From Candidatus Dojkabacteria bacterium (GTDB taxonomy: Bacteria > Patescibacteriota > Dojkabacteria > J137): a stretch of DNA of 52,687 nt. Both the position numbers and the translations under genes were made by a program. Each line of letters starts with the position of its first letter. Positions within the stretch are counted from its first letter, which is position 1. This document shows positions 1 to 52,687 of the stretch, piece after piece. Under the pieces are notes generated by a model. The model made no database searches. It worked only from the letters and a program-made list of their open reading frames with translations, and was not told the origin of the DNA. The stretch lies in NCBI GenBank assembly GCA_030950485.1, contig JAUZRK010000018.1, positions 1 to 52,687 on the forward strand. Direction: 5' to 3'.

Positions 1-76
1 ACCACGGGTGCAGAACCGTGCAGGAAGTGTGTTATTAAAACAACCAGGACGCATGCTGCGTCCCTACGCATACGAC
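1..76 (+). repeat. GC-rich structured intergenic repeat (family 1), copy A, 5' end cut by the window edge
   Basis: accacgggtgcagaaccgtgcagg...caggacgcatgctgcgtccctacgc aligns almost base for base with 2433-2506 and more loosely with 5130-5201 and 9700-9766. Contains the hairpin ggacgca/tgcgtcc. Much more GC-rich than the flanks. Confidence 0.75.
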
Positions 77-116
77 GAGACAGAAAAGCATATTTTTTTT
101 AAAATTAAACAACAAA

Positions 117-180
117 GCGTAGTGGGTCGTTAGCCATGCGACCACGGATGCAGAACCGTGCAGGCAGTGAATTAAACACC
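117..180 (+). repeat. GC-rich structured intergenic repeat (family 1), copy B, 3'-truncated
   Basis: gcgtagtgggtcgttagccatgcgaccacggatgcagaaccgtgcagg matches the 5' half of copies C, D and E, including the hairpin gtggtcg/cgaccac. It lies in tandem about 40 nt after copy A and stops where the nth 3' end begins. Confidence 0.7.
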
Positions 181-861
181 ATAAACATCCTTCCAAAATG
201 TATACTGTTCTATCTTAGGATTTTCCGCTGTATTAATTTCTCTTCCATGAAAGATAAATCTTAGGCTTAGATCATTCCACTCCTCTCTTGGAAATAGTTT
301 CATTAAATCCTGTTCAACTTTTACAGGATCCTTTGACTTTGTAAATCCAAGCATTCTAGAGACTCTTAAAACATGAGTATCAACTACGAAACCAACCGGT
401 AATATACTACCTCTTTCTACAGTATTATATAAATCTGATTTTGAATCATCATGATAAGGTTTTTTCGCATACCATTCTGAAATAACAACATTAGCAACTT
501 TTCTTCCAACTCCTGGGAATTTTAATAGTTCATCCATTTGGTGTGGGACTTTCGAATTATAATCATAGTGTAGCATATCAGCCGCTCCAATGATCCTTGA
601 AGATTTTGTCTTATTGTAATTGACAGATCTAATTATTTCTAATACCTCTTCTCTATCTGCAGACGCTAAATCTAATGGTCTAGGATAAGTCTTAAAAAGA
701 GAAGGTGTTACTTTGTTAGTTGTATCATCTGGTGTCTGCGGAGATAAAATAGTAGCAATTAATATCTCATATGCGTTGTTGTGAATTAAAGGAGTATCAA
801 CTCTAGGATAATCTTTTTTTAATTGTTGTAAAACAATTTCAGCCTTATCTTTAATCCTCAT
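172..861 (-). CDS. nth: Endonuclease III-like HhH-GPD DNA glycosylase lacking the 4Fe-4S cysteines
   Basis: Helix-hairpin-helix LLKFPGVGRKVANVV with the catalytic Lys, then VVDTHVLRVSRMLGF with the catalytic Asp. The C-terminus FIFHGREINTAENPKIEQYTFWKDVYGV has no Cys where EndoIII has C-x6-C-x2-C-x5-C. Confidence 0.8.
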   Translation of the reverse strand: MRIKDKAEIVLQQLKKDYPRVDTPLIHNNAYEILIATILSPQTPDDTTNKVTPSLFKTYPRPLDLASADREEVLEIIRSVNYNKTKSSRIIGAADMLHYDYNSKVPHQMDELLKFPGVGRKVANVVISEWYAKKPYHDDSKSDLYNTVERGSILPVGFVVDTHVLRVSRMLGFTKSKDPVKVEQDLMKLFPREEWNDLSLRFIFHGREINTAENPKIEQYTFWKDVYGV

Positions 862-1347
862 TTAAACTTTGTAAACGAAAGCTTTATATAAAATGTAGTT
901 TGTAAATATCTTAGTACTTTCCGCAGTTATATTTGCAATATTGGTTGCTAATTTAGAGTTAACATCAAAAAAATTCCCCAGTATATTATGAGTTCCGTAT
1001 AAGAAAGTTGAGAATAATATATTTGAAGCTACTATATTAAATAGATAAACCTGTGCGAATCTTCTCAATTGATGGTTGATATGTTTATCAGAATCCTTAA
1101 AAGCAAATCTAGTATTCAATATAAAACTTACAATTAAACCAGCAGTTGAAGATACTAATTTCGAGAGGTAAATAACGTTAAATATTAATACATCGTCCCC
1201 ATCTAAAACTTTGAACTTCATATAATTTAAAACAATAGAATCTGTGACAAACGCTACGAATCCCATCGCAAGGTAAACTAAAAACCTTCTTGAGATAAAT
1301 GCAGACTTCAAATATTTCCCTTTGTGTTTTATATTCTTTTTTATCAT
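862..1347 (-). CDS. GtrA-like small polytopic membrane protein
   Basis: 161 aa with about 4 predicted TM helices and an N-terminal basic segment SRRFLVYLAMGFVAFVTDSIV typical of GtrA-family proteins. Its stop abuts the nth start. Confidence 0.45.
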   Translation of the reverse strand: MIKKNIKHKGKYLKSAFISRRFLVYLAMGFVAFVTDSIVLNYMKFKVLDGDDVLIFNVIYLSKLVSSTAGLIVSFILNTRFAFKDSDKHINHQLRRFAQVYLFNIVASNILFSTFLYGTHNILGNFFDVNSKLATNIANITAESTKIFTNYILYKAFVYKV

Positions 1348-1406
1348 AAAATCAGTTAAACTTTATCATATATTAATAACTGAAACTAGGAATAGAAAAT
1401 AAATAG

Positions 1407-1874
1407 ATGGAAGAAAATAAGCAAAAGTTATATCAGTTCTTGAATAATCAAAATATATTTTCTATATCAACTGTAGATGAAAATAACTCTCCTTGGATTT
1501 GTACAGTTTACTGCGCAGTAGATGAGAACTTAAACCTATACTTTATGTCTCCCTTAGATACTGATCATTCAAAGCATATACTAAGAACTGGAGAGATAGC
1601 ATTCTCTACAGCATGGAGTAATCCTAATGATTTATCTAATAGAAAAGGGATACAAGGAAAAGCAAATGTTGAAATAATAGAAGAAATCAATGATTCATTA
1701 GAAGGATATAGTTTGATTTACAAGAAATTCTCTAACTGGGAAGGTTAAATTACTGTTGAAAGATTAAAACAAGAAAGCTCTGAATCCAAACTTCATAAAA
1801 TAACTCCAAGTTATATTAAGTTTTGGAATGATGAATTATTTGGGGAAGAAGGGACTATGGAATTTAAATTTTAG
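1407..1874 (+). CDS. PNPOx/general-stress-26-like FMN-binding split-barrel protein, interrupted by an in-frame TAA at 1746-1748
   Basis: IFSISTVDENNSPWICTVYCAVDENLNLYFMSPLDTDHSKHI matches the PNPOx-like pattern. After the TAA the same frame stays open for 41 codons (ITVERLKQESSESKLHKITPSYIKFWNDELFGEEGTMEFKF) to the TAG at 1872-1874, which looks like the normal C-terminal strands of the fold. Confidence 0.6.
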
Positions 1875-2137
1875 CCGATTATCTTTCTTACAAAGTTACC
1901 GAATTTGGATATTAAACCTGTTTGACTTCTCTTAATAGATTCAAGATCAACTGATAAAACATTAATTTTTTCTGTAGCTTCTTCTAGCTCAATCACTAAA
2001 CTATCTTTCTGAGTATTCAATTCTTTTACCTGCTCTTCTAAACTAATGTTTAAAGACTTTAGTCTATTTACATCATTTAAAAGCATTTGATTTTGTTGTT
2101 TAAGTGACTCTATTTTTGTATTAAAATCTTCACTCAT
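1871..2137 (-). CDS. Small coiled-coil protein, function unknown
   Basis: 88 aa with a heptad-like Leu/Glu/Lys/Gln-rich sequence (LKQQNQMLLNDVNRLKSLNISLEEQVKELNTQKDSL) and no TM segment. Confidence 0.5.
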   Translation of the reverse strand: MSEDFNTKIESLKQQNQMLLNDVNRLKSLNISLEEQVKELNTQKDSLVIELEEATEKINVLSVDLESIKRSQTGLISKFGNFVRKIIG

Positions 2138-2254
2138 AGTATTAGATTAGTTTAAGTTTTCTAATAATGTTTTTATATCAACTACACGTAGACACGATTT
2201 TACATCAATTTTATTGTATAGCCTAATTTCATTTTTATCATTAACCCAAGCTAA

Positions 2255-2397
2255 GTGAAGTGTCTTGAAATGATCTCCGGTGTTATCTCTGAATCACGCT
2301 TTGCTGTTCAGAGATTCAGAGCTTTGTTGACTGTGCCCGCCTCTCGATACAATTTACTCCCTATAGGTCGTAAATCACTCGAGACTGCACGGAGTGT
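2255..2397. other. GC-enriched structured non-coding segment adjoining repeat copy C
   Basis: Hairpin ctctgaatc(2287-2295)/gattcagag(2313-2321), with an alternative pairing tctctgaa/ttcagaga. Nested pairing gtgc..tctcga...tcgaga..gcac spans about 2333-2392. The 63-aa ORF called here runs through repeat sequence and has no coding character. Confidence 0.4.
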
Positions 2398-2518
2398 TAA
2401 AACATCACAGCGTAGTGGTCGTCAGTCATGCGACCACGGGTGCTGAACCACGTGTGCAGGTATTGTATTTTAGAACAACCGGGACGCATACTGCGTCCCT
2501 ACGCGGTGGTGTTTAATC
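2398..2518 (+). repeat. GC-rich structured intergenic repeat (family 1), copy C, full length
   Basis: Closing stem aaacatcacagcgtag (5') pairs with ctacgcggtggtgttt (3'). Internal hairpins are gtggtcg/cgaccac and gggacgca/tgcgtccc. Confidence 0.8.
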
Positions 2519-2551
2519 ATTATGCTACATGCTTGAACCAACTATTTGAAA

Positions 2552-4999
2552 TTAAATTTGGTGTGATTTATTATAGAAGAATTTGATAGTTTCAATTGTT
2601 ACAAGTCCTACTAAGCTTGAAATCGCAATTATTATTACATCATTACTTTCAAGTGGCGTTGTACTTAAAATTCTATTAAATAAGCCTGTATAAATAGCTA
2701 GAAATATTGTAATAAAGCTAACGATAGCAGATAGGTTAAGATATTTATTATTAAAAATATTCTCTTTCCAGATATTTGAATCGATTGTTTTCCAAGAGAA
2801 GATAAATAATGTTGATGTGACAGAAATGAGTCCGAGCATTAAAGTCTGGGCTCTAACTAGGCTGTATCCATTATCTATTAAATAAGCAAAAATTATAAAG
2901 AATCCTACGTCCTTTATAAGTGAAACTGTAAGTAATATTTTAAATAGATTTCTGCCTAAAAATGAGCCAGTCGGTTTATTTTTCTTATCTAATAAATCAT
3001 GTTTAGATTTATCAAATCCAATTGCTATTCCTGGAAAAGAATCCTCTAGTAGGTTAATCCAAAGTAAATGTACCGGTAAAAGTGGAAGTGGGTATCCAAA
3101 TATTAAACTTAAAAAAATTATGACCGTTTCTGAAAGGCTATCTCCAAATAAAAGCATGCTTATCTTTCTTGAGTTTTTAAATATGTTTCTACCCTCCTCT
3201 ATTGCATCAACAATAGTTTGAAAATTTGAATCTAAAAGTACTATATCAGAAACCTCTTTAGATACGTCAGTAGCAGTATCTACACTTATTCCAATTTGTG
3301 CATTCTTTAGCGCCGGCGCGTCATTTACTCCATCCCCCATCATAGCAACAGAAAGCCCATCTCTTTTCAAACTGTTTACTATTCTTAATTTTTGATCAGG
3401 AGTTGTTCGATAAAATAATCTAACTCTTTTTATAACTTCGCTTAAATTTTTATCTGATTTTATTAATGCTAGTTCTTTCCCGGATATTATTTCATCTTCG
3501 TGAAGATCCAAGCCAACCTGATTTAAAACATGTAAAGTAGTTTCCTTTAGATCTCCTGTAATTACTTTTAAATCAATTCCTGAATTATCAATTAACGCTA
3601 ATGATTTCTTAGCAGATTCTCGAACTGGATCATCTATAAAAGCAAGTCCTATAAAATTTAGATCTTTAATATCTTTTCGACTAACAACTTTGGATGACTT
3701 CTCTTTATAAGCTAAGGCTATTATTCTCTTACCTAATAATGACTGCTCTTTTATTATTTCCCCCCACTTACTATCTGCATTAATAGATCTTTCTAATATA
3801 ATTTCAGCAGCTCCTACAACGTAAATATTATTTAAATCAGTTGTTGCAGTATATTTAACAGATGATGCGAAAGGGAATATCTGTTCTTTTTTATCTCTAA
3901 TACTATTCCATTTGTCCTCATTATTATCTTTAAGAAAGTACTCTTTTAATGCATTATCAACAAGATTTGATTCATTATTACAAAGAGCAATAATATTAAG
4001 GGCTATTTTATTATTATTAAAATCAGTATCTATAATTGACATTTTTCCATGTGTCAGTGTTCCTGTTTTATCTATACAGAGAACATCAACAGACCCAAGA
4101 GTCTCTGCTGCTGGAAGATTTTTTACAATTGCATTTTTTTTCATTATCCTATTCATTCCAAGCGCTAGAATCACAGTAAATGAGATTATTAATCCTTCAG
4201 GAATTGTGCTTACTCCAAGAGCTACAGAAGTTAAAAGTATTTCTTTAAACTCTAAACCTCTCACTATTCCTAATATTAATATTATTATTGTAACGACGGC
4301 TATTAATGCTGTTATGTAGCTAGTTATTTGAGCAAGCTTCTTTTTTGTAGGTGTTTCAGGATCTATATTTATATCTATCGACTCTGCAATTTTTCCAAAA
4401 ACAGTTCTCTCCCCAGTATCAATTATCTTTGCAAAACCAAGCCCGTTTGTTATAACAGTTCCCATTAATATCTTACTCTCATTGTTTACGTATCTTAAAT
4501 CATTAGGCTCTTCTCCTTTGTAATAATGTTTATTTACAGCTGCTGATTCGCCAGTTATTATTGCTTCATTAACTAAGAGTTCAGTTCCTTCTAAAATATA
4601 GCCATCTCCTGGAATTTTTAATCCAGGTTCTAATGGAATAATGTCTCCGGGAACTAGTTCCTCAGAATTTATTGATAGTTTAGTTCCCTCTCTTATTACT
4701 TTTACGTAATTGCCGATGTTTGATCTTAGTGCGCTAAGGGTATTCTCTGCTCTATACTCTTGAATAAATCCAAGCATTGTATTTATTAAGACAACAACTA
4801 ATATAAAAATTGCATCTCGAATTTCATCGACTGCAAGAGAAAGAATCGATGTGAAGACTAGGATGTATATAAGGGGGCTTTTGATTTGTTTTATAAATAC
4901 ATCAAACGCAGTAGTTTTATTTCGGGTAGTTAGGATATTTTTTCCGTAAATTTCTAGTCTCTTTTTTGCTTCTTCTAAGCTTAGTCCTTTGTATTTCAT
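2552..4999 (-). CDS. P-type cation-transporting ATPase (type II, Ca2+/Mg2+-like)
   Basis: Motifs TGES (ITGESAAV), PEGL (STIPEGLIIS), DKTGTLT, TGD (VITGDLKETT) and GDGVNDAPAL. The likely start is the ATG at 4999 (MKYKGLSLEEAKKRLEIYGKN). The ORF-track extension to 5134 runs through repeat copies D' and D. Confidence 0.9.
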   Translation of the reverse strand: MKYKGLSLEEAKKRLEIYGKNILTTRNKTTAFDVFIKQIKSPLIYILVFTSILSLAVDEIRDAIFILVVVLINTMLGFIQEYRAENTLSALRSNIGNYVKVIREGTKLSINSEELVPGDIIPLEPGLKIPGDGYILEGTELLVNEAIITGESAAVNKHYYKGEEPNDLRYVNNESKILMGTVITNGLGFAKIIDTGERTVFGKIAESIDINIDPETPTKKKLAQITSYITALIAVVTIIILILGIVRGLEFKEILLTSVALGVSTIPEGLIISFTVILALGMNRIMKKNAIVKNLPAAETLGSVDVLCIDKTGTLTHGKMSIIDTDFNNNKIALNIIALCNNESNLVDNALKEYFLKDNNEDKWNSIRDKKEQIFPFASSVKYTATTDLNNIYVVGAAEIILERSINADSKWGEIIKEQSLLGKRIIALAYKEKSSKVVSRKDIKDLNFIGLAFIDDPVRESAKKSLALIDNSGIDLKVITGDLKETTLHVLNQVGLDLHEDEIISGKELALIKSDKNLSEVIKRVRLFYRTTPDQKLRIVNSLKRDGLSVAMMGDGVNDAPALKNAQIGISVDTATDVSKEVSDIVLLDSNFQTIVDAIEEGRNIFKNSRKISMLLFGDSLSETVIIFLSLIFGYPLPLLPVHLLWINLLEDSFPGIAIGFDKSKHDLLDKKNKPTGSFLGRNLFKILLTVSLIKDVGFFIIFAYLIDNGYSLVRAQTLMLGLISVTSTLFIFSWKTIDSNIWKENIFNNKYLNLSAIVSFITIFLAIYTGLFNRILSTTPLESNDVIIIAISSLVGLVTIETIKFFYNKSHQI

Positions 5000-5042
5000 A
5001 TTTTTTATTATATAGAGATTTTTAGGGAGTGTCATCTTACAA

Positions 5043-5092
5043 GGTGACTGGATGTAAAGCAGAGTGTAAAGTTGTACAACCCTGCATCGGTG
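5043..5092 (+). repeat. Partial family-1 repeat (variant middle module), copy D'
   Basis: ggtgactggatgtaaagcagagtgtaaagttgtacaaccc is near-identical to the interior of copy E (9702-9738, gttgactggatgtaaagcagagtgtgaagttaaacaccc). Confidence 0.7.
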
Positions 5093-5103
5093 GTATATAA
5101 AAT

Positions 5104-5203
5104 CGCAGCGTAGAGGTCGCAGATCTGCGACCATGGGGCCTGGATAACAAGCACATGGTTTTAAGATTATACATCCAGGACGAATGTTGCACCCTACGCT
5201 GAG
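5104..5203 (+). repeat. GC-rich structured intergenic repeat (family 1), copy D (diverged)
   Basis: cagcgtagaggtcgcagatctgcgaccatgg ... cctggat/atccagg hairpin ... ccctacgctg. Same outer stem and first hairpin as copies C and E. Sits between the divergent ATPase and uvrB genes. Confidence 0.7.
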
Positions 5204-5243
5204 ATCTTTCGGGTTTTGGGAGAGAATGAGTTATAATCTATTT

Positions 5244-6479
5244 ATGGATTTTAAACTACACTCGAAATACAAACCTTCTGGAGATCAGCCGCAAGCAATT
5301 GATCTAATATCTAAAGGGATAGAAGCAGGTATTGAACATCAAACAGTCGTTGGAGCTACAGGAACTGGAAAAACTTTTACAGTCGCTAATATTATAGAGA
5401 AATTTAATAGACCGACAATAATAATCTCCCACAATAAAACTCTAGCAGCTCAACTTTTTTCTGAGTTTACTGAGTTCTTTCCAGAAAATGAAGTAGCTTA
5501 TTTTGTAAGTTATTACGATTACTATCAGCCTGAAGCTTACGTTCCCAGCAGAGACTTATATATTGAAAAAGATTCTGATATAAATGAAACAATAGAAAAA
5601 TATAGAAATACAGCAACCCAAGCGCTACTTTCTAGAAGAGATGTAATCATTGTAGCCTCTGTAAGTTGTATATACGGTCTTGGAAATCCAAGCGATTATA
5701 TTGAGCTTAGTTTAAAACTTAAAGTTGGAGATATTGTAAATAGAGATAAGCTTTCCCATAAGCTAATAGATATGCAATATGAACGAAGAATACATGATTT
5801 CCCAAATGGAAGTTATAGAGTTAGAGGAGAAATTATTGATATAAATTTAACTACTGCAAATGATGAAGCAGTAAGATTAGAATTTTTTGGCGAAGAAATT
5901 GAAGCGATAAAACTAATTAATCCAATTAGTGGGGAACTAATACAGCGTGTACCTGAAATATTGATTTTCCCAGCGAAACACTACGCTACTCCCCAGGAAA
6001 AATTAAAAGGAGCTATTGAGGAAATAAGAACTGATTTAGAAAAAGAAGTTAAAGCTTTTAGTGATAAAGGGCAAGATATGGAAGCCAATAGGCTTAGACA
6101 GAGGGTGAACTTTGATTTAGAAATGTTACAGGAAACTGGTTTTACAAAAGGTATTGAAAACTATTCAAGATATTTTGATAAAAGACCTCCAGGTTCATCA
6201 GGATCTTGTTTATTAGATTATTTTCCGGATGATTATCTAATGTTTATTGACGAGTCTCATATTACAGTTCCACAAGTTGGAGGTATGTATAGCGGAGATA
6301 GGGCTAGAAAGCAAAATCTTGTTGACTACGGTTTTCGATTAAAGGCAGCTATGGATAATAGACCTCTAAAGTTTGAAGAATTCCAAAAAAGAATTAATCA
6401 GGCAGTTTATTTGTCCGCAACTCCAAAAGAATACGAACTAGAAATTAGTAAGAAATCTACAAAAAAAGCACTCTCTTAG
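5244..6479 (+). pseudogene. uvrB: Excinuclease ABC subunit B, 3'-truncated (N-terminal two thirds only)
   Basis: KPSGDQPQAI, Walker A GATGTGKTF, YYDYYQPEAY, and DESH (FIDESHITVPQ) through LSATPKEYELE. It then ends at a TAG after about 411 aa from the 5244 start. Helicase domain 2 (motifs IV-VI) and the UvrC-binding C-terminus are absent. The next ORF is unrelated. Confidence 0.85.
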
Positions 6480-6508
6480 GAACAATTCTTTACGAAAAAA
6501 CAGATCTA

Positions 6509-7060
6509 ATGCTATTATTCAGAACAAATAATACGATAGATATGAGTCAAGTTGAGATATCAGAAATAGATTACGCAGGAGATTTTCTATCTGATACTTT
6601 AGTAAATCCAAGTTATGAAGCCTTGGCAGAGGTAGCTGAGATGGAGATAATGCCGGATGTAATAGTTGAGCGTGATGGTAATACAATTCCATTTGATACA
6701 CTAAAACAGATGGGAGTAATTGCATTAAGACAAGCAAAAGATCTAATATTGATTAGTGAACAGACTCAACACCTTTATACTTATAGGGGAGATACAGTAA
6801 AAGTCTTTAACACTAGCGATTCTGAAACACTTACAGCAATTGAAGATTGCCTTGATAACCCAGACTCCTGGAAAGTTTTTTTTAGAAGAACAAAAGAAGG
6901 AAAGTTAAATAGTATTGATTTTATTAGTGATAAAGAGCCATTAAGCATAAGGCTGTATTTACAATATCCACCTAAGAGCTCAAAATATAAAAGTAACGAT
7001 TATATTTATCTGATGCCTAGTTCGGTAAGTATTAAAATTTATGAAGAAAGAGAGGCTTAG
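6509..7060 (+). CDS. Hypothetical acidic protein occupying the position of the missing uvrB 3' part
   Basis: 183-aa ORF with ordinary coding composition and no motif I recognise. Followed by a strong hairpin terminator. Confidence 0.4.
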   Translation: MLLFRTNNTIDMSQVEISEIDYAGDFLSDTLVNPSYEALAEVAEMEIMPDVIVERDGNTIPFDTLKQMGVIALRQAKDLILISEQTQHLYTYRGDTVKVFNTSDSETLTAIEDCLDNPDSWKVFFRRTKEGKLNSIDFISDKEPLSIRLYLQYPPKSSKYKSNDYIYLMPSSVSIKIYEEREA

Positions 7061-7079
7061 TAATAAACTAAGCCTCTCT
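7049..7079. terminator. Bidirectional intrinsic terminator between convergent genes
   Basis: agagaggcttag / taataaa / ctaagcctctct: a perfect 12-bp stem with A/T-rich flanks on both sides. The 5' arm contains the TAG stop of 6509..7060. Confidence 0.75.
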
Positions 7080-7090
7080 TTATATTTTAA

Positions 7091-9010
7091 TTAAACCAAA
7101 ACTCCCTTAATTCTTCTCAATCCTGATCCAATATTCTCCTGTTTCTTTATCTTGAATTTCTTTCCGCCTTCTCCAATTACAGATGTATTATCAACATGTG
7201 GTCCTCCGCAGAACTCTTTAGAGAAAGCATCCTCAACAGAATCACCAATTACATAAACTGAAACAATATCAGGATATTTTTGACCAAATTCCATCTCTGC
7301 TCCTACTTTCTCAGCATCTGCTTTTGGCATTTCTACTCTTTCTACTTTTAATCCATCTTCTATTTTTTCATTTACAATTTTTTCTACTTCTTCAACTTGT
7401 TCAGGTGTTAACTTTGAATCGTAAGAAAAATCTATTCTTAGTCTTTCTCCAGTAATATTACTACCCCTTTGTTTAACATCTTCACCAAGAACCATCTGAA
7501 GAGCCTTTAATAATAGGTGATGAGTAGTATGCAGTTTTGTAGTTTCGTTTGAACTATCTGCTAATCCACCTTTGAATTTTCCCTCAGCGCCTGCTCTACT
7601 TGCAGCTTTGTGTTCTTCTTGTTTAAGATTAAATTCTTTAGTAATTTTTTCTACTTCAGATACTTCAGTGATTCCAAATTCTTCTAAAGACATTTCTAGA
7701 GGAAAACCGTAAGTTTCGTAGATAAAGAAAGCCGTTTCTCCATTTAATTTAAAATTAGAATCATTTTCAATCATCTTTTCTATTTCTTTTACACCCTTGT
7801 CTAAAGTTCTTCTAAACTTTATTTCTTCTTTTTCTATTTCATCGATAATAAATACTTCATTTTCTTTAAGATGAGGATACGATCCTTCCATCTTGCCAAT
7901 AACATCAATTGCTAAGTCCTTCGTGAAATTGTCTTCTATTCCAAGTTTCATTCCGTGTCTAATCATTCTTCTAATTAATCTCCTTAGAATATAACCCTGA
8001 TCTTTACCACTTGGAGCTACTCCATCAGCAAGAATAAAACTTGAAGATCTAGCATGCTCAGCTACAACTCTAAATGACTTTAGATTTTCATCTAAGACTT
8101 CTGGATTATATTTATTTCCAGATAGCATTTCTATTTTATTAAGAATAGGCTCGAACAAATCAGTTTCATAAATAGATCTTTTCCCTTGAGCTGCTGAAAT
8201 AATTCTATCTAAACCTCCTCCATAATCAATATTCTTTTGTTCCATTGGCACCCATTTACCATCATCAGTAAATTTATACTCCATAAATACATTATTACCA
8301 ACCTCAAGATATCTACCTGAATCATCATTAATATGTATAGCTTCATTAGTCTCATAAAGAATGCTTCCCATATCGTAGAATAACTCAGAGCTTGGACCTC
8401 CTAGTTCACCAGGTGTGTCTGGGCCTCTTTGCCACCAGTTATCACTCTTTCCATAAGGAAAGATTCTAAACTCCCAATCTTTTGTAGATGGTTCATCTCC
8501 TTGAGGTACATTTGTTAAATCATCAGAAAATTTAGCTGTTATTCCGTACTCTTTAAATGCTTTAACCCATAGTTCAATCGCTTCATCGTCTCTAGGTATT
8601 TCGTCATTACCTCCCCAAACTGAAACGTAAAGTCTATTAATATCTAATCCAAATTCCTCAACATATAATTTCAACATCCATGGAATTTGTTCTGCTTTTG
8701 TAAAATCACCTAAAGACCAGTTTCCAATCATTTCAAAAAGAACAAGATGGTTATAATCTCCAACTTCATCAATATCTATAGTTCTTATACATCTTTGAAC
8801 ATTAAATAAACGTGTACCTAATGGATGTGGTTCACCTCCTAAATAAGGAACTAATGGGAACATTCCTGAGTTTACAAAAAGTAATGTTGGATCATTTAAA
8901 GGCACTAATGATGCATTAGGAACTTGCTTTGCATTTCTTGGATCACTATTCCAATAATCAATAAATTTTTGACGAATTTGTTCTGAAGTATTTGTTTTTG
9001 AATTTATCAT
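7091..9010 (-). CDS. alaS: Alanine--tRNA ligase, short form without the C-Ala domain
   Basis: N-terminal class II core (FIDYWNS...LVPLNDPTLLFVNSGM...VQRCIRT). Editing-domain zinc motifs HTTHHLL and CGGPHV. 639 aa, ending shortly after the editing domain (GSGLRRIKGVLV). Confidence 0.92.
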   Translation of the reverse strand: MINSKTNTSEQIRQKFIDYWNSDPRNAKQVPNASLVPLNDPTLLFVNSGMFPLVPYLGGEPHPLGTRLFNVQRCIRTIDIDEVGDYNHLVLFEMIGNWSLGDFTKAEQIPWMLKLYVEEFGLDINRLYVSVWGGNDEIPRDDEAIELWVKAFKEYGITAKFSDDLTNVPQGDEPSTKDWEFRIFPYGKSDNWWQRGPDTPGELGGPSSELFYDMGSILYETNEAIHINDDSGRYLEVGNNVFMEYKFTDDGKWVPMEQKNIDYGGGLDRIISAAQGKRSIYETDLFEPILNKIEMLSGNKYNPEVLDENLKSFRVVAEHARSSSFILADGVAPSGKDQGYILRRLIRRMIRHGMKLGIEDNFTKDLAIDVIGKMEGSYPHLKENEVFIIDEIEKEEIKFRRTLDKGVKEIEKMIENDSNFKLNGETAFFIYETYGFPLEMSLEEFGITEVSEVEKITKEFNLKQEEHKAASRAGAEGKFKGGLADSSNETTKLHTTHHLLLKALQMVLGEDVKQRGSNITGERLRIDFSYDSKLTPEQVEEVEKIVNEKIEDGLKVERVEMPKADAEKVGAEMEFGQKYPDIVSVYVIGDSVEDAFSKEFCGGPHVDNTSVIGEGGKKFKIKKQENIGSGLRRIKGVLV

Positions 9011-9048
9011 TTGTAGTAGGTTTAAATATTTAGATTATTTATAATAGT

Positions 9049-9100
9049 TAGAGACTAGAGACTAGAGACTAGAGACTAGAGACTAGAGACTAGAGACTAG
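9049..9100. repeat. Heptanucleotide tandem repeat (tagagac) x7.4
   Basis: Seven perfect units starting at 9049, 9056 ... 9091, plus a partial unit. Lies between the alaS start codon and the four-helix-bundle gene remnant. Confidence 0.95.
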
Positions 9101-9320
9101 GAACTTGAGTTTTTTATTAAGCCTTTAATTAACTTATGGACTGAGATGGCTAAAGCATATGATTTTTTATAATCATCATCTGAAATATATTTTAAGTCTT
9201 TAGCTATGATCAATTGGTTTTTTATCTCACTTAACGATCCAGATGCTATATAGTAAAATCTAGTTTTTTCTTTATATGTAAATCTACCAAATCCTTCAGC
9301 AATATTTGATGTTACTAAAA
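9097..9320 (-). pseudogene. 5'-truncated four-helix-bundle protein gene (23S rRNA intervening-sequence protein family)
   Basis: The minus-strand frame reads LVTSNIAEGFGRFTYKEKTRFYYIASGSLSEIKNQLIIAKDLKYISDDDYKKSYALAISVHKLIKGLIKNSSS*. It carries the family hallmarks NIAEGxGR and IAxGSxxE. There is no start codon and the first 45 or so residues are missing. Confidence 0.75.
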
Positions 9321-9627
9321 GAAAAAGCCCATCCTCTAATCTCTCTTTATTAAAAGATCAAAGGACGGGCTTTGCCGTGTTACCACCTTAATTCCTATAT
9401 CTATTGCTAAATATAGCTTAGTTCCCAATTGTTTGGGTTCAATTTACAGTTTTCTTCTGTAGTGCTTAGTAAAATGTATTAATCTCGATGAGAAATTACA
9501 TTAGCTCACACTCAGCTCCAGAGTAGCAATATATTTTTAATTTAATGCTGTTTTACAACTTAAGCACAGCTCTCTTTATTAAATTACTAAAAATATATAT
9601 TCTCCTTCTTAGCTTTTTTTGAATTGT
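9321..9627 (-). promoter_or_regulatory. T-box riboswitch leader upstream of alaS
   Basis: On the minus strand, AATTAAGGTGGTAACACGG (plus 9375-9393) matches the T-box motif AAnnnGGGTGGTACCGCG. It overlaps the 5' arm of the terminator AAAGCCCGTCC(9363-9373)...GGATGGGCTTT(9324-9334), which is followed by TTCTTTT. An AGAGAG element lies near the 5' end. A candidate Ala specifier GCU-A is at 9502-9505. Confidence 0.8.
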
Positions 9628-9633
9628 AGGTTA

Positions 9634-9662
9634 ATTTTAGTGTATAACTGTAGATTCGTCAA
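9634..9662 (-). promoter_or_regulatory. Sigma-70-type promoter for the T-box/alaS transcript
   Basis: On the minus strand: TTGACG (9657-9662), a 17-nt spacer, then TAAAAT (9634-9639). Confidence 0.5.
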
Positions 9663-9667
9663 TTATT

Positions 9668-9778
9668 GTACAGCGTAGTGGTCGTCAGATATGCAACCAC
9701 GTTGACTGGATGTAAAGCAGAGTGTGAAGTTAAACACCCAGGACGCATGTCTGTATTGCTACGCGGTGATGTTTAGTC
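9668..9778 (+). repeat. GC-rich structured intergenic repeat (family 1), copy E
   Basis: cagcgtagtggtcgtcagatatgcaaccac ... caggacgcatgtctgtattgctacgcggtgatgtttagtc. Same outer stem and hairpins as copy C, with the D'-type middle module. Confidence 0.8.
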
Positions 9779-9780
9779 AA

Positions 9781-10473
9781 TTAAAACATTGACTGTACTC
9801 TACTTAAAAGACCTTTTCTTTTCTCATCAATTTCTCTATTTTCTGTTGTAAAATTGTGGATTATAAATGCAGCGATGATTGCAAAACCACACATTACTGA
9901 TGCTATAAAACTCCCTTTTGTTCCTAAGAAAAGAAGAACAAAAACTGACGTAGGAAAAAAAGATGCGTAAGCTAGCAACGTTCTATTTAACTCTTTCTTT
10001 TCTATTTCATCTGTACTTTTGAAAAATTTATATGCAACGATAACCATAGTAGCTGAAAGAGTTGCAGGATAATAATACATCCATGTCCTAAAGACAGTAC
10101 TATAAGAATCAGAATAACCAACTATTTTTGCAAAACAGTTTACTGTATCTGCAGCTGAGATTGAGTCAGGAATTAAAATGAATGCTGATGATAGGGCGAT
10201 CGCATAGATTCCTACAAATTTTGAAAGATAACTTCTCTTAGTAATGCTTTCAACAAGCCATAAACCTAAAGGAGGTAAAAGTGTTGTTGCAGCAAAAGCT
10301 ACTCTTAATGACCATAAGTTTTTTTCCGGATTTAAGAAAAAGATAAACTCGCTAAAAAGAAAAGAATTCCCGTAGCTGGTTTTTTATATCTAAGTCCTTT
10401 TGTCCAGATTTTATATGCGAGAAAATATTCTACTAATGCAGTTATTAATGATCTTAAAATTAGGATTTCCATA
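9781..10473 (-). pseudogene. Polytopic membrane protein gene split by a frameshift
   Basis: An ATG at 10473 opens MEILILRSLITALVEYFLAYKIWTKGLRYKKPATGILFFLASLSFS*. A second frame (..FFLNPEKNLWSLRVAFAATTLLPPLGLWLVES...TVFRTW) runs without a start codon straight into the 99-aa ORF 9781..10080. The switch lies near the A5/T5 run at 10337-10341. Confidence 0.65.
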
Positions 10474-10481
10474 GGTTGATA

Positions 10482-11105
10482 CTAATTATTCAATTTTTTA
10501 CGTTTATATGAATATACTCTATAACTTATGAAAAGTAATCCGATTATAAGAGTCAGTAGCATTACAACATTGCTATACTTATCTACAGTATCTATAAATC
10601 CTTTCCATTTATTACCTAATTTTGAAGTTACTCCTATTATAAAAGAAGTCCAAACAGCTGCTCCTAGAAAAGAATATAAACAAACAGCAAAGACATTTTT
10701 CTTTAATAAACCAGCAGGAATTGTTACTAGGCTTCTAACTCCTGGAATCATTTGTGAGAAAAAGATTACTACATTCCCATATTTTTTAACCCAAACTTCT
10801 CCCTTATCTAATTTTTCTTGAGTTACAAATAACCTATCTCCATATCTATTTATAAACGGTCTACCTCCAATTCTTGCAACTAAGTACATAAATAGAGTTC
10901 CAGCTGCATTTCCAAGACTTGCAGCAAGAACTGCTAGCCCAAAATTCATATTCCCTTGATAAACAAGTAATCCAATTGAACCTAATATTACTTCTGAAGG
11001 AATTGGTGGGAAAACTCCTGATTCTAAAAACATAATTAGAAACACTCCAAAATATCCAAGTGAATCAATAAGACCTAATAAATCATTAGCCAGACTAGAA
11101 AACAT
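10482..11105 (-). CDS. dedA: DedA/VTT-domain membrane protein
   Basis: 207 aa, multi-TM, with GVFPPIPSEVILGSIG and MIPGVRSLVTIPAGLL, which are typical DedA family motifs. Confidence 0.75.
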   Translation of the reverse strand: MFSSLANDLLGLIDSLGYFGVFLIMFLESGVFPPIPSEVILGSIGLLVYQGNMNFGLAVLAASLGNAAGTLFMYLVARIGGRPFINRYGDRLFVTQEKLDKGEVWVKKYGNVVIFFSQMIPGVRSLVTIPAGLLKKNVFAVCLYSFLGAAVWTSFIIGVTSKLGNKWKGFIDTVDKYSNVVMLLTLIIGLLFISYRVYSYKRKKLNN

Positions 11106-11107
11106 TT

Positions 11108-13696
11108 TTATTTATTAATTTGTAATTTAAGTTCTTTCTCACTACTAAGTAGTATATCAACAATTTTATGAATTACTATAAAGCCTAAGACGAATAAAAT
11201 GTCTACTAAGAAAATGATCCAATAATATTTTATATCGAAAGGATCAGTTTGATAATAAGACCTGCTTGGAAAAATCAGTGCTAATACTACTAGTAGAGCC
11301 GGTATTAATACTGTAAATCTTTCAAACTTCCCTTCTAATTGGAGTTTCTTTAACCAAATATAGATAAAAATCGCCGTTACTATAGGCAATACAAATAAGA
11401 ATATAGCCATTTTAGGCTTATCTAAATATAGGTAGAATGGCATTGTACCTTGAAAGTATCCAAATATAGTTCCGAAGAAAAATAATGCAACCATGCTAAC
11501 TTTACTAGTAAGCTTCTTTGAATAATATGAAATACCGAAAGAGTAAATTAATGTCAGTGTTAGAAGTACATTTATTAGAAAAGTACTCTGTTCACCATAT
11601 GAAATTCCTTCAGTCTTTATTAAAATATAAGCTAAAAGCGATAGTAGACCCATTAGTATTCCACTAAGCCCTCCCGATAAGATTGTTTCTGAAACATAGT
11701 TTCTTTGATCAGTTACATTTTGTCTAGAAAATGAAATCGAATAACTTGGGAAAGTCGTACCGATAAAACTAAATAAAAGAACGGAGGTTGGATGAATGGG
11801 TAAAATTTCACCTTGAGCTGAAAAGAATGCTACTAAGACTAACATTAATATAGCTCTAGAAAAATAGATCATCGTATTTAATTTCAAATTAAATACAAGA
11901 TTATCTCCTTCGTAAAAAATTTCAGGAATTTTCTTATAATCATTATCAAGTAATACAATATCAGAAACATCTTTTGCAATTCTTGCACCGCTTTGCATCG
12001 AAATACTAACAGTTGCTGATTTCATTCCTAATACATCATTTATCCCGTCCCCAACCATAGCTACTCTCTTTCCTGGCTTTTTAATACTTTCTACAATAGC
12101 GTATTTATCTTCAGGAGTTGCTCTTGTGAATATTGTAGTGCCTGAATTAACTAAATCTTGTATTGAGCTATTATTCTCTAATAGATCAACAGCGTTAGAA
12201 GTATCAATGCCGACCTCTCTTGATATTTTTTCAACAGAAGCTAAGCTATCTCCAGATATAACTTTTATTTCTATTCCTTGCGAATAAAGTTGTTTGATTA
12301 CTTTTTTTATTCCAGGGTTTAATTTTTCTTTTATTCCAAATACTGCGACTTTTTCTGATTTAGCCTTTGTCTCAAATCCTTCTTTTAGACGATTGAATTC
12401 ATCTTCTTTATCAAACATTACAGCGATCAAAACTCTAAGCCCTTTTTTCTCCAATTTTTTAACTTCTTTAACAACTTCTGAACTATAAATTGATTCATCT
12501 ACTGATTTAACTAATCTAGAACCTGCTCCAATAACTACAGTTTTGTCTACTTTTTCACCAATATAAAAGGCACTGAATTTATTCTTCGAAGTAAATGGAA
12601 TTTGTTTTATATCATCTTCAGTTATATCTTCTAAATTCTCATAATTTATAAAAAATTCCTCAAGCGATTCACTAGTTTTATTACGACCCTGAATGTAACT
12701 GCTAACAGCTTTATATAGCTTACCAAGTTCATTTAAATCTAAATTAAAAGTCGTAGCATTTTCTACGGTCATTTTATTTGTAGTTATAGTACCTGTTTTA
12801 TCTATACATAAAACATCAACTCCTGCTAAATCGTCTACTGCTCCTCTCTTTTGAATTAAAACCCCTCTGTTAGATAGTTTAGTAATTGAAATTACAAAAC
12901 TTAAAGATATTAAAAATATTAATGTTTGGGGTATTACAACAGTAACAATTGCAGTTACACTTTTTAGAATTTCCGGATTAGAATATCCTGAGTCTTTTGT
13001 AAGAAAATAATGGATTAATGCGCTTAAAATACTTGTAGTAACAAAGAATACTATGAATTTCTCTCCTAAGCTTTCTAATTTACTTTTATTCTTTTTATAA
13101 CTAGTACTTTGTTCTCCAAGTTGGTTTAAATAATTATCTTTACCGACTTTATCAACTTGATATACTACCTCTCCAGTAATTATATAACTTCCAGATAAGA
13201 CATTATCACCTAAACCTCTTTCTATATAATGAGACTCTCCAGTTAAAGCTGATTCATCAAGTTGAAGGTATTTAGAATAAATTATTTTTCCATCAGTAAT
13301 AATTCCGTCACCTTCAGAGCCTAAAATATAATCACCTTTTACTATTTCATCAACAGAAATTTCTTCTACTTCATTATCTCGTATTACTCTGGCTGTTTTT
13401 TTAAATTCTTCAAGAAGTGACTCAAGTCTTCGCTTAATTCGAATTTCTTCATTCGAGTTTATTACTGCAGTTAAGACTATATATATACCAAAAATTGAAG
13501 TTTCAGCATAAAGTTTAAAGTACCCTAAAAGTAAAACTAAAGGGATTAAAACAATATTAACCGGACTTAAAATATTTCTCTTTATAATTGTTAGGTAAGT
13601 CGCTGAGTAACTATCTATTCTTTTATTACTTAAGCCTATCGATTTTCGTCTTGAGGCTTCTTCCCTAGATAATCCTTTTATATCGTTAAACTTCAT
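11108..13696 (-). CDS. P-type cation-transporting ATPase (divergent subtype)
   Basis: TGES (LTGESHYIE), DKTGTITTNKM, VISGDSLASV and GDGINDVLGM. The TM4 motif is IPQTL instead of PEGL. 862 aa with an extended hydrophobic C-terminus. Confidence 0.88.
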   Translation of the reverse strand: MKFNDIKGLSREEASRRKSIGLSNKRIDSYSATYLTIIKRNILSPVNIVLIPLVLLLGYFKLYAETSIFGIYIVLTAVINSNEEIRIKRRLESLLEEFKKTARVIRDNEVEEISVDEIVKGDYILGSEGDGIITDGKIIYSKYLQLDESALTGESHYIERGLGDNVLSGSYIITGEVVYQVDKVGKDNYLNQLGEQSTSYKKNKSKLESLGEKFIVFFVTTSILSALIHYFLTKDSGYSNPEILKSVTAIVTVVIPQTLIFLISLSFVISITKLSNRGVLIQKRGAVDDLAGVDVLCIDKTGTITTNKMTVENATTFNLDLNELGKLYKAVSSYIQGRNKTSESLEEFFINYENLEDITEDDIKQIPFTSKNKFSAFYIGEKVDKTVVIGAGSRLVKSVDESIYSSEVVKEVKKLEKKGLRVLIAVMFDKEDEFNRLKEGFETKAKSEKVAVFGIKEKLNPGIKKVIKQLYSQGIEIKVISGDSLASVEKISREVGIDTSNAVDLLENNSSIQDLVNSGTTIFTRATPEDKYAIVESIKKPGKRVAMVGDGINDVLGMKSATVSISMQSGARIAKDVSDIVLLDNDYKKIPEIFYEGDNLVFNLKLNTMIYFSRAILMLVLVAFFSAQGEILPIHPTSVLLFSFIGTTFPSYSISFSRQNVTDQRNYVSETILSGGLSGILMGLLSLLAYILIKTEGISYGEQSTFLINVLLTLTLIYSFGISYYSKKLTSKVSMVALFFFGTIFGYFQGTMPFYLYLDKPKMAIFLFVLPIVTAIFIYIWLKKLQLEGKFERFTVLIPALLVVLALIFPSRSYYQTDPFDIKYYWIIFLVDILFVLGFIVIHKIVDILLSSEKELKLQINK

Positions 13697-13758
13697 CTAT
13701 AAGTTAATTAGCATTTTATAATACCACTAGAATAGAATTTAATGAAGAATGGTAGAAC

Positions 13759-14574
13759 TTAGTCACCTCTGTTTTGCCAATTAGTATAATTATCCAGTGC
13801 AACCATAGCACAGCTTAATTCATCATCTCTAGTAACAGTTACATAGTCGATAGTTACATTAAGATCTGCCTGGTTACCAGTAACTACTGTATAAACAAGT
13901 TTAGGTCCAAATAAAGTCACATCAATTACGACATTAGCAGCTCCTTCAGCAGCTTCTTCTCCAAGATTTACAACAATTTTTTGACAACCTTCATTTGTGA
14001 TTGATTCTCCTGCAGTTTCTATAAGAAAGCTAGCAGCTCCGATAGGATCTTCTCTAATCTCATTTACTACGGACATTAATGAAGCCATAAACATTAAAGG
14101 AATTAAGCACGAAGCTACACTTAATCCTAATATTAATTTCTTTTGTTTAATCGCTATTTGAGCTGCAGTTATTGGTATTCTTAATTGAGGTATTGCTTTA
14201 AGGAAATTTAATATTTCGGGATGTTGCAATATTAGCTTTATAGCTTTTACTTTATTTATTGGATTCGAGCTTAAAAGTAGGGGTAGTGCTTCTGTTATAA
14301 CCTTTAGCTGAGAAGGGTCCATTTTTTCGACTCCTGCAGCTTTAAATCCTGCTTGTATTGCACTTTGGGGTATAACTCCACCTAGCTTACTACTTAATAC
14401 TTTAGATAGTTCGGCTGTTTGGTCTACTTCCTCTGAAGCTTGTGCCTGGCTAAGTGCTTGTACTAGCGCTCTGTTTGAATTTACCCAGTTAAAGTATTGC
14501 TGCTCTGGGGTAAGTCTTTGCACTCTTGTTCTTGGTGCTGGTTTTGCGTAATTTCTAGGTGCTGCTGCGTCCAT
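13759..14574 (-). CDS. Hypothetical protein with one central TM segment (last gene of the envelope block)
   Basis: 271 aa with an ATG start. Ala/Gln-rich N-terminus, hydrophobic segment LILGLSVASCLIPLMFMASLMSVV, and a C-terminal beta-rich region. No recognised motif. Confidence 0.5.
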   Translation of the reverse strand: MDAAAPRNYAKPAPRTRVQRLTPEQQYFNWVNSNRALVQALSQAQASEEVDQTAELSKVLSSKLGGVIPQSAIQAGFKAAGVEKMDPSQLKVITEALPLLLSSNPINKVKAIKLILQHPEILNFLKAIPQLRIPITAAQIAIKQKKLILGLSVASCLIPLMFMASLMSVVNEIREDPIGAASFLIETAGESITNEGCQKIVVNLGEEAAEGAANVVIDVTLFGPKLVYTVVTGNQADLNVTIDYVTVTRDDELSCAMVALDNYTNWQNRGD

Positions 14575-14613
14575 ATTTACATGATAATACTTTGGGAGAT
14601 GGAAGACAATTTA

Positions 14614-14829
14614 TTAGATGATTCCTAGCTTTTTCTTTATTTTTTCGATAGTATCATTTATCGCTCTAGTATCTCTATTAATATCTTGTCTATTAAATGT
14701 CTTAGAGATTTGTTGTAACCTATCTAGGGCACGCCTTAGAATATTTCTATTTCCGCTATCTACTTCAACCATTGACGTTATTTGTTCTGCTTGGTTGACT
14801 AGAAAATACTGATTGCTCCTGCATTTCAT
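14614..14829 (-). CDS. Arg/Asn/Asp-rich segment, probably the displaced C-terminus of the giant charged protein
   Basis: 71 aa with the same composition as 15344..18130. It overlaps, in a shifted frame, the end of the start-less open frame 14768-15115. Ends in a tandem TAA TAA. Confidence 0.4.
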   Translation of the reverse strand: MKCRSNQYFLVNQAEQITSMVEVDSGNRNILRRALDRLQQISKTFNRQDINRDTRAINDTIEKIKKKLGII

Positions 14830-15115
14830 TTAAAGCTAATTCATGGTCTAAAGGCTCCCCTAATAATGGAGCTTCTTGACCTTGTAAATTTAATCTCCTT
14901 CTATTTTCAGAGAGAATATCGTCTTGTAGTTGTCGTAATCTTTTCTCACCTAATCTTGTGCCTCGAGAATCGTTGTCTCTAGTATTTCTGACTGAATTTA
15001 TTCTGTCCCTAATATCTCCTAATTGACGTATTGTGGCTCCTCGAATAATATCATTTCTTAACTGATTTAATTCATTAATATATCTTTCATTTTGATTAGC
15101 TCTGTCTTCAATATT

Positions 15116-15337
15116 TTAAAGCTGTTCTGCACCAAATCTATCACGCTCTAGCCCGTATTGTTCTCTCATATTATTTCTAGCTTCTCTTAACTCTCTCAAT
15201 CTCGGATCGTCAGCTCTGATTTGTAGATCTATGCTAGTATCAGCATTCTCTCCATTAACTAAATTTTCGCCATTACCTAATTGTCTTGCGTAAAGAGTAT
15301 CTGCTTCTGCTTTCACTTCTTCTATTTCTTGAAACAT
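15116..15337 (-). CDS. Charged segment in frame with the giant protein (between two in-frame TAA codons)
   Basis: The ATG lies 2 codons after the TAA at 15344-15346, in the same frame. The sequence (..DDPRLRELREARNNMREQYGLERDRFGAEQL) resembles the upstream protein. Confidence 0.45.
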   Translation of the reverse strand: MFQEIEEVKAEADTLYARQLGNGENLVNGENADTSIDLQIRADDPRLRELREARNNMREQYGLERDRFGAEQL

Positions 15338-15343
15338 TCTCTC

Positions 15344-18130
15344 TTATTCAGCAAGCTCCTTCTCTCTATTTCTAATGTTGGCGATAAGATCCATTATTAC
15401 CTGAGCTTCGGCATCTGGTCTTTGCTCTAATTGAGTAATTATTCTTTTTAAAGACCTTCTTTGTTGGGCTATCTGTTCTCTTTCTCTATTCATTAAATTT
15501 ATATTGTCTTCAGATGTACCTGCTGCTGGATTTGTTCCAATCATTTCTCTAGATCTATTTATTCTATCTAGTAATGCAGCTGCAGACCTCTGATATCCTT
15601 CATTACCAATCCATCTAGGATTATTTTCATTGATTCTTCTGAAGTTTTCTCTCTCTATTCTAAGTATCAACTCTCTTTCTGCCTCCATTTCCTGATTATA
15701 TTGGTTTTCCCACCTTCTCTCTCTCTTATTAAGTTCATATCCATCTTCTCTATCTTTAACGGCAGGGAATTTAGCTTGAGCGTTTTCTCTTCTTGTTCTT
15801 ACCCTTTCATATAAGTTGACTAAATCATCTGTAGTTTCAACCACTGCGTTAATATCTAGCCCCATATAATTTTGAATAGCTTGTCTATAAACTGAATTAT
15901 CTATAGCTTTCTCTTTAAGGCTTTGATTCCTCTCTCTCAACGCTCTAATATCATCGTCCTCTTTAACTGTAATTTCATTTTGATTAAATTTCATAAGTAC
16001 TGCTCTTAATCTTACTTCATATTCGCTAAGTCTTTGCTCATTTCTTTTGATGACTCTTCCTTCACCTTCTAGTTCAAGCATAGCTAACTCGTCATCCTCA
16101 ATTCTCGTAGCTTTATTATTAGCCATATCTATATTAAGATAGGCTTGGTTTAAATTATTGACAACTTCATATCTCTCGTCTATTGTAAGTCTTACATTAT
16201 TCAGATCTCCTATAAGTTCTTGAATTATATTAGCTTCTCTATCTCTTCTCCTTAACAATCTCCATACAACTCCTTTCGCAGCTTCTGCTCTATCAGCTAA
16301 AGTATTTATCATTTCTCTAGTTCTTACTCGAATTGGATTTCCTATTGGAATATTATCGTCTGTCTCCTCAATAAAGTTTTCTGCTAGTGTGTCTTGTCCT
16401 TGATCAAGTATTTTAATATCGTCAATTACCTGTCTCTGTTCTTCGGGTGCTCCTGCCATTACTGCAGTAGTATATTCCCTCTTTCGTTCTACCTGATCTC
16501 CTTTTCTATAAGTGTAGATTCTATTATAATCTTCTCTAGTTAAGGCTTCACCTGCTAATATGATGCATTGGTTTGCTTTATCCCTTATCCTGGCCCACCG
16601 CCTTATATGATTTTGAATTGTTTTATCTTCTGAATCTGCAGCTAATTCCTCAAGATTTCTTTTAGCTGCTGGAAGCCTTTTGTCTCTCGCCTCGTCTCTT
16701 GCAGCTTTCATTTCCTCTGCTTCAGCTTCGTCTATTCTTTTATTTACATCTCTCTCATTAAGATTGTTAGCTGTTTGGTTGAATCGCTCGTTTGCAGTTG
16801 CTCTTCTTTCTAAGCTTATTCTTCTCGGCGTCAGCCCTGGAGAGTCTTCTGTATCATTTAATCTATTTCTACCTTGCTCATCATTTAAAAATCTTTCTGA
16901 TCTCTCCGTATTTGCTAGCACTGCTTCAGCGTCTCTAACATTATCAATAAATTCTGCTCCATTTTCTTCTGTCGTATCCCAGTATCTAGGATTATTCTCA
17001 TCTAAATCATTAAAACCTCTTTCTTCAGTAATCTCATCTCGTCTTGTTCTTCTATAATCTCTAACATGAGGTTCATTTAGTTCTAAAATTTCGAGACTTC
17101 GTCCATAAACTTCGTTCTGAATTTCTATCTCCTCGAAAACAACAATAGGAACGCTCCTTCCAGCGTTCACTTCTTCAGTTAAAGCTACTCTTTTCTGTTG
17201 ATTATTCTCAATTTTTTTTCTTATACCCTTAGCTGCTTCTGCCCTCCCTTTAACTGTGTCTCTTTCAGCAATTTTGGCTGCTTTTTGATAGGGAGCTAAT
17301 TCATTTCTAGCTGCTTGAAGCAATCTAAGATTACCAGCTGCGTCTCTTAAATTCTTTATTCTTTCTTCTTGACCAATTGGAATATTATTATCATCCATAG
17401 TTCTAGCTGCCTTTATCTGATCTATTTGAATTTCTAATGCATTTCCATAAACATTAGCTACATCAAACAATCTGCCGACAATGTCATCTCTAGTTTCAAT
17501 AGCCTCGACTAACATTGTAAACTTAGGATGATCCGTATCCATATAGTCCCCATCTTCAACAATAGCCTCTGTCATATTTTGTAGACTGGCAAGATCATTA
17601 AATACCTTTGCTAATTGGTTTAAACCAACATCAGCATAGTCTACAATATCGTTCGGATTATCTACATCTAGCTTTGCATTTTTCCCAAGCTGGAATATTT
17701 TTATTAGTTCTTCTATTTTTTTTCCTGAGGATAACTCAAAGCTCTTAAATCTAGTAGCAAATTCCTTCGGAGATAAAAGCAAAATCTGATCTAAGACAGC
17801 AGCTTCTGGAGTTTTTCGTTTAGCGCCAGCTCTATTAATTCTTCTAAACCTCTCAGGACTTAGTATAGAAGTTTCTCGTCTTGCATCTCTAATTTCTTTT
17901 CCATGTTCCAGCTGAAGATGTTTCTCCCATAATCTTCGTTCGTTTTTAGACATAGCATCCCCTACTATTTGAAGTTGTATATGTCGGTTAGCATTAGGCT
18001 GCAATGAAGGCTTTTCAAACCTTGTACTTAGTGGATCTCCTGTTTCTTTTATTATTAACTGCTTTTCTTGAGCCTCTGCCTCTAATGCTGCTGCTATTTG
18101 AGTATCCATTGTGGTTGCTGTATCAGCCAT
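15344..18130 (-). CDS. Giant hyper-charged Arg/Glu/Asn/Asp-rich repeat protein, function unknown
   Basis: 928 aa with no TM segment. Internal repeats: DDNIPIGQEERIKNLRDAAGN vs DDNIPIGNPIRVRTREMINTLAD, and ENNPRYWDTTEENG vs ENNPRWIGNEGYQ. Long predicted helical and coiled stretches. Confidence 0.7.
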   Translation of the reverse strand: MADTATTMDTQIAAALEAEAQEKQLIIKETGDPLSTRFEKPSLQPNANRHIQLQIVGDAMSKNERRLWEKHLQLEHGKEIRDARRETSILSPERFRRINRAGAKRKTPEAAVLDQILLLSPKEFATRFKSFELSSGKKIEELIKIFQLGKNAKLDVDNPNDIVDYADVGLNQLAKVFNDLASLQNMTEAIVEDGDYMDTDHPKFTMLVEAIETRDDIVGRLFDVANVYGNALEIQIDQIKAARTMDDNNIPIGQEERIKNLRDAAGNLRLLQAARNELAPYQKAAKIAERDTVKGRAEAAKGIRKKIENNQQKRVALTEEVNAGRSVPIVVFEEIEIQNEVYGRSLEILELNEPHVRDYRRTRRDEITEERGFNDLDENNPRYWDTTEENGAEFIDNVRDAEAVLANTERSERFLNDEQGRNRLNDTEDSPGLTPRRISLERRATANERFNQTANNLNERDVNKRIDEAEAEEMKAARDEARDKRLPAAKRNLEELAADSEDKTIQNHIRRWARIRDKANQCIILAGEALTREDYNRIYTYRKGDQVERKREYTTAVMAGAPEEQRQVIDDIKILDQGQDTLAENFIEETDDNIPIGNPIRVRTREMINTLADRAEAAKGVVWRLLRRRDREANIIQELIGDLNNVRLTIDERYEVVNNLNQAYLNIDMANNKATRIEDDELAMLELEGEGRVIKRNEQRLSEYEVRLRAVLMKFNQNEITVKEDDDIRALRERNQSLKEKAIDNSVYRQAIQNYMGLDINAVVETTDDLVNLYERVRTRRENAQAKFPAVKDREDGYELNKRERRWENQYNQEMEAERELILRIERENFRRINENNPRWIGNEGYQRSAAALLDRINRSREMIGTNPAAGTSEDNINLMNREREQIAQQRRSLKRIITQLEQRPDAEAQVIMDLIANIRNREKELAE

Positions 18131-18278
18131 ATCTTAATTATTTTAATTCCATTATATATGAATTAGAGAGAAGTTTGTTTGTGTTTTGTTGAATAGAATT
18201 TTAGAGCGTTTCTTATGCTTTGTCTTTTCTTATCTGAGTTAAGTCATTCCACCCTAAGTTAGGTAGAATGACTTTTTT

Positions 18279-18767
18279 TCAGAAAATGAGCATAGTCAGT
18301 AAAACTAACTTTGCCCAAGTTGACAAGACGGCAATTAATGCCCATACCATCATCCACCTCCTAATTCGAGGATGATAGTTAAACAGAAAACGACCTCCAG
18401 GGTCGGTTCCTATTCTGTGGCGTTGCCACCTGTTTAGCTCGCTCCAGGTTGCCTCCCTAGGGAAGACCCTGAATCGGCTAACTGTCTGTAACGACAGTAA
18501 ATCAACTAGACTTATAAGTGCTAAAAGTAGCCACTTATTTTCTATGATTTCTAAGAAGTTTAATGTATCAACTTCTTTATTTAAGTAAAACAGAGCTATT
18601 GGAAAAATTATTATTCCAAGTGTAGATCCAATAAATACGCAAAACATCCAGCTGTTAAGGATGAATTCGCTGACTCCAAACAGACCGATTATCAGAAAAA
18701 CGAAACTTAGAATTGAGATACCTAAAATAACTAAACTCAACTTCTTATTCCTTTCAATAGTAAACAA
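18279..18767 (-). CDS. Small membrane protein with a GC-rich Arg/Trp-rich internal segment
   Basis: 162 aa (TTG start) with TM helices at both ends. The central approx 18340-18500 is far more GC-rich than its surroundings and encodes RFRVFPREATWSELNRWQRHRIGTDPGGRFLFNYHPRIRRW. Confidence 0.5.
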   Translation of the reverse strand: MFTIERNKKLSLVILGISILSFVFLIIGLFGVSEFILNSWMFCVFIGSTLGIIIFPIALFYLNKEVDTLNFLEIIENKWLLLALISLVDLLSLQTVSRFRVFPREATWSELNRWQRHRIGTDPGGRFLFNYHPRIRRWMMVWALIAVLSTWAKLVLLTMLIF

Positions 18768-18972
18768 AATCGAGAAATTTAACTGACTAAGACTTAATCA
18801 TCTAAATTTCCCGATCTTGTTTGACTAATCAAAAGAAAGACAAACTTCTCTCTTTTCAAAGTGCTAGCTTATCGCTAAGCTTAAGATATACCTTATAGTA
18901 AATAAATACATATATTAGGCATATACTAATTATAGCAGAATAAGGTGCTTTTGTCACTGATTAATAGTGACG

Positions 18973-21855
18973 TTATACTTGTGTGATAAGAGATATAGTT
19001 AGAGGATTAACTTTAGATTGATCACCATTTGATACTACTCCACCTATTTTGAATACTAGCGGTCGACTGTTTGCTGGAGCAGCTGCTGGTGATAAGATTG
19101 GAGGAGCATCAGTGAATAGAAACTTCTGAGCTGTTGTACTATATCTTCCCATTAAACCAACAACATCATTCCAATTATTGGCTCTAAATACAAGATCTAC
19201 TTTAATAGCAAAACTTTGCCCATTTACAGTAGGATAAGGATCTTGAGGTGTAGGGTCAGCTCCAGTCATACCTCTATTAGCTACAAGTAAATGTACTGAT
19301 GGACTAGAAGTTCTTGGATCTAATGTTCCAACTGCATTTACATTCTGAGGGTTAACACCTCCTGATGCAAAGTCAAATGCTTGTCCTGTACCCGGTGGAT
19401 TTATGTTTGTAGGAATACCTGGGTATAACTCAATTTCTGAATTAATACCTGCATATGGCCCCCCAAATCCATTTGCAGTTCTTCTAAATACTGTAGCTGC
19501 ATTGTTAGTACCTCTACTTTTAGCTTCTGCTATAACAATGTCATTTTTACTTACAACTGATCCGAATGAATAATTCTCAGCTGTAAATGAAACTTTAAAC
19601 CCTTTAAGAAGTACTTCATTAGTAGCCATAGATCTAAGAGGCATAGCCCCACCAACGAAATCATCGGGGATTGCTCCAAATTGTCCTAGAATACCTAATA
19701 GATTATCTTGCGTTAAAGTAATAGTTCCTCCGCTAACACCTGGACCTTTGAATTCTACTTTTAGAGCTCGTGGTTTATCTGGATCTTGCGATCTAGAGTT
19801 AGTACCCTCTCCTCCTAAGTTAGACTCGGCAGCATTTACTACTCCAAGTAGTAAATTACCAGCAGTTCTTGCAGTTAATCTAGATACAGCTGCCCTCGCG
19901 TCACCTAAAACTGTTCCATCTCCCTGTGACTCTTTTGCTGCTCCAACAAACTGTCTAATCCCCCCCATTTGTTTTCTATATGCATTTGATAAGATTCCAT
20001 CTGCTCCATTTAATTTTCTACCAGTAAAGGCAACTGACGTACTATTAGCAAGTCCCCCTGCCTTATTAATACCTTGTTTTCCATAATCGATACTCTGCTT
20101 CGCTAAATTAACACTATCCTTCGCAGAATTAAATGCATTAGTAAAGAATTTCGGTACTTTTATCTGAGTACCTAATTCATCATCAATCTGCTGCAAAGTA
20201 ACTGGAATATTAAGATAAATAGCAACAGCCATAATAGCCATCATAAACCCATTAACACCAGCAAAAACATCATCCGAATAACCAGCAATTACACCTAACC
20301 CACTCATAGGAGGAATATAAACTGTACCCGCAGAAGCAGGAATAGCAGCGGCGAAAGATTCATTTGAAAGAATTATTGCTAGTAGGAATAATAAATAGGT
20401 TGTTATATAAATAATACTAGCAGACCACATCATCTTTAAGAAATCCATTATAGCCTTTGTACCATTACCAGGTACTGCTACCGTAGCCATAAAAAACGGC
20501 GAAAATATTGGGAAAATTACAAAGATAATATATTTTTCAATTAGCTTCTTGAATATTCTAAATGAAGTTATAAAGAGTAGTATTGTTATTAAGAAATTTA
20601 TAATTTGTGCAAACCAGAATGATACTACTTCTGAATCACTTGCACCAGTTCCAGCTGAAGTGCCTCCAAATCCACCAAAGAAATCAATAACTCTAGCTAA
20701 GATAACAAATACTGAAAACTGTAAAAATCCACTTAATGGTCCTCCATTAGTACTTATATTAGTAAGCGAATCATCCAAAGTTCCAGCTATGTTGACTTGG
20801 AATGCTGAATTGTACCAAACTAATCTGTCGTCATTAGCATATAAGCCTCTATCAATAGGATTTCCTGTAGAATCCTTAGGCACTTTACCCTTACAATTTT
20901 CAGCTCCTCCTGAATTTAGCTCAGCTACTGTAGCATCATTACTACGTAGAAAATAAATACTTTTATCACTTCGTTCCACGAATTTAGTCTCCAAATACCT
21001 AGTTTCAGCCTTACTACAATTTCTGAGATCATAAACTACTCTAGCAGGAGATCCATTTCCTACGAGAAATTCATGCGCAATATCAGTACCTGCTGTAACA
21101 ATATCAATAAAAACCGCAGAAATAGGATAACTTAAAGGGACTAGTATCATTGCCAGTGCAATATTTGGAATAGCACTTTGGATAGTAACTGAAGCTCCAC
21201 CGCTAAGTCTCGCTCTAAACATAATTGCGAAAGCAACTCCTACAATAAGGAAAATTAAAATTCCATAAACTACATTAACCGACCATCCCCAGAAAGCTTG
21301 AATAGGTTTAAGTAAAGAATAACCAGTACCTGGATAATATACACTTGGATCGTTTTGAGCATTTACACTTCCAAAATTACTTAACGCATAGACTTGTTGT
21401 TCAACATAGCTTCTTGAACTAGCAGGTCTTTGTTCTAGCAATTCAATTGTTAGATTTTGCATAGAAAGCACAAGTCCTCTATTTTGTGATTCTGGAAGAG
21501 TTCCATTTAAATATCCATATATATAGTTAACCGCTTTTGGGTCAGTAGCTAGTAGTTCAATATTACCGCAATCTTCAGGTGCTAAATCAGAATTTTGATT
21601 TGCCCCTTTAATTCCATCAATAAAATTAATAAATCCACCTTCACTAATTGATGACATAAAATCAGGTACTATACCAACGGCTTCTGATGAACGACAGTTC
21701 TCAAGTGTTGCTGAAACTTCAGGGTTAGTAAAATCCAGAAGAAAGCTTCTTCCAATTGATTTAGCAGATGTACTAGACAAAAAGAAAAACCCTATTACTG
21801 ATATAAAAACCAGTAGTAGCAAAGCTAATATTTTAACTCTTTTCCCTTTATACAT
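18973..21855 (-). CDS. 960-aa polytopic envelope protein (VirB6/TrbL-like topology, inferred)
   Basis: N-terminal signal/anchor MYKGKRVKILALLLLVFISVIGFFFL. An extracytoplasmic domain of about 170 aa. Two blocks of multiple TM helices (about aa 190-260 and 370-560). A Gly/Asn/Pro-rich soluble C-terminal region of about 400 aa. Confidence 0.7.
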   Translation of the reverse strand: MYKGKRVKILALLLLVFISVIGFFFLSSTSAKSIGRSFLLDFTNPEVSATLENCRSSEAVGIVPDFMSSISEGGFINFIDGIKGANQNSDLAPEDCGNIELLATDPKAVNYIYGYLNGTLPESQNRGLVLSMQNLTIELLEQRPASSRSYVEQQVYALSNFGSVNAQNDPSVYYPGTGYSLLKPIQAFWGWSVNVVYGILIFLIVGVAFAIMFRARLSGGASVTIQSAIPNIALAMILVPLSYPISAVFIDIVTAGTDIAHEFLVGNGSPARVVYDLRNCSKAETRYLETKFVERSDKSIYFLRSNDATVAELNSGGAENCKGKVPKDSTGNPIDRGLYANDDRLVWYNSAFQVNIAGTLDDSLTNISTNGGPLSGFLQFSVFVILARVIDFFGGFGGTSAGTGASDSEVVSFWFAQIINFLITILLFITSFRIFKKLIEKYIIFVIFPIFSPFFMATVAVPGNGTKAIMDFLKMMWSASIIYITTYLLFLLAIILSNESFAAAIPASAGTVYIPPMSGLGVIAGYSDDVFAGVNGFMMAIMAVAIYLNIPVTLQQIDDELGTQIKVPKFFTNAFNSAKDSVNLAKQSIDYGKQGINKAGGLANSTSVAFTGRKLNGADGILSNAYRKQMGGIRQFVGAAKESQGDGTVLGDARAAVSRLTARTAGNLLLGVVNAAESNLGGEGTNSRSQDPDKPRALKVEFKGPGVSGGTITLTQDNLLGILGQFGAIPDDFVGGAMPLRSMATNEVLLKGFKVSFTAENYSFGSVVSKNDIVIAEAKSRGTNNAATVFRRTANGFGGPYAGINSEIELYPGIPTNINPPGTGQAFDFASGGVNPQNVNAVGTLDPRTSSPSVHLLVANRGMTGADPTPQDPYPTVNGQSFAIKVDLVFRANNWNDVVGLMGRYSTTAQKFLFTDAPPILSPAAAPANSRPLVFKIGGVVSNGDQSKVNPLTISLITQV

Positions 21856-21910
21856 CTTTCTAGAAAGTATTTATAACTCAGTATAAGGAAAAAATTGGGA
21901 GATGACAATT

Positions 21911-21977
21911 AAAACGCAAAAGTAAAAATAGAAAGGCAAAAGTTCAAAGTCCAAAGGCAAAAAATAAAGCAAAACTA
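21911..21977. repeat. 7-nt-periodic A-rich intergenic tract
   Basis: acgcaaaag taaaaat agaaagg caaaagt tcaaagt ccaaagg caaaaaa taaagca: words of the form nnnAAAG recur every 7 nt. Confidence 0.6.
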
Positions 21978-22110
21978 AGTGCAGTATCGAGTGTTTTTCG
22001 AGAGGAGCGAGAAAAATGTATCGAGATGCGGGGAACGATAGAAGTAAAAACTAAAAACACATAGCACATTAATTAGGCTAATCACTAATCCCTTTACCCT
22101 ACGCCCTATT

Positions 22111-23286
22111 CTAAAGTCTTTTTATAGCGTCAACAAAGAAAGTGAAATTGGCTAATCCACCATTTTCTAACCTGGCTACTCCTTTAAAAACATAAATTGG
22201 ATATGTATAACCTGCCCAATCTTCTGGCTCCCAGTAAGCAAGCTCAGTTCTTGTAGCATCAACTCTAAATTCAGTTACAGCAACATTCGTGCTTAGATTC
22301 GCAAAATAATCTGTATTACTATCCTGGAAATATACTAAACTTCCATTACCTCTTTGTAAATTAGTTAATGCTTCATCTGGAGTAACTACTTCATATAAAG
22401 CAGGAGTACTATAATCAAAATCAACAAAATCAATTGAAAAAACATCACTTGGGTAATTTTTAAGTTGGTTGGAAACGATTAGATTTACCTGCCCCTCTCT
22501 TGGATCTGTAGAATATACCTTTCCAACTGTGTTTTCAGGGACTGTTTCTCTATAAGCTTCTGGTATTTCCTCTCTAACCCTTACTATCGATTGAGGTAAT
22601 TTTCTAAAAATACTAATGAATACAAAATCTGCTTCATTTACGGTTTCTGCTTCAAAAAAGATACCGTCTAAACCTAATACAGAATATCTAATTTCAGCTT
22701 GCCCACTAGATAGGCCTAATCCTGTAAATCCTAGTGAATTGAGCAATTCTTTTGCTTCAGACGCGTAGTAAGTTATATCACTAGATATTGATTTAAGACC
22801 AAGAGCTGCTGCGTTTTCATACCAATCTGTAGTCATCTCCCATTTTCTAGTCGAAGTATTAAAAGTAATTTGTTTTGTAGAGTTATCTTTTCCCCAAAGA
22901 TATTCTGTTGCTGGAATTAATTCAGTAAAATTATCAGGACTAAAGCCTAATATACTAATTGTATCTCTAGCGTTATCGAAAGTATCAAGTTTCTCTCTTG
23001 GTTTTTCTACTGCATAAACATACGCGGTATCTGGAAAAGCCAAGTGAAAATTTTGTCTTATAATAGGAGTAGACTTATTATATTGTAGACTAGGTATTTG
23101 GGGCACGCTAATTTCTCCATAAAGTCTATCTGCTGGTACCCAGTAAGAAAATTTTTCTTCTGCTACCGGTAATGCTTTTTCATTATAGCTACTCAATGTT
23201 TGGAAAATCATTAAGATAACTATTAATACAAGCAAAAAGACGAAAATCTTTCTGTTTCTATTTGTTTGATCGTATAAAGATGCCAA
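22111..23286 (-). CDS. Bitopic exported protein, function unknown
   Basis: 391 aa, TTG start, N-terminal anchor KIFVFLLVLIVILMIF, then a large mixed alpha/beta extracytoplasmic region. Co-oriented with the block. Confidence 0.6.
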   Translation of the reverse strand: MASLYDQTNRNRKIFVFLLVLIVILMIFQTLSSYNEKALPVAEEKFSYWVPADRLYGEISVPQIPSLQYNKSTPIIRQNFHLAFPDTAYVYAVEKPREKLDTFDNARDTISILGFSPDNFTELIPATEYLWGKDNSTKQITFNTSTRKWEMTTDWYENAAALGLKSISSDITYYASEAKELLNSLGFTGLGLSSGQAEIRYSVLGLDGIFFEAETVNEADFVFISIFRKLPQSIVRVREEIPEAYRETVPENTVGKVYSTDPREGQVNLIVSNQLKNYPSDVFSIDFVDFDYSTPALYEVVTPDEALTNLQRGNGSLVYFQDSNTDYFANLSTNVAVTEFRVDATRTELAYWEPEDWAGYTYPIYVFKGVARLENGGLANFTFFVDAIKRL

Positions 23287-23365
23287 GTTTTAATCGTAAC
23301 TTTATATATAATAGAGTAAAAAGTCGAAAGTTTAAAGATAACTATAACCTACAACCTAAAAACTA

Positions 23366-23866
23366 CTAAATACTTCCATCAGGAATAACATCAAGAACAT
23401 TAATACCAATAATTCTAAGTATAACCACACTGAAAACAAGTACAGCAAGTCCTGCTAAAGTCGCAAAGAATTTCTCTCTAGCCTCAACAATTTTAGCTTC
23501 TTGTCCTGATTGATACATTAATCCAGCTAAAATAAGTTGAATAAGAGCAACACCACCCATAACTCCAAAAGCAATTCTAATCATTCCAGTTACAAGACCC
23601 AGAGGTGTTACATCTAGACAACCAATAACAATCCAAATACCTCCTTGAATTATACAATTATTACAAAGCAAAAACTCTTGCTCTCCTGCTGCATCAAAAG
23701 CATTATTAGCTTTGCAAAGATCATATTTAGTACGGTCAACAAGCTCTGTACAACAACCATCATTAATATCCCCGGCAGCTTGTGGAGCTTGTATATTAGG
23801 CTGATTACCTCCACCGACTGGTTGATTTAAAACTACAAGATCTAAATTTCTTTGACCAATTATATT
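23366..23866 (-). CDS. Cys-rich VirB2/TrbC-like two-helix (pilin-like) domain, open in frame from the upstream gene's TAA
   Basis: DGCCTELVDRTKYDLCKANNAFDAAGEQEFLLCNNCIIQGGIW, then two hydrophobic helices (IRIAFGVMGGVALIQLILAGLMY / FFATLAGLAVLVFSVVILRIIG) separated by the polar loop QSGQEAKIVEAREK. The first start codon (TTG, 23671) falls after most of the Cys-rich region. The frame is open back to the TAA at 23867-23869. Ends TAG TAG. Confidence 0.55.
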   Translation of the reverse strand, partial: NIIGQRNLDLVVLNQPVGGGNQPNIQAPQAAGDINDGCCTELVDRTKYDLCKANNAFDAAGEQEFLLCNNCIIQGGIWIVIGCLDVTPLGLVTGMIRIAFGVMGGVALIQLILAGLMYQSGQEAKIVEAREKFFATLAGLAVLVFSVVILRIIGINVLDVIPDGSI

Positions 23867-24587
23867 TTATGTAGATCTATCGTAGGCTGCAATTGTTACA
23901 GTAGCCTCATCACTTATAAAACTATATGTTGCTGTAAAAGTCCCATCTGCATTTACGTCTACTATATCAAGATCGTTAAATGGGGCAACAAACATTCCTG
24001 AAATGGGATCTATTAGTCCAAATCTAATAACGTTTTGAAAAAGGCACCCTGAAATTGATACAATATAGCTGTTCTGGGCTGTAACTGTTGCGGCTCCAAA
24101 ACTTATTGTACTATTTCCTTGACAATTATCATTTACAGTAGCTGCATCTACTAAAGTAATTGTATTTTCACAAGTTTCCCTACTTCGATTAGTAGCTATA
24201 ATATTTACAGCTGAAAAGTCTACTACAGAAAATGGACTTGAATTACTAATTTCTATATTTAAGAAATCAAGCTGCTGCGCTAGAGGTATATTAACTTGAT
24301 TATTAATATCAAGATAATTTTCTAATGGTATTGGGCTTTTATTATTATCAAAATCTTCTTCATAATATTCTACTGCTGGATTAAATGGAGCGCTTAATGA
24401 TAAGGGTAATGTTAATCCATTCCCTCTTCTTACTAATTCAGCAGTAAACACTATTGGTGAACCTGCTGGTGTAATTGAACCCTCTGTTACATTAATTGAA
24501 AAAGAATTTGTTTGCGCATCTACTAAATACGAAAAATAGCGAATTAGTAATAACAATAGTTATTAAAAATATTATCTTAGACTTCAT
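23867..24587 (-). CDS. Secreted beta-rich protein; the signal peptide is in a different frame (frameshift at an A5/T5 run)
   Basis: The ATG at 24587 encodes MKSKIIFLITIVITNSLFF.., which stops after 31 codons. The main 229-aa frame begins ..YLVDAQTNSFSINV. Removing one T from the run at 24532-24536 joins them into a canonical signal peptide with a VDA/Q cleavage site. Confidence 0.6.
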
Positions 24588-24686
24588 CTTATATCTATTA
24601 ATATGTTTCTCTTAAACTATTCTATATTATTAATAATCACATTGCTAACCCATTGAAAGCTTAAAGATAAATATCTTGATTTGAAA

Positions 24687-25535
24687 TTACTGCCCATTTC
24701 GTGGAGCTGCATTTGGATTATTGTGAGGTAATCTTTTTAACTGAGGCATCTGTATTTGTTTAGGTATAGGTACATTAACGAAGTTATTATGTACTTGAGG
24801 AACTTGTTGATTTTGCAGAGGTTGTCCCGTTGGAATATTTACATTGATTGTTTGATGTATAGGTTGAACAGGTGCGCTTGGTAACTGATGTGAATTCATA
24901 GGTTGGATTGAAGGATATTGTCTTTGAACAACATTCACTCTTCTCTTTTTTTCTTCATTTTTATTACTTCTTTCAATAAGACTTTTAATAAATGAATCAG
25001 AAGTTATATCAAAAATTACTACAAGTATTAGAACTATTACTGTAGATAAATAGATTCTATCTTCTAAGAATGTTAAATTAGTAATATTTCTAGTCCATTG
25101 AGTTAAATTTATAATTAATTTTGAAAAGCTGTTTTGGTCGCTACTTACTAAAAATAGATTAAGAACTAAACGTATAAATATAACTCCTTCTACTATTTTA
25201 AAGAAAGTATCAATTACGTTTAATATTATCGTCGATGCTTTGTCATAAAGAAACGCAGTAACTATTTCTGATATTAAAATTCCTCCAATAACTATAAATA
25301 CTAAAGCTGCTAAGGCATCAGCATTTAAATCCTGAAAGTCGGATCCTTCGTCAATAACAAAAATGCCTTTAAAAGGTGTGATAAAAATGTCTGAGATTAC
25401 ATTTATAAGATTTACAAGAAAGTTTTCATCATTTGCATTAAATGTGTCAAGTGTAACTCGTAGAAATAGAAATACAGCTATAAAGCCAGCTATAGCTAAA
25501 ATGATTCCTCTAACTCTAATTCTAAAATCTCTCAT
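24687..25535 (-). CDS. YggT-like integral membrane protein (two YGGT-like repeats) with a Gln/Pro-rich tail
   Basis: FLFLRVTLDTFNANDENFLVNLINVISDIFITPFKGIF and VIFIRLVLNLFLVSSDQNSF resemble the YggT repeat. The C-terminal 90 or so aa are low-complexity Q/P/N-rich. Confidence 0.5.
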   Translation of the reverse strand: MRDFRIRVRGIILAIAGFIAVFLFLRVTLDTFNANDENFLVNLINVISDIFITPFKGIFVIDEGSDFQDLNADALAALVFIVIGGILISEIVTAFLYDKASTIILNVIDTFFKIVEGVIFIRLVLNLFLVSSDQNSFSKLIINLTQWTRNITNLTFLEDRIYLSTVIVLILVVIFDITSDSFIKSLIERSNKNEEKKRRVNVVQRQYPSIQPMNSHQLPSAPVQPIHQTINVNIPTGQPLQNQQVPQVHNNFVNVPIPKQIQMPQLKRLPHNNPNAAPRNGQ

Positions 25536-25605
25536 ATTAATAAGTTTGCTAAGTGAAGTATAACAAGAAATTACAAAACAATTAATAACTACGAAGCTCC
25601 TAATC

Positions 25606-27300
25606 TTACTTCTTACCTCTTATTTCTTTAAGCATCTGCTTACTTCTAAGCTTCCTATGGTAGGTTATTGCAAACCTATGCGCCTCATCACGAATTCTTT
25701 GAACTATATATAGAGCTTCACTTTTTCTAGGCATATGAATTTTTTTAAATTTAGCCGACTCATTTAGATCCAGAAACTCATCTGAGAATTGGTATGTAAT
25801 TTTGAAAATGTCTTCCTCTCTCTTTGCTAGACCTACTAATGGAATTATATTATGAAGTCCAAATTGGTATAAAATTTTATATGTAGATGCTAATTGTCCT
25901 TTCCCTCCATCTACTATTATAAGATCTGGAAGCCAGAAGAATGATTCATCAAAAGAGGTAGTAGGTTTTAGTGGGTAGGTTGTAAATAATGAATTAGAAG
26001 TTGATTTAGACGTTTTACTAGTCGCTAGACTCAAGTCTCTATTCTCAGTATTCCTTACTTCAGCTATTAAAAAATCCTTAACTTTTAAATAATCATCATA
26101 ACTATCAATTTCATAATCTAAATTTTGTAGCATTGCCTGTAGGTACTTTAATCTTCTTCTGAAAACCTCTTGAAGCATTCCAAAATCATTTGGTTCATTT
26201 TTCATCTTAATTCTAAATCTTCTATAAAGCTTTGGCTTCACCTCGCCGTCAACCATTACAGTCATTGATCCTACCGCATTAGTTCCTTGAATATTACTAA
26301 TATCGTAACACTCTATTCTAAAGTTCTTATGATTTTGTAAATATTCAGAAGGGAAATCAATATAATTAATTAGCTCATCAAGTCCTTTACTTTTTTTCTG
26401 TTTTTTCATTTGCTCTAAAAGTACATCGTCAGTATTTCCTCGAACTTTAATATCTGCAGAAATATATTTTATATCGTTTAACCGATCTCTTAATTTTGCA
26501 GCTGTCTCAAACTCTAATTTTTTTGCAGCATTTGTAATATCTCTTTCTAATTTTTTGACAACTGTTAATTTTTCTCCTTTGAAATATCTTCTAATTTCAT
26601 TAAATCTCTTATTATAATCTGTAACATTTTCTTTGCCGGAGCAAGCACCATTACATAGTCCTATATGGTAATAGAAACAAGGCTTGGGATCTGATGTTAC
26701 GACAACTTCTTTTTCATAGTCATAATAAACGTTTGTATTAGATGTTCTAAAGGGGAAGACTCGCCTTAGTTTTCTTAAGATTCTTTTAGCTGGCATACTA
26801 TCAGGGTATGGACCAAAGTACTCTGCACCATCATCTTTTAAATCTCTTACTATGTGAATTCTTGGAAAGTCTTGATGAATAGAATTTCTATTTGGGACAG
26901 GTTGATTTTTCTTTCTCTTTTTTTCAAATTTTACATAAATATAATTCTTCCCATCCCTCATCATAATGTTGTACTTAGTCTTGTACTTTTTTATCAGATT
27001 GGTCTCTAGTATTAATGCTTCTACTTCTGAGTCGACAGTTATAAACTCTATATCTTGAGCTTTTAGGATCATCTCTTGCTTATCAAGTTCAATTTTTGAA
27101 AAGTTTGTAAAATAGCTATTTACTCTATTTTTTAAAATCTTTGCTTTCCCAACATATAAAACTTTACCGTTTCCATCTTTATATAGATAACAACCTGGAA
27201 GTATTGGTGCGTCATTTATTTTATCTTGGAACTTTTTAGGTTTGTTTTTTAGAATTTTTTCTTTAGACATTCGCATTCGACTACTGTTAAATTGAACCAA
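25606..27300 (-). CDS. uvrC: Excinuclease ABC subunit C
   Basis: GIY-YIG domain (PGCYLYKDGNGKVLYVGKAKILKNRVNSYF...ALILETNLIKKYKTKYN), a UVR-like helix (FETAAKLRDRLNDIKY), and an endonuclease V-like domain (IECYDISNIQGT...IIVDGGKGQL...DEAHRFAITYHR). The likely ATG start is at 27276 or 27270. Confidence 0.9.
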   Translation of the reverse strand: MVQFNSSRMRMSKEKILKNKPKKFQDKINDAPILPGCYLYKDGNGKVLYVGKAKILKNRVNSYFTNFSKIELDKQEMILKAQDIEFITVDSEVEALILETNLIKKYKTKYNIMMRDGKNYIYVKFEKKRKKNQPVPNRNSIHQDFPRIHIVRDLKDDGAEYFGPYPDSMPAKRILRKLRRVFPFRTSNTNVYYDYEKEVVVTSDPKPCFYYHIGLCNGACSGKENVTDYNKRFNEIRRYFKGEKLTVVKKLERDITNAAKKLEFETAAKLRDRLNDIKYISADIKVRGNTDDVLLEQMKKQKKSKGLDELINYIDFPSEYLQNHKNFRIECYDISNIQGTNAVGSMTVMVDGEVKPKLYRRFRIKMKNEPNDFGMLQEVFRRRLKYLQAMLQNLDYEIDSYDDYLKVKDFLIAEVRNTENRDLSLATSKTSKSTSNSLFTTYPLKPTTSFDESFFWLPDLIIVDGGKGQLASTYKILYQFGLHNIIPLVGLAKREEDIFKITYQFSDEFLDLNESAKFKKIHMPRKSEALYIVQRIRDEAHRFAITYHRKLRSKQMLKEIRGKK

Positions 27301-27328
27301 ATTATTATATCATTCTATGAATACTCAA

Positions 27329-27380
27329 GAGTCAAAAGTCAAAGGTAAAAATTGATTTTTACTTTTTACTTTTAATTTTT
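27329..27380. repeat. 7-nt-periodic imperfect palindrome in the divergent uvrC/mraY promoter region
   Basis: agtcaaa agtcaaa ggtaaaa attgatt tttactt tttactt ttaattt. The left arm (gtcaaaag type) is roughly the reverse complement of the right arm (cttttac type). Confidence 0.6.
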
Positions 27381-27389
27381 GATCATTTT

Positions 27390-28529
27390 ATGATTACTGA
27401 TTTAGAAACAATATTTACAGCAATTATTGGGTCAATGCTTATTAGCTTTGCACTTGCATTTCCTATAATTTACTTGCTGTATAGATTTGGTATTAGACGA
27501 AACCATAGTTCTGACTACACTACGTTAATAGATTCTGTTAACTCAAAAACAGGGGTTCCTGTAATGGGAGGAATAATTGTAATTATTACAGTTGTATTTG
27601 TTAACTTAGTATTCAGTCCTTTTAGGAGTAATGACGGATTATTGCTACTTATATTTATATTCATTCTCTCAGCTATTTTAGGAGGTATTGATGATTATAT
27701 GAATATAAAAACTTTTAAAAGATCAAATCCTAGAGCTCTTTCAAGAACTATTTTACTAATGAAAGTTCACAAGAGTAAATTAACAAGAATAAAATTAATC
27801 CTTACATTCCCATGGGAGGTTTATAAAAGATTTTTCTTTATATTAGGTTCTAATCCAGGAAATGGAATTCAAGCTCACGAGAAAGTTTTAGTTCAAACAG
27901 TAACTGGACTAGCTCTAGGCTTTGGACTATTTTCATACTCACCTAGAGTTAATCCCGGAGAGTTTTGGGTACCAATATTTGATTTTAACTTAGACATAGG
28001 ATTTCTAATAATCCCATTTGCATTAATAACTGTTTTATTAATGACAAATGCTGTAAATATTTCTGATGGAATGGATGGTTTATCATCAAGTTTATTAATG
28101 CCTTCGTTTTTTGGATTCTTAATCATTGCAATTTTACAAGGAGATATGAGAGTTGCATTTTTAATTGCAACAGTTATCGGTTCACTAACTAGTTATCTTT
28201 ATTTCAACATACCACCTGCAAGATTTGAAATGGGTGATGTAGGCTCACTTGCGCTTGGCTCATTGCTGGCGGGAGTAGCTTTTATTCTAGAACAACCTTT
28301 AATGCTTTTGATAATGGCTTTTCCTTTTGTAATAACCCTACTCTCTTCTGTAATTCAAGGCTTAGGTAGAAGGTTACTTGGAAGGAGAATTTTTAGAATG
28401 GCTCCACTTCATTATCATCTTCAGATGAAACATAATTGGAGTGAGGAAAAAGTAGTAATGAGGTTAGCTCTTTTAGGCTTTGTAAGTGTGATGGTAGGTC
28501 TATGGATTTATATCGGACAGGGACTGTAA
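27390..28529 (+). CDS. mraY: Phospho-N-acetylmuramoyl-pentapeptide transferase
   Basis: NAVNISDGMDGL, FEMGDVGSLALG and MAPLHYHLQMKHNWSEEKVV (the PxHHH-type motif). 10 or so TM helices. Tandem TAA TAA stop. Confidence 0.9.
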   Translation: MITDLETIFTAIIGSMLISFALAFPIIYLLYRFGIRRNHSSDYTTLIDSVNSKTGVPVMGGIIVIITVVFVNLVFSPFRSNDGLLLLIFIFILSAILGGIDDYMNIKTFKRSNPRALSRTILLMKVHKSKLTRIKLILTFPWEVYKRFFFILGSNPGNGIQAHEKVLVQTVTGLALGFGLFSYSPRVNPGEFWVPIFDFNLDIGFLIIPFALITVLLMTNAVNISDGMDGLSSSLLMPSFFGFLIIAILQGDMRVAFLIATVIGSLTSYLYFNIPPARFEMGDVGSLALGSLLAGVAFILEQPLMLLIMAFPFVITLLSSVIQGLGRRLLGRRIFRMAPLHYHLQMKHNWSEEKVVMRLALLGFVSVMVGLWIYIGQGL

Positions 28530-28680
28530 TAATCAAGTTATGGCTTACAGGACTGTGATCCTCTGAACTTGATTCAGAGATAACTCTGTAGAGAAGTATG
28601 TAGGTGGAGGTCAGTAGTAAGTAGATATTGGGAATTCATTTGACTTCTGTTTTTAGACTTTTGATTCTATTAGAGTATTT

Positions 28681-28708
28681 CCCCCTCCTGGGAGGGGTAA
28701 GGGGAGGG
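28681..28708. repeat. GC-rich palindromic repeat (family 3)
   Basis: ccccctcctgggaggggtaaggggaggg. Its reverse complement closely matches 50317-50348 (ccctcaccttagccctctcccaggagagggag). Confidence 0.7.
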
Positions 28709-28772
28709 ATTGTAGCGATGATTGAAAATTAAAGAAATGAATGATATTAATTTCTAATAAATTAATTCAAAT

Positions 28773-29360
28773 ATGAAAAATAAATTAATAAATAAAAAAA
28801 TAATCATTTCTCTTTTAACTTTGATATTACTATCGGCTGTACTTGTATTCTATATTCTGACTTCTCAAGAGGGAAACATTAAAGATAAATCTACTAACTC
28901 AGTCAATACTACTTCAAATGAATCAAACGATAATATAGTTTCAGAATTTCTAAAAACAAGACCTCGGTCAATTGACGGACTAGCTATGGAACCTACTTTG
29001 AAAAGTGGAGAAATCTATAATTTCAAACTATTGTTACCTGACGAGAAATTAAAAAGAGATGACATAGTTATATATTATTCGAAGGATTTATTAGTAGAAC
29101 TAGTTCATAGAATAATTGGCTTACCTGGCGAAACAATAGAGCTAGATGGAGATAAGATAATAATAGATGGTAAATTATATAAAGAAAGCTATGAGGTAAC
29201 TCAGTCTATTGATTTAGAGTTTGAGTTTACTGATGAAAAAGAGTTTACTCTAGGCTTAGATGAATACTTTTTAGTTGGAGATAATAGAAATTTATCCTAC
29301 GATTCTAGAATTGTAGGGGCTATTAAAAGAGAGCAAATCAGTTCAATCCTGAAGGATTAA
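28773..29360 (+). CDS. Signal peptidase I homologue lacking the catalytic Ser and Lys
   Basis: N-terminal TM anchor. Box B reads DGLAMEPTL (consensus G-x-S-M-x-P-T-L). Box D reads LVHRIIGLPGETIE (consensus KRxxGLPGD). Box E VGDNRNLSYDSR is conserved. Confidence 0.75.
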   Translation: MKNKLINKKIIISLLTLILLSAVLVFYILTSQEGNIKDKSTNSVNTTSNESNDNIVSEFLKTRPRSIDGLAMEPTLKSGEIYNFKLLLPDEKLKRDDIVIYYSKDLLVELVHRIIGLPGETIELDGDKIIIDGKLYKESYEVTQSIDLEFEFTDEKEFTLGLDEYFLVGDNRNLSYDSRIVGAIKREQISSILKD

Positions 29361-29410
29361 TTTCAAAGTGGTATAATTCGTTAAGTATTTCACTTTAAAA
29401 TATCAAAATC

Positions 29411-29953
29411 ATGATTTCAGAAATTGCAGAAATAGGAAATTCAGTTTTAAGAGAGAAATCTCTTGAAATTACTAACTTAAATGATCCAGTTATAAAAGAA
29501 TTAGATAAAAGTTTAAAAGATACTTTGTTCTACACACTTTATGGAATTGGATTAGCTGCTCCACAAATTTTTCAAAATAAAAGGGCATTTGTAATTGCTT
29601 TGAGAAAAACACCTACTAGACCAGATACAGAAGCCTTTGGTCCTGTAGTTATGTTAAATCCTGAAATTGTAAGCGAAACAGGTGCTAAGAAAAAAATGAT
29701 GGAAGGTTGCTTAAGTATTGGTAATATTTATGGAGAAGTAGAAAGACGTTCAAAAGTGAAAGTGAAATGGTACGACACAGAAGGTAAAGAAAATACTGAA
29801 GAATTTACAGGTCTTTTAGGTAGAGTTATTCAACACGAATATGATCATCTTGAGGGAATCCTTTTTACAGATCTTGCCGATCCTAAAAGTTTAATGAGTG
29901 AAAGAGAATATAGATTAATGATAGAAAAGAAGAAAGCTCCAAAAAAAGATTAG
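29411..29953 (+). CDS. def: Peptide deformylase
   Basis: All three motifs are present: GIGLAAPQI, EGCLSI and QHEYDHLEG. Confidence 0.9.
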   Translation: MISEIAEIGNSVLREKSLEITNLNDPVIKELDKSLKDTLFYTLYGIGLAAPQIFQNKRAFVIALRKTPTRPDTEAFGPVVMLNPEIVSETGAKKKMMEGCLSIGNIYGEVERRSKVKVKWYDTEGKENTEEFTGLLGRVIQHEYDHLEGILFTDLADPKSLMSEREYRLMIEKKKAPKKD

Positions 29954-29956
29954 GCT

Positions 29957-31036
29957 ATGGATAGCTTTGATAATAATCATAAAGAATTAGAAGATGGTTT
30001 AAGAGATGAAGAGGCTACTATAGAAGAATACTATGCCACCTTACCACAAAGATTAGAAAATCTCATAAATAGATTTGAAGTTAATCAAGGCCATCCAATA
30101 TTTCAAGAGGTTAATGAACATGTTCTACCTTCTATTATTGCTTCAAAAAAAAACTTTGAAGAGTACTTCAAAGAAGTGAATTGTGATTTAGCAGACTTAG
30201 AAAAATTTGGAATTGTAAAAGTCACCTTAGATGAGGAAACAGGATTAATAGCTATTTTAAATTATAATGTAGCCGGTTATACAAGGATTAACATTTCACG
30301 ACCAGCAGGAATAACTATTTATCAAGAGGGAATAGGATATATACAATTACATGATTTGCTACCGACTCAATTCACCCTGATAGAAAGCGATTCAAATAGC
30401 TTAGATATTACTTATAAGTATATATACTTCGAACCTATACACAGTTTAGGTTTAGCTCAAAACGGCGCACATAGTATTTATAACTTTACATCTAGAAATA
30501 GAGCTATCGCAGGAAGTTTAGCTGGAATTTTAGAAGAATTGATTCATTCAAAGCAAGGAATCAGTGAAAAATTAAGTAGAGATCCAATAAAAGTATTTCA
30601 GTTAGAAAAAGAGGCTAAAGTGGCTGTATTTAAGTTGCTTAAAAAATTTAGGTCGAATGGATTAGATATAACTCCGGGGTTAAGTGAGGGACAGCTAGTT
30701 ACTATGATAGAGATATCTTTACTTAGAAAGTCTCCACAATTGATTAGTCTGGACTATCCTCTTGTTGGGGATTTTTATGATGATTTTGAGTCTGCTGAAA
30801 CAAAAGAAAGAAGGATTAGGATTGTTAAGAAACATTATACTGAGGAAGAACTTAGAGAAGTTCTAGGCCCGACTTCTATTGAAGAACATAGTGAATTATA
30901 TAAAAATGATGCAGAAATTAGAGATAAATTTGTACAAATGAGAGCGCACTATGAAAAAAGTGTTAACAGAATCGAGGCTAAGATTAAGATAGAATCTGTG
31001 AGGAGATTTGACCTACAAGAGAAAGATAGATGGTGA
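29957..31036 (+). CDS. Hypothetical protein (frame remains open past its TGA)
   Basis: 359 aa with no recognised motif. After the TGA at 31034-31036 the same frame continues for 52 codons to the TAA at 31193-31195. Confidence 0.55.
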   Translation: MDSFDNNHKELEDGLRDEEATIEEYYATLPQRLENLINRFEVNQGHPIFQEVNEHVLPSIIASKKNFEEYFKEVNCDLADLEKFGIVKVTLDEETGLIAILNYNVAGYTRINISRPAGITIYQEGIGYIQLHDLLPTQFTLIESDSNSLDITYKYIYFEPIHSLGLAQNGAHSIYNFTSRNRAIAGSLAGILEELIHSKQGISEKLSRDPIKVFQLEKEAKVAVFKLLKKFRSNGLDITPGLSEGQLVTMIEISLLRKSPQLISLDYPLVGDFYDDFESAETKERRIRIVKKHYTEEELREVLGPTSIEEHSELYKNDAEIRDKFVQMRAHYEKSVNRIEAKIKIESVRRFDLQEKDRW

Positions 31037-31191
31037 GTTTTTGGAGTCGATATTAACTTAAGACAGGTAGAATATTTAAGTTTGAAGGAATTTGAGACTC
31101 AAATTAGGGGCGAATTAGATTTAGATGAGATACGGATGTATAACGGATTAATGAGATATGATAATCTTTTACATAAAATATCAGAAATTAA

Positions 31192-31641
31192 TTAATCTGA
31201 TAGCCTTTTTAACTCAGCTTCAACCTCTTCTAAAGAATCAAACTCTTTATAAACTGCGGCAAACAATAGCGCTCCTAGTTTATCAATAGCGTTTAATTTT
31301 TTTAGTACTAGATTACCAATAGTTACAGATTTAACTGCATCTGTATCCATTCCCATTAATTCCTGCTCAATCTCATCTATAAGCTCATCTAATTTCTCTT
31401 CAGGAATATTTCTTTTCTTTACAGCTTTTAGAATTCCTAACTTTAACTTCTCTCGATTAAATTCTTCAGTTTTCCCATTACGTTTACAAATATTTAAAAG
31501 TACTTTTTCTATTCGTTCATATGTAGTAAATCTTTTATTACAATCTTCACACTCTCTTCTTCTTCGAATAGAGTTTGTCACATCATTATCTCTTTTATCA
31601 ACTACTCTTGTATTTTTTGATTTGCAGTAAGGGCAATACAT
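31192..31641 (-). CDS. nrdR: Transcriptional repressor NrdR
   Basis: MYCPYCKSKNTRVVDKR...RRRECEDCNKRFTTYERIE zinc ribbon followed by an ATP-cone. The ATG at 31641 is preferred over the TTG at 31659. Confidence 0.9.
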   Translation of the reverse strand: MYCPYCKSKNTRVVDKRDNDVTNSIRRRRECEDCNKRFTTYERIEKVLLNICKRNGKTEEFNREKLKLGILKAVKKRNIPEEKLDELIDEIEQELMGMDTDAVKSVTIGNLVLKKLNAIDKLGALLFAAVYKEFDSLEEVEAELKRLSD

Positions 31642-31778
31642 ACTGTAATTTATGCTCAATAATAGTCATATTATAGCTGTATATTGATGATAGAGCAAAT
31701 ATCAAAAAAATATATTACTGTTGCCAAAAATAAGTGACGATGATATAATTACTATAGATAAATTTTTATAAAATACTT

Positions 31779-32281
31779 ATGTCAAATATAAGTAACTTGG
31801 GTAGTAGTGAGGCTGTACATGTTGATGTAGCTATAGGAGATGATTCTGAAGTTAAACAAGAAGTATTTGATTTAGATTCTGAGTTTTTTAAAGCTGAGCA
31901 ATTTGAAGGTGCTTTAATAGTTTTTAATAAACAAGCTCAGGTTGAGCTTTATAACGGTAATGAAACTGTAGTAACTAGAAATGATTGGGCTAGAGCATTT
32001 AATGTTTTTTTCCTGAAAAGAATGGCGTCTTACCATCGTCAGTAGATGAGGCAAATGAAATGATGAGAACACTAAAAGTAATTCAAGCTAGTACATTAGA
32101 TATCATGCTAGATAGTGATTTGATTTTTAAGTTAGATTCTGAAGTAGATACACCTCAATATAAATCTACTTATATAAAGGAAATAGCAGGAACAAAAAAT
32201 TATTTTGCTAATACTTTAATTGATAAACTAAAAGAGTATACAGAACACGGTAATTGGCTTACGGTAGAGTTTGAGTTTTAA
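31779..32281 (+). pseudogene. Hypothetical gene split by a frameshift at a T7 run
   Basis: The frame of ORF 32060..32281 is open upstream to 32003 (..FFPEKNGVLPSSVDEANEMMRTLK..) and meets ORF 31779..32045 exactly at the T7 run 32005-32011. Confidence 0.55.
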
Positions 32282-32308
32282 GTAGAATTTAGTCATTTTA
32301 ATATTTGA

Positions 32309-32344
32309 AGAAGTATTACTGCAAAGTAATACTTCTTATTTTTT
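32309..32344 (+). terminator. Rho-independent terminator
   Basis: aagaagtattact / gcaa / agtaatacttctt (13-bp perfect stem) followed by attttt. Confidence 0.85.
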
Positions 32345-32366
32345 CTAAGATCATGATATTATTATT

Positions 32367-33854
32367 GTGATGAAGAACTTAAAAGAAAAACAAAAATGGT
32401 TTCATGCAACGGGAGTTTGTGGACATGCAACTGCTGCAGTTACAAAGATGTTTAAAGATATGGGCTGGTTTACTACTGGTTCTGACATCTCTTTTAACCC
32501 GCCTGCGGTAGATATTTTAGATGATGCAGGAATTCATTACATAGAAGGATATCACTATACTCACTTAACTAAAGAATTCTGGGAAAAAGAGCTAAGTACA
32601 GAATTAAATATTAATGATAAACCTGATCTTGCGCTTATAGTTGAATCAGCAACCTCTAAGAATAATGAATATAGATATGCCAAAATTAATAAGATAGATA
32701 TGCGCCCCTACTCCCAAATATTAGGAGAGTATTTAATTAAAGATAATTCAATAGTTGTTGCAGGGTCAGCTGGTAAGACAAGCACTACAAGCTTGATAGA
32801 GTTCCTTCTAGAAAAATTAGATTTGGATCCAAGCTACATGATTGGAGGGACTATGGTTGATAATCCTGAGAGAGTAAGAAATACTGATTCAAAATGGTCA
32901 GTTATTGAAGGAGATGAATACCATAATATTAAATTAGCAAATGGAGCTAAATTTTTAGAATATAAACCCGACTATGTAATCATTACAAATATAGGGTATG
33001 AACATTTTGATATTTTTCCAACAAAGGAAAATTATATCGAGGAGTTTGGAAAATTGAAAAATGTTATTTCTAAAAAAGGATTCTTTATTGTAAAAAATAA
33101 TGATGAAAATATTGAAAAGGCCTTAGAAGGGAGTCAAAATAAAATCATTAGATATGGCAAAAAAGGAGAAGTTAGCGATTACCAATATGAAACTTCAATA
33201 ACAAAAGAAGGTTTAAGTAGTTTTAAGCTATTCAAAGATAACGAATTGAAAATTGAGGGTGAGACTAAATTGATGGGAACTTACAATATTGAAAACATGT
33301 TGGCTGCATATGCTCTATTGGATAATTTATCATTAATTGGAAAACTAGAAACACAAGAGGATGAACTAATATCATTTTTGAAAGAAAATCTACCTAAGTT
33401 TAATGGAATTGAAAAACGATTACAGATATTAAATTCTACAGAAAATTTTATAGTTATTGATGACTACGGAGTTGCCCCCTCAAGGGCTATAAATTCAATT
33501 AATACACTAAGAGAATATTACCCAGAATTTAAGGTAACTGCTATTTTTGAGCCTAATAGTGGAAGTAGAACTAAAGATAAGAAGCTTTTTATGGATTCTT
33601 ATAAAGGAGTTTTCTCTAATGTAGATGAAGTCATTATCCCTACTCTTTCAACAGCAAAAGATGAATTTGCTGGAGTTGATGAATTTATGAGTTGGTTTAA
33701 CGAACTAGGTTTTAATTCTATTCATATTGCCTCTGAAGATATACTGAACTATCTTCAAAATAAATTCAAAGATAAGAAAGAAAAACCCCTTATAGTTTTC
33801 TTTAGTGCAAATCGCCTAACTCAAGTCGCACATGATTTTTCAAACTGGATTTAA
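32367..33854 (+). CDS. Mur ligase family protein (MurC/Mpl-like)
   Basis: N-terminal Rossmann-like HATGVCGHATAAVTKMFKDMGWFTTGSDISFNPPAVDILDDAGI resembles Mpl/MurC. P-loop VAGSAGKTSTTSL. The central and C-terminal Mur ligase domains are present. Confidence 0.7.
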   Translation: MMKNLKEKQKWFHATGVCGHATAAVTKMFKDMGWFTTGSDISFNPPAVDILDDAGIHYIEGYHYTHLTKEFWEKELSTELNINDKPDLALIVESATSKNNEYRYAKINKIDMRPYSQILGEYLIKDNSIVVAGSAGKTSTTSLIEFLLEKLDLDPSYMIGGTMVDNPERVRNTDSKWSVIEGDEYHNIKLANGAKFLEYKPDYVIITNIGYEHFDIFPTKENYIEEFGKLKNVISKKGFFIVKNNDENIEKALEGSQNKIIRYGKKGEVSDYQYETSITKEGLSSFKLFKDNELKIEGETKLMGTYNIENMLAAYALLDNLSLIGKLETQEDELISFLKENLPKFNGIEKRLQILNSTENFIVIDDYGVAPSRAINSINTLREYYPEFKVTAIFEPNSGSRTKDKKLFMDSYKGVFSNVDEVIIPTLSTAKDEFAGVDEFMSWFNELGFNSIHIASEDILNYLQNKFKDKKEKPLIVFFSANRLTQVAHDFSNWI

Positions 33855-33906
33855 TTTTTTTTATTAGTAATGTAAACGCATAGAATTATTTGCGCCTAGC
33901 TGAAAG

Positions 33907-34587
33907 ATGAGTTTTCTAAAAGATATAATAAATGATTTAAAACTTATAAGAAAAAAACTACCCGAAGAGGCAAAGTTAGAGATACCATTTTTTTCAAAAG
34001 ATGAGGAATACGAAAGGAAATTCTTAGGATTTCTTTTTGACGATAAACATATGACTAATTGGGAGTGGAGATGGATTGGATTAAAGAATAAACGAGAATA
34101 CTTACATCTGATGGACGCTTCTTGTGGAATGGTTTGTTTGAAATCTATTCTGATGAAAATAGAGAATAAGGAACATTCTGTTATAAAACTTATGCAAGAG
34201 TCTAAAAATTATGGAACATATAATTTTGAAGAATTAGATAAAGGAATGTTTTACGAACCATTTGTTTTATTTATAAAAGATAAATTCAATCTAGATTCGA
34301 GAATATATCAGTACTTAAGTTTAAAGAGATTGAAGTATGAGTTAAGTCTAGGAAACTTTATTATTGCTTCAGTTCATCCCTATATTAGTAGACCGGTAAT
34401 TAATGATAAGAATACACTAAAGGGAGGTCATCTAATTTTAATCACTGCTTACTCAGATAAATATAAAACAATTTCAATTCATAACTCTGATGGAATTCTA
34501 AATCTCTCTGATAAAAATTTCACTATTAGTTATAAAATGTTTTTTAAATATTTTGCAAAGAGGGGAATAATAGTGAGTAGTAAGTAG
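33907..34587 (+). CDS. Papain-like (peptidase C39-like) domain protein
   Basis: Candidate nucleophile in DASCGMVCLKSIL, candidate His in KGGHLILITAYSD, then IHNSDG. The spacing fits C39-like cysteine peptidases. Ends TAG TAA inside a heptamer repeat. Confidence 0.4.
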   Translation: MSFLKDIINDLKLIRKKLPEEAKLEIPFFSKDEEYERKFLGFLFDDKHMTNWEWRWIGLKNKREYLHLMDASCGMVCLKSILMKIENKEHSVIKLMQESKNYGTYNFEELDKGMFYEPFVLFIKDKFNLDSRIYQYLSLKRLKYELSLGNFIIASVHPYISRPVINDKNTLKGGHLILITAYSDKYKTISIHNSDGILNLSDKNFTISYKMFFKYFAKRGIIVSSK

Positions 34588-34690
34588 TAAGTAGTAAGTA
34601 GGTTGTAGTGGTTAGTGGCAAGTGAGTAATTGATATTTCACCTCTGACTTTTTACTTCTGATTTTTTTACTCTTTACTTCCCTTCCATTT
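34573..34690. repeat. 7-nt-periodic imperfect palindrome ((gtagtaa)n arm plus (nnnttac)n arm)
   Basis: gtagtaa gtagtaa gtagtaa gtaggtt gtagtgg ttagtgg caagtga gtaattg ... acctctg acttttt acttctg attttttt actcttt acttccc. The right arm is approximately the reverse complement of the left. Confidence 0.7.
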
Positions 34691-34944
34691 TCTTATAAAT
34701 TATTTTAAGGATCATTTAAAAAGTATTTCCATGGAATAGGTGATAGTTAGAAAGTTGCTTTTCTAGAATTTAACTTATCTATCTTTGATCTTATTATAGA
34801 TTGCACTTTTTAACCTGACCGCGGCTGATTTTAGATGGAAATCTCTGGAATATATAGATATAAATAGTTTTTTAATTTATAGTCGGCTTAGAAATGATTC
34901 TATAGATCTAAAAGTTTCGCTTAACCCATAGGTCAGAAAACAGT

Positions 34945-34977
34945 ATGCTTCATCGTATTTACGTGTGAAGCATTTTT
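34945..34977 (+). terminator. Intrinsic terminator inside a 550-nt gene-free region
   Basis: atgcttca / tcgtatttacgtg / tgaagcat followed by tttt. No protein-coding ORF ends upstream of it. Confidence 0.6.
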
Positions 34978-35080
34978 CAAATTTAGGGGCTAAAAATATT
35001 TCTTCTGTTTCACAATACTTTCAAAATTTAAAACTAAATATAACTATTTCTTGAAAGTTACTACCGCATCACTTAGAATA

Positions 35081-35107
35081 AAAACAGTAGAAATAAGTAC
35101 TGTTTTT
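35081..35107. terminator. Second hairpin terminator (A-run/stem/T-run, possibly bidirectional)
   Basis: aaaacagta / gaaataag / tactgtttt, then t. Confidence 0.5.
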
Positions 35108-35136
35108 ACTATTAGCTAACTTAGATATACCTTGGA

Positions 35137-36099
35137 ATGAGTGGATTAATTACAGTAAAAGATATTTTAGTAGGATACGATGTTACTGCTCCGGCGGAAA
35201 AAGAGTATGAATCTAAAACTAAAAGAAGAGCTTCGCATGAGTTTCAAGCTTATGCATATAAACTTGCCCACGATCTAAACCATCTAGAGAATCTTAAAAT
35301 CTATATGCGTTTAGTAAAAATTACAGATAGATCACTACTTGAAAGAGTATATTCTTTTGTTGCTGATTCTAATTCTGATCATAAAGGACCTCTTTTTCTT
35401 TGGAAACTGAAGCAAATTAAGAAAGAGATAAAAGTAAAAAAACATAAGAAAAACTTTGATTATGATTTCGTTACAAAGAATATGCGTAGTATTAGAAATA
35501 GTCTTTATTCTCAGATTCTGAAAAACGGGAATAAACTAAATGAGAACGAGATGATTAATATTTTTACTTCTAAACTTGATATTAAATTATCAAAATTTAG
35601 AAAGTCTAAGAGGATACTTTTTTTAGGTAACTGCTCTACTCTTTTAAATGAGATGTGTGATGACCTTGGGCTAAATGTATATGGATTAGATATTTCACCA
35701 AAACTAACTGCAGCTATTAAAGAGAGTTGTAAAATTACTCCAAAATCGCACCATATTACTAAAGATTTTTTAACCAATAAATATAAAAGTGAGTACTTTG
35801 AATACGTTATGATAAGTCAACTTTGGTCATTAGTACCTATTGAAAGTGAAAATATTTACTTAAAAGAATTAAATAGAATAATTAAAAAAGGATCTTCGTT
35901 AGTTATTGAGTACAAAGAAAATTTCACTAAATGTGAACAAAAATGGAAAGAAATAATGATAGAAGGAAAAGAAGAACTATCTTTCTTAAAGAGAAACAAC
36001 TCAGCAGACCTAATCGAAAAGGTGAAGAAGGAAGGCTTTGAGTTAGAAGATTTAATCCAAACTCCTAGATACAGCTACTTAATCCTTAAGAAAAAATAA
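35137..36099 (+). CDS. Two-domain protein with a C-terminal class I SAM-dependent methyltransferase fold
   Basis: Motif I-like RILFLGNCSTLLNEMCDDLGLNVYGLDISPKL and a post-I acidic residue. Later KKGSSLVIEY. The N-terminal 150 or so aa are unassigned. Confidence 0.5.
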   Translation: MSGLITVKDILVGYDVTAPAEKEYESKTKRRASHEFQAYAYKLAHDLNHLENLKIYMRLVKITDRSLLERVYSFVADSNSDHKGPLFLWKLKQIKKEIKVKKHKKNFDYDFVTKNMRSIRNSLYSQILKNGNKLNENEMINIFTSKLDIKLSKFRKSKRILFLGNCSTLLNEMCDDLGLNVYGLDISPKLTAAIKESCKITPKSHHITKDFLTNKYKSEYFEYVMISQLWSLVPIESENIYLKELNRIIKKGSSLVIEYKENFTKCEQKWKEIMIEGKEELSFLKRNNSADLIEKVKKEGFELEDLIQTPRYSYLILKKK

Positions 36100-36159
36100 C
36101 TGCTCAATTTGTTTTGAGTGACTTTCAGTTCAATCTTCGGCTACAATACTTACATTAAA

Positions 36160-36768
36160 ATGAATTATATGAAAGAAATCGAAATTTGGTCAGAAATAGA
36201 GGCTGACATTTATCATACTAAAATTAAAGAATTTAATGAGAAGTTTGGTCAGCCAAAAACAAAGAGGAGACTATCTTTTAGATTCGGTTTTAATAGTGAT
36301 TACGTGACCAATACGAGAATTCGAATCACGAATGGTTATGCTGAGATTATGCACAAGACTGGAAGTAATCAAAAGACATTTGTACGAAATGAAACTGAAT
36401 ATGCTATTGATAATGAGCCAAATAGCATTTTAAAAATGGTGAATTTTTTTCGAAATATTCTTAAAGCTTCGGATGAAACACATTTTTATTTAATTCAATT
36501 CGAAAACTCAATTTGGGATATAGGTGATTATGAAATTAAACTTACCCATTAAATAGGAAATCAAAATATCTATAGTTTTGAAATTGAGCTACAAACTGAA
36601 GAGATGAACGAGGCTAACTTAGAGTCTTTAGCCTTAGATCTAGGACTTCCTATTAAAGATGAGATAAGAGACAATGCTTTCTGGAAGAAATTTAATGAAA
36701 GGGTTAATATTGATGTTAAAGAATGGAGTGATGAAAAAATATTAGAGATCTTATCAAAATATCTCTAA
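36160..36768 (+). CDS. CYTH (triphosphate tunnel metalloenzyme) domain protein interrupted by an in-frame TAA at 36550-36552
   Basis: N-terminal KEIEIWSEIE (ExExK-like), NTRIRITNGYAEIMHKTGS, RNETEYAID. After ..DYEIKLTH-TAA the same frame continues for 71 codons: IGNQNIYSFEIELQTEE... This supplies the C-terminal EIE strand of the CYTH tunnel. Confidence 0.6.
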
Positions 36769-36771
36769 TAC

Positions 36772-37776
36772 CTAAGCTTCATACATTTTAATATTCTTTA
36801 ATTCTTCTTGAATTCCGTTTCTCTGAGCTTGCCTAAAATTTCTAGGGAAAACATTAGGTGCGTGATGTGGAGCTCCTTGCATATTGACCAATAAAAGGTT
36901 TAGATATTTATTTTGTGCTTGATAAAGATATTTAAATTCAGCTCTATTTGCAACTATGTCCTTATCACTCATATAAATTTCTACCTGGATACCTAAACCT
37001 AATAACTTTTCAAATTCAGCTATTCCATTAAAGCGAGCCGCTTCGATTCCTGCCTGAGTTAGCTTGGCTATTCTATTTGGGTCAAAACCAATACCTACAT
37101 CTGTAAAGAGCAGCGAATATATAGTTTGAAGATATGGCTTTGCAATTGCAGAAAAAGTAAATTTTGGCAATAAGTCATATATAAAACTTCTAACTTGAAC
37201 GCCAACCGGCATTACTAGTTCTACTTTACTAATTTTAATACCTTGATTGACTAATCTAATTGATGTTCCAATAGCAGTAAGCGTTCCTATTGAGTGGCCT
37301 ATGATAATTACCTCTTGATTAGTATTATTTAACTTATTTATCACTTCAACTTGCATATCAAAACATTTTTCAAATCTCAAAGCAACTTCTTCTTGAGTAT
37401 ATTTTTCATTTAGTAGTGTATTAAAGTTCATTTCATCTTGTCCTGGATGCCCAAGAGATACTACAGCTATTTTCTTACCGTCATTCTGTGGATCTCTAAG
37501 CTCTTCTAGGTAAATTTCCTTTGCATATGCAGCTGATGAGTTAAATAAAGCAGCCCCTCCTGGCTTATAGTAAACAATCTTATCAAACTTTGATAAGGCA
37601 TCTATTTTTTCTTCTAAACCTAAGTTGCTATATTCTTCGAGCCCAAAAACTCCTATTGTCACCTTTCTTCCACTAACTATGATATCTAAATGCTCTTGCT
37701 CGTTATTAGCAGATTCAATTAGGTCTTTTTCTTCACTCATAGCTTCAGCGTCATAGCTTGGTTCAAAATCTATCAT
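36772..37776 (-). CDS. Alpha/beta hydrolase
   Basis: Nucleophile elbow VIIIGHSIGTLTA (GxSxG). Candidate Asp in SDKDIV and His in GAPHHAP near the C-terminus. Confidence 0.55.
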   Translation of the reverse strand: MIDFEPSYDAEAMSEEKDLIESANNEQEHLDIIVSGRKVTIGVFGLEEYSNLGLEEKIDALSKFDKIVYYKPGGAALFNSSAAYAKEIYLEELRDPQNDGKKIAVVSLGHPGQDEMNFNTLLNEKYTQEEVALRFEKCFDMQVEVINKLNNTNQEVIIIGHSIGTLTAIGTSIRLVNQGIKISKVELVMPVGVQVRSFIYDLLPKFTFSAIAKPYLQTIYSLLFTDVGIGFDPNRIAKLTQAGIEAARFNGIAEFEKLLGLGIQVEIYMSDKDIVANRAEFKYLYQAQNKYLNLLLVNMQGAPHHAPNVFPRNFRQAQRNGIQEELKNIKMYEA

Positions 37777-37847
37777 TCTAGTTATTATTAGTTGGTAACT
37801 TAAATTTAGGCTATGATATTATCACGTAATGTTACACTTATACAAAA

Positions 37848-38558
37848 ATGAGTTTAAATCATATCCAAAATCAAATTCTTTCTAAACTTACTGTTTCTGA
37901 AGAGGGGCTGAGTTACACTATGTTAATCCCTGAAAATACAGCGAAAGATCTTTTTAATTACCATTTAAAATTTTTATTAGAGAAGAAATATATTTTAAAA
38001 AGTAATGATAAAAATTATTTTCTAACTGATGTTGGAAAAAGTTATGTTCAGCGAATGGATGTTAAGGGGGATTATAAAAAATACTTTAAATTCTCTGTTT
38101 TACCTTACGTAACTAAAGAAGAAAATGGGAAGAGATTTTTAATGAGACATAAACGAATTAGGCATCCATATTTTGGAGAAATTACATCAGTATCGGGAAA
38201 AGTTAAGTGGGGAGAGAAAATTGCAGAGGCTGCTTCTAGAAAAATTGAGGAAGAAAGTGGATTGATTTGTACAAACTTTTTACACATTGGTGTGTTACGA
38301 TCAATTAGAAGATTTCCAAAAGATAAAGTTTTTCAAGACACTCTTTACCATGTTTGTATTGGTGAAAATCCGGAGGGTAACTTAAAAGAAAAGACTGAAT
38401 TTGGTGAAAATTCATGGATGAGTTTTGACGAGGCAATTAAAAATGCAAAAAATAATGTAACCAACTCTAAATATTCAATAGAGATTATAAAAAGGATCAG
38501 AGATAGAAGTTTTGAAATGTTTTATTTTGAGGAGGATATTGAATTGGAGCATTTATAG
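37848..38558 (+). CDS. Winged-helix plus NUDIX hydrolase fusion protein
   Basis: N-terminal wHTH-like region (IQNQILSKLTVSEEGLSYTML...FLLEKKYILK). Nudix box GKVKWGEKIAEAASRKIEEESGL (Gx5Ex7REUxEExGU). Confidence 0.6.
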   Translation: MSLNHIQNQILSKLTVSEEGLSYTMLIPENTAKDLFNYHLKFLLEKKYILKSNDKNYFLTDVGKSYVQRMDVKGDYKKYFKFSVLPYVTKEENGKRFLMRHKRIRHPYFGEITSVSGKVKWGEKIAEAASRKIEEESGLICTNFLHIGVLRSIRRFPKDKVFQDTLYHVCIGENPEGNLKEKTEFGENSWMSFDEAIKNAKNNVTNSKYSIEIIKRIRDRSFEMFYFEEDIELEHL

Positions 38559-38632
38559 ATAATTTATCTATGATGAAAGATCAAATAAATCTATTATTGA
38601 CAGATTATTAGCATAGATTGTACAATGGCGCC

Positions 38633-39403
38633 ATGATAGATGGAGCAAAAGAAAACACTTCCACAGAGGAAAGATACTTTGCGACAAGTTCTAATACTGA
38701 AAATTTAGTAGGTTCACTTAGAGAAGCTGGTTAGGAAGTTCGAAATGAAAGTGATATTTTTACAATTTACTTAGTAAATTCAGAAGGTAAATGGAGTCGA
38801 AGTACTAGGGTACGAGGAACGGAAATTCATACTATAGGCGATTTACGAAATGCAGTTGCTCAGTCAACTCTAATGTCTAAAAATATGAATACAAGATCAA
38901 AGGTGCAAAAAGATGTCAGAATATGTGACTTTTTTAATGGAGATTTAGATGAGGAAACAATATATTTTATTAGAGAAAATCTATTTGTACTTAAATTAAT
39001 AGATATAGAAGGAATAGCATTATCTGATATTCAGTTTGCTGTTTCTTCTAATAGGCAATATTTACTTCCTAAAGAAGCTATTACAGATGGTAACGATCTA
39101 CCAAGAATCACCATTGATACTTCTTATACTCTATCAGTCTATAAAGAAGCAAAGCTAGTTGCTGAAATACCATTTAACTGGGTTAAGATTGAACTAAAAT
39201 ATCAAGACGATGATTCTGCAAGTGATTTAACTTTCTCTGATAAAAGAGTAGAAAAAGTACGAGAACTTTTTTCCGGTAATAATATTAGATTAATTGATGC
39301 TGATTTTATTGCTTGGCAAATTGAGTTAATATTGAATGAGCAATTAGAAAAAATAAATATTGATCTTGCTTTGGAAGATAAATATAGCATTCAAGAATTA
39401 TAA
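38633..39403 (+). CDS. Hypothetical protein; the annotated ORF 38873..39403 is preceded by 80 in-frame codons containing one TAG
   Basis: The ATG at 38633 opens MIDGAKENTSTEERYFATSSNTENLVGSLREAG, then a TAG (38732-38734). EVRNESDIFTIYLVNSEGKWS... then runs uninterrupted into the ATG at 38873. The stop overlaps the next start (TAATG). Confidence 0.4.
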
Positions 39404-39999
39404 TGATAGAAATAGAAAGAAGATACTTACTAAAAAAAGATGCTTTAGATTTACTTTTTAAAGAGAATGATCTAACAGGTAACCAATCAGATAGCTCTAT
39501 CAATATATATTTACTTGATAACCCTGAAGTACCATTACAAATTAGGACTCGAGGCGGGGAATGGAAATTTGCTTTGAAAAAAAAAGTAAATAATGACACT
39601 TACATAGAATCACAAGTAAAAATTGAAGAAAAAGATCTTTTAGAATTTCTACGAATAGCCTTCATATTAGAGTATAAGAAGTGCATGGTGTTAAGAAAAA
39701 ATAGAAGAACTTTTCATATTGGTGATTTAAAGTTAGATATAGATCTTTATATTGATATTGAACTATATGTATTAGAAATAGAATATACTGGAAAATCTGA
39801 GGTGCCTGAAGTAACTGAAAAAATAATTAATGGATTTGAAAAAAATAATAAATTATCTTCATATAGGGCGGAAGATTTACAGAAATTAAAAGAGTCTATA
39901 TTTGAAAATAAACTAATTAAAAGGTTTGAACTTCGAAATTTTAATGACATTGAAGAATTATACAAATTTGCTAATAGCTATAAAACTACCACTGAATAA
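39403..39999 (+). CDS. CYTH domain protein (second copy)
   Basis: Starts MIEIERRYLLKK, the hallmark EIERKFL of CYTH enzymes. Later LQIRTRGGEWKFALKKK and YVLEIEY strands. Confidence 0.65.
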   Translation: MIEIERRYLLKKDALDLLFKENDLTGNQSDSSINIYLLDNPEVPLQIRTRGGEWKFALKKKVNNDTYIESQVKIEEKDLLEFLRIAFILEYKKCMVLRKNRRTFHIGDLKLDIDLYIDIELYVLEIEYTGKSEVPEVTEKIINGFEKNNKLSSYRAEDLQKLKESIFENKLIKRFELRNFNDIEELYKFANSYKTTTE

Positions 40000-40648
40000 T
40001 CTCAATCCCCTTACTATCTAAATATTCATTAGTCTTACCAAAAGGTCTTGAACCGAAAAATCCTTTATTTGCTGAGAAAGGAGATGGATGAGGAGATTCA
40101 ATTACCATATGTTTTGTCCTATCAATAGAATTACCTTTATCTTGGGCGTACTTTCCCCAAAGTATAAATACAAGATTCTCTTTTTTATCATTTAAGACAT
40201 TTATAACTGAATCGCTAAATTCCTCCCATCCTTTTTTCTGATGAGATCCTGGAGTTCCTTTTTGTACAGTTAATGTTGAATTTAATAGTAAAACTCCTTG
40301 ATTTGCCCATCTTGTAATATCAGGGTTGGTTGAGATTTCAATACCTAGATCTAAATAAAGTTCTTTATAAATATTTTGGAGTGAGGGAGGTACTCTATTT
40401 CCTTCTTTAGCTGCAAATGCTAGTCCATTAGCTACTCCTGGAGTATGGTATGGATCTTGTCCTAAGATTACAACTTTAACTTTTTCAAATGGTGTTGCAT
40501 TAAATGCATTAAAAATCTGGGGACCTGGTGGAAATATAGTTTTAGTTTTATATTCTTCTTTAACGAAACTAATTAGTTCTTTGAAGTATTGTTTTTCAAA
40601 TTCCTCTTTAAGCTCATTTTCCCAAGATTCGTGAATGTCTATGCTCAT
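39986..40648 (-). CDS. ung: Uracil-DNA glycosylase (family 1)
   Basis: VILGQDPYHTPG, GVLLLNSTLTV and ESPHPSPFSA motifs. Ends ..IEIIQW. Overlaps the convergent CYTH gene by 14 nt. Confidence 0.92.
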   Translation of the reverse strand: MSIDIHESWENELKEEFEKQYFKELISFVKEEYKTKTIFPPGPQIFNAFNATPFEKVKVVILGQDPYHTPGVANGLAFAAKEGNRVPPSLQNIYKELYLDLGIEISTNPDITRWANQGVLLLNSTLTVQKGTPGSHQKKGWEEFSDSVINVLNDKKENLVFILWGKYAQDKGNSIDRTKHMVIESPHPSPFSANKGFFGSRPFGKTNEYLDSKGIEIIQW

Positions 40649-40715
40649 ATATAGATTGTAGCAAAAAAATGAAGGTATACGAAGTGAGGAATTAAATTTA
40701 TTAGGAAAGGGTGCA

Positions 40716-40765
40716 GGTAGTAACTAAGTAATTAGTAGTAACTTATTGTAGTTACTATAAATTAC
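40716..40765 (+). repeat. AT-rich tagtaac-word repeat (family 5), copy upstream of greA
   Basis: ggtagtaactaagtaattagtagtaacttattgtagttactataaattac is about 90% identical to 41371-41420. Related copies lie at 47731-47780 and 49278-49320. Confidence 0.8.
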
Positions 40766-40834
40766 GTTTTTATCTTTATTCCTGGTTAGTATTTCCTAAC
40801 TATTTTGTAATTACTCACCCTGCTACACTCATTC

Positions 40835-41293
40835 ATGGCTAAATATAAAATCACAAAACAGAAACTCAAGGAATTGGAAAACGAGTTAGAAGAGCGTGTT
40901 AATAATCGTAGTGAGATTAAGAGTGAGCTAATGTATGCTGCAGAACAGGGAGATTTCGTAAGAGAGAATTTCCCTTATGATGCTGCTAAAGAAAAGTATG
41001 GTTTTAATGAAAATCGAATTGAAAGGATTAAGAATATACTAAAGGATTATGAAATTTAAAATGATCAAAGAAGTAATGATGTCGTAAGAATTGGGAGTAA
41101 GGTATTAGTACTGATTAATGATAAAAAGAGAGAGTTCCAATTGGTTTCTGATATTGAGGTTAATTCGAGGGAGGGGAAGATTTCGGTTAATTCTCCAACT
41201 GGTTTATCTTTGATTAAAAAACAAGTTAAAGATGACGGGTGGTTTGAGGTGAATGATAAGAAAATTGGATTTAGGGTTTTGGAGATAGGGTGA
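40835..41293 (+). CDS. greA: Transcription elongation factor GreA with an in-frame TAA (41057-41059) at the interdomain linker
   Basis: The N-terminal coiled coil (LKELENELEERV...AAEQGDFVRENFPYDAAKEKYGFNENRIERIKNIL) ends YEI-TAA. The same frame continues NDQRSNDVVRIGSKVLVLINDKKREFQLVSDIEVNSREGKISVNSPTGLSLIKKQVKDDGWFEV..EIG-TGA, a typical GreA C-terminal domain. With the TAA counted as one residue, total length is 152 aa. Confidence 0.85.
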
Positions 41294-41370
41294 TTGATTG
41301 GAAGTAGTGCAGGGCAGTTTCTGTGTCATGAGAATGTTTTTGAGCACTGTATAATCTTATAACTGTAGAG

Positions 41371-41420
41371 AGGTAGTAACTAAGTAATTAAGTAACTTAT
41401 TGTAATTACTATGAATTACT
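41371..41420 (+). repeat. AT-rich tagtaac-word repeat (family 5), copy downstream of greA
   Basis: aggtagtaactaagtaattaagtaacttattgtaattactatgaattac is a direct repeat of 40716-40765. Confidence 0.8.
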
Positions 41421-41454
41421 AAGGTATAAAAATTACGATGGTTATATAAGTGTA

Positions 41455-42297
41455 TTAATGAATGTTATTGATTCGAGGCACATAATACTCACACCTTAAC
41501 TCTTCTCTAAACCCGTTCTTTATTACACTTTCCCTAGATGCACCACGTTGTCCTGTAATTACATAAACCCTTGAAATTCCAAGATCCTCAGCTTTATCAA
41601 CTCTATGTTCTACCATCGCTGTATGGATTCCTTTACGTCTGAATTCACTATGGACCCCTGAATTTGTTAGATAAGCTATATCAAGTTTTTTTGAATATAT
41701 GCAGGCTGCGTAACTTACGGCTTTATTATTTATATATCCTAGAACTATGTAGACTTCTTGTTCTAGATCGTTATTATTACTAGCATTAAACATTAATTCA
41801 GCAAATTCAGAAGCTACCTTAAGTCCATTCTCATTTCCATGAATAGTATCAACTAAGTATTTATAACTTTCAAAATTATCAATTGAAACTTTTTTAAATT
41901 CAAGATTTGGAATAAAATTTTTTATTTTAGACTCTGTTAAGTCTTTTTTGATTAAATGTTTAACCATATATGCATCACCACCATTATGTTTTAATCCGAG
42001 AAAATCAGCTTTAGAATCAACTAGATCTTTATCTTCTGAATGAATATAAAAAGCAAAGTCTATTTTTCTACTCTCTAGATTCGCTACTACTGAAGCTAAA
42101 TGATCCCATCCTAAATTATTACAGTCTTTGAGAGGAGCGATTACGTCATACCAATGAAAATTTAATGGAGATAATCCGATAATTAAATCTTTATTTGTAT
42201 ATAGACTTTGATATATTGGGCCAGAATGTAACTTCAAATGCGTTGAAAGCAACTCTCTCTTTTCTTTTTTGGAAGTATTACTTATATCTAAATTCAT
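41455..42297 (-). CDS. GNAT-family N-acetyltransferase with an N-terminal extension
   Basis: C-terminal SGVHSEFRRKGIHTAMVEHRVDKAEDLGISRVYVIT fits GNAT motif A (R/Q-x-x-G-x-G/A). Confidence 0.5.
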   Translation of the reverse strand: MNLDISNTSKKEKRELLSTHLKLHSGPIYQSLYTNKDLIIGLSPLNFHWYDVIAPLKDCNNLGWDHLASVVANLESRKIDFAFYIHSEDKDLVDSKADFLGLKHNGGDAYMVKHLIKKDLTESKIKNFIPNLEFKKVSIDNFESYKYLVDTIHGNENGLKVASEFAELMFNASNNNDLEQEVYIVLGYINNKAVSYAACIYSKKLDIAYLTNSGVHSEFRRKGIHTAMVEHRVDKAEDLGISRVYVITGQRGASRESVIKNGFREELRCEYYVPRINNIH

Positions 42298-42309
42298 TGA
42301 AAGACATAA

Positions 42310-43337
42310 TCATTTCCTAGTCTTCTCCTCAGCCTCTAAAACAATTCTAAACGCATCTTCTAAAGAAGTAGCTGTAAAAGAACAACCAGCAGCATATAAA
42401 TGGCCACCACCACCAGGAAAAGACATAGCAATATCTCTAACTTCTCTTTTCCCAAATTGCGATCTAAAACTTGCACCCCATTGATTTTCAACTCCACATT
42501 CCTTTTTTACTAAAAATCCCCACTCTACTCCTTCTATATTTCTAAGATAAAGATCACTAAAATAATGTTTCGCAAGACCTGCATCTGCTCTATCCTCTTC
42601 AGGTATATCAAGTAGATAAGTATAAGCGAAATTATCTTTATATCTTGTATTTTCAATAAGCTTAATTAAATACTCATTAGCTTTCTTTGTAAGTTTATAA
42701 CTATGTTTCAAAATAGATTTTGGATCAACTTTAGCGTAATCGTAAAGATCTACAAATATTTCATAAGTCTGACTTTTTGGTTTTTCAAACTGGAAATTGT
42801 TAGTGTCTGAAATAACACCTATTTGAATTAGTTCTGCTATATATTTCGAGACTATTAAATCCTCTTTAAAATACCTCTAAAGCCTGTATATATTTCTTCA
42901 GTTGCAGACGCAAGAGCTCTATCTATATGTATGTCTACTCTATGTAATAAATCATTTTGATGATGATCTATTACAAGAATATTGTTATCTTCAATCATTT
43001 TAAAATCAGCATTATCAAAACACCTGCCTAAATCTGAAGCATCGACAATTACTAATGTATCGTACTTATCTAAGAATATCTCATCAAAGCTTTCAATATA
43101 ATTACTTAGAATTTTCTTTAGATCTCTAATACTAGAGATTGGCGTTGAAGGTTTTCCTTCAAGTCGAATATCTATATCTTGAATATTATTATAATGAATA
43201 CTTGCTAGCTCTTTAAATAATAGACAGCTTGCTGCTGCGTCAATATCCGCTCCTTGATGTGAGATTACTAAAATATTAGTAGCTTTCTTTAATGATGAAT
43301 CTAATTTTTCTAATGCAACTTCTATATTATCTTGCAT
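42310..43337 (-). pseudogene. Second NrnA-like DHH/DHHA1 phosphoesterase, split by a 1-nt frameshift
   Basis: ORF 42855..43337 carries DIDAAAS and VIDHHQN and ends ..FRGILKRI*. The frame of ORF 42310..42711 (GGGGH) is open upstream to 42870 and reads ..EDLIVSKYIAELIQIGVISDTNN.., colinear with the intact paralogue (FREVLNKDLVITELQAKLIQIGIISDSAG). The switch lies at the T3A4 run 42865-42871. Confidence 0.75.
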
Positions 43338-44376
43338 CTAATTTTTTTATAACATTTAAGACTGTGTCTACAGCTTTTAATGAACTTGGTGCTTCTACAT
43401 AACAAGCTGCAGCTAAAGTATGCCCTCCTCCATTAAATTCTTCAGCAATTTCTTTAACATCTTTGTTTCCGTGTAGTGTTCTAAAACTTACATACCATTT
43501 TTTAGATGTATCATTAAATCGTTCACTTGATGAATTTCTTACAACGAATCCCCAGTTTACTCCTTCTAATGGTTTTAAATATACATCAGTAAAATATCTT
43601 CTAGCAAGATTTATACCCTCTTCATTTTTAACTTCTGCAAGCTCATCTGAGATATATGTATAACAAAAGCCATCTCTATACTTTAGATTTCCAACAAAAT
43701 TTATAAAAAATTCATTTGCTTCTCTTGGAATCATATAACTATTGATTACTATTCCTTGAGGATCTACATTTGCAAAATCTCTAAATTCCGCCATTATTTT
43801 ATATGTATTCTTATTTACTCTTTCAGTTATTAAGCCAGCGGAGTCAGAAATTATTCCTATTTGAATAAGTTTTGCTTGTAGCTCAGTTATTACTAAATCT
43901 TTATTTAATACTTCTCTAAAGTCTAAATATATTTGTTGAGTTGCGGCTGGAGCTAGATCGTTTATATATAAATCAAGTTTATGTAGTGGGGTCTGGTCGT
44001 GATGATCAATAACTACTATTCTTGTATCATTTAATTCATCTATATTTATACTTGCAAAACAATTCAATAAATCTGCAGCGTCAATTACAAAAATCGAATC
44101 ATAGGTTTTTAGTTTTAAATCATTCTTATCTTCTACTATATATTTTTCTATCTCGCTTAATTCTTCAATATATTTAACATGTTTTGAAAGAGGCTTAAGA
44201 ACTTTAATATCGATTTTCTTAATATTCTTGTAGTGATTTTCTATTATAGATTTAAATAATAAGATGCTTGCAGCTGCGTCTATATCTATATTTGGATGCG
44301 TAGTTAGTAAAATCTCTTCTGAAGATTTTAGTATTGAGTTTAGTTTCTCTAGTTTTAATTTATGGTAATCATTCAT
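43327..44376 (-). CDS. nrnA: NrnA-like DHH/DHHA1 phosphoesterase (nanoRNase/pAp phosphatase family)
   Basis: DIDAAAS, VVIDHHDQ and the DHHA1 motif GGGHTLAA. 349 aa. Confidence 0.7.
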   Translation of the reverse strand: MNDYHKLKLEKLNSILKSSEEILLTTHPNIDIDAAASILLFKSIIENHYKNIKKIDIKVLKPLSKHVKYIEELSEIEKYIVEDKNDLKLKTYDSIFVIDAADLLNCFASINIDELNDTRIVVIDHHDQTPLHKLDLYINDLAPAATQQIYLDFREVLNKDLVITELQAKLIQIGIISDSAGLITERVNKNTYKIMAEFRDFANVDPQGIVINSYMIPREANEFFINFVGNLKYRDGFCYTYISDELAEVKNEEGINLARRYFTDVYLKPLEGVNWGFVVRNSSSERFNDTSKKWYVSFRTLHGNKDVKEIAEEFNGGGHTLAAACYVEAPSSLKAVDTVLNVIKKLDAR

Positions 44377-44448
44377 CTGTAGAAATTATAGCAGTATCTG
44401 GCAGGAAGCTGAAAAGTTTGCTATGATCCGATTGATTAAAAATAAAAC

Positions 44449-44898
44449 ATGTCAAATATATTAGTAGCACATAATAATCCCCAAGTTGCAACGGCTATAG
44501 CACTAGCTTGTAAGGAAGTTGGAACAGTTAAAGTAGGAAATAATTTGGTTTCTGATGAAGTCTTTATACTTGATCATAGGAGGATGTGGCAGGGACACTT
44601 AGAATGCAGACGTATAGATGATGAAGAGGCTAAATTATCTAGTTTAGTAAATATCACACCTGAATTGGATTTACTTATTATTGATCATAACATTATACAA
44701 GTTCTAAACACTAAGGAAAGTCTTCAGAAACTCCTAGAAGCAAATGGCTTTAAAGGAGGCATCATACCGAAAGATTTAGAAAGGGTAGTAGATAATTCAG
44801 ATGATATTATAGAAATACATCATACTAGATTGGGTAAAATGATTGATGATTCACTTTCTCCTAATGATAATGAGCTAACAGAAATAAGTACAGATTAG
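44449..44898 (+). CDS. Stand-alone receiver-like (CheY-fold) protein, atypical
   Basis: NILVAHNN start strand and a LDLLIIDHNI central strand with Asp. No output domain. Weak similarity only. Confidence 0.35.
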   Translation: MSNILVAHNNPQVATAIALACKEVGTVKVGNNLVSDEVFILDHRRMWQGHLECRRIDDEEAKLSSLVNITPELDLLIIDHNIIQVLNTKESLQKLLEANGFKGGIIPKDLERVVDNSDDIIEIHHTRLGKMIDDSLSPNDNELTEISTD

Positions 44899-44953
44899 TT
44901 AGTATCTAAAAGCTTAGTCTGTTAAAATTTTTGTAATAATATACTAAACATAT

Positions 44954-45409
44954 ATGTCAAAAATTCTAATAGTAAACGACACTACGGCTACAATAGATGC
45001 ACTTAAAAATGGACTTATTAAGATGGATATTGCCCCTACTGACGTACTAATAATGAATACTCGAAATTGTGTAGAAATCTCAGAAGATACTGGTGAATTA
45101 GTTTTAAGTGCGGTTGATGCGAACGGAGTAATTGCTGATCTTACATCTATAGATGTGGTTATTACTAATCATTTTCAACATGGACTAGACATTACAGGTA
45201 GAGAAATAGTAAGTTATATAAAAATGGAAAGTCCTGATATTAAAGTAGTTGGTATTAGTAACTTTAGAGAGCTCCAAGAAGGAGAGATTCCTTATACTGA
45301 CCACTATTACGGTTCAGAAAGTAAATCCAGAATAATTTCTAAAAAAGCAGATGATACATCTGAACTAGTAGGTCAGAATCATTCGAAACCTCAAATTTTC
45401 CAAACATAG
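44954..45409 (+). CDS. Stand-alone pseudo-receiver (phospho-acceptor Asp replaced by Asn)
   Basis: KILIVNDT (DD pocket reads ND), IDVVITNHFQHGLDITGREIVSYIK (acceptor position reads N), KVVGISN. No output domain. Confidence 0.4.
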   Translation: MSKILIVNDTTATIDALKNGLIKMDIAPTDVLIMNTRNCVEISEDTGELVLSAVDANGVIADLTSIDVVITNHFQHGLDITGREIVSYIKMESPDIKVVGISNFRELQEGEIPYTDHYYGSESKSRIISKKADDTSELVGQNHSKPQIFQT

Positions 45410-45577
45410 ATCTAAATAGCGGAGCTGGCCTAACATTAGGTATTGACTCTTCTGAACTTAGTGATTATCAAATGACTATGTCTAAGATAAATAAATTCCT
45501 AATTAATTTAGGTGTAAGAAAAGATTTAAGATCTAATTCTGATATTTTTGTAGGATCTGCTGCTTAATTTATATATA

Positions 45578-46729
45578 CTACTGCTCTAGCCAATGTGTAT
45601 ATCCTTTATCGAACATATGCTGTTGTAGTTTTAGTTTTATTTCTTTACTACCTCCTTTGAAGATATCTAATAGTAGTTTTGGTAAAACTCTAGCAATCTC
45701 TATTTCTCCATTAGCAACAGTACCATCTAAACTAGTGACGGCTAAATAAGTTAAGAATTGTGCCAATACTCTCTTTAAATTTGTTAATTCTAAAACCTCT
45801 TCCCAAGTAAAATCTTTATCCGTATCAGATTCAACGAACTCCTCATCTACCTAATTCCTAGGAATTAGGATTTTCTCAAGTGCATCAATAGCAACATAGG
45901 CTGCAGGCTGATTTTGTAACGATGATAGAAATTCAACTCCAATTCTTTGTTTCGCTTTAAACTTATCTGGAAGTAAACCATTAAAGTCGATATCTACTCG
46001 TCTGATCATGTTATCAATAACAATCTGAGCTTCATCATTAGATAAGTTTCCATTAGTTCTTATAAGAGTATAAAATGTTGCAGTATTATCTTCGGTTCCC
46101 CCAGATCTGGACTCTTTACTAGTTTTTAATATACCAAAGACAATTCCGTTACCTCTAACCCTTCTTTTACTATCAACTAATTGATTATAAAGATCTTCCA
46201 TGAAGGTAAGTATTGAGACTACATCATTATCGGGTTTAAAAATCTCTTTTTCAGAAAGAGGTAAGTATGTTCTAATTCTAAATCCTTGCTTTTGGTACTG
46301 CATGTCAGTTATCGTATTTGCTTGGATTCCAATCTTTAAAGTTTGGAAAAATTCTGGTATTGTTTTAAAGTCGTTATAAAGAAAATTAGCCGCTTCTGCA
46401 ATTTCTCTAATCCCCATTTTGTGATTTTTAAAGACTGGACTAACTTCGTCTACAAACCATTCACTTGTATCAATAACTACATCTTTAATTTCTATTTGTT
46501 TATTAAGCAACCGTAACTCGGAATAGGTACATTTCAATCTACCTAACCTTAGTCTAAGATCAGCAGGAGACATATTTTGCATTTCAGCTGCTGCTACTAT
46601 TGCTCCTCGAAGTGCAGAGCCTTGAATCTCAATAACTAGTTCATTCCCTTCATGATCAAACTTGTAAAAGTCATCATTAAAAAAGTTATCGAATTCTGAA
46701 TTTTTAGCTTCTAAATAACGCTCGGACAT
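45578..46729 (-). CDS. Hypothetical protein; the 292-aa ORF continues in frame past a TAG (45851-45853) for 90 more codons
   Basis: After ..ILIPRN-TAG the same frame reads VDEEFVESDTDKDFTWEEVLELTNLKRV and runs into ORF 45578..45766 (62 aa) without interruption. No recognised motif. Confidence 0.5.
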
Positions 46730-46838
46730 ATGTTTCTATTAATCGGCAACATTATGTTATGTATATATCATTTTAAGAAGCAAAGTTTTGTTTAATTGTA
46801 CTGTAAAGTGAAATAATGTATCTATATAAATAATTCAA

Positions 46839-47501
46839 ATGAGCTTTTTAGAGATACTAATACTAACATTTTCTGTTTCTGCAATGAGCGTAGTAGCCCT
46901 TGGTTGGTTTCTTTATGTAACATCTAAAATAAAGGCAAAAAACTCTGGAAATGCCTCTGATGAATTGAGAAGGATGGAGCTAATGAAGCTAGAATTTGAT
47001 TATGCAAAAGAATCCTCTATAAATGCTCAACAAGATAGATTAACTCTAGTAAACTTCTATATCGGACTATACGCTGGTTTCTCAACTTTAAGTTTTGGTG
47101 TTAGTGAGATTCTAAGTAACGAGAAAATCTCTAATATATTACCAGTAGCATTTGTTGGTCTTGGTCTGATCTCATATGTTTTTATCTTACAATTAGTAAG
47201 GCTTAGGCAAGCTTGGATAGAATCAGTTAGAGTGATGAATAGAATTAAAAGTTACTTTTTAGAGCGAGACTCTAGTTTAAGAAACTATATAATTTGGAAT
47301 ACTGAAAGTATTCCTAAAGCTGAGAAATTTAAAACTCTAAATTATCTCTCTGCAATACTGATTGCTGTAATGGGAGGGGCCGCTATTTCAATGGGAATTT
47401 TAATAGCAAATGGAAATGGAATATTATCAGTACTTCTTGGACTTACTTTCTCGGTTCTCTCTATAACAAGCTATCATTTGATGCTTAAGTATAAGGTTTA
47501 A
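46839..47501 (+). CDS. Multi-pass membrane protein, divergent from 45578..46729
   Basis: N-terminal TM, a charged helical linker, a 2-TM hairpin followed by RLRQAWIESVRVMNRIKSYFLER, and two further C-terminal TMs. Confidence 0.55.
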   Translation: MSFLEILILTFSVSAMSVVALGWFLYVTSKIKAKNSGNASDELRRMELMKLEFDYAKESSINAQQDRLTLVNFYIGLYAGFSTLSFGVSEILSNEKISNILPVAFVGLGLISYVFILQLVRLRQAWIESVRVMNRIKSYFLERDSSLRNYIIWNTESIPKAEKFKTLNYLSAILIAVMGGAAISMGILIANGNGILSVLLGLTFSVLSITSYHLMLKYKV

Positions 47502-47606
47502 GGCAAAAATCAAAAGTATAAAGTATAAAGTCAAAAGGCATAAGATATAAGACATAAGACATAAGGCAGAAGAAAAAATACAAAAGCAAAAGGCAGAAGT
47601 AAAAAC
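47501..47606. repeat. 7-nt-periodic A-rich intergenic tract
   Basis: tcaaaag tataaag tataaag tcaaaag gcataag atataag acataag acataag gcagaag aaaaaat acaaaag caaaagg: about 14 consecutive heptads of the form nnnWAAG. Confidence 0.8.
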
Positions 47607-47700
47607 TCATGTATAAACATTCTGTGTAAATCTGTTTAATTAGTTCGATCAGTGTTCTATTGCTTTTAGCTGCTAATTATGACATTTACTTTGGTGTTAA

Positions 47701-47780
47701 CCCTGAATCGAGTTCAGGGATTCAGGAGGAGTACAATAGTAATTAATAGTAACTTATTGTTTATTGATTACTCACTTACT
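47701..47780. repeat. Hairpin ccctgaa/ttcaggg (family 4) followed by a family-5 tagtaac-word repeat
   Basis: ccctgaatcgagttcagggattcagg (47701-47726), then gtacaatagtaattaatagtaacttattgtttattgattac. Overlaps the 3' end of the transferase gene. Confidence 0.55.
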
Positions 47781-48599
47781 CTTCATTAGTAGAATCAAGA
47801 ATTTAATTATCCCACCCCAAGCTCTTTTAAACCTTTTCCAAATCATTTTAGGATTTCCTCGTTCGCTGAAGAATGGTCTTAATATTCCTTCAAGGCCAAA
47901 ATTAGAAATTATCTTTGGTACTTTTCTTTTAGAACCTGAAACATAATCAAAAGTTCCTCCAAGACAAAATGTAACCATTGGTTTTAGCTTCTCTTTATTT
48001 CTATTAGCCCATTTCTCTTGTTTAATTGGTCCATATGCCATGAATAAAATATCGGGATCAGCTTTGTTTACAATATTTATAATTTCATCTTCTTCTGAAA
48101 TATCTGCCGAACCGGAATATAATCCTACAATATTAATATTTGGATACAGCCCTTCTAACTTGTTTTTTGTTAGCTCTCCCGTATTACCCTCTCCAAAATC
48201 AAATCCTCCGAGTAAAAATACTTTATATTTATTATCTTCAGCTAATTTACTAACGTCGTAAATAATTTCAGATCCAGATAATTTTTCTTTAATTTCATCT
48301 TTAAAGAATTTTTTATTAAATATAGCTCCAAGTAAACATTTAATCATTGGCTTATAAACTCCGCTTAAGCTCATATACTTTAAACCTAGAGATATTCCAA
48401 ACCCATCGGCAATACTTATATCTGAACCATTAATTACTTTTTTAAAATCTTCGTCTTTTTGTGCATTTATTATGAACTCAGAGTATGGGGTTACAACGTA
48501 GCTTGGTCGTTTGTCTTTTATTAGTCTATCAACTTCAGATATGAATTCATCTTTTGTTAGGTTGTTTATTTTTATTCCTAATAATTTCTTCTCTTCCAT
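47772..48599 (-). CDS. tagA: WecB/TagA/CpsF-family glycosyltransferase
   Basis: VVTPYSEFIINAQKD, ADGFGISLGLKY, KVFLLGG, PDILFMAYGPIKQEKW and CLGGTFDYVSGSKRKVP match the family pattern. Confidence 0.7.
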   Translation of the reverse strand: MEEKKLLGIKINNLTKDEFISEVDRLIKDKRPSYVVTPYSEFIINAQKDEDFKKVINGSDISIADGFGISLGLKYMSLSGVYKPMIKCLLGAIFNKKFFKDEIKEKLSGSEIIYDVSKLAEDNKYKVFLLGGFDFGEGNTGELTKNKLEGLYPNINIVGLYSGSADISEEDEIINIVNKADPDILFMAYGPIKQEKWANRNKEKLKPMVTFCLGGTFDYVSGSKRKVPKIISNFGLEGILRPFFSERGNPKMIWKRFKRAWGGIIKFLILLMKSK

Positions 48600-48603
48600 T
48601 TAT

Positions 48604-49269
48604 TTAATAAAAGTAATCTATAATATCATAAATGTTATTTACATTGGATCTCTTGTCTTCTAGGTTAAAGTCTGAGGAAACGTATTTCCAGTCTACTGGA
48701 AGATTATGTTTTAAATGATTTGAGTTTATATAAGTCAGATGTTTGGTGAAATCGTTGTGATTTCGAATGTAATGGTCGTGGAATGATTTTTGCCATTTGA
48801 ATTTTGGGTAAATATTTGGCATATTCTCTTTCAATATATCCAGTTCATTAGCAAACTTATCTATCTTTGCTTTAGGTTGATAATACCGATAATGAAGGCG
48901 ACAATGGCCATTGTCGCCTTCATTATCTCCGGTTAGATTGTAATTCTTTAAAGCTCCATCGCTGCATCCCATTGCTATATTTATATTTCTTGAAACATGT
49001 CTTTTTAAAAACTGCATAATTTTCGAATGATTCCCAATCTCATAATTAGGTTTGATTAACAAATGAAAATGATCATACATTAATGCAAAACCATATAGTT
49101 TAAACTTATGTATTTCCTTACATAAAATTAGCTCTTTCATCCAAATCTCAGCTAAATATGAATCTTCAAAGTAAGGATATCTCTTAAATGTATTTGATGT
49201 AATGAAATATATTAAGTTCTCATTATTAATTCTCTTTTGTGAATCTTTATGAAATTTGCCGAATTTCAT
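48604..49269 (-). CDS. IS200-like Y1 (HUH) transposase / REP-associated tyrosine transposase (RAYT)-like
   Basis: HUH motif YDHFHLLIKP. Late FKWQKSFHDHYIR and the catalytic-Tyr region HLTYINSNHLKH. Single gene without a tnpB partner. Carries a REP-like palindrome inside an insertion between the two motif regions. Confidence 0.75.
   Translation of the reverse strand: MKFGKFHKDSQKRINNENLIYFITSNTFKRYPYFEDSYLAEIWMKELILCKEIHKFKLYGFALMYDHFHLLIKPNYEIGNHSKIMQFLKRHVSRNINIAMGCSDGALKNYNLTGDNEGDNGHCRLHYRYYQPKAKIDKFANELDILKENMPNIYPKFKWQKSFHDHYIRNHNDFTKHLTYINSNHLKHNLPVDWKYVSSDFNLEDKRSNVNNIYDIIDYFY
48888..48927. repeat. Perfect 40-nt palindrome (REP-like hairpin, family 2) inside the RAYT coding sequence
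   Basis: gataatgaaggcgacaatgg|ccattgtcgccttcattatc. Read in frame on the minus strand it encodes DNEGDNGHCRLHY. GC-rich relative to the gene. Confidence 0.95.
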
Positions 49270-49277
49270 ATGATAAT

Positions 49278-49320
49278 ATAATAGTTACTATTAATTACTA
49301 TAAGTTACTTTTAAGTTCTA
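49278..49320. repeat. Family-5 tagtaac-word repeat (diverged copy)
   Basis: ataatagttactattaattactataagttacttttaagttc, in the divergent RAYT/49364 intergenic region. Confidence 0.5.
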
Positions 49321-49363
49321 TTGACTAAGAAAAACTTTTCATTGTAAGTATCTCGAAAGAAAC

Positions 49364-50269
49364 ATGAACAATTATCAAATTACAAACATAGGTTGGAGAG
49401 GAAATGATAAACATAGCTATTATCCAATTCTAGAGTTAAAGGACTCTGAAAAAAAAGATATACCCTTAAAAGATTATGTATTTAACTTTAGATTGAGTGA
49501 AGAAAAATTCTGTACTGGTTATTATGAATTTTATGATAATGGTAACTACTATCCATGTCCTTTAAATAACAAAGTCGAATCAAAGACTGAGGATCAATGT
49601 AACTTCTGCGAATCGAAATTTGGTTTTAAGTCGACATTTTTTTACGGTAAAAATCCGAATGAGAGTATGCGTAATTTTATGAAACAAGATTTCCTTGTCT
49701 ATCTGACTTTCTTTTACCCTAACATAATAAAGGTTGGAACTACTTCAGCTAAAAGGTCTGGAAGAAGACTTATTGACCAGGATGCTCTACTCTATTTTTT
49801 TATAGCAAAAGGTGACGCTTATCAGGTTTTAGCTTTGGAAAAATACATCTCAAAGAATTTCGATATAATAGAAAGAGTGAGTTCTAGAAAAAAGTTGAAG
49901 AATATAGAATTTAATAATTTATCTAAAAAACATCATGATTTATTAATCTCAACATATCAGTCTATTTATCCAAAATTGAAGGATAAAGAGAAATTTAAAG
50001 ATATGCTGTATTCGCCAGATAATATAGCTATTGTAGATTTTACAAAAATAGATTTATTATATTTTCCAGATCGAAAGGTTAATTTAATGAAAGATGAGTT
50101 AATTTTAAATGGTAAATTCTTAGGTTTAAGAGGGAAATATTTACTTTTAGAAAATGATGAGCAGATATTTGCTTTTGAAAGAAATTATTTAGTTGGCCGA
50201 AAGGTTGTAGAGTATGTTGAGGATTGGAGATATAAGGTTGATGAGCCAGAGCAGTTGAGCTTGTTGTAG
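49364..50269 (+). CDS. Hypothetical Cys-cluster (zinc-ribbon-like) protein, possibly DUF2797-like
   Basis: CTGYYEF..YYPCP...CNFCESKF cysteine pairs, followed by LVYLTFFYPNIIKVGTTSAKRSGRRLIDQDAL. The family assignment is from memory only. Confidence 0.3.
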   Translation: MNNYQITNIGWRGNDKHSYYPILELKDSEKKDIPLKDYVFNFRLSEEKFCTGYYEFYDNGNYYPCPLNNKVESKTEDQCNFCESKFGFKSTFFYGKNPNESMRNFMKQDFLVYLTFFYPNIIKVGTTSAKRSGRRLIDQDALLYFFIAKGDAYQVLALEKYISKNFDIIERVSSRKKLKNIEFNNLSKKHHDLLISTYQSIYPKLKDKEKFKDMLYSPDNIAIVDFTKIDLLYFPDRKVNLMKDELILNGKFLGLRGKYLLLENDEQIFAFERNYLVGRKVVEYVEDWRYKVDEPEQLSLL

Positions 50270-50316
50270 GGCAATTCATTAATGGCCCCTATTTGTACAA
50301 AATATTTTTGGGGTGT

Positions 50317-50348
50317 CCCTCACCTTAGCCCTCTCCCAGGAGAGGGAG
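50317..50348. repeat. GC-rich palindromic repeat (family 3), inverted copy
   Basis: ccctcaccttagccctctcccaggagagggag is approximately the reverse complement of 28681-28708. Confidence 0.7.
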
Positions 50349-50354
50349 TCTGAA

Positions 50355-50388
50355 TAATGAAGGCGACAATGATCATTGTCGCCTTCAT
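50355..50388. repeat. REP-like hairpin (family 2), intergenic copy
   Basis: aatgaaggcgacaatg at cattgtcgccttcatt. The 16-bp arms are identical to the palindrome inside the RAYT gene. Confidence 0.9.
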
Positions 50389-50471
50389 TGATGTAACCTT
50401 CGTTATTGCCGTTTCTTATATGAATACAATAATTCTTGATCATTTGAAAAACTAAAAAGCTAACAAATAAT

Positions 50472-51185
50472 TTGAATGATATAATATTAAATATGTTAAA
50501 AGGAGAATCAGAGCTATTATCAAAAAGAAATATTACCGAGAATGTTTTGGAACTGACTTATTCAGTTCCAAATGACCTAACATTCATCCCCGGTCAATTT
50601 ATGAATATTTCCGTAACGGCTCCATATAGAAGACCTTATTCTATTCTTGATATGAAGGATGGAGAAGTAAGTTTTATGATTGGGGTTGGTGAACCTGGAA
50701 AAGGCTCGGACTATTTTAAAGAAGTAGAGATTGGATCAAAGACTACTTTAATGGGTCCGCTTGGTAGATTTAAGCTGAATGATTCATCGAATAAAAAAAT
50801 ATTTATTGCTACAGGTGTTGGAATTGTTCCTTTTATCCCTATGATTAAAGAACTTTTAAACCCAGCTGATGGAGTTAAAATAGAGACTGAATTATTTTTT
50901 GGAGCTAGGTTTTTAAATGATACAAAAGTTGTAACTGATTATTTAGGAGATCTTATTACTACGGATAACAATCTAATTGTTATGAATGCGATAACAAAGC
51001 CTGAGCATGATGAATTAGATTTTTTTCATGGAAGAGTTAATGTTTTAATTGATAGCCGAAAAGATAATATTGATTTTAGAAATACTGATTTTTATGTGTG
51101 TGGAAGTAATGAAATGATTAAGGGTGTACGAACTCAACTTAAAGAGTTAGGTGCTGATCAGATATTTATGGAGAATTATGGATAG
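50472..51185 (+). CDS. Ferredoxin-NADP reductase-like FAD/NAD(P)-binding oxidoreductase
   Basis: RRPYSI (RxYS FAD motif), IFIATGVGIVPFIPMI (NAD(P) G-x-G motif) and a C-terminal YVCGSNEMIKGV. The TTG at 50472 or the ATG at 50493 is the start. Confidence 0.6.
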   Translation: MNDIILNMLKGESELLSKRNITENVLELTYSVPNDLTFIPGQFMNISVTAPYRRPYSILDMKDGEVSFMIGVGEPGKGSDYFKEVEIGSKTTLMGPLGRFKLNDSSNKKIFIATGVGIVPFIPMIKELLNPADGVKIETELFFGARFLNDTKVVTDYLGDLITTDNNLIVMNAITKPEHDELDFFHGRVNVLIDSRKDNIDFRNTDFYVCGSNEMIKGVRTQLKELGADQIFMENYG

Positions 51186-51296
51186 GAGTTAAAAAGTAAT
51201 AAGTCAGAAGTAAAATTAATAAAAAGTAACAAAAACTAGTATATTCTTAGAGTTAGGTTTTATATTGTAAAATAAAATAATTATTAATTTAATAGT

Positions 51297-51722
51297 ATGG
51301 GGATTTGGGGACGAAATGATCATTCTGATGATACATCAGCGGCGTTAGACAGTACTTTAGCAAATGAACGAAGTGAAGTGGAGGTCGCAAAAGAATATGT
51401 AAATGAAACTACAGCTGCTATGGTTTTTAAAAGAACTGAAAGTGGGGCTTATACTAATGTGGTTATTTCTCCAACCAATAATTCTCATAAATTAGATGAT
51501 ATTAAAGGCGACGGATTAGATTTAGGAAATTCTCATGCTATTTCTGGGAGCGGTAATAGTCCGACTGATAGGCTCATTGATATTATAGAATTGACAATGT
51601 TAAGTTCTGTAAAACCAGCTGATAAAAAGAATATTAAATCGGTTATGAATGGAATAGAGAGGGGTAAGTCTCAAATAGAAAGAACATTAACAGAGGTTGA
51701 AAGACAGGCGGCGCTCCTGTAA
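51297..51722 (+). CDS. Hypothetical protein, possibly the first part of a gene broken by frameshifts
   Basis: 141 aa with no motif. Two further open segments follow in other frames (51701-51820 and 51762..51947) and meet at the T7 run 51798-51804. Confidence 0.4.
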   Translation: MGIWGRNDHSDDTSAALDSTLANERSEVEVAKEYVNETTAAMVFKRTESGAYTNVVISPTNNSHKLDDIKGDGLDLGNSHAISGSGNSPTDRLIDIIELTMLSSVKPADKKNIKSVMNGIERGKSQIERTLTEVERQAALL

Positions 51723-52086
51723 CGGTTTCATTAGCTATAAACGAATTTAAACAAGCTGATCGTGCTAATGCAATGTCACCATATTCTAATTCTGCTGTTT
51801 TTTTACTATCGAATTGGTATACCAAGTGAAGCAAATGGAGTTGCCCAAATTACTGAAGTAGGTTATTTTGAATCTAGTAAAATTATTCCTTCAGAATCTG
51901 ATCATGGGGCACTTGCAGAAGAGATCTCAAATCGAATCACTACCTAGTAGTATACTTTAAGGTATTAGCCTACGACTCGGTAGAAATATACAAAGATGTA
52001 CACGCATCTCTAAATAGAAATTATAAAATACATTTGTTTAATACTTTTGTTATCTGTTTATTGTTTTCTTCTATATCCCCGTCCCT

Positions 52087-52612
52087 TTAAAACGCGTGCG
52101 GGAGTTTATTAAGTTCAATATAATCACCTCTAAATTCTGTAGGAGTATTTTTATAGAAACTCTTAACCATCTCTGTACTTAATCTAGGAAATCCTTTTGA
52201 ATCATTTTTATCTCTATTCTTAAATTCCTTTTCAATGTAACCCTCTTTAGAGTAGTTTTGAACAGTAAGATGAACTACATCAACTTTAACTTTTTCTTTT
52301 AAATTTTTAAGTTGATCTGATGCCGTTGTATTTTTAGGTTTATAGTCTGAAAAACCTCCCCATTTATATGAATCATTCATTATAAATTCATCACTTAACT
52401 CATAATCAGAAGGATCGATGAAAATTAAATGATCAGCTCCAAACTCTTGAAGCTTTGAAAGTGTGAGACATGCTTCTACAGCTCCGTCACTAACAGATAT
52501 AACTGTATATTTTCTTGTTTTAAAACTTCGCTTTAGATACTTAATTGCTTGTGTTAACTCGTGAACTTGAGTTTTGAAATCATCAAAAGAATGGGGTTTA
52601 TTAACTGAATGT
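52087..52612 (-). pseudogene. Alpha/beta-hydrolase-like gene remnant lacking a start, abutting a (TA)n tract
   Basis: The frame of ORF 52087..52380 is open upstream to 52612 without any ATG (HSVNKPHSFDDFKTQVHELTQAIKYLKRSFKTRKYTVISVSDGAVEACL..). It has a nucleophile-elbow-like SVSDG. Directly preceded by the TA microsatellite. Confidence 0.4.
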
Positions 52613-52643
<31 letters not shown>

Positions 52644-52687
52644 GATCTGCTCTAGATTTTGAAAGATTTATAAATGAATGTTGAAAA

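Follow-up and report, generated by a model that had tools for sequence, protein, structure and literature searches.

Pseudogenes created by nonsense mutations occur in genome-reducing bacteria, for example Mycobacterium leprae, Salmonella Typhi and Sodalis; the genomes of CPR bacteria, Dojkabacteria included, are usually compact and hold few pseudogenes. Stop codons are also known to have been reassigned, as in code 25, in which UGA is read as Gly (Gracilibacteria/Absconditabacteria), in code 4, in which UGA is read as Trp, and in phages, where TAG or TGA has changed meaning. Suppression and leaky termination have been described in E. coli sup strains, in the A1 readthrough of Qbeta and, among eukaryotes, in Condylostoma and Blastocrithidia, and an ochre suppressor (anticodon UUA) reads both UAA and UAG. 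Finally, published error profiles show that long-read consensus errors are dominated by indels.

The window, that is, the whole stretch of DNA that was analysed (52,687 nucleotides), belongs to a small-genome bacterium of the Patescibacteria (CPR), most likely of the class Dojkabacteria (WS6). The initial annotation placed nine stop codons within reading frames that continue beyond them, and all nine (6 TAA, 2 TAG and 1 TGA) were located at those coordinates and on those strands. They lie in the following genes, given with the number of same-frame codons that stay open past each stop:

1407..1874, plus strand: PNPOx-like gene; TAA 1746-1748, codon 114 of 155; 41 open codons
14765..18130, minus strand: giant charged protein of 928 aa, followed by 75 and 116 in-frame codons past TAA 15344-15346 and TAA 15116-15118, respectively
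23366..24587, minus strand: gene for a pilin-like secreted/membrane protein, with two lesions, TAA 23867-23869 (166 open codons) and a frameshift
29957..31195, plus strand: gene with no detectable homologues, 359 aa; TGA 31034-31036; 52 open codons
36160..36768, plus strand: possible divergent CYTH-like gene; TAA 36550-36552; 71 open codons
38633..39403, plus strand: gene with no detectable homologues; TAG 38732-38734; 222 open codons
40835..41293, plus strand: greA; TAA 41057-41059, in the linker that joins the N-terminal coiled coil to the C-terminal domain; 77 open codons
45578..46729, minus strand: gene with no detectable homologues, 292 aa; TAG 45851-45853; 90 open codons

We consider recent nonsense mutations in dispensable genes to be probably the best reading of these stops, a sequence artefact being less likely, and as part of this explanation genuine premature stops are likely for no fewer than six or seven of the nine codons.

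The range of 41-166 open codons reported initially holds for eight of the stops, and with the 222 codons past TAG 38732 it becomes 41-222. A stop in a random frame had been expected roughly every 12 codons, which agrees with the ~13 that we calculated from the base composition of the window; the median same-frame extension beyond the other window genes is 10 codons. In codon usage all tails score between 0.29 and 0.70 bits per codon, compared with 0.54 +/- 0.17 for real genes and -1.17 for off-frame sequence. An identical filter for such events returned 6 in the 52.7 kb of the window and 9 in 434 kb of relatives; two of the latter nine form a chain of in-frame stops in one relative's locus, the sole chain inspected among them, and its translation is unlike coding sequence. 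Altogether the window carries 9 such stops in ~15,500 codons.

Three of the interrupted genes have homologues that run without interruption across the position of the stop. The Pfam PNPOx_N match of the first gene covers residues 6-141 (profile positions 3-120 of 120) and spans TAA 1746, and the first start codon in its tail comes only 37 codons beyond the stop. In greA, Pfam places GreA_GreB_N at residues 5-74 and the GreA_GreB C-terminal domain at residues 80-151, and residues 12-149 align with E. coli GreA (1grj) with an E value of 6e-12. Scanning the genome collection for a GreA pattern gave no match, and word-indexed homologue searches with GreA and with a chimera of seven readthrough products returned nothing, the queries themselves included. 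The downstream part had been described as the rest of a conserved domain in three cases, of which Pfam upholds GreA and PNPOx.

The C-terminal ~110 aa of the pilin-like protein form a conserved domain, which nearly all of the 150 best homologues, out of 3,611, carry at the C-terminus; most of these are 250-770 aa long, and three homologue alignments span TAA 23867. In 25 of 25 related loci the gene is a single intact ORF, and nearly all of the related ORFs begin with a hydrophobic N-terminus resembling a signal peptide, so the lesion in the window is specific to its lineage; of the interrupted genes, this is the one whose orthologues were recovered. The second lesion of the gene is a 1-nt frameshift between signal peptide and protein body, at a T5 run near 24531-24535, where deleting one T restores MKSKIIFLITIVITNSLFSYLVDA-QTNSF.

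The remaining interrupted genes are backed by composition, motifs or an open frame. Both tails of the giant protein share its odd make-up, rich in Glu, Arg and Asn and poor in Lys, with Arg at 13-15% compared with 5% in other proteins; their codon scores are 0.55 (past 15344) and 0.40 (past 15116), and a word-indexed homologue search gave no match, self included. Since an ATG lies at +3 in the piece past 15344, this piece may be a small gene in its own right, and a frameshift into the ORF at 14617-14829 is possible at the end of the protein. As for TAA 36550, the earlier CYTH label was not borne out: the gene matches nothing in Pfam, NCBIfam or PDB, and no CYTH domain appears in Pfam even at E<=10. 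An intact neighbour (39403-39999) is a Pfam-positive CYTH gene, whose version in the window is absent from public records; in a pairwise comparison with it the interrupted gene keeps EIE, IR and IGD, with Y.(F/L)EIE past the stop, and the TAA aligns with a Tyr, a likeness at the level of motifs only. The tail scores 0.41, and the AlphaFold model of the product is too poor for a fold search (pLDDT 37.6).

PDB and NCBIfam searches with the genes that have no homologues gave no match. The tail past TAG 45851 scores 0.53 and has its first start codon at +29. TAG 38732 is the weakest of the TAA/TAG cases: the frame is open for only 40 codons ahead of it, it lies 33 codons past a candidate ATG, the following ATG is at 38873, and the codon scores are 0.64 before and 0.46 past the stop. 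The 52-codon extension past TGA 31034 reaches the convergent nrdR with a score of 0.31, close to the lower coding limit, and no terminator-like site was found at this gene. An extension of this type has a calculated chance probability of about 0.02 per gene, with about 48 genes in the window, and this one, which lacks homology support, could be due to chance. TGA 31034 may thus be an ordinary gene boundary, as possibly is TAG 38732; both stops are present, and the two cases are weaker than first presented.

Two further genes of the window are broken:

9100..9357, minus strand: 5'-truncated remnant of a 23S_rRNA_IVP (four-helix-bundle) gene, Pfam profile positions 42-105 of 106
42310..43337, minus strand: DHH/DHHA1 gene, intact (342 aa) in the NCBI record GCA_030949735.1 but with a frameshift in the window, at the A-run at 42868

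The 23S_rRNA_IVP remnant has no start codon and several in-frame stops upstream, and is an independent sign of gene decay in the window, which adds to the pilin-like frameshift and to a possible frameshift in the giant protein. The DHH/DHHA1 frameshift shows that the window keeps at least one homopolymer-length discrepancy. The UvrB gene was also considered as frameshifted and rejected, its truncated form being found in a relative too. In all, 1-2 frameshifts are common to both assemblies and about 2 more occur in the window only. The excess of nonsense lesions (nine) over frameshifts is mildly unexpected under decay if both are equally frequent (estimated P about 0.03-0.2).

GCA_030949735.1 is another public assembly from this organism. 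It differs from the window by about 35 indels in short runs and 8 substitutions (2 in ~35 kb of well-aligned sequence), and also in its contig breaks, a synonymous SNP, a 3-bp in-frame indel and a 7-bp difference in repeat copies. An independent assembly had been suggested as a check on the nine codons, and all nine stops are identical in it, including that of greA and that of the PNPOx-like gene, which is itself identical there; the pilin-like frameshift occurs in it as well. Since this assembly, with its ~35 indel differences, keeps every one of the stops, random consensus error is excluded as their source, and the only artefact that might apply is a shared systematic error. Random substitutions were computed to yield a stop in 5.4% of cases, so that nine stops would need ~165 unselected substitution errors in 46 kb. 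Three of 14 indel differences between the assemblies fall in the tails past the stops, although these tails account for just 5.8% of the sequence (estimated P about 0.05), a weak hint of relaxed selection on the interrupted genes. Homopolymer-length spectra of the window were not separable from those of short-read relatives. When private changes in UvrC and MraY were tested by leaving out one sequence at a time, the window was the most divergent sequence, which confounds the test; no relative closer than ~60-68% protein identity was found, and a metagenome scan with the Mur ligase recovered only relatives at 24-30%. We found no papers mentioning the assembly accession.

That the genetic code had not been reassigned globally had been proposed from the outset, and the conserved genes support it, with all three stops ending such genes where their Pfam profiles end or close by: TAA in AlaS, MraY, NrdR, LepB and HhH-GPD, TAG in Def, DUF2797 and an FAD/NAD oxidoreductase, and TGA in WecG and DHH/DHHA1. 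The conserved genes of the window (AlaS, two P-type ATPases, UvrB, UvrC, MraY, Mur ligase, Def, LepB, NrdR, DHH and others), ~9,300 codons in all, are free of internal stops; nearly their full length can be aligned with relatives or Pfam profiles, and with relatives in the case of UvrC, MraY, the Mur ligase, NrdR and others. No codon has thus been reassigned: no stop codon runs in frame across most genes, conserved ones included, and none has ceased to terminate genes. In the best explanation the bacterium uses the standard code. Nor do the stops resemble programmed recoding: they are of more than one codon type, no Rfam family that could mark a SECIS, PYLIS or other structured recoding signal reached threshold in the window, and 6 of the 9 are TAA, which neither the selenocysteine nor the pyrrolysine system uses.

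What remains of the artefact reading is that the same long-read base-calling errors, at sites such as modified bases or junctions of T-runs and A-runs, turned sense codons (AAA, CAA, GAA) into TAA in both assemblies, which we regard as rather unlikely. Nearly all differences between window and NCBI record are short homopolymer length changes, a long-read error signature, which the DHH frameshift confined to the window and a stretch (10325-10926) that is messy against the NCBI record reinforce; both assemblies carry errors of this type, and the same chemistry could mean shared systematic errors. Looking up four window proteins returned only GCA_030949735.1 and no other public assembly, Logan short-read assemblies included, which suggests that there are no short-read data for this organism. 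Further, four of the six TAAs lie at a T-run/A-run junction and three share TAAAAT. Against this, the stops are substitutions and not indels, and the two inter-assembly substitutions in ~35 kb compare poorly with the ~165 errors implied; a systematic error would be expected to be dominated by indels, yet reading frames in the window are intact almost everywhere. The nine sites share no common motif, alternative 7-mers occur at normal counts, and no context-specific depletion hinting at a deterministic miscall was found. Moreover, the lesions common to both assemblies all lie outside the ~9,300 core conserved codons, while the indel errors specific to GCA_030949735.1 strike conserved genes freely.

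If instead the stops are real, leaky termination or an ochre-type suppressor tRNA might partly decode TAA and TAG and keep the genes at least partly functional, a proposal that we find very unlikely. All but one of the nine stops are TAA or TAG, which a single ochre suppressor can decode together, no secondary lesion was seen in the 910 downstream codons, and nonsense lesions outnumber frameshifts. T follows none of the nine internal stops, as against about half of the true terminators, and A follows five of the six TAAs, as had been noted before; this weak termination context is predicted by readthrough and counts against decay, but the bases that follow the stops have the composition of first codon positions (A 36%, T 20%). 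The absence of second lesions is likewise expected if the stops are young. It also seems highly doubtful that a Dojkabacteria lineage would tolerate and accumulate TAA and TAG in weak non-T contexts while frameshifts stay purged, and equally improbable that this would amount to ambiguous, context-dependent stop-codon use in a bacterium. Genes still end in TAA more often than in either other stop (27 of 48), usage has not moved towards TGA, back-up stops are not clearly in excess, and no tRNA gene was found in the window or in loci L001-L003 and L084. Readthrough alone cannot restore the pilin-like gene, which in addition needs its signal-peptide frameshift repaired and whose copies in relatives have no stop. 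The only stop reassignment reported for the phylum is UGA to Gly, in the Gracilibacteria lineage (PMC13293708). As to whether the tails are separate same-frame small genes, or parts of naturally split genes, expressed via non-canonical starts or reinitiation, we give this very little weight. Neighbouring genes on one strand lie in a common frame about one time in three, and the window contains three other same-frame neighbours that, each with an ATG of its own, are ordinary adjacent genes; an AAGGAG precedes the ATG at +3 past 15344, and homology supports neither the extension past 31034 nor the short ORF ahead of 38732. However, eight of the nine tails (all but that past 15344) contain no in-frame ATG, GTG or TTG in their first 15 codons, the PNPOx domain spans its stop, two domains of one GreA protein flank theirs, and the pilin-like C-terminal domain has neither a start nor a signal peptide of its own and is fused to the N-terminal part in relatives.

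Among the three explanations offered initially, decay is thus favoured, functional readthrough is not needed and random consensus error is excluded. Decay is preferred because the pilin-like gene is intact in relatives and carries a frameshift besides its stop, and because of the truncated 23S_rRNA_IVP remnant. Under recent decay, single-base substitutions would have created stops in dispensable or fast-evolving genes (greA, the PNPOx-like gene, one copy of the multi-member pilin-like family, the giant charged protein and genes without homologues), which would now be young pseudogenes or severe hypomorphs, their downstream frames still open because the time elapsed has been too short for second lesions to arise. 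A neutral divergence estimated at ~0.4-0.7% would be enough for about nine primary stops, and less than one secondary stop would be expected among the 910 downstream codons. We infer that the DNA truly carries the stop bases and that the interrupted products are not rescued by readthrough. A loss of ~15% of the genes to inactivation is unusual in a CPR genome, given how streamlined these are, and speaks against decay.

If the stops are real, about one gene in seven here has very recently been inactivated, greA and a surface pilin-like protein among them, and the window offers a snapshot of gene loss under way in an episymbiont lineage with a streamlined CPR genome; split ORFs would then inflate gene counts and metabolic reconstructions from this Dojkabacteria genome. 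If they are artefacts, they call for caution with long-read MAGs, given that two public versions of one genome differ at dozens of homopolymer positions. Only readthrough, to which we assign a low probability, would alter what is known of bacterial translation; the favoured decay is an already known phenomenon and involves no new genetic code.

In relation to known systems, the window resembles stop-codon reassignment of the code 25 kind in having in-frame stops within CPR genes, but here all three stops still terminate, conserved genes are spared, and the stops are only nine and of three kinds. A suppressor tRNA or leaky termination would account for TAA and TAG jointly and for the lack of T after the internal stops; unlike suppressor systems, however, the window and ~9 kb of flanking sequence (52.7 kb + ~9 kb) contain no suppressor tRNA, terminator usage is unadapted and one gene needs frameshift repair. 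As with nanopore-type MAG artefacts, the two assemblies differ by ORF-breaking homopolymer indels, whereas the stops are substitutions, the same in both assemblies and far above the rate of substitution discrepancy. The pseudogenes of M. leprae, Typhi and Sodalis differ from those proposed here in their host, which here is a CPR bacterium of the Dojkabacteria, and in that nonsense lesions here exceed frameshifts and nearly all lesions are single and young; they are alike in their single premature stops, continuous homologues, lineage-specific lesions, dispensable genes, and frameshifted and truncated neighbours.

The window (52,687 bp, 31.7% G+C) carries nine in-frame stop codons that an initial annotation had reported, and all nine are in place on the strands assigned to them.

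In-frame stop codons, with strand, affected gene and length of the same-frame open stretch (tail) behind the stop
TAA 1746, plus strand: PNPOx-like gene, 41 open codons
TAA 36550, plus strand: possible CYTH-like gene, 71 open codons
TAA 41057, plus strand: GreA, 77 open codons
TAG 38732, plus strand: gene without detectable homologues, 222 open codons
TGA 31034, plus strand: gene without detectable homologues, 52 open codons
TAA 15344, minus strand: giant charged protein, 75 open codons
TAA 15116, minus strand: giant charged protein, 116 open codons
TAA 23867, minus strand: pilin-like gene, 166 open codons
TAG 45851, minus strand: gene without detectable homologues, 90 open codons

The frame is open behind every stop, over 41 to 222 codons rather than the 41 to 166 first given. 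From the base composition of the window we calculate that a random frame meets one stop per ~13 codons, and the median same-frame extension of the other window genes of at least 100 codons is 10 codons. A long extension is by itself not rare: three others in the window are ordinary neighbouring genes with their own ATG right behind the stop. What separates the nine is the lack of a nearby start in eight of them (no ATG, GTG or TTG in the 15 codons behind the stop) together with coding-type codon usage in all tails (0.29-0.70 bits per codon; real genes 0.54 +/- 0.17, off-frame -1.17). A single filter applied to both sets retained 6 events in the 52.7 kb window versus 9 in 434 kb (26 loci of relatives), and the relatives' chain that we inspected, accounting for 2 of those 9, has a translation that is not coding-like. 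The nine-stop observation is confirmed, and some six to seven of the stops are true gene interruptions.

Support differs from gene to gene. The claim that the downstream part is the rest of a conserved domain holds for PNPOx and GreA. Pfam PNPOx_N runs across stop 1746 (residues 6-141, profile positions 3-120 of 120). In GreA, stop 41057 sits in the variable inter-domain linker, with the end of the N-terminal domain right ahead of it and the start of the C-terminal one right behind; the readthrough product aligns with E. coli GreA (1grj, residues 12-149). A 77-aa stand-alone protein of the same genome, outside the window (L003, a counterpart locus in the second assembly described below, 4513-4746), matches the GreA_GreB C-terminal domain weakly, lacks the N-terminal coiled coil, and represents a second GreA-related gene. 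Both tails of the giant charged protein share its odd composition (Arg 13-15% versus 5% elsewhere, little Lys); the first has its own ATG at +3, and the protein's end may continue through a frameshift into ORF 14617-14829. The CYTH label given to the gene at 36550 is plausible yet unproven, since Pfam (even at E<=10), NCBIfam and PDB searches do not recognise it as CYTH, but pairwise alignment with the Pfam-positive CYTH gene at 39403-39999 retains EIE, IR and IGD, with Y.(F/L)EIE after the stop. Searches with the genes at 45851, 38732 and 31034 detected no homologues. Ordinary gene boundaries, which take what probability the other explanations leave, concern mainly 31034, whose 52-codon extension scores marginally for codon usage and may be fortuitous, and 38732, with just 33 codons from candidate ATG to stop.

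The pilin-like gene has 3,611 homologues in an exhaustive HMMER search. Among the best 150 of these, nearly all carry the query's last ~110 residues as a conserved C-terminal domain, and lengths are mostly 250-770 aa; three homologue alignments cross stop 23867. It is one intact ORF in 25 of 25 related loci, nearly always with a hydrophobic, signal-peptide-like N-terminus. The window has the signal peptide MKSKIIFLITIVITNSLF... (ATG at 24587; region 24528-24587, minus strand) out of frame with the gene body, and shortening the T5 run at about 24531-24535 by one T gives MKSKIIFLITIVITNSLFSYLVDA-QTNSF, a canonical signal peptide with cleavage site. Highly variable N-terminal parts accompany a C-terminal domain that is itself very widespread (3,611 matches). 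The gene lies at 18973-25535 (minus strand) with genes for a 960-aa protein, a 391-aa protein and a 282-aa membrane protein, adjoining uvrC and mraY; no protein of this cluster has a Pfam match, and homologues are met again close to the pilin-like gene in Dojkabacteria loci (L088-L112).

Most loci with the pilin-like domain bear the title Candidatus Dojkabacteria, and several resemble the window in local gene content; the collections searched held no close relative of the lineage. The UvrB-like protein shares 68% identity with one from a MAG labelled Saccharibacteria. Its ORF (5184-7060) ends after the UvrB_3rd domain, at 431 aa, without helicase C-terminal and UVR domains, and a small unrelated ORF follows in another frame. 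Because the 68%-identical relative shares the truncation (L004, 207-1911), the short form is a trait of the lineage rather than recent damage.

Conserved genes ending at or near the end of their Pfam profile, by stop codon
TAA: AlaS, MraY, NrdR, LepB, HhH-GPD
TAG: Def, DUF2797, FAD/NAD oxidoreductase
TGA: WecG, DHH/DHHA1

The conserved genes (~9,300 codons) align to relatives over nearly full length and contain no internal stop. Since all three codons terminate and these genes are stop-free, we reject stop-codon reassignment, as the initial annotation had done for a global one.

Exact-protein look-ups led to a second assembly, NCBI GCA_030949735.1, which divides the sequence of the window between contigs JAUZSD010000032 and JAUZSD010000017, and we compared window stretches 30839-51059, 13456-28081 and 1-11734 with its loci L001, L002 and L003. 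Its contigs end at points that do not agree with the window, which is thus a separate assembly of the same organism or of one almost identical to it. Between the two there are ~35 indel events, almost all of them changes in the length of short homopolymer runs, and 8 substitutions, 6 of them clustered in a poor stretch (10325-10926); a membrane-protein gene switches frame near 10335-10383, where disagreement is greatest. At almost every indel inside an ORF the frame is kept in the window and broken in the other assembly (Mur ligase, GreA C-domain, CYTH, the 391-aa protein, a VTT-domain (DedA-like) membrane protein), so gene calls from that public record are unreliable. The exception is the DHH/DHHA1 gene (42310-43337, minus strand), where an A-run at 42868 is A4 in the window, a frameshift, and A5 in the other, giving an intact 342 aa. 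Three differences resemble true strain variation, which suggests that the assemblies rest on independent data: a synonymous SNP (17165), a 3-bp indel that keeps the frame (35590) and a 7-bp tandem repeat that differs by one unit. The repeat, a TAGAGAC array (9035-9100) directly behind alaS, has about nine copies in the window and one more in the second assembly.

No difference touches any of the nine stops, which excludes random consensus error, one form of an explanation raised earlier; a systematic long-read error shared by both assemblies we hold to be unlikely. No motif is common to the nine sites, and the alternative 7-mers occur at normal counts. A random substitution in these genes creates a stop in only 5.4% of cases, and nine stops would need ~165 unselected substitution errors in ~46 kb, where 2 are observed between the assemblies over ~35 kb of good alignment. 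Tolerated or functional readthrough we consider improbable, more so than such an error, although 8 of 9 stops belong to the TAA/TAG pair that an ochre suppressor reads, nonsense lesions outnumber frameshifts, T follows none of the nine (about half of true terminators) and A follows five of six TAAs, as noted before. Against this, the base behind the stops is what the composition of first codon positions (A 36%, T 20%) would give, TAA is still the terminator used most, without a move towards TGA or a clear surplus of back-up stops, no tRNA gene was found in the 52.7 kb or the extra loci, and the stop is absent in relatives. One affected gene, the pilin-like one, needs frameshift repair too; given its two lesions, readthrough alone could not rescue it.

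We favour, as the probable explanation, recent nonsense mutations, which would have hit genes dispensable to a Dojkabacteria-like CPR bacterium that uses the standard code. Lesions common to both assemblies, among them the identical signal-peptide frameshift, all fall in dispensable or fast-evolving genes; the private indel errors of the second assembly affect conserved genes freely. A 23S_rRNA_IVP (four-helix-bundle) remnant at 9100-9357 (minus strand) is 5'-truncated, covering only profile positions 42-105 of 106, with no start codon and several stops upstream. The tails of 36550, 38732 and 41057 make up 5.8% of the sequence but hold 3 of 14 indel differences, which is suggestive only (P ~0.05 by our estimate). 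Taking ~0.16 stops created per codon per unit divergence, a rate that follows from the substitution-to-stop computation, we estimate that nine primary stops in ~15,500 codons correspond to ~0.4-0.7% unselected divergence. Fewer than one secondary stop is then predicted in the 910 downstream codons, so clean tails do not require continued translation.

Elsewhere in the window, ~300 nt at 2250-2550, between a small ORF and a P-type ATPase gene, appear non-coding, have 45-49% G+C (32% overall) and fold better than shuffled sequence whichever strand is taken (z -3.1 and -3.8). Searches gave no Rfam match, even at E<=1, and neither a tRNA nor a tmRNA; the stretch may be a structured RNA that is undescribed or very divergent. 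A 221-aa protein (48604-49269, minus strand) has an IS200-like Y1 transposase domain (Pfam Y1_Tnp, E 1.2e-5).

The only reassignment reported for this phylum is UGA-to-Gly, in the Gracilibacteria lineage (PMC13293708). The phenomenon described here is of a known kind.

Follow-up and report, generated by a model that had tools for sequence, protein, structure and literature searches.

In a deep-branching member of the Candidatus Dojkabacteria (CPR/Patescibacteria), two genes of a 12-kb minus-strand block encode membrane-channel-like and pilin-type proteins of the known CPR/Patescibacteria type IV secretion system (T4SS), located away from its motor ATPase. Of the other genes of the block, one encodes a YggT housekeeping-type membrane protein and one a YycI-like anchored protein; the rest are orphans that are not conserved. 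The block is therefore a known machine in an unusual layout and not a new one. We put at about 60% the probability that the conserved core of the block belongs to the Patescibacteria T4SS as an outlying module peculiar to Dojkabacteria, rather than being a self-contained new apparatus.

The window, i.e. the whole stretch of 52,687 nucleotides that was analysed, holds 7-10 consecutive minus-strand ORFs, flanked by uvrC and a P-type ATPase gene and separated by gaps of 39-255 bp, in agreement with the co-oriented run of 8-10 closely spaced genes described in a sequence-only reading of this DNA. Most members had been said to lack a nameable motif, and indeed no Pfam or NCBIfam family passed its threshold for any block protein (the score of the 282-aa protein lies below the YGGT cut-off). 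The features are as follows:

25606-27300: uvrC, one flank of the block
24687-25535, minus strand: A282, a 282-aa YggT-family membrane protein with ~5 transmembrane (TM) helices and a Q/P-rich C-terminal tail
23366-24587, minus strand: B, a disrupted gene for a secreted protein, as read from sequence and translations
ATG at 24587: start of the signal-peptide ORF of B, MKSKIIFLITIVITNSLFFVFS, in a frame different from that of the 229-aa ORF
24532-24536: T5 run, at or near which the frameshift of B lies
23867-24556 with stop (domain 23870-24556), minus strand: 229-aa ORF of B, a variable beta-rich domain
23867-23869: in-frame TAA stop of B
23366-23866: 166 codons of B after the TAA in the same frame, a Cys-containing linker followed by a two-helix hydrophobic hairpin
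~23366-23671: C-terminal VirB2-like T4SS_pilin hairpin of B
22111-23286, minus strand: C391, a 391-aa bitopic protein with one N-terminal TM helix
18973-21855, minus strand: D960, a 960-aa polytopic membrane protein with an N-terminal anchor and ~7 further TM helices
18279-18767, minus strand: E162, a 162-aa orphan with ~5 TM helices and no family match
14614-18130, minus strand: F, a gene in four pieces for a TM-less charged protein (36% D/E/K/R)
15344-18130, minus strand: first piece of F, 928 aa, no TM helix
remainder of F: TAA at 15344-15346, 73 aa, TAA at 15116-15118, ~116 codons, a frame change at ~14767-14829 and 71 aa
13759-14574, minus strand: G271, a 271-aa orphan with a single TM helix and no family match
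11108-13696: P-type ATPase gene, the other flank of the block

Among the components that mark a Patescibacteria T4SS, the window contains a VirB2-like pilin (PF18895 or PF04956) and the polytopic component of virB4 loci. VirB4, PrgI/VirB3-like, TrsD/TraC-like and VirD4-type coupling (T4CP) genes are absent from it according to tblastn with Patescibacteria T4SS proteins and to Pfam on the scanned ORFs, which included all ORFs >300 aa. The earlier statement that no VirB4/VirD4 ATPase is encoded here is thereby upheld, and the absence of these genes counts against a T4SS module. The scanned ORFs of the window include no relaxase, the exclusion of relaxases and peptidoglycan hydrolases being not exhaustive for small ORFs.

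Polytopic and pilin-domain proteins

In D960, an N-terminal anchor and an outer region with cysteines precede the membrane core, which is conserved (~residues 140-600); the tail varies and is beta-rich from ~residue 690 onwards. The signal anchor and multi-TM, VirB6/TrbL-like topology ascribed to D960 from the sequence was recovered. No Pfam or NCBIfam family matched D960, and its full-length family is confined to the Dojkabacteria. The core aligned over 306 columns with its homologue P0109, a protein from a virB4 locus (hhalign 99.2%, E 2.7e-19). In standard Patescibacteria T4SS loci the counterpart is a polytopic protein of ~550 aa, and D960 as tblastn query matched 79 of 80 standard-type metagenome loci. 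VirB4 is encoded 4-9 kb downstream of the D960 homologue, together with PrgI-like and TraC-like genes, in 23/23 loci, namely those of the 80 that have at least 8 kb of downstream flank. In the loci that encode the homologues P0109, P0047 and P0046, a T4SS_pilin array is followed by a gene for a large protein, the D960 homologue, PrgI-like and TraC-like genes and VirB4 (DUF87/AAA_10/P-loop_TraG); these loci adjoin dnaN, L036 also dnaA. The homology to a protein of virB4-containing loci supports D960 as a T4SS-type component.

As no gene of loci L033, L034 and L036 matches TrbL/VirB6 in the Pfam hits recorded for these three, and as the D960 homologue of L033 has ~10 hydrophobic segments, the most of all proteins tested, the D960 family fills the VirB6 position in the Patescibacteria T4SS. 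Sequence homology of D960 to VirB6/TrbL was not detectable, which counts against the module: the TrbL profile (PF04610) matched neither D960 nor any of 44 family members or 51 distant members, and hhalign against VirB6 of pTiC58 and four alphaproteobacterial VirB6 proteins gave nothing (probability <1%). The AlphaFold2 model of D960 (mean pLDDT 63.6; membrane helices 80-95) points weakly to VirB6. Foldseek placed TrwI/VirB6 of R388 at the top, below significance (E 0.13, probability 0.69, target TM-score 0.35), and TrwI chains took ranks 1, 2 and 23 (E 0.13-1.4, probability 0.14-0.69, target TM-score 0.27-0.36).

In relatives, a single ORF of 251-667 aa encodes B; its N-terminal part varies, and its C-terminal part is conserved. 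PF18895 (T4SS_pilin) was matched by seven of nine aligned B sequences, the window copy and eight from relatives (best E 2e-7), and one full-length orthologue reached 27.2 bits with a cut-off of 26.6. The window copy itself stays below the reporting threshold for PF18895 and is 44-55% identical to the matching copies. The B family profile also matched the first pilin of a standard pilin array (E 1e-15). Judged by these sequence comparisons, the C-terminal domain of B is T4SS_pilin/VirB2-like, and the description of B as a secreted beta-rich protein with a VirB2-like two-helix domain stands. Every in-frame lesion stop in the block is TAA. A recoded genetic code as their source was rejected, because TAA, TAG and TGA all serve as stops in the window (28, 15 and 4 ORFs, respectively).

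Partner and neighbouring genes

C391 has homologues (n=26) of which all named ones are from Dojkabacteria. Its AlphaFold2 model (pLDDT 89.5, pTM 0.81) shows one N-terminal TM helix and an extracytoplasmic multi-domain fold, in line with the bitopic exported protein proposed from the sequence. The predicted fold is YycH/YycI-like: Foldseek returned 5coz (E 1.3e-7), the uncharacterised protein EUBREC_2869, and YycI (2o3o; E 1.5e-4, probability 1.00). A VirB8-like assignment was considered and dropped, no such match being recovered. In relatives (L001, L004, L015, L024, L027), the stop of C391 abuts or overlaps the start of B, and C391 is the partner gene of B. Standard T4SS loci contain no homologue of C391, and neither the scanned ORFs of the window nor the related loci yielded a histidine kinase.

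In at least 16 genomes of Dojkabacteria, D960, C391, B and A282 are no more than ~12 kb apart, with 30-45% protein identity. Across relatives the neighbourhood is kept; gene order and orientation are not. Housekeeping genes (alaS, uvrC and the P-type ATPase gene) are part of the conserved neighbourhood too, and some of the synteny may therefore reflect general collinearity instead of functional linkage. A T4CP adjoins the D960 homologue in three relatives (L023, L026, L030; TrwB_AAD_bind 32-34 bits, cut-off 20.5, plus TraG-D_C). In the 29 related loci, tblastn with L033 proteins recovered no VirB4, PrgI-like or TraC-like gene closer than 10 kb to D960, which likewise counts against the module.

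For A282, the window copy scored 18.3 bits with YGGT (PF02325; cut-off 27), and four of five orthologues passed this cut-off at 29.2-36.8 bits with two repeats each, bearing out a YggT-like membrane protein with a Q/P tail. It adjoins the D960 homologue and uvrC in eight relatives. A282, an ordinary YggT-family protein, is a conserved neighbour that probably has no part in secretion.

The small membrane protein (162 aa, ~5 TM) and the 271-aa single-TM protein of the sequence-only reading are both present, and the giant charged repeat protein is charged but not repetitive, since F showed no internal repeat in a BLAST self-comparison. The composition of F is alike on both sides of its stops. E162, F, G271 and the beta-rich domain of B had no homologue in 29 related genome loci and >80 T4SS loci, which speaks against the idea that the 8-10 genes form a single unit, and hhalign of the orphans against PrgI/VirB3-like and TraC-like families gave nothing at or above 30% probability. 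In standard loci, TM-less proteins of 600-950 aa with 28-30% charged residues adjoin the D960 homologue; F resembles these neighbours by position only. E162 and G271 are only putative members of the module. The lack of any counterpart to C391 or the orphans in standard T4SS loci counts against the module reading.

Proposed role of the module and alternative readings

According to our proposal, which goes beyond the homologies, gene contexts and folds that were shown, D960 would be the counterpart of VirB6, a polytopic platform or channel in the cytoplasmic membrane. B would be exported by Sec via its signal peptide and stay anchored by its VirB2-like hairpin, which the machine may then pull from the membrane and stack into a pilus- or stalk-like polymer, with the variable N-terminal domain outside as a host-contact surface. 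C391, membrane-anchored and translationally coupled to B in relatives, probably would act as an outer-face chaperone or scaffold for B. VirB4 would supply the energy, joined by a coupling ATPase in genomes that have one, and both would be encoded at other sites of the genome; we infer that the module cooperates with such a distant VirB4. A282, E162, F and G271 are regarded as neighbours without a demonstrated role. The proposal is supported by the homology of the D960 core to P0109, the VirB4 linkage in the standard loci, the VirB6 position of the D960 family and, weakly, the Foldseek ranking, PF18895 in B, the T4CP of three relatives, the conserved neighbourhood and the record of VirB4 for two Dojkabacteria assemblies in a published survey; the twofold disruption of B in this genome counts against it.

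The stop and frameshift lesions noted earlier in two genes were indeed seen, as a frameshift and a TAA in B and as two TAA stops and a frame change in F, and a third gene of the window, outside the block, is also broken (a DHH paralogue, 42310-43337). Together with the absence of the cl1, SBP and T4CP genes of relatives, this would fit a former T4SS module that is being lost, with B and F as pseudogenes and the intact genes on their way out or repurposed. We consider such a decaying remnant unlikely: D960, C391 and A282 are intact, and the window pilin domain gives no sign of drift, because all 35 columns invariant across the nine aligned sequences are retained. Moreover, F is without homologues, so that its pieces could be separate genes, and faulty assembly could account for the lesions. 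For a check of the lesions no near-identical genome was found; the proteins looked up were singletons or joined only by 47-aa fragments (90% identity). The broken B and fragmented F may thus reflect either partial decay of the module or errors of assembly.

It is improbable that D960, B and C391 form a T4SS-derived surface apparatus which displays pilin-anchored variable ectodomains without VirB4, the long tail of D960 and the YycI-like partner replacing lost parts. A coupling ATPase is found directly beside the D960 homologue in three relatives, the D960 of basal Dojkabacteria, encoded in this same neighbourhood, is short and consists of the core alone, and pilin polymerisation in known T4SS requires VirB4. 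Two Dojkabacteria assemblies are also marked VirB4-positive in Table S1 of 10.1101/2025.01.22.634366. What speaks for such an apparatus is that virB4 was never seen within 10 kb of D960 in the 29 related loci, that D960 exceeds the virB4-linked form by 250-400 aa, and that C391, cl1 and SBP are lineage-specific partners without counterpart in standard loci. The same low probability is given to a chance co-orientation of unrelated envelope genes in a collinear region, the T4SS-like members being independent of their neighbours. Variable order and orientation, four orphan products, an ordinary YggT protein, conserved housekeeping genes nearby and promoter and terminator scans without an operon signal could all be explained in this way, but not readily the linkage of D960 to the pilin domain, a distinct second T4SS-type component, across deep divergence, the end-to-end coupling of C391 and B in relatives, or the T4CP that joins the neighbourhood in three lineages.

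Relation to known systems

Of the T4SS-like system that had been suggested from the sequence, the pilin domain and the 960-aa protein hold, whereas the new system, the single unit and a T4SS-type identity of the 282-aa and 391-aa proteins are not supported. Patescibacteria T4SS with VirB2-like pilins and VirB6-like proteins have been described (PMC10633639, PMC12102498, PMC12857230), which contradicts an undescribed system. Such a T4SS is essential in a cultured Saccharibacterium, and Southlakia epibionticum depends on it for epibiotic growth (Wang et al. 2023, PMC10633639). The clade, related to MPF-FATA, was surveyed by Quinonero-Coronel et al. 2025 (PMC12102498). The block shares with this T4SS a VirB2-like T4SS_pilin (PF18895) protein, a homologue of the polytopic protein whose gene follows the pilin array and precedes virB3/virB4, a monoderm host with a reduced genome and the lack of a relaxase among the ORFs scanned. 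It differs in the site of its two components, which are separated from virB4, prgI and the TraC-like gene and flanked by uvrC and a P-type ATPase gene, whereas the three comparison loci adjoin dnaN. It encodes a single pilin, extended at the N-terminus by a large variable domain, and no array of 97-172-aa pilins; its polytopic protein carries an additional tail of 250-400 residues, and the YycI-like partner gene is missing from standard loci.

In Bacillota, YycH and YycI regulate the histidine kinase WalK from outside the cytoplasm. C391 resembles YycH/YycI (2o3o) and EUBREC_2869 (5coz) in that repeated alpha/beta domains of the same fold come after a TM anchor at the N-terminus; sequence identity is 9-12%, and the C391 gene is coupled to a pilin-domain gene, not to walK.

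Like VirB6/TrbL (PF04610; VirB6 of A. tumefaciens, TrwI of R388), D960 is a polytopic inner-membrane protein with at least five TM helices, and the short forms in standard loci are encoded, as VirB6 is, between pilin genes and virB3/virB4-type genes. The Dojkabacteria protein keeps this topology but not the gene position. It differs from VirB6/TrbL in that no sequence or profile similarity and no significant structural match were found, and in a length two to three times that of classical VirB6; with the "extended VirB6" proteins it shares a big added hydrophilic C-terminal domain. In the Rickettsiales vir homologue system, T4SS genes are scattered in islands and VirB6-like proteins are enlarged. 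That lineage is unrelated, and the host here is monoderm. As in the Rickettsiales, T4SS components appear to occupy several chromosomal sites, a split read in Dojkabacteria only from the lack of virB4 within 10 kb, and the protein in the VirB6 position is enlarged.

Gene block and disrupted reading frames

The minus-strand run of ORFs, which are separated by 39-255 bp, is bounded by a P-type ATPase gene (11108-13696) on one side and by uvrC (25606-27300) on the other. None of its proteins scored above threshold against Pfam or NCBIfam, and promoter and terminator scans gave no signal as to operon structure, promoter-like sites being fewer than in shuffled sequence. The window as a whole (G+C ~31%) contains no tRNA gene and no Rfam match.

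Genes of the block
24687-25535, minus strand: A282, 282 aa, ~5 TM segments, Q/P-rich tail
23366-24587, minus strand: B, pilin-type protein, disrupted gene
22111-23286, minus strand: C391, 391 aa, single N-terminal TM segment
18973-21855, minus strand: D960, 960 aa, N-terminal anchor, ~7 more TM segments, beta-rich tail
18279-18767, minus strand: E162, 162 aa, ~5 TM segments
14614-18130, minus strand: F, 928 aa plus pieces, TM-less, 36% charged
13759-14574, minus strand: G271, 271 aa, one TM segment

The lesions that the sequence-only reading reported in two of these genes, B and F, are present in the sequence as frame changes and TAA stops. In B, the ORF encoding the signal peptide (ATG at 24587) is out of frame with a 229-aa beta-rich ORF, the shift lying at or near a T5 run (24532-24536), and an in-frame TAA (23867-23869) stands directly ahead of 166 codons ending in a two-helix hairpin. 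F contains TAA stops at 15344-15346 and 15116-15118 and changes frame between ~14767 and ~14829. This protein had been described as a giant charged repeat protein; its charged character (36%) is borne out, but no internal repeats were found. A reassigned stop codon (code 25 or 4) was ruled out as the cause of the in-frame stops: the genetic code is standard, because these stops are all TAA, while TGA, TAG and TAA each terminate ORFs of the window.

A third disrupted gene lies elsewhere on the minus strand, where ORFs 42855-43337 (160 aa) and 42310-42711 (133 aa) adjoin an intact DHH/DHHA1 gene (43327-44376, 349 aa). They align to residues 1-159 and 212-345 of the intact protein (39% identity) and are a tandem DHH/DHHA1 paralogue broken in two. 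The three broken genes point to either decay or assembly error. No near-identical genome for checking the lesions was found in the collection; at 90% identity, each block protein looked up was a singleton or was joined by 47-aa fragments only, and the exact sequence of E162 was absent.

The window also carries two P-type cation ATPase genes of the same BLAST cluster (2552-5134 and 11108-13696), less than 9 kb apart in a reduced genome. A UvrB-like ORF (5184-6479) encodes only 431 aa, with ResIII and the UvrB interaction domain and without the usual C-terminal helicase part. The same short form, at 411-414 aa, occurs in relatives (L122:1540-2775, L017:177-1418); uvrB seems to be truncated or split throughout the lineage, beside an intact uvrC.

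The polytopic protein and standard secretion loci

D960 belongs to a family that holds the VirB6 position in standard Patescibacteria type IV secretion system (T4SS) loci. This assignment concerns position and not homology to VirB6; it is based on the homology of the D960 core to a protein of these loci, on locus order, and on the lack of any TrbL/VirB6 Pfam match in the three loci concerned. The core aligned to a D homologue from one standard locus with 99.2% probability in a profile-profile comparison (E 2.7e-19, 306 columns). All three distant D homologues that could be placed on contigs (L033, L034, L036) lie inside textbook T4SS loci, none of whose genes gave a TrbL/VirB6 Pfam match.

Order of genes in the standard loci
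1: T4SS_pilin array (L033, eight consecutive small genes, six with T4SS_pilin matches; L034, one pilin at the contig end; L036, no upstream room)
2: large secreted protein (L033, L034)
3: D homologue, 532-637 aa (~10 hydrophobic segments in the L033 copy)
4: charged TM-less protein, convergent (L033:11650-14067, L034:6968-9817, L036:2103-3929)
5-7: PrgI/VirB3-like, TraC-like, VirB4 (DUF87, AAA_10, P-loop_TraG)
8: another large protein (dnaN nearby in L033 and L036, dnaA also in L036)

A metagenome scan with short D forms yielded 80 loci, 79 of which were matched by tblastn of D960. VirB4 was encoded 4-9 kb downstream of the D homologue, together with PrgI-like and TraC-like genes, in every locus having at least 8 kb of downstream flank (23/23). 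The charged protein beside the D-type gene in standard loci (600-950 aa, 28-30% charged) is in every case encoded convergently, evolves very fast and has no Pfam match. F and the charged neighbours of D960 in relatives occupy a similar position, with sequence similarity being undetectable.

An exhaustive HMMER search collected 2,817 cluster representatives of the D family at E <=1e-3 and 2,188 at E <=1e-10. At 50% identity the family comprises no fewer than 2,800 clusters, including a group of core-only proteins (500-600 aa), part of which come from WS6/Dojkabacteria. It has no Pfam model; no Pfam match was obtained for D960, nor for 44 members of the family and 51 remoter ones. The source names of the 46 homologues of D960 are limited to 'hypothetical protein' and Candidatus Dojkabacteria. 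One short member (P0108, UniRef100_A0A955L803) is named 'Type IV secretion system protein' in UniRef; its Pfam result consists of a sub-threshold 17-bit TrbC/VirB2 match on the first membrane hairpin. The idea taken from this match, that the corresponding hairpin of D960 is a pilin-like module, was dropped after hhalign against the pilin domain (probability 0.9%).

In the AlphaFold2 model of D960 (mean pLDDT 63.6), confidence is confined to the membrane helices. In the PDB the model comes closest to TrwI/VirB6 of R388, at a level short of significance (E 0.13, probability 0.69). In hhalign, the D core and the whole superfamily (120 rows) gave no signal against pTiC58 VirB6 or a four-sequence alphaproteobacterial VirB6 alignment.

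The pilin-type protein and the neighbourhood in relatives

In relatives, B is a single ORF of 251-667 aa that encodes a signal peptide; its N-terminal part is variable, whereas its last 100 residues are strongly conserved (63% mean column identity). The disrupted copy of the window has kept every one of the 35 columns invariant among the nine aligned sequences. Pfam T4SS_pilin (PF18895) matches seven of these nine (best E 2e-7), its gathering score being exceeded by one full-length orthologue, and two B sequences also show weak contact with TrbC/VirB2. The B family profile matched the first gene of a standard pilin array with E 1e-15. One relative encodes two pilin-fusion genes in tandem (L027:18558-20981), with nearly identical pilin domains and unrelated N-terminal domains, a pattern resembling cassette-type variation of the exposed portion. 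ORFs of 158-163 aa following C391 in two loci (L037, L123) were considered as plain pilins and discarded, as they do not align to the pilin domain.

The structural model of C391 (pLDDT 89.5) matched 5coz, an uncharacterised Eubacterium protein (E 1.3e-7), and YycI (2o3o, E 1.5e-4) in Foldseek; as modelled, C391 is a membrane-anchored YycH/YycI-fold protein. A VirB8-like identity found no support, no VirB8, TcpC or PrgL structure being among the best 50 Foldseek matches listed. Profile searches of the pilin domain, D960 and C391 against PDB sequences gave nothing. The orthologues of A282 belong to the YGGT family, above the Pfam cut-off.

Scanning one genome per species gave 29 D960 loci, with titles mostly Dojkabacteria or generic Patescibacteria-type. 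All ORFs of these loci were compared by BLAST and clustered. At least 16 genomes have homologues of D960, C391, A282 and the C-terminal portion of B (30-45% identity) in the vicinity of alaS, uvrC and the P-type ATPase gene. Conservation of gene order, proposed as a check of the block, was not observed: order and orientation vary between genomes and the neighbourhood alone recurs. In most relatives, D960 is divergent from its neighbours; next come between one and three charged proteins that are not conserved, then a divergent pair of cl1 and SBP_bac_1 genes, and finally C391 running straight into B. The compact all-minus arrangement is peculiar to the window, where cl1 and the SBP gene are missing.

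The conserved cl1/SBP pair is divergent from the C391 gene in Dojkabacteria relatives (L001:15303-19644, L017:15816-19609, L037:13982-17306 and others). Cl1 (560-940 aa, 2-3 TM segments) has no Pfam match, and its partner is a solute-binding protein of ~500 aa, whose linkage to T4SS-type genes may bear on the idea of host-material uptake by these machines.

No fetched locus contained a homologue of E162, F or G271, or of the beta-rich domain at the N terminus of B. Iterated HMM searches and hhalign of E162, F928, G271, the beta-rich domain, C391, cl1, SBP (cl4) and A282 against standard T4SS-locus components gave nothing at or above 30% probability, and no counterpart of C391 was found in the standard loci.

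A probable outlying secretion module and known systems

The proposal of an undescribed trans-envelope or surface apparatus is not upheld: the block is best read as a known Patescibacteria T4SS in an unusual layout, with half of its genes unexplained. D960 and B would be an outlying module of this system as arranged in Dojkabacteria, to which C391 probably also belongs; A282 and the orphan genes are neighbours whose relevance to the module is undemonstrated. The absence of ATPases from the window was confirmed, as no VirB4, T4CP (VirD4-type coupling ATPase), PrgI-like or TraC-like gene was found. VirB4 was not detected within 10 kb of D960 in any Dojkabacteria locus, nor within that distance of C391 on two additional contigs. 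On this reading of the block, the ATPases serving the module would be encoded elsewhere in the genome; in the part of a survey's Table S1 available to us (10.1101/2025.01.22.634366), two Dojkabacteria assemblies are marked VirB4-positive.

By analogy with VirB6 and VirB2 of studied systems, D960 could act as a platform in the membrane, while VirB4 would drive extraction of B's pilin hairpin, which would then be stacked, leaving the variable ectodomain of B exposed for host contact. F-type and VirB2 pilins have N-termini that face outward in pilus structures; if B polymerises alike, the filament would be decorated with the variable N-terminal domain of B. A more far-reaching reading, to which we assign a probability of only about 0.3, is that the D family is the missing VirB6 equivalent of those Patescibacteria T4SS lineages for which VirB6 was reported to be scarce or absent, and that in Dojkabacteria it was split from virB4, grew by the addition of a variable tail and gained two partners, a pilin fused to hypervariable ectodomains and a YycI-fold protein. 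A conjugation-type machine would thereby have been remodelled into a host-contact pilus, each subunit carrying its own adhesin domain.

For the window itself these results are mostly a clarification. [quoted passage not shown] Being large, unannotated and always present alongside virB4 in the T4SS loci examined, the D family offers annotators a definite candidate for the VirB6-type part that is missing. The arrangement in Dojkabacteria suggests that membrane platform and pilin can be inherited together, separately from the ATPase genes, and shows that a pilin can bear variable domains of large size, as would suit host recognition.

Patescibacteria T4SSs as such are already known (PMC10633639, PMC12102498, PMC12857230). 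As far as the available parts of these three papers go, they do not describe a constant polytopic partner of virB4 of the kind that the unannotated D family provides, the enlargement of this family in Dojkabacteria and its separation from virB4 there, pilins fused to large variable domains, or the YycI-fold partner.

In three relatives, including the one with the D960 closest to that of the window, a T4CP gene directly adjoins the D960 homologue (L023:12340-14730, L030:6952-9318, L026:3230-5584). The encoded proteins have two N-terminal TM helices, TrwB_AAD_bind at 32-34 bits (cut-off 20.5), TraG-D_C and DUF87. These are Dojkabacteria-type genomes; for the T4SS cluster of the cultured Saccharibacterium no recognisable coupling protein has been reported.

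Follow-up and report, generated by a model that had tools for sequence, protein, structure and literature searches.

UGA is read as glycine in Gracilibacteria and Absconditabacteria (code 25), and suppressor tRNAs and recoded phages are also known. A suppressor tRNA of the ochre type, having the anticodon UUA, reads both UAA and UAG. Ordinary pseudogene decay gives indels usually at least as frequently as nonsense changes. Sequencing itself can also interrupt a frame: in noisy long-read data substitution errors form a minority class, and a shift of the boundary between adjacent runs of T and A is an error mode. Long bacterial scaffolds rich in α-helix or coiled coil include spectrin-like EzrA and proteins of the Scy/FilP type. 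UGA-to-Gly recoding has been documented in another CPR lineage (PMC13293708). Our literature search for Dojkabacteria together with stop codons led to no recoding beyond that of UGA already known from other CPR lineages, and nothing was found on the assembly accession of the genome studied here.

The window, a stretch of 52,687 nt from Candidatus Dojkabacteria (GCA_030950485.1, contig JAUZRK010000018.1), contains a long, highly charged gene on the minus strand that is interrupted toward its 3′ end. Segment A (15344..18130; codons 15347..18130) is an intact ORF of 928 aa, in the ORF list as in translation, and is closed by the first in-frame TAA (15346-15344; context GAA TAA GAG AGA ATG). Segment B (15119..15343) continues in the frame of A with 75 open codons, Glu-Arg followed by a 73-codon ORF (15116..15337, ATG at 15337), up to the second in-frame TAA (15118-15116; context CTT TAA AAT ATT). 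Segment C (15115..14768) remains open in the same frame for 116 codons and closes at a TGA (14767-14765); its earliest ATG, GTG or TTG is codon 97, none occurring in the preceding 96 codons. Reassignment of this TGA was rejected as a continuation of the frame, since TAG and TGA come within a few codons. Segment D (14611..14829) is in the +1 frame, with an overlap at the end of C. It holds a 71-aa ORF (14614..14829) from the ATG at 14829, extends for about 66 codons downstream of the frame switch and closes at a double stop, TAA TAA (14616-14611), 37 nt away from the ATG of the next gene (14574). The switch is confined to 14829-14768 by +1-frame stops immediately upstream of 14829. The +1 frameshift most likely occurred in the A4 run at 14803..14806 of the plus strand (T4 on the coding strand), the sole homopolymer of at least four bases within the C/D overlap, where deletion of one base fuses ...QEQSVF with LVNQAEQ.... 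A TATAAT hexamer (18151..18156, minus strand), 20 nt upstream of the ATG of segment A, is possibly the -10 element of the gene, judged from its letters and place; a scan for the promoter consensus found weak promoter-like sites only, not above shuffles. The ORFs, both TAAs, the start-less stretch of 116 codons and the shifted 71-aa ORF all lie where the original prediction had put them, and the block around the gene consists of membrane and envelope genes, as it had stated.

Segments A to D are best taken as the parts of a single ancestral frame, about 1,169 codons long, with two TAAs and one +1 frameshift, because codon bias, composition and helix periodicity across the first TAA are continuous and segment C is start-less. 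Off-frame stops in ORF A have a density of 0.118 per codon, from which the chance of 75 open codons is P = ~8e-5 and that of 116 open codons P = ~5e-7; when the 192-codon tail was shuffled 20,000 times, no shuffle had two or fewer stops. The codon-usage log-likelihood, trained on ORF A only, is positive in frame 0 between 15346 and about 14840; further on, between about 14806 and 14700, it is frame +1 that turns positive, which places the switch between about 14836 and 14806. Arginine makes up 11.4% of A, 13.3% of B, 14.9% of C and 11.3% of D (11-15% in all four, compared with 4.1% elsewhere in the window), and charged residues 31-37% compared with 24.6%. The windows of amphipathic periodicity that start at residues 883-911 span the junction of A and B. 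The coding signature thus continues in register beyond the stops and the frameshift, as in a gene with a pseudogenised 3′ end. The gene being without a homologue, we infer the single ancestral ORF from internal continuity alone. On these grounds the earlier proposals of a single broken frame of about 1170 codons, of an unusual composition common to its segments and of a frame switch near the A4 run are supported.

It could be argued instead that A (928 aa), B (73 aa) and D (71 aa) are independent, functional and translationally coupled genes, with C as a spacer. B and D each open with ATG and are annotated as genes in the public record, the ATG of B is 6 nt past the stop of A, a typical coupling distance, and the missing ribosome binding sites are no counter-argument in a genome without Shine-Dalgarno use (such a sequence precedes none of the genes in the window). 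Against this, a spacer would hardly be stop-free and start-less over 116 codons with the same codon bias and composition. Moreover, the ATG of D lies inside the overlap with C, directly past the +1-frame stops, and the first five codons of D score below frame 0 in the codon model; neither B nor D has a relative anywhere by phmmer, and the helix periodicity passes through the A|B junction. Separate genes are accordingly held to be quite unlikely, and the single interrupted frame is followed below.

In segment A, 35.7% of the residues are charged, with Arg at 11.4% and Lys at 5.1%, and Arg, Glu, Asn and Asp are all abundant. No transmembrane segment was found in it, the highest Kyte-Doolittle mean over 19 residues being 0.72. 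A single-sequence AF2 model of the protein is all helix, in helices of 30-40 residues, at low confidence (pLDDT 41). Of 76 windows, 16 have an amphipathic 3.5-residue periodicity above the 95th percentile of shuffles, and they fall into three regions. The original product is thus predicted to be soluble, elongated and mostly α-helical, with about 1,169 residues. In its size, solubility, predicted all-helical structure and regional 3.5-residue periodicity it resembles the helical scaffolds of the EzrA and Scy/FilP type, although it has no sequence or profile similarity to any family. Salt bridges at i/i+4 of the single-α-helix (ER/K) type are not in excess (36 opposite-charge pairs observed, 35 expected). 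The original prediction had also called it a repeat protein, a description that the sequence does not support. TRF gave nothing relevant, long direct repeats were absent, and self-BLAST of the protein and local alignment of its motif-bearing regions were not significant (z = 1.1), so that recognisable repeat units appear neither in the DNA nor in the protein. Only five short motifs recur, each present twice: RAEAAKG, (DD)NIPIG, ENNPR, FRRIN and RVRTR. These give seven repeated 5-mers, RAEAAKG being counted as three overlapping ones, compared with 0.88 expected in shuffles.

Homologues were sought with the 1,169-aa concatenation or the 928-aa ORF. A word-based search of 5.8 billion clusters gave nothing at E<=1e-3, and the only matches of phmmer among 1.84 billion representatives were the 73- and 71-aa ORFs of the window itself. 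Contigs of GTDB genomes and JGI metagenomes contained no homologue, and Pfam, NCBIfam and PHROGs no match. Two PADLOC matches of 14-16 bits were insignificant and taken as noise, and among PDB sequences (best E = 0.074) no match was accepted. By tblastn, the best hit in 29 Dojkabacteria loci (about 557 kb) had E = 0.05, on A. A family of 695-919 aa that occupies the equivalent slot in four relatives (L008, L014, L015 and L017) aligned by hhalign with a probability of 0.1%, and BLASTP between the Arg-rich counterparts of two others (L006 and L007) gave nothing. The earlier remark that no homologue could be recognised is therefore borne out in clusters, GTDB, JGI, Pfam, NCBIfam, PHROG and PDB sequences. 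The sole other carrier of the gene is a near-identical assembly with the same breaks, and relatives have no detectable homologue; as far as these collections reach, the gene is specific to one uncultured Dojkabacteria (CPR) lineage. Two 47-aa ENA fragments listed in the 90% cluster of the 928-aa protein are unrelated to it in sequence.

The breaks are not peculiar to the long gene. The original prediction overlooked a wider load, which alters what needs explaining: four further genes in the window, otherwise intact, carry one in-frame stop each. In greA, a TAA stands between two full-length Pfam domains, both intact. A pilin-like gene (o229/o101) is split by TAA here and is one ORF of 399-558 aa in four relatives (L013, L024, L033 and L036). 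Two orphan ORFs are interrupted by TAG or TAA and followed by 90 and 71 open, coding-like codons; the 292+90-aa read-through query found no homologues. The window thus has six in-frame stops (five TAA, one TAG, no TGA) among about 55 genes and 17,500 codons, with downstream frames open for 65-116 codons. Apart from greA, the conserved genes contain none over about 8,000 codons, and the long conserved genes alaS, uvrC, two P-type ATPases and a Mur ligase are intact. In 76 kb from six related Dojkabacteria loci, no such in-frame stops were found. Three of the six stops are in TAAAAT, with a post hoc P of ~0.002 for that codon and ~0.02 for any codon. Four of the five in-frame TAAs are followed by A, compared with three among the 21 TAAs that are genuine terminators, most of which read TAA-T (Fisher P ~0.01); against the first-base frequency of sense codons this +4 A bias is not significant (P = 0.13).

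Ordinary gene decay is the most likely cause, and an assembly problem less likely. In somewhat better than even judgement, the stops are real nonsense mutations of recent origin in a lineage where selection is relaxed, and the 928-aa product is still made. The ancestral gene would have been one lineage-specific ORF for a soluble, helical protein of about 1,169 residues in a Candidatus Dojkabacteria-like bacterium. Its last 240 codons or so, about a fifth, would have been cut off by two nonsense mutations, most simply CAA to TAA, and by a one-base frameshift at a short homopolymer. The present product would then be the 928-residue N-terminal protein, possibly together with the 73-residue peptide by re-initiation at the ATG 6 nt past the first stop, and segments C and D would be untranslated remnants. 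The breaks would belong to a wider load of recent inactivating mutations in the genome: at least four other genes of the window have an in-frame stop, which argues for relaxed selection or strong drift rather than a gene-specific device. Young pseudogenes or truncated alleles of host-dependent bacteria with small populations are similar in that in-frame stops and a homopolymer frameshift occur with the downstream coding signature intact, several genes are affected in one region, and CAA/CAG to TAA/TAG is the easiest nonsense route in an AT-rich genome. They are dissimilar in that here nonsense changes outnumber indels, frameshifts beyond homopolymer noise being few, and most genes have taken one hit: five of the six stops are single with a fully open downstream frame, one of them in greA, a conserved housekeeping gene. 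In addition, the N-terminal 80% of the long gene is an intact ORF that is probably expressed, and random decay does not explain three TAAAAT among six stops. As a second reading, the gene may be intact at about 1,169 codons, its stops and frameshift, like the other in-frame stops of the window, being consensus errors that both assemblies took from the same or similar noisy long reads. GCA_030949735.1, about 99.9% identical, has the same two stops and the same frameshift, and its annotation includes the first TAA, with the 928- and 73-aa genes called. Over about 31 kb, two substitutions and 11 single-base indels separate it from the window, and nearly all of the indels lie in homopolymers. The two assemblies differ elsewhere and are therefore not one consensus; since they differ almost only by homopolymer indels, at least one of them rests on error-prone reads, and the ratio of indels to substitutions is the signature of such reads. 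Each has private frameshifts in conserved genes, in DHH/DHHA1 for the window and in o391, UDG, CYTH and the greA C-terminus for GCA_030949735.1. The +1 frameshift of the long gene is located in a homopolymer, and an error could account above all for this A4 frameshift, which both assemblies share. At four of the six stops, the changed base is preceded by T and followed by A, which would fit a shifted boundary of T and A runs, and related short-read contigs have no in-frame stops. Yet if six errors had produced nonsense codons, about 100 or more substitution errors would be expected in 52 kb, and the assemblies disagree at only two bases. The window, which has the intact version in six of seven coding differences, appears to be the cleaner of the two and still retains all the stops; alaS and the other long genes are intact. 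Motif-specific systematic miscalling is not indicated, no k-mer being depleted for any hypothetical original base. Such shared errors are consequently regarded as unlikely.

A third possibility is that the stops are real but that some UAA/UAG codons are read through, for example by an ochre-type suppressor tRNA or owing to weak termination at UAA-A, so that the protein at a length of ~1,100-1,170 residues, full-length GreA and the full-length pilin-like protein are still made at some level. The six in-frame stops in some 55 genes occur singly per gene outside the long gene, every downstream frame is open for 65-116 codons, conserved greA included, and the TAAs are mostly followed by A, three of them reading TAAAAT. 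These likenesses to stop suppression or reassignment, namely that genes of a CPR bacterium, otherwise intact, contain in-frame stops, are offset by several points. An alternative genetic code was ruled out because TAA is the main terminator, ending 31 of the 51 stop-to-stop frames that reach 120 codons or more, as well as 21 of 37 called genes, and greA is the only conserved gene with an in-frame stop. Unlike UGA recoding, the codon here is TAA or TAG, and there are only six cases in about 17,500 codons. The stop contexts TAA-A and TAAAAT are a suggestive but weak sign, and the +4 A bias is not significant against sense codons, as given above. No tRNA gene was found by tRNA scans of the window and of two loci of the same genome (L005 and L011), the Rfam scan of the window was empty, and no suppressor is in evidence; the 76 kb of related Dojkabacteria DNA is without such stops. 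Readthrough would also leave the frameshift unrepaired, and recent mutations would give the same open downstream frames. Readthrough is thus improbable, and it is a little more doubtful still that a fraction of UAA and UAG codons, preferentially UAA followed by A or AAU, is decoded in the Dojkabacteria lineage, for example by an ochre-type suppressor tRNA.

The gene adjoins one for a 960-aa polytopic membrane protein, which has 46 homologues, some labelled Candidatus Dojkabacteria, and no Pfam match. The best PDB matches of its AF2 model are TrwI/VirB6 of plasmid R388, weak at Foldseek E = 0.13 (TM-score 0.35, normalised to the target). A nearby conserved gene ends in a pilin-like domain with two transmembrane segments that has no Pfam match either. 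In relatives, the slot after the 960-aa protein is filled by other large proteins that are unrelated in sequence. A VirB6-like neighbour, a pilin-like neighbour and an adjoining variable slot recall type IV secretion (VirB6/TrwI, VirB2/TrbC-like), whereas the Foldseek match is weak, no VirB4/VirD4 ATPase was found among the window ORFs, so that VirB6-like, VirB2-like and VirB4-type ATPase genes are not seen together, and protein A itself has no link to secretion. Because the gene is in a variable slot beside the 960-aa membrane protein and near the pilin-like protein, the product might tentatively be regarded as a cytoplasmic accessory or scaffold, or as a cargo, of the neighbouring envelope apparatus, perhaps a VirB6-like one; this suggestion is drawn from gene position and from the Foldseek match above. 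The protein would evolve fast, leaving its positional counterparts in other Dojkabacteria unrelated in sequence.

The 73-aa and 71-aa 'genes' of the public record are probably fragments. That 52 kb should contain six in-frame stops, including one in greA, points to rapid gene shedding, to uncorrected assembly errors or, least likely, to tolerated ochre and amber codons. If they are assembly errors, public assemblies would mislead analyses of gene content. If they are decoded, translation through in-frame stops would yield the ~1,170-residue protein as well as GreA, the pilin-like protein and others; this would be a tolerated and possibly early stage of stop-codon capture in the CPR outside the clades known for UGA recoding. 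CPR bacteria are thought to rely on envelope regions of this kind for host contact. Collectively, a large, fast-evolving orphan is documented beside a conserved and apparently Dojkabacteria-restricted envelope set, comprising the 960-aa membrane protein, o391, the pilin-like protein and o282.

A single reading frame of ~1,169 codons on the minus strand is interrupted three times, its 928-codon 5′ part being intact. This part, segment A (15344..18130), ends with a TAA at 15346-15344, and a TATAAT hexamer precedes its ATG by 20 nt. Segment B continues in the frame of A with Glu-Arg and a 73-codon ORF (15116..15337), up to a second in-frame TAA at 15118-15116. Segment C comprises 116 open codons in the same frame (15115-14768), the first ATG, GTG or TTG appearing only at codon 97, and is closed by TGA at 14767-14765. 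The 71-codon ORF of segment D (14614..14829), in the +1 frame, overlaps the end of C and terminates in a double stop 37 nt ahead of the next gene. The frame switch is confined to 14829-14768 by +1-frame stops directly upstream of 14829, and the sole homopolymer of at least 4 bases in this interval is the A4 run at 14803-14806 (plus strand).

The segments are joined by several statistics. From the off-frame stop density within the 928-codon ORF (0.118 per codon), the chance of an open run is ~8e-5 for 75 codons and ~5e-7 for 116 codons, and 20,000 shuffles of the 192-codon tail never gave as few as two stops. A codon-usage log-likelihood trained on the 928-codon ORF only stays above zero in frame 0 between 15346 and ~14840 and in frame +1 between ~14806 and 14700, and below zero throughout in the other frames. 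Arginine accounts for 11-15% of residues in all four segments (4.1% in other ORFs) and exceeds lysine in a window of 31.7% GC, and charged residues for 31-37% (24.6% in other ORFs). An amphipathic periodicity of 3.4-3.7 residues is enriched in three regions, and residues ~855-965 span the first TAA. Codon usage, composition and periodicity thus run across the junctions, in support of the original prediction of one broken gene with a shared unusual composition; its coordinates are all correct on rechecking of ORF positions and frames, and the turn of the coding signal to +1 from ~14806 agrees with the A4 run as a possible switch site. That the segments are separate genes is contradicted by this continuity of every signal and by the start-less 116-codon segment, although re-initiation at an ATG 6 nt past the first stop could yield a 73-residue peptide. 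In the 25 nt before each of 41 start codons, no Shine-Dalgarno sequence is found at any gene, so that an argument on separate genes from ribosome binding sites is impossible. The upstream regions are AT-rich and a TATAAT-like box lies 6-12 nt before several start codons, which, together with the lack of Shine-Dalgarno sequences, suggests leaderless or short-leader mRNAs.

The protein had been described as a repeat protein, which is not borne out. Tandem Repeats Finder and a direct-repeat search give nothing past chance-sized matches of 14-25 nt, self-BLAST of the protein gives no match below E = 0.01, and the two regions that bear the motifs align locally with z = 1.1. Only five short motifs, RAEAAKG, (DD)NIPIG, ENNPR, FRRIN and RVRTR, occur twice each. 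Repeated 5-mers number 7, RAEAAKG being counted as three overlapping ones, against 0.88 expected from shuffles, and the repeated 7-mer has P = 0.004. They may descend from an old internal duplication, or they may be short functional motifs that recur. The claim that the protein has no homologue stands: no family model matches it, a word-seeded search of 5.8 billion clusters with the 1,169-residue concatenation gives none at E <= 1e-3, exhaustive phmmer against 1.84 billion cluster representatives recovers nothing but the 73- and 71-aa ORFs of the window itself, and no relative is found in the GTDB genomes and JGI metagenomes scanned. On these searches the gene is an orphan. Two PADLOC matches were dismissed as noise. 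The protein is predicted to be soluble because it has no hydrophobic segment, and its periodicity is helix-like and amphipathic. A single-sequence AlphaFold2 model consists wholly of helices, 31 in number and at most 42 residues long, but is of low confidence (pLDDT 41).

The window is bacterial, carrying alaS, uvrC, a Mur ligase, an MraY-type transferase, signal peptidase, peptide deformylase, NrdR and two P-type ATPases. The uvrB gene (5184-6479, plus strand) codes for no more than the N-terminal 431 residues (ResIII and UvrB interaction domain), without the C-terminal helicase and UVR domains, and the following ORF 6509..7060 is unrelated to it; uvrB has 411 aa in the syntenic relative L008, and this shortness may be a conserved trait of the clade. 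Just upstream of the orphan gene lies that of a 960-aa polytopic membrane protein (18973..21855) with 46 homologues, the named ones all from Candidatus Dojkabacteria. A scan with the alignment of these homologues gives 29 GTDB loci, a plurality labelled Dojkabacteria and many of the remainder bearing generic labels such as 'uncultured Candidatus Saccharibacteria'. Across these loci, the conserved partners of the 960-aa protein are a 391-aa protein (22111..23286), a 400-560-aa protein with a two-TM pilin-like domain at its end, and a 282-aa membrane protein (24687..25535). Among PDB structures, an AlphaFold2 model of the 960-aa protein (44-sequence alignment, pLDDT 63.6) best matches TrwI/VirB6 of the R388 type IV secretion system (E = 0.13, probability 0.69). 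This modelled likeness is a weak lead only, and no VirB4-type ATPase is found within the window.

The orphan gene adjoins this conserved membrane-protein set, and its predicted location inside an envelope gene block is thereby confirmed. Together with a 162-aa ORF and a 271-aa ORF it forms a block of ~5 kb (13759..18767), which has no counterpart in any relative (L002, L006, L008 and L009 being among the loci compared) and separates the 960-aa gene from a P-type ATPase gene, its close neighbour in relatives. Against L008, the orientation of the block implies an inversion. The slot after the 960-aa homologue is filled by a family of 695-919 aa in L008, L014, L015 and L017, and by Arg-rich helical-looking proteins of at least 683 aa in L006 and at least 468 aa in L007, with no sequence relation to the orphan protein or between the groups. 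The gene thus occupies a variable slot of the Dojkabacteria envelope cluster, a position of fast turnover beside a conserved gene set. A 221-aa ORF (48604-49269, minus strand) with a weak match to IS200-like Y1 transposase is the sole mobile-element-like gene seen in the window.

In a second public assembly of the same organism (GCA_030949735.1), contig JAUZSD010000017.1, whose ends differ from those of the window, encodes the exact 928-aa protein and has separate 73- and 71-aa gene calls. It differs from the window by 2 substitutions and 5 indels over 14.6 kb, and by 6 single-base indels, nearly all in homopolymers, and no substitution over 16.8 kb. The total over ~31 kb (window 13456-52687; loci L001, L005 and L011 of the second assembly) is 11 indels and 2 substitutions. 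Such differences, almost only single-base indels in homopolymers, imply error-prone reads behind at least one assembly. Each indel difference breaks a gene in one or the other. Among the differences in coding DNA, the second assembly is broken six times (the gene of the 391-aa protein, the greA C-terminus, UDG, CYTH, a 176-aa ORF and a tail at 36734), and the window once, at 42867 in a DHH/DHHA1 gene (42310-43337, minus strand), which is frameshifted at an A4/A5 run and is intact (342 aa) in the second assembly. An intact DHH/DHHA1 paralogue (43327..44376) adjoins the broken copy. The window looks like the cleaner of the two. Both share every in-frame stop and the A4 frameshift, and NCBI lists each of these proteins on two contigs only.

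When the window is scanned for in-frame stops with long open segments on either side and the candidates are inspected, four further interrupted genes emerge. In greA (40835..41293, plus strand), a TAA at 41057-41059 lies exactly between the full-length GreA_GreB_N and GreA_GreB domains, both of which exceed Pfam thresholds; no start codon occurs for 27 codons past it, and only a 74-aa N-terminal fragment is called in the public assembly. In a pilin-like envelope gene (23366-24556, minus strand), the 229-aa ORF 23867..24556 ends with a TAA at 23869-23867, past which 65 start-less codons lead in frame into the 101-aa ORF 23366..23671. Homology to relatives begins 15 residues upstream of the nominal start of the latter, and the two-TM domain is always the C-terminus of one ORF of 399-558 aa in four related Dojkabacteria genomes. 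At 45581-46729 (minus strand), an orphan 292-aa ORF (45851..46729) ends with a TAG at 45853-45851, past which the frame stays open for 90 protein-like codons with a positive coding score; neither part has a homologue. At 36118-36765 (plus strand), a 144-aa ORF (36118..36552) ends with a TAA at 36550-36552, and 71 open, coding-like codons reach a convergent neighbouring gene. The in-frame stops thus total six (five TAA, one TAG) in ~55 genes, the long conserved genes being intact, and the same scan finds none in 76 kb from six related loci. Elsewhere, a 23S-rRNA-IVP remnant (9100-9357, minus strand) lacks the first ~41 profile positions, and a membrane-protein gene (9784..10481, minus strand) is probably frameshifted in a homopolymer-rich stretch at ~10335-10383.

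A change of genetic code is excluded, since TAA ends most genes and no in-frame stop lies in conserved genes other than greA. An artefact in general keeps some probability, given the frameshift within a homopolymer, the T-run/A-run boundary at four of the six stops and reads possibly common to both assemblies. Random consensus errors are, however, unlikely, because six nonsense errors imply ~100 substitution errors in 52 kb, whereas the assemblies differ at 2 bases and 11 indel sites; and motif-driven systematic miscalling should deplete some motif, whereas no 5-7-mer is depleted for any hypothetical original base. Real mutations fit an AT-rich genome, in which a single transition turns CAA (272 codons) into TAA and CAG (98 codons) into TAG. 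Three lesions here against one in each of the other genes are expected if the tail has been disused longer. Ordinary decay nevertheless leaves unexplained the excess of nonsense over indels, the single hit per other gene, the hit in greA, and the context of the stops. TAAAAT occurs at three of the six, a recurrence with a post hoc P of ~0.002 for that codon and roughly 0.02 for any codon, and TAAATA at a fourth; A follows four of the five in-frame TAAs against 3 of 21 genuine terminal ones, which are followed by T in 12 of 21. Such a context may reflect a hotspot of mutation or of base calling, or weak termination. The same features keep alive suppression or leaky termination at the in-frame stops, to which a low probability is given; no tRNA gene is found in the window or in loci L005 and L011, and readthrough would also leave the frameshift unrepaired.

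The most likely reading is one of ordinary biology: a lineage-specific gene whose tail has decayed, in a genome or assembly carrying many such lesions. The 928-residue product would still be made, while segments C and D would be dead, and the protein, elongated and helical, may serve the neighbouring membrane apparatus as an accessory, a scaffold or a cargo. Weak or shifting selection, which is common for host-interaction genes, would account for its fast divergence and partial decay. The residual value of the finding lies in the pattern of in-frame TAA codons across the window.

Follow-up and report, generated by a model that had tools for sequence, protein, structure and literature searches.

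A broken or mis-assembled member of a widespread CPR protein family with a VirB2-like C-terminal hairpin

Introduction

How should a stretch of bacterial DNA be read when a signal peptide, a secreted-looking domain and a pilin-like hairpin follow one another on the same strand, with a shift of frame after the first and a stop codon after the second? The question is raised by positions 24587..23366 (minus strand) of the window, the whole 52,687-nucleotide stretch of Candidatus Dojkabacteria DNA analyzed here. A sequence-only reading had joined the pieces into a single gene, and the features that it described are all present in the sequence, on the minus strand. Are they the remains of one gene, genes in their own right, or parts of a product made by recoding, and are the interruptions real? 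What emerges is nothing unusual, a paralogue from a widespread CPR family that is broken or mis-assembled, and the evidence for its identity and for the nature of its two lesions is set out below.

Reading frames and lesions

ATG 24587 opens a minus-strand frame of 31 codons (MKSKIIFLITIVITNSLFFVFSRCANKFFFN, then a stop) that ends at 24492. The 229-aa ORF (TTG 24556..23867, same strand) lies one frame off from it. A T5 run at 24536-24532 occupies positions 52-56 of the gene, and dropping one T from this run yields MKSKIIFLITIVITNSLFSYLVDA followed by QTNS, with signal peptide and ectodomain in a single frame. At 23869-23867 an in-frame TAA is met, after which the same frame stays open for 166 codons until TAG 23368-23366; at the base composition of the window, 166 stop-free codons would arise by chance with a probability of ~1e-6. 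The first ATG, GTG or TTG downstream of the TAA is TTG 23671, at tail residue 66 and thus after the CC pair (residues 38-39) and C51. The parts of the locus, all on the minus strand, are as follows.

24492..24587, minus: 31-codon ORF from ATG 24587, a predicted Sec-type signal peptide (MKSKIIFLITIVITNSLF...), displaced and out of frame past the T run
24532..24536, minus: T5 homopolymer, the frameshift lesion; with one T removed it reads ..NSLFSYLVDA/QTNS; identical in the public record (L001)
23870..24556, minus: body of the 229-aa ORF (annotated start TTG 24556), a variable ectodomain homologous only to the N-terminal domain of paralogue P0002
23867..23869, minus: in-frame TAA, opposite a Ser codon (AGT) of the intact paralogue, with homology on both sides
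23771..23866, minus: Gly/Gln/Pro-rich linker, tail residues 1-32, pLDDT below 50
23618..23758, minus: Cys-rich module, tail residues 37-83 (CC..C..CxxC..GGIWxxIGC), predicted helix and beta-hairpin
23669..23671, minus: TTG from which gene callers begin a 101-aa ORF; internal to the conserved Cys module and implausible as a native start
23393..23605, minus: T4SS_pilin/VirB2-like hairpin, made of long hydrophobic helices at tail residues 88-120 and 123-158 and a short basic loop between them (YQSGQEAK)
23366..23392, minus: the conserved last residues (..LDVIPDGSI), then the genuine stop codon, TAG 23368-23366
22111..23286, minus: 391-aa bitopic partner gene, directly downstream of the fusion in the window

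The proposal that removal of one T from 24532-24536 joins the signal peptide to the 229-aa ORF is borne out. Once repaired, the N-terminus combines a basic n-region with hydrophobic residues 3-24 (Kyte-Doolittle 19-residue mean 1.93), and its Ala-Gln junction is shared with paralogue P0002 and several relatives. One detail of spelling has to be corrected, since the peptide had been given as ...SLFFSYLVDA and the joined reading has a single F, ...NSLFSYLVDA. Hydropathy of the joined product shows hydrophobic stretches at residues 3-24, 305-358 and 371-403. A signal peptide and two hydrophobic helices with a short polar loop are therefore all present, the signal peptide being in frame only after repair of the frameshift.

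The 166 open codons past the TAA do encode a linker, a Cys-rich module and two hydrophobic helices, as judged from sequence, hydropathy and an AlphaFold2 (AF2) model. TTG 23671 falls, as had been claimed, within the Cys-rich region, and an independent gene starting there would lose the signal peptide and about half of the module. An uninterrupted ORF from signal peptide to hairpin is lacking in the window copy, which is homologous to such genes but broken by the frameshift and the TAA. Read from its sequence, 24587..23366 (minus) is a single gene for a predicted secreted surface protein with a pilin-like membrane anchor. As written it cannot make a joined product. What it could yield is a 31-residue peptide, a 229-aa ectodomain lacking an export signal, or a 101-aa hairpin that lacks the signal peptide and half of the Cys module. 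The description of the two domains as joined through a TAA thus holds for homology, which runs across the codon, and fails for expression, there being no working junction.

An intact paralogue in the same genome

When the joined product was used as a query, 18 homologues came up beyond the window's own ORF. The best is P0002, a 475-aa hypothetical protein (Q9M91_06875) on contig JAUZSD010000019.1 of GCA_030949735.1, the same metagenome-assembled genome (MAG) as the public version of this locus and another contig. It is a single ORF comprising signal peptide, ectodomain, linker, Cys module and hydrophobic hairpin. When P0002 was compared with the window by tblastn, one high-scoring pair (HSP) covered 24178..23369 with 52.6% identity over 293 residues and passed straight through the TAA. 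Around the stop, the window reads "TIAAYDRST*NII..VVLNQPV" and P0002 "..YLKATSNIG..QVLQQPV", with the stop opposite a Ser. The order of parts is the same in both proteins; identity reaches 95% in the last 101 residues, alignment extends to the Cys module and to the ends of the linker, and the ectodomains align distantly. Unlike the window copy, P0002 is uninterrupted, has a longer and very divergent ectodomain and is flanked by EF-P and by mraZ/rsmH/PBP. At the DNA level the two are only 79% identical over the last 302 bp, so P0002 is an old duplicate, neither a recent copy nor an assembly repeat.

How has the frame past the TAA evolved? By Nei-Gojobori counts between the window and P0002, the 166 codons show pS 0.75 (saturated) and pN 0.18, and in the 93 codons of the hairpin core pN is only 0.029 against 53 synonymous differences. 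The part of the Cys module upstream of TTG 23671 has a dN/dS of ~0.1. This pattern indicates that the whole tail, including the part that no independent start would cover, was translated for nearly all of the time since duplication. No further stop or indel was found in the 166-codon frame relative to P0002; the interruption is therefore either very recent or not real.

Family architecture

A profile (A1) was built from the C-terminal 135 residues of 15 sequences, the window sequence itself being one row. The family is marked by CxxC..GGxW..GC, two helices and a ..N[VI]LD..P.G.. tail. The stop-to-stop segment 23866..23369 of the window matches A1 at E 7.9e-57, a value to be read with the window's own membership of the profile in mind. 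Within A1 the window sequence shares 86% identity with the paralogue and 31-60% with other members.

Searching with A1 identified 20 loci in other Dojkabacteria-like genomes. At every one of them the match forms the C-terminal end of one continuous ORF (251-762 aa), with no internal stop or frameshift, and a signal peptide stands at the start of 19, the remaining ORF being cut by a contig end. The layout in these single ORFs is signal peptide, variable ectodomain, Cys motif and two-helix hairpin. Together with the unbroken alignment of P0002 across the TAA, these 20 single ORFs uphold the claim that the three pieces of the window are one gene. The finding named as one that would speak against a fusion, a small pilin gene standing alone where the fused ORF lies, was looked for and is absent at all 20 related loci. 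At L022 a 130-aa pilin-like ORF lies just downstream of an intact 586-aa fusion, in addition to that fusion.

The syntenic long fusions of other Dojkabacteria (for example P0004, P0006 and P0008; loci L003-L021) resemble the window gene in carrying signal peptide, ectodomain, CxxC..GGxW..GC and hairpin in one ORF, in adjoining the 391-aa partner and in lying near a YggT-like gene, uvrC and a gene for an MraY-type transferase. Their ectodomains differ, being Cys-rich and unrelated in sequence to that of the window.

Among 1.84 billion representative proteins, 9,889 match A1 at E<=1e-3. In the top 150 of these, 143 proteins reach 231 aa or more and have the domain as their very C-terminal part, and the seven short ones include true mini-forms of 141-161 aa that consist of signal peptide, Cys motif and hairpin. 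The family is mainly one of Dojkabacteria, and its long pilin fusions have been little described so far.

The C-terminal hairpin

The tail had been assigned the architecture of TrbC/VirB2-type pilins. This stands at the level of the family, in which 13 of 15 members match PF18895 (T4SS_pilin) at E<=1 (best E 2.8e-9) and the hairpin is predicted; PF04956 (TrbC/VirB2) is matched weakly by four of 15 (best E 0.005, 7-16.5 bits). The gathering scores of the two models are 26.6 and 27.9 bits, respectively. Taken singly, P0009 (26.9 bits) and P0019 (34.5 bits) exceed that of PF18895, and others are below it. The assignment does not hold for the window copy as such, whose tail and core match neither Pfam model, PF18895 not even at E<=10; nor did Pfam and NCBIfam searches with the window's own pieces give a meaningful match. 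The window copy belongs to PF18895 by transitive homology only, since its relatives match the model and it does not. At the family level, sequence comparison supports homology of the C-terminal hairpin to the VirB2-like 'T4SS_pilin' proteins of CPR bacteria.

AlphaFold2 modeling of the window tail with 74 aligned relatives gave a pLDDT of ~90 for residues 61-150. The model has a helix at 62-73, a beta-hairpin at 77-84 (GGIWIVIGC) and long antiparallel helices at 88-120 and 123-158. C71, G82 and C83 are invariant in the 74 family members. The loop between the long helices is basic (YQSGQEAK..AREK), so by the positive-inside rule the ectodomain and the Cys module would lie outside the cell. In the intact paralogue the ectodomain is modeled with pLDDT below 50, a confidence too low to bear on the beta-rich character proposed for it or on any adhesin fold. 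Foldseek comparison of the confident tail model with the PDB gave chance helical matches only (best E 1.3), and PDB sequence searches with the family profile, the ectodomain, the 391-aa partner and a 960-aa protein encoded further downstream gave nothing.

How do these proteins compare with known pilins? The VirB2-like pilins (PF18895) of CPR/Patescibacteria are described, in a study of CPR type IV secretion, as small, often near virB4 and in tandem arrays (bioRxiv 10.1101/2025.01.22.634366); term searches of that account gave no mention of long fusions. Both groups have a signal peptide and two hydrophobic helices with a short loop, some members of the present family match the PF18895 model, and the mini-forms of 141-161 aa fall within the same profile family. 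In the small pilins, however, the hairpin follows the signal peptide, whereas the present family has an ectodomain of 200-600 residues between the two. The small pilins are also found near virB4, while no T4SS gene was recognized around the present family in the scanned window ORFs or within ~10 kb at L024-L026.

Classical TrbC/VirB2 pilins are small, processed and cyclised, and are not known to carry a large N-terminal ectodomain. The conjugative members of PF04956, such as RP4 TrbC and Agrobacterium VirB2, share the plan of leader peptide and two-helix hairpin with the present family; they differ in that the family's matches to their model are all far below the gathering score and that no PDB structure was matched.

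Gene neighbourhood

In the window, the 391-aa partner gene (23286..22111) lies 79 bp from the stop of the fusion on the same strand. At 13 of the 20 related loci the partner stands just upstream of the fusion, again on the same strand. The usual order in relatives is partner, fusion, ATP-dependent DNA ligase and YggT-like membrane protein, converging on uvrC and then the MraY-type transferase gene. Along the minus strand of the window the order is uvrC, YggT-like gene, fusion, partner and a 960-aa polytopic protein; the ligase is absent and the order of fusion and partner is inverted, with the fusion upstream. A single inversion was considered as the source of this arrangement and fails to produce it, several rearrangements being needed. 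The 255-bp spacer past the 391-aa gene, which corresponds to the ancestral position, holds no remnant of a deleted fusion. The 960-aa polytopic protein has no family match.

VirB4, VirD4, VirB6, VirB3/PrgI and other named T4SS genes were not recognized in the ORFs of the window that were scanned, all but several small ones. Precomputed Pfam annotation, which three of the loci carry (L001, L024 and L025/L026), likewise shows no T4SS family within ~10 kb. Since no T4SS gene was recognized in these ORFs and flanks, it is homology that links the family to a pilus.

Two versions of the contig

A second version of this DNA is available as JAUZSD010000017.1, a contig of the Candidatus Dojkabacteria MAG GCA_030949735.1 (L001). 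The differences between the window and this public record over 20.6 kb comprise single-base indels at four homopolymers, two transitions and, shortly past the 3' end of the gene, a 50-bp indel with ACTTTCGACTTT repeats on its flanks. Two of the differences can be judged by their effect on genes. A Mur ligase is intact in the window (495 aa) and split into 332 and 172 aa in the public record, and the 391-aa gene is intact in the window and split into 125 and 241 aa, in each case by a homopolymer indel. Because positions 23366-24587 are identical between window and public record, the T5 run and the TAA are present in both versions. Public gene calls at this locus are 229-aa and 101-aa 'hypothetical proteins'.

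The essential genes scanned in the window (those for AlaRS, UvrC, the MraY-type transferase, deformylase and the Mur ligase) are intact. The only other frameshifted gene found there encodes a DHH/DHHA1 phosphoesterase (43337..42310), in which a tblastn alignment with its neighbour shifts from frame 1 to frame 3 near 42870; the neighbour is an intact paralogue adjacent to it. A closer orthologue or second copy of the fusion was not found when the joined protein was searched against genomes and metagenome contigs, nor did a wobble-tolerant DNA pattern across the TAA detect another copy in metagenome contigs. The protein search, like exact look-ups of the 229-aa and 101-aa products, returned the same NCBI contig at most.

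Origin of the two interruptions

In an intact member, the signal peptide would export the ectodomain and the Cys module, and the hairpin would then enter the membrane, its basic loop facing the cytoplasm. In this way the cell surface, or conceivably a pilin polymer, would carry the variable domain. In the sequence as it stands the window copy is disrupted twice, by a +1-base frameshift in the T5 run that severs the signal peptide and by the TAA between ectodomain and linker. The preferred explanation, at a probability of about 0.55, is a very recent pseudogene of a redundant paralogue, with no programmed frameshifting and no readthrough. Such a very recent loss is favoured because the genome has an intact paralogue on a different contig. 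The lesions are probably real rather than consensus errors, because they are common to two versions that disagree elsewhere; because the window, which carries them, has the intact ORF at both informative indel sites; because a nonsense codon is no homopolymer miscount and the scanned essential genes are intact; because the other frameshifted gene, that for the DHH/DHHA1 protein, likewise has an intact paralogue; and because the locus is rearranged relative to its counterparts.

Against inactivation, purifying selection and the lack of other damage would fit equally an intact gene with two consensus errors. That the gene is whole in the organism, the extra T and perhaps also the TAA having arisen in the metagenome consensus, is appreciably less probable but is a serious rival, because the two contig versions differ at four homopolymers, evidence that such errors do arise in this assembly project. 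The public record breaks two genes at such sites, the frameshift here sits in a homopolymer, and the downstream frame shows no decay, with pN 0.03 in its core. Error would, however, have had to strike identically in versions that disagree elsewhere, of which the window is the better at both informative sites; the TAA calls for a substitution and not for a miscount; and two errors in one 1.2-kb gene would be a coincidence where the scanned essential genes are intact. Could the two halves instead have become separate genes, an ectodomain ORF and a 101-aa hairpin ORF from TTG 23671 serving as a minimal pilin? Gene callers do annotate 229-aa and 101-aa genes, members of 141-161 aa exist in the family, and the short N-terminal tail before the first helix might in principle cross the membrane without a signal peptide. 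A functional split is nevertheless highly improbable. All small members have their own signal peptide and a complete Cys motif, the TTG lies within the conserved Cys module whose upstream part has evolved at a dN/dS of ~0.1, and no relative has a small pilin gene replacing the fused ORF. The 229-aa ORF read from TTG 24556 also has no credible export signal, its N-terminus (MLLLIRYFSYLV) having no basic n-region and an Arg in the core.

The remaining explanations accept the lesions and let the cell overcome them. Slipped-strand changes in the T run could switch a surface protein on and off within the population, the assembly having caught the OFF state; a homopolymer at the 5' end of a variable surface-protein gene is the classic place for a contingency locus, and a variable paralogue exists. 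T5 is, however, short for efficient slippage and is one of five such runs in the gene, even in the ON state the TAA would prevent synthesis of the product, and the two contig versions show no length difference at the run, which makes phase variation harder still to credit. Least credible of all is programmed recoding, in which a +1 slip on CUA-UUU-UUC and readthrough of the UAA would give a 406-aa protein at a low, regulatory level. U-UUU-U is slippery in principle, the slip would give exactly the joined reading, and the downstream frame is under purifying selection. Yet neither feature occurs in any of the 20 relatives or in the paralogue (21 homologous genes), the site has an ordinary UUC in the A position and no visible stimulatory element, and most true stops in the window are TAA (34 of 57 ORFs). 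Scans with Rfam models and for tRNAs were empty. The prevalence of TAA as a stop, and relatives that all do without frameshift or readthrough, make recoding very unlikely. To our knowledge there is no precedent for two different recoding events in one gene. Reassignment of the stop codon is rejected on the same count of TAA in the window.

A bolder combination, which must be regarded as a long shot, would have the lesions real and tolerated, a rare +1 slip on the U run with low-level UAA readthrough (or variation in the length of the T run) supplying a little pilin-anchored variable surface protein as a contingency switch for host contact in epibiotic CPR bacteria; separately, the long family could be an as yet undescribed surface-display or pilus-adhesin system of Dojkabacteria.

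Implications for annotation and for the family

Whether the copy is a recent pseudogene or a casualty of assembly, the public record's 229-aa and 101-aa proteins come from a single broken gene. A pseudogene or possible assembly error is the fitting label for these two fragments, which should count neither as separate proteins nor as a small pilin. The broken copy adds little beyond evidence for the turnover of paralogues in this family.

In most of the best-scoring family members a VirB2-like hairpin carries a big variable ectodomain. If displayed at the surface, these fusions would be candidate host-contact proteins of epibiotic CPR bacteria. The more interesting by-product of the analysis is the long architecture itself, its association with the 391-aa partner (13/20 loci) and its distance from recognized T4SS genes. 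For the partner 26 homologues were found, none with a name or a Pfam domain, and at L017 it stands upstream of the first of two tandem copies of the fusion.

Gene Order and Duplication Around the Pilin-Fusion Gene

The broken pilin-fusion gene and the gene for its 391-aa bitopic partner lie in an arrangement (22111-25535) unlike that of every related locus (L004, L007, L010-L015, L017, L018, L020, L021, L024, and L025). In these relatives the partner is followed by the fusion, an ATP-dependent DNA ligase and a YggT-like gene, convergent with uvrC, whereas the window reads uvrC, YggT-like gene, fusion and partner on a single strand throughout, and the ligase is absent. A single inversion was considered as the source of the two orders and rejected, as it does not account for the difference.

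The Dojkabacteria MAG BIN12 (locus L017) carries two long pilin-fusion genes in tandem (5244-6755 and 6780-8300) 3′ of the partner gene, and in a Doudnabacteria locus (L022) a 130-aa pilin-like ORF lies directly 3′ of the long fusion; local duplication has therefore occurred within the pilin-fusion family. The C-terminal end of the family (window 23366-23392), ..RIIG[IV]N[VI]LD[VI].P.G[ST][IVF], is as conserved as the helices in both family alignments (A1, of the C-terminal domain, and A3), which is unusual for an extramembrane tail. By analogy with the cyclised TrbC/VirB2 pilins, one speculative role for it is as a signal for processing or recognition.

The partner is followed downstream by two large orphan genes:

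18973-21855, minus strand: polytopic membrane protein of 960 aa whose long C-terminal region is rich in Gly/Ala/Pro
15344-18130, minus strand: 928-aa, extremely charged protein (E/R/K/N-rich)

Neither has a match in Pfam, NCBIfam or the PDB. Among the relatives, only L004 has a clear homolog of the 960-aa protein close by, and the 928-aa protein is probably a coiled coil.

Comparison With the Public Record of the Same Contig

The window and the public record JAUZSD010000017.1 differ in sequence, at 32869, 22841, 21990, 18279, 18261, 17165, and 23321. Four of these sites are one-base indels in homopolymers and two are transitions; the remaining one is a 50-bp indel just downstream of the fusion gene, flanked by ACTTTCGACTTT direct repeats. 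The Mur ligase and 391-aa partner genes are intact in the window and frameshifted in the public record.

Other Interrupted Genes and Additional Features

In a tandem pair of DHH/DHHA1 phosphoesterase paralogs, the downstream copy is also interrupted:

44376-43327, minus strand: upstream paralog, intact, 349 aa
43337-42855, minus strand: downstream paralog, first piece, 160 aa
42711-42310, minus strand: downstream paralog, second piece, 133 aa

The downstream copy is split by a frameshift near 42865-42875 (context GGTATTTTAAAG), where tblastn with the intact copy as query passes from frame 1 to frame 3.

The uvrB region holds two ORFs:

5184-6479, plus strand: truncated uvrB, with ResIII/DEAD and UvrB-interaction domains present
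6509-7060, plus strand: next ORF, 183 aa, with no family match

The uvrB ORF stops after 431 aa (..YELEISKKSTKKALS*), and the remaining two frames contain many stops. Motif searches of the entire window gave no match to the helicase-C half of UvrB.

Elsewhere, a 221-aa ORF (48604-49269, minus strand) has a weak match to IS200-like Y1 transposases (PF01797, E 1.2e-5). Two P-type (E1-E2) cation ATPases are also encoded:

2552-5134, minus strand: first ATPase
11108-13696, minus strand: second ATPase

They lie inside 10 kb, and indirect tblastn evidence puts their mutual identity at just ~24%.

Follow-up and report, generated by a model that had tools for sequence, protein, structure and literature searches.

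Gre factors divide their work between two domains, with catalysis residing in the coiled coil and RNA polymerase binding in the C-terminal domain, and one substitution in the latter abolished both binding and activity (PMC3132773). Beside canonical GreA stand proteins such as Gfh1 of Thermus, Rv3788 of M. tuberculosis and Rnk, small lineage-specific clades which have the Gre fold with an altered coiled-coil tip, and of these Rv3788 retains its acidic residues yet is without cleavage activity (PMC3132773). In-frame stop codons within otherwise intact genes are a feature of the UGA-to-Gly code of some CPR bacteria (code 25, Gracilibacteria/SR1) and of phages that recode TAG or TGA. Recoded systems have ceased to use the reassigned codon as a terminator and possess a tRNA dedicated to it, and UGA-to-Gly is the only recoding known in CPR bacteria (PMC13293708). 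The young pseudogenes of genomes under reduction, such as those of recently host-restricted bacteria, offer another comparison, with single lesions in many otherwise intact, mostly non-essential genes.

The stretch of DNA analysed here, hereafter the window, is a 52,687-nt contig of a Candidatus Dojkabacteria bacterium (GCA_030950485.1, JAUZRK010000018.1) that carries a greA gene interrupted by an in-frame TAA between its two domains. The gene occupies 40835-41293 and 152 codon positions in total, counting the TAA; its parts and the other features discussed below are collected in Table 1. The N-terminal half matches PF03449 (GreA_GreB_N) with residues 5-74 covering model positions 2-71 of 71 (E 9.4e-15), the C-terminal half matches PF01272 (GreA_GreB C-terminal domain) over model positions 2-75 of 77 (E 1.6e-14), and with the halves joined by an X at the stop the NCBIfam GreA models match end to end. 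In an alignment with E. coli GreA (1GRJ) the TAA takes the place of I75, which immediately precedes the C-terminal domain. When the joined sequence was modelled with AlphaFold2 on an alignment of 26 relatives, the pLDDT was 91.2; the two helices (8-38 and 46-70) are separated by a tip loop (39-45) and followed by a linker at about 71-85, so that the stop position falls past the second helix and within the linker; against solved GreA, GreB and Gfh1 structures this model gave TM scores of 0.83-0.91. An earlier note on this DNA had read the 74-codon frame as a complete GreA coiled coil, the TAA as lying at the linker between the domains, and the 77 codons that follow as a complete C-terminal domain ending at a TGA, for a normal total length, and it was right on each of these points. 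Codon usage in the downstream 77 codons is frame-specific to the same degree as in the upstream half. At ~31% G+C, 77 open codons following a stop have a probability of ~0.002 by a composition-based estimate, and the GreA C-terminal half is not there by chance. The two domains are not found here in one uninterrupted frame of ~150-160 codons; the reading frame is uninterrupted in all the full-length GreA relatives listed.

Table 1. Positions of the interrupted greA, its surroundings and the other in-frame stops of the window.
Feature	Position	Strand	Remarks
In-frame TAA, same Glu/Arg-rich gene (second stop)	15116-15118	-	75 codons past the stop at 15344-15346
In-frame TAA	15344-15346	-	After 928 codons of a large Glu/Arg-rich protein
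In-frame TAA	23867-23869	-	In the T4SS-pilin-like gene (gene C), 23366-24559
In-frame TAA	36550-36552	+	In a gene of unknown function (gene E), 36118-36768
Uracil-DNA glycosylase (UDG) superfamily gene	39986-40648	-	PF03167, E 2e-17; conserved neighbour of the greA clade
~50-nt direct repeat, upstream copy	40715-40765	+	AGTAACT units and a 7-bp inverted repeat
greA N-terminal half	40835-41056	+	74 sense codons from the ATG at 40835; complete antiparallel coiled coil (PF03449, AlphaFold2 model)
Catalytic tip GDFVRENFPY, residues 39-48	40949-40978	+	By alignment to 1GRJ and 4WQT
In-frame TAA, codon 75, interdomain linker	41057-41059	+	Also present in NCBI JAUZSD010000017.1
greA C-terminal domain	41060-41290	+	77 sense codons in the frame of the N-terminal half (PF01272); no usable start of its own
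A6 run in the greA C-terminal half	41216-41221	+	A5 in the NCBI record, giving a frameshift of its copy
TGA, normal end of greA	41291-41293	+	Matches the end of the GreA models
~50-nt direct repeat, downstream copy	41371-41419	+	Counterpart of 40715-40765
In-frame TAG	45851-45853	-	In a gene of unknown function, 45578-46735

The joined protein resembles canonical GreA (E. coli 1GRJ, T. thermophilus) in architecture, length and the Asp and Glu of the tip, as well as in the Asn and aromatic residue after these acids and the Ser-x-x-Ser-Pro of the C-terminal domain. It differs in having a TAA in place of a linker residue, in a D-x-x-x-E tip, and in its best score against TIGR01462 (greA) of 115.8 bits, under the 139-bit family cut-off. 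The word textbook, which the earlier note applied to the C-terminal domain, does not fit this protein as a whole, which falls instead in a rare clade that has one residue inserted between its catalytic acidic residues. When 1.84 billion representative proteins were scanned exhaustively with HMMER, 3262 relatives were obtained, the nearest full-length one (P0002) having 49% identity to the window GreA, and the tip motif GDF[VFY]RENFP[FY] is common to the window GreA and P0002, P0003, P0004, P0006, P0007 and P0013. Within this motif D40 and E44 are present and clade-invariant with the spacing D-F-V-R-E, one residue more than in the canonical GDLxENAEY with its D-x-x-E spacing (E. coli, Thermus). 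In a profile search of 5.8 billion proteins five of the six clade members were returned at 193-211 bits (P0002 was not returned) and the next GreA scored 132 bits. The Ser/Pro motif of the PF01272 domain is present: the clade alignment shows no variation at I116, S117, S120 and G123, and P121 hardly varies among 26 GreAs. A decayed catalytic tip was considered and rejected, the odd tip being a conserved feature of the clade. The likeness to Gfh1, Rv3788 and Rnk lies in the Gre fold, the altered tip and the small size of the lineage-specific group; unlike these, the window clade keeps its acidic residues, N45 and the aromatic residue, all of them clade-invariant.

The genomic setting of this clade is also its own. 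In the window greA is preceded by genes for a methyltransferase (35137-36099), a NUDIX protein (37848-38558) and a UDG; among clade relatives the UDG adjoins greA in two (L004 and L011), and one has the order methyltransferase, UDG, NUDIX, greA. The canonical GreA of another Dojkabacteria genome lies instead in rplT-greA-serS. The private tip motif and the conserved methyltransferase-NUDIX-UDG-greA locus show the gene to be a vertically inherited resident of this genome that belongs to a rare Gre subfamily, and by alignment and gene order we place the window GreA in a very small variant clade at a different, conserved locus. Whatever the nature of the stop, a Gre clade with a D-x-x-x-E tip merits biochemical attention. 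Close relatives of the joined GreA were found neither by a word-index homology search nor in species-representative genomes or JGI metagenomes, and these searches gave no near-identical strain from which to read the ancestral linker codon or compute a dN/dS for greA.

The column occupied by the TAA holds I, A, I, T, I and K in the six clade relatives. Examination of this column had been proposed in the earlier note, and the result, a sense codon in six of six, indicates that the TAA is not an old programmed recoding site. The combination expected of programmed readthrough, a conserved stop with a leaky context or 3' structure, was not found: the codon is UAA, not UGA, and RNA structure 3' of the in-frame stops, assessed at six sites of the window against shuffled controls, was absent (z -1.1 to +1.0). 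Set against its intact homologues greA does carry a disabling lesion, as a pseudogene would. Further lesions or relaxed constraint were not detected: neither another stop nor a frameshift occurs in the window version, and identity in the C half relative to the N half (ratio 0.63-0.77) is within the span seen in intact pairs (0.47-0.98). The damaging substitutions by which the earlier note would have recognised a pseudogene are absent, with residues at columns invariant among the other six clade members kept at 18/18 positions in the N-terminal half and 6/6 in the C-terminal half. Independent translation of the C-terminal domain was rejected, since the first in-frame ATG, GTG or TTG past the TAA is a TTG at codon 103, leaving only 50 residues. 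An ATG overlapping the stop (TAAAATG) was likewise rejected as a start for the C-terminal domain because it opens an 8-codon ORF in another frame. As the C-terminal domain is needed for polymerase binding, the 74-residue product would be expected to be inactive or nearly so.

It should be considered that the cell might use the 74-residue coiled coil as such, as an unanchored probe of the secondary channel, perhaps working beside a Gre protein that consists of the C-terminal domain only. With the stop precisely on the boundary between the domains, the N-terminal product would be a complete folding unit, and the same MAG does contain a 77-aa ORF with its own ATG and a Gre C-terminal domain only. 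We nevertheless regard this as very improbable: the C-terminal codons are fully preserved, which is unexpected if they are useless, no other stand-alone 74-aa Gre N-terminal domain occurs near the top of the 3262 relatives, the C-domain-only ORF looks like a 5'-truncated relic, and the C-terminal domain is required for polymerase binding (PMC3132773).

That ORF belongs to a second Gre locus on JAUZSD010000032.1 (L008 14674-14943, + strand), ~3.85 kb past the left end of the window. It codes for the final 12 residues of coiled-coil helix 2 followed by an entire Gre C-terminal domain (Gre profile positions 60-140, E 2e-15; PF01272 E 5.7e-7), is 37% identical to the window GreA, and has within the helix remnant the ATG that opens the 77-aa frame. 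No coiled-coil remnant was found upstream of it in any frame. The locus is either a relic of a greA truncated at its 5' end or a gene for a protein with the C-terminal domain only, and without a coiled coil it cannot supply the catalytic function. The search for a second greA copy that the earlier note called for therefore has a divided outcome: a second Gre locus does exist, lacking the coiled coil, and an intact copy was not found in the ~84 kb of this genome that were read (the window and ~30 kb of other sequence). The rare lengthened-tip Gre clade and this truncated second locus are more solid new facts than any interpretation of the stop.

The greA stop is one of several. Scanning the window for long open frames that continue in frame past a stop gave nine cases, of which three are ordinary abutting genes with a start within a few codons (GtrA/Nth, Def/unknown gene, DHH/GNAT acetyltransferase) and six are interruptions without a nearby start, in five genes, comprising five TAA, one TAG and no TGA (Table 1). 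At 15344-15346 an ATG does follow three codons downstream; this stop is nevertheless treated as an interruption, since neither the Glu/Arg-rich composition nor the codon usage changes there. The pieces downstream of all six stops show coding-type codon usage in frame, and each of the five genes carries its stop or stops and no other lesion. In 20 kb of a relative there is no comparable stop interruption, and another ~30 kb of this MAG holds at most one doubtful case. In the T4SS-pilin-like gene, homologues of 450-500 aa span the stop, and an intact paralogue in the same MAG (P0152, GCA_030949735.1) has Ser at that position. Over the 134 codons past the stop, comparison with P0152 gave a saturated pS of 0.75 and a dN of 0.11, falling to a dN of 0.04 in the last 100 codons, which indicates that the downstream part was under strong purifying selection for a long time, in effect nearly all its history. 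Two suspected paralogies were rejected: gene E shows no similarity to the neighbouring CYTH genes and has no Pfam match, and gene B has no similarity to its 960-aa neighbour. Three of the five in-frame TAA codons, that of greA included, are followed by AAT, and two lie within an identical 8-mer, TTTAAAAT.

The spectrum and placement of the six stops can be set against simple expectations. Random nonsense mutation would give 48% TAA, 22% TAG and 30% TGA, with which the observed 5/1/0 is compatible, the lack of any TGA among six being mildly unexpected (p ~0.12). Genes with a Pfam match hold ~58% of codons and only one of the six stops (p ~0.05), as would be expected if selection removes hits in essential genes. 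The genes for AlaRS, UvrC, MraY, Def, signal peptidase, NrdR, a Mur ligase and two P-type ATPases are all free of such stops.

A change of genetic code does not account for these data. The 47 long ORFs of the window end in 28 TAA, 15 TAG and 4 TGA, the called genes on another contig of the MAG (n=13) in 9, 3 and 1, and those of a relative of similar G+C in 19, 5 and 2. TAA is thus the main genuine terminator and not a sense codon, and TAA reassignment is excluded. Unlike the recoded systems described above, which this locus resembles in having in-frame stops in otherwise intact genes, TAA ends most genes here and no dedicated tRNA was seen in ~84 kb. Reading TGA as sense (codes 4 or 25) was rejected as well, given ORFs of 860-960 codons without TGA and a greA that ends at TGA, which is a genuine stop here as it is in other genes.

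A leaky stop is a subtler proposal, in which a weak ochre suppressor (a tRNA with a UUA anticodon) or high near-cognate readthrough yields some full-length GreA. All six downstream parts are intact and coding-like, the pilin-like gene with its saturated pS and low dN among them, the stops fall in the decoding range of an ochre suppressor (UAA and UAG, not UGA), and the read-through product is predicted by modelling to be a complete GreA with all key residues kept. The base after the in-frame TAA is A in 4/5 and T in 0/5, compared with T in 14/25 other TAA stops; however, such a bias towards A is expected of coding sequence, where 37% of codons begin with A. UAA is recognised by both release factors, and no natural reassignment of it is known in bacteria. 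TAA terminates ~58% of genes with no excess of tandem stops after it in the window ORFs, and a shift in stop usage as a sign of leaky TAA was rejected, the difference from the relative not being significant. No tRNA was found in the window, and the only one elsewhere in the ~84 kb is a tRNA-Cys, so a suppressor tRNA was not seen, nor was a stimulatory structure. The TAA is not conserved in relatives, and the residues aligned to in-frame stops differ (I/A/I/T/I/K in GreA, S in the pilin-like gene) at the two sites that could be compared, both of them in variable columns. A weak suppressor would explain the pristine downstream parts and the missing TGA, but it has no positive support and conflicts with current knowledge of UAA termination, and we hold a leaky greA stop to be distinctly unlikely. 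The broader form of this idea is more doubtful still: the lineage would tolerate in-frame UAA and UAG through a weak ochre-type suppressor tRNA or permissive termination, making GreA and the four other proteins at full length and reduced level. If so, it would represent an 'ambiguous intermediate' stage of ochre/amber recoding, which to our knowledge has never been documented in bacteria, and readthrough would show for the first time that a bacterium can tolerate decoding of UAA/UAG while still using them as normal terminators. No paper on in-frame stops in Patescibacteria was found in the literature.

The quality of the sequence was judged against GCA_030949735.1, a second, differently assembled and noisier record in which the 74-residue greA product is annotated on JAUZSD010000017.1; the window joins two of its contigs. 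Over 50.8 kb the two differ by 9 substitutions and 27 gap openings, and all six in-frame stops are identical in both. The substitutions (~2e-4) cluster at 10.3-10.9 kb and none touches an in-frame stop, and the indels are at homopolymers and CCTGG. Where genes discriminate, the window is usually right (the Mur ligase, a 207-aa VTT-domain gene and the greA C-terminal half are broken in the record), and at 42868 (42855-42876) the record is right: the window has one A fewer and the DHH gene, 342 aa in the record, is split into two ORFs, so one or more homopolymer errors or variants are peculiar to the window. The CCTGG indels at window positions 32868 and 40251 (L001 2030 and 9416) involve a Dcm-type motif, and indels at CCTGG are typical of methylation-dependent long-read base-calling errors. 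This indel pattern suggests that both versions are consensus sequences from a homopolymer-error-prone platform. No paper on the assembly or its sequencing method was found.

These observations bear on whether the stops could be a consensus artefact, with a sense codon (e.g., CAA, TTA or AAA) in the DNA and a systematic long-read base-calling or polishing error shared by the assemblies through a common platform or common reads. The near restriction of differences to homopolymer and CCTGG indels is the signature of error-prone long reads, each assembly has indels that break genes intact in the other, and P0001 and P0152 both come without a Logan (SRA-run) source listing. Each of the six stops can be reached by one C-to-T change at CAA or CAG, and pristine downstream sequence is exactly what an artefact predicts. 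Against this, the disagreement in substitutions is low and spares the stops, and a disagreement of ~2e-4, with 4-5% of substitutions creating a stop, predicts fewer than 0.5 nonsense codons where six are observed; random base errors as their source are excluded if the two assemblies are independent. The six stop contexts have no common motif of the methylation type, though two share TTTAAAAT, and errors should scale with gene length, yet the conserved housekeeping genes are spared. On balance we think a shared artefact unlikely. Were it the cause, public long-read MAGs could carry shared nonsense codons besides their well-known frameshifts.

The most likely reading is an ordinary one, a young nonsense allele in an imperfect MAG and not a new coding mechanism. 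To the specific statement that the greA stop is a young, real nonsense allele, one of several, we would give an even chance. A recent ochre mutation would have struck the greA linker codon in a Dojkabacteria population; the stop, present in the DNA, would end translation after the 74-residue coiled coil, and the C-terminal domain would go unmade for want of a start codon, leaving an inactive truncated product and a greA that is null or a severe hypomorph. Several dispensable or poorly conserved genes would then carry single-hit nonsense alleles, greA among them, and Gre-family function would appear to be eroding in this lineage. A young nonsense allele fits the stop spectrum, the freedom of housekeeping genes from such stops, the lack of the stop in relatives and the decay of the second Gre locus, and the presence of the stop in two differently built assemblies also speaks for it. 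Counting against it, the C-terminal half shows no relaxed constraint, and 52.7 kb would have to hold five independent, very recent events, something unusual in a streamlined CPR genome. Nonsense codons outnumber frameshifts, whereas frameshifts are usually plentiful in natural pseudogenes; the likeness to the young pseudogenes of genomes under reduction is limited in the same way, as those usually have many frameshifts and belong to genomes early in reduction, whereas here the genome is an already small CPR genome and only nonsense codons are seen. Should the stop be real and end translation, this would be an uncultured CPR bacterium caught losing a Gre factor with its second Gre locus already truncated, a case relevant to the limits of reduction of the transcription-fidelity machinery in minimal genomes. 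The framing of greA as a test case for readthrough versus gene death, put forward in the earlier note, is a fair one, since greA is the only interrupted gene of the window with a known two-domain architecture; the interpretation given there is, overall, partly supported, since a rare variant at a different locus need not be the standard, indispensable GreA of the organism. The homopolymer errors of the source assembly also bear on it, and these could not have been known from the letters alone.

Several further observations were made on these sequences. A Shine-Dalgarno-like purine-rich motif was absent from the 25 nt upstream of 15 confident starts (e.g., 27390, 29411 and 40835), where the sequence is A/T-rich only. 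The uvrB gene (5184-6479, + strand) ends after helicase motif III as a 431-aa frame with only the ResIII and UvrB interaction domains; the truncation is also in the NCBI record (411 aa), and the next ORF, of 183 aa, is unrelated. EF-P in the NCBI record (L003 1756-2323, JAUZSD010000019.1) consists of two overlapping ORFs of 73 and 119 aa, probably another frameshift error of GCA_030949735.1. In the 738-kb Dojkabacteria genome AP026679.1 (L009 9393-10705 and 11132 onward) AspRS is in three pieces and ClpB in two; a near-identical JGI contig (L010) has single AspRS and ClpB genes of 434 and 883 aa, and the splits are probable frameshift artefacts. Finally, the two copies of the direct repeat in Table 1 flank greA at a spacing of 656 nt, and a third, degenerate copy at 49288-49309 lies 19 nt upstream of an IS200-like Y1 transposase gene (48604-49269; PF01797 E 1.2e-5), with which the repeat may form a REP/RAYT-type element.
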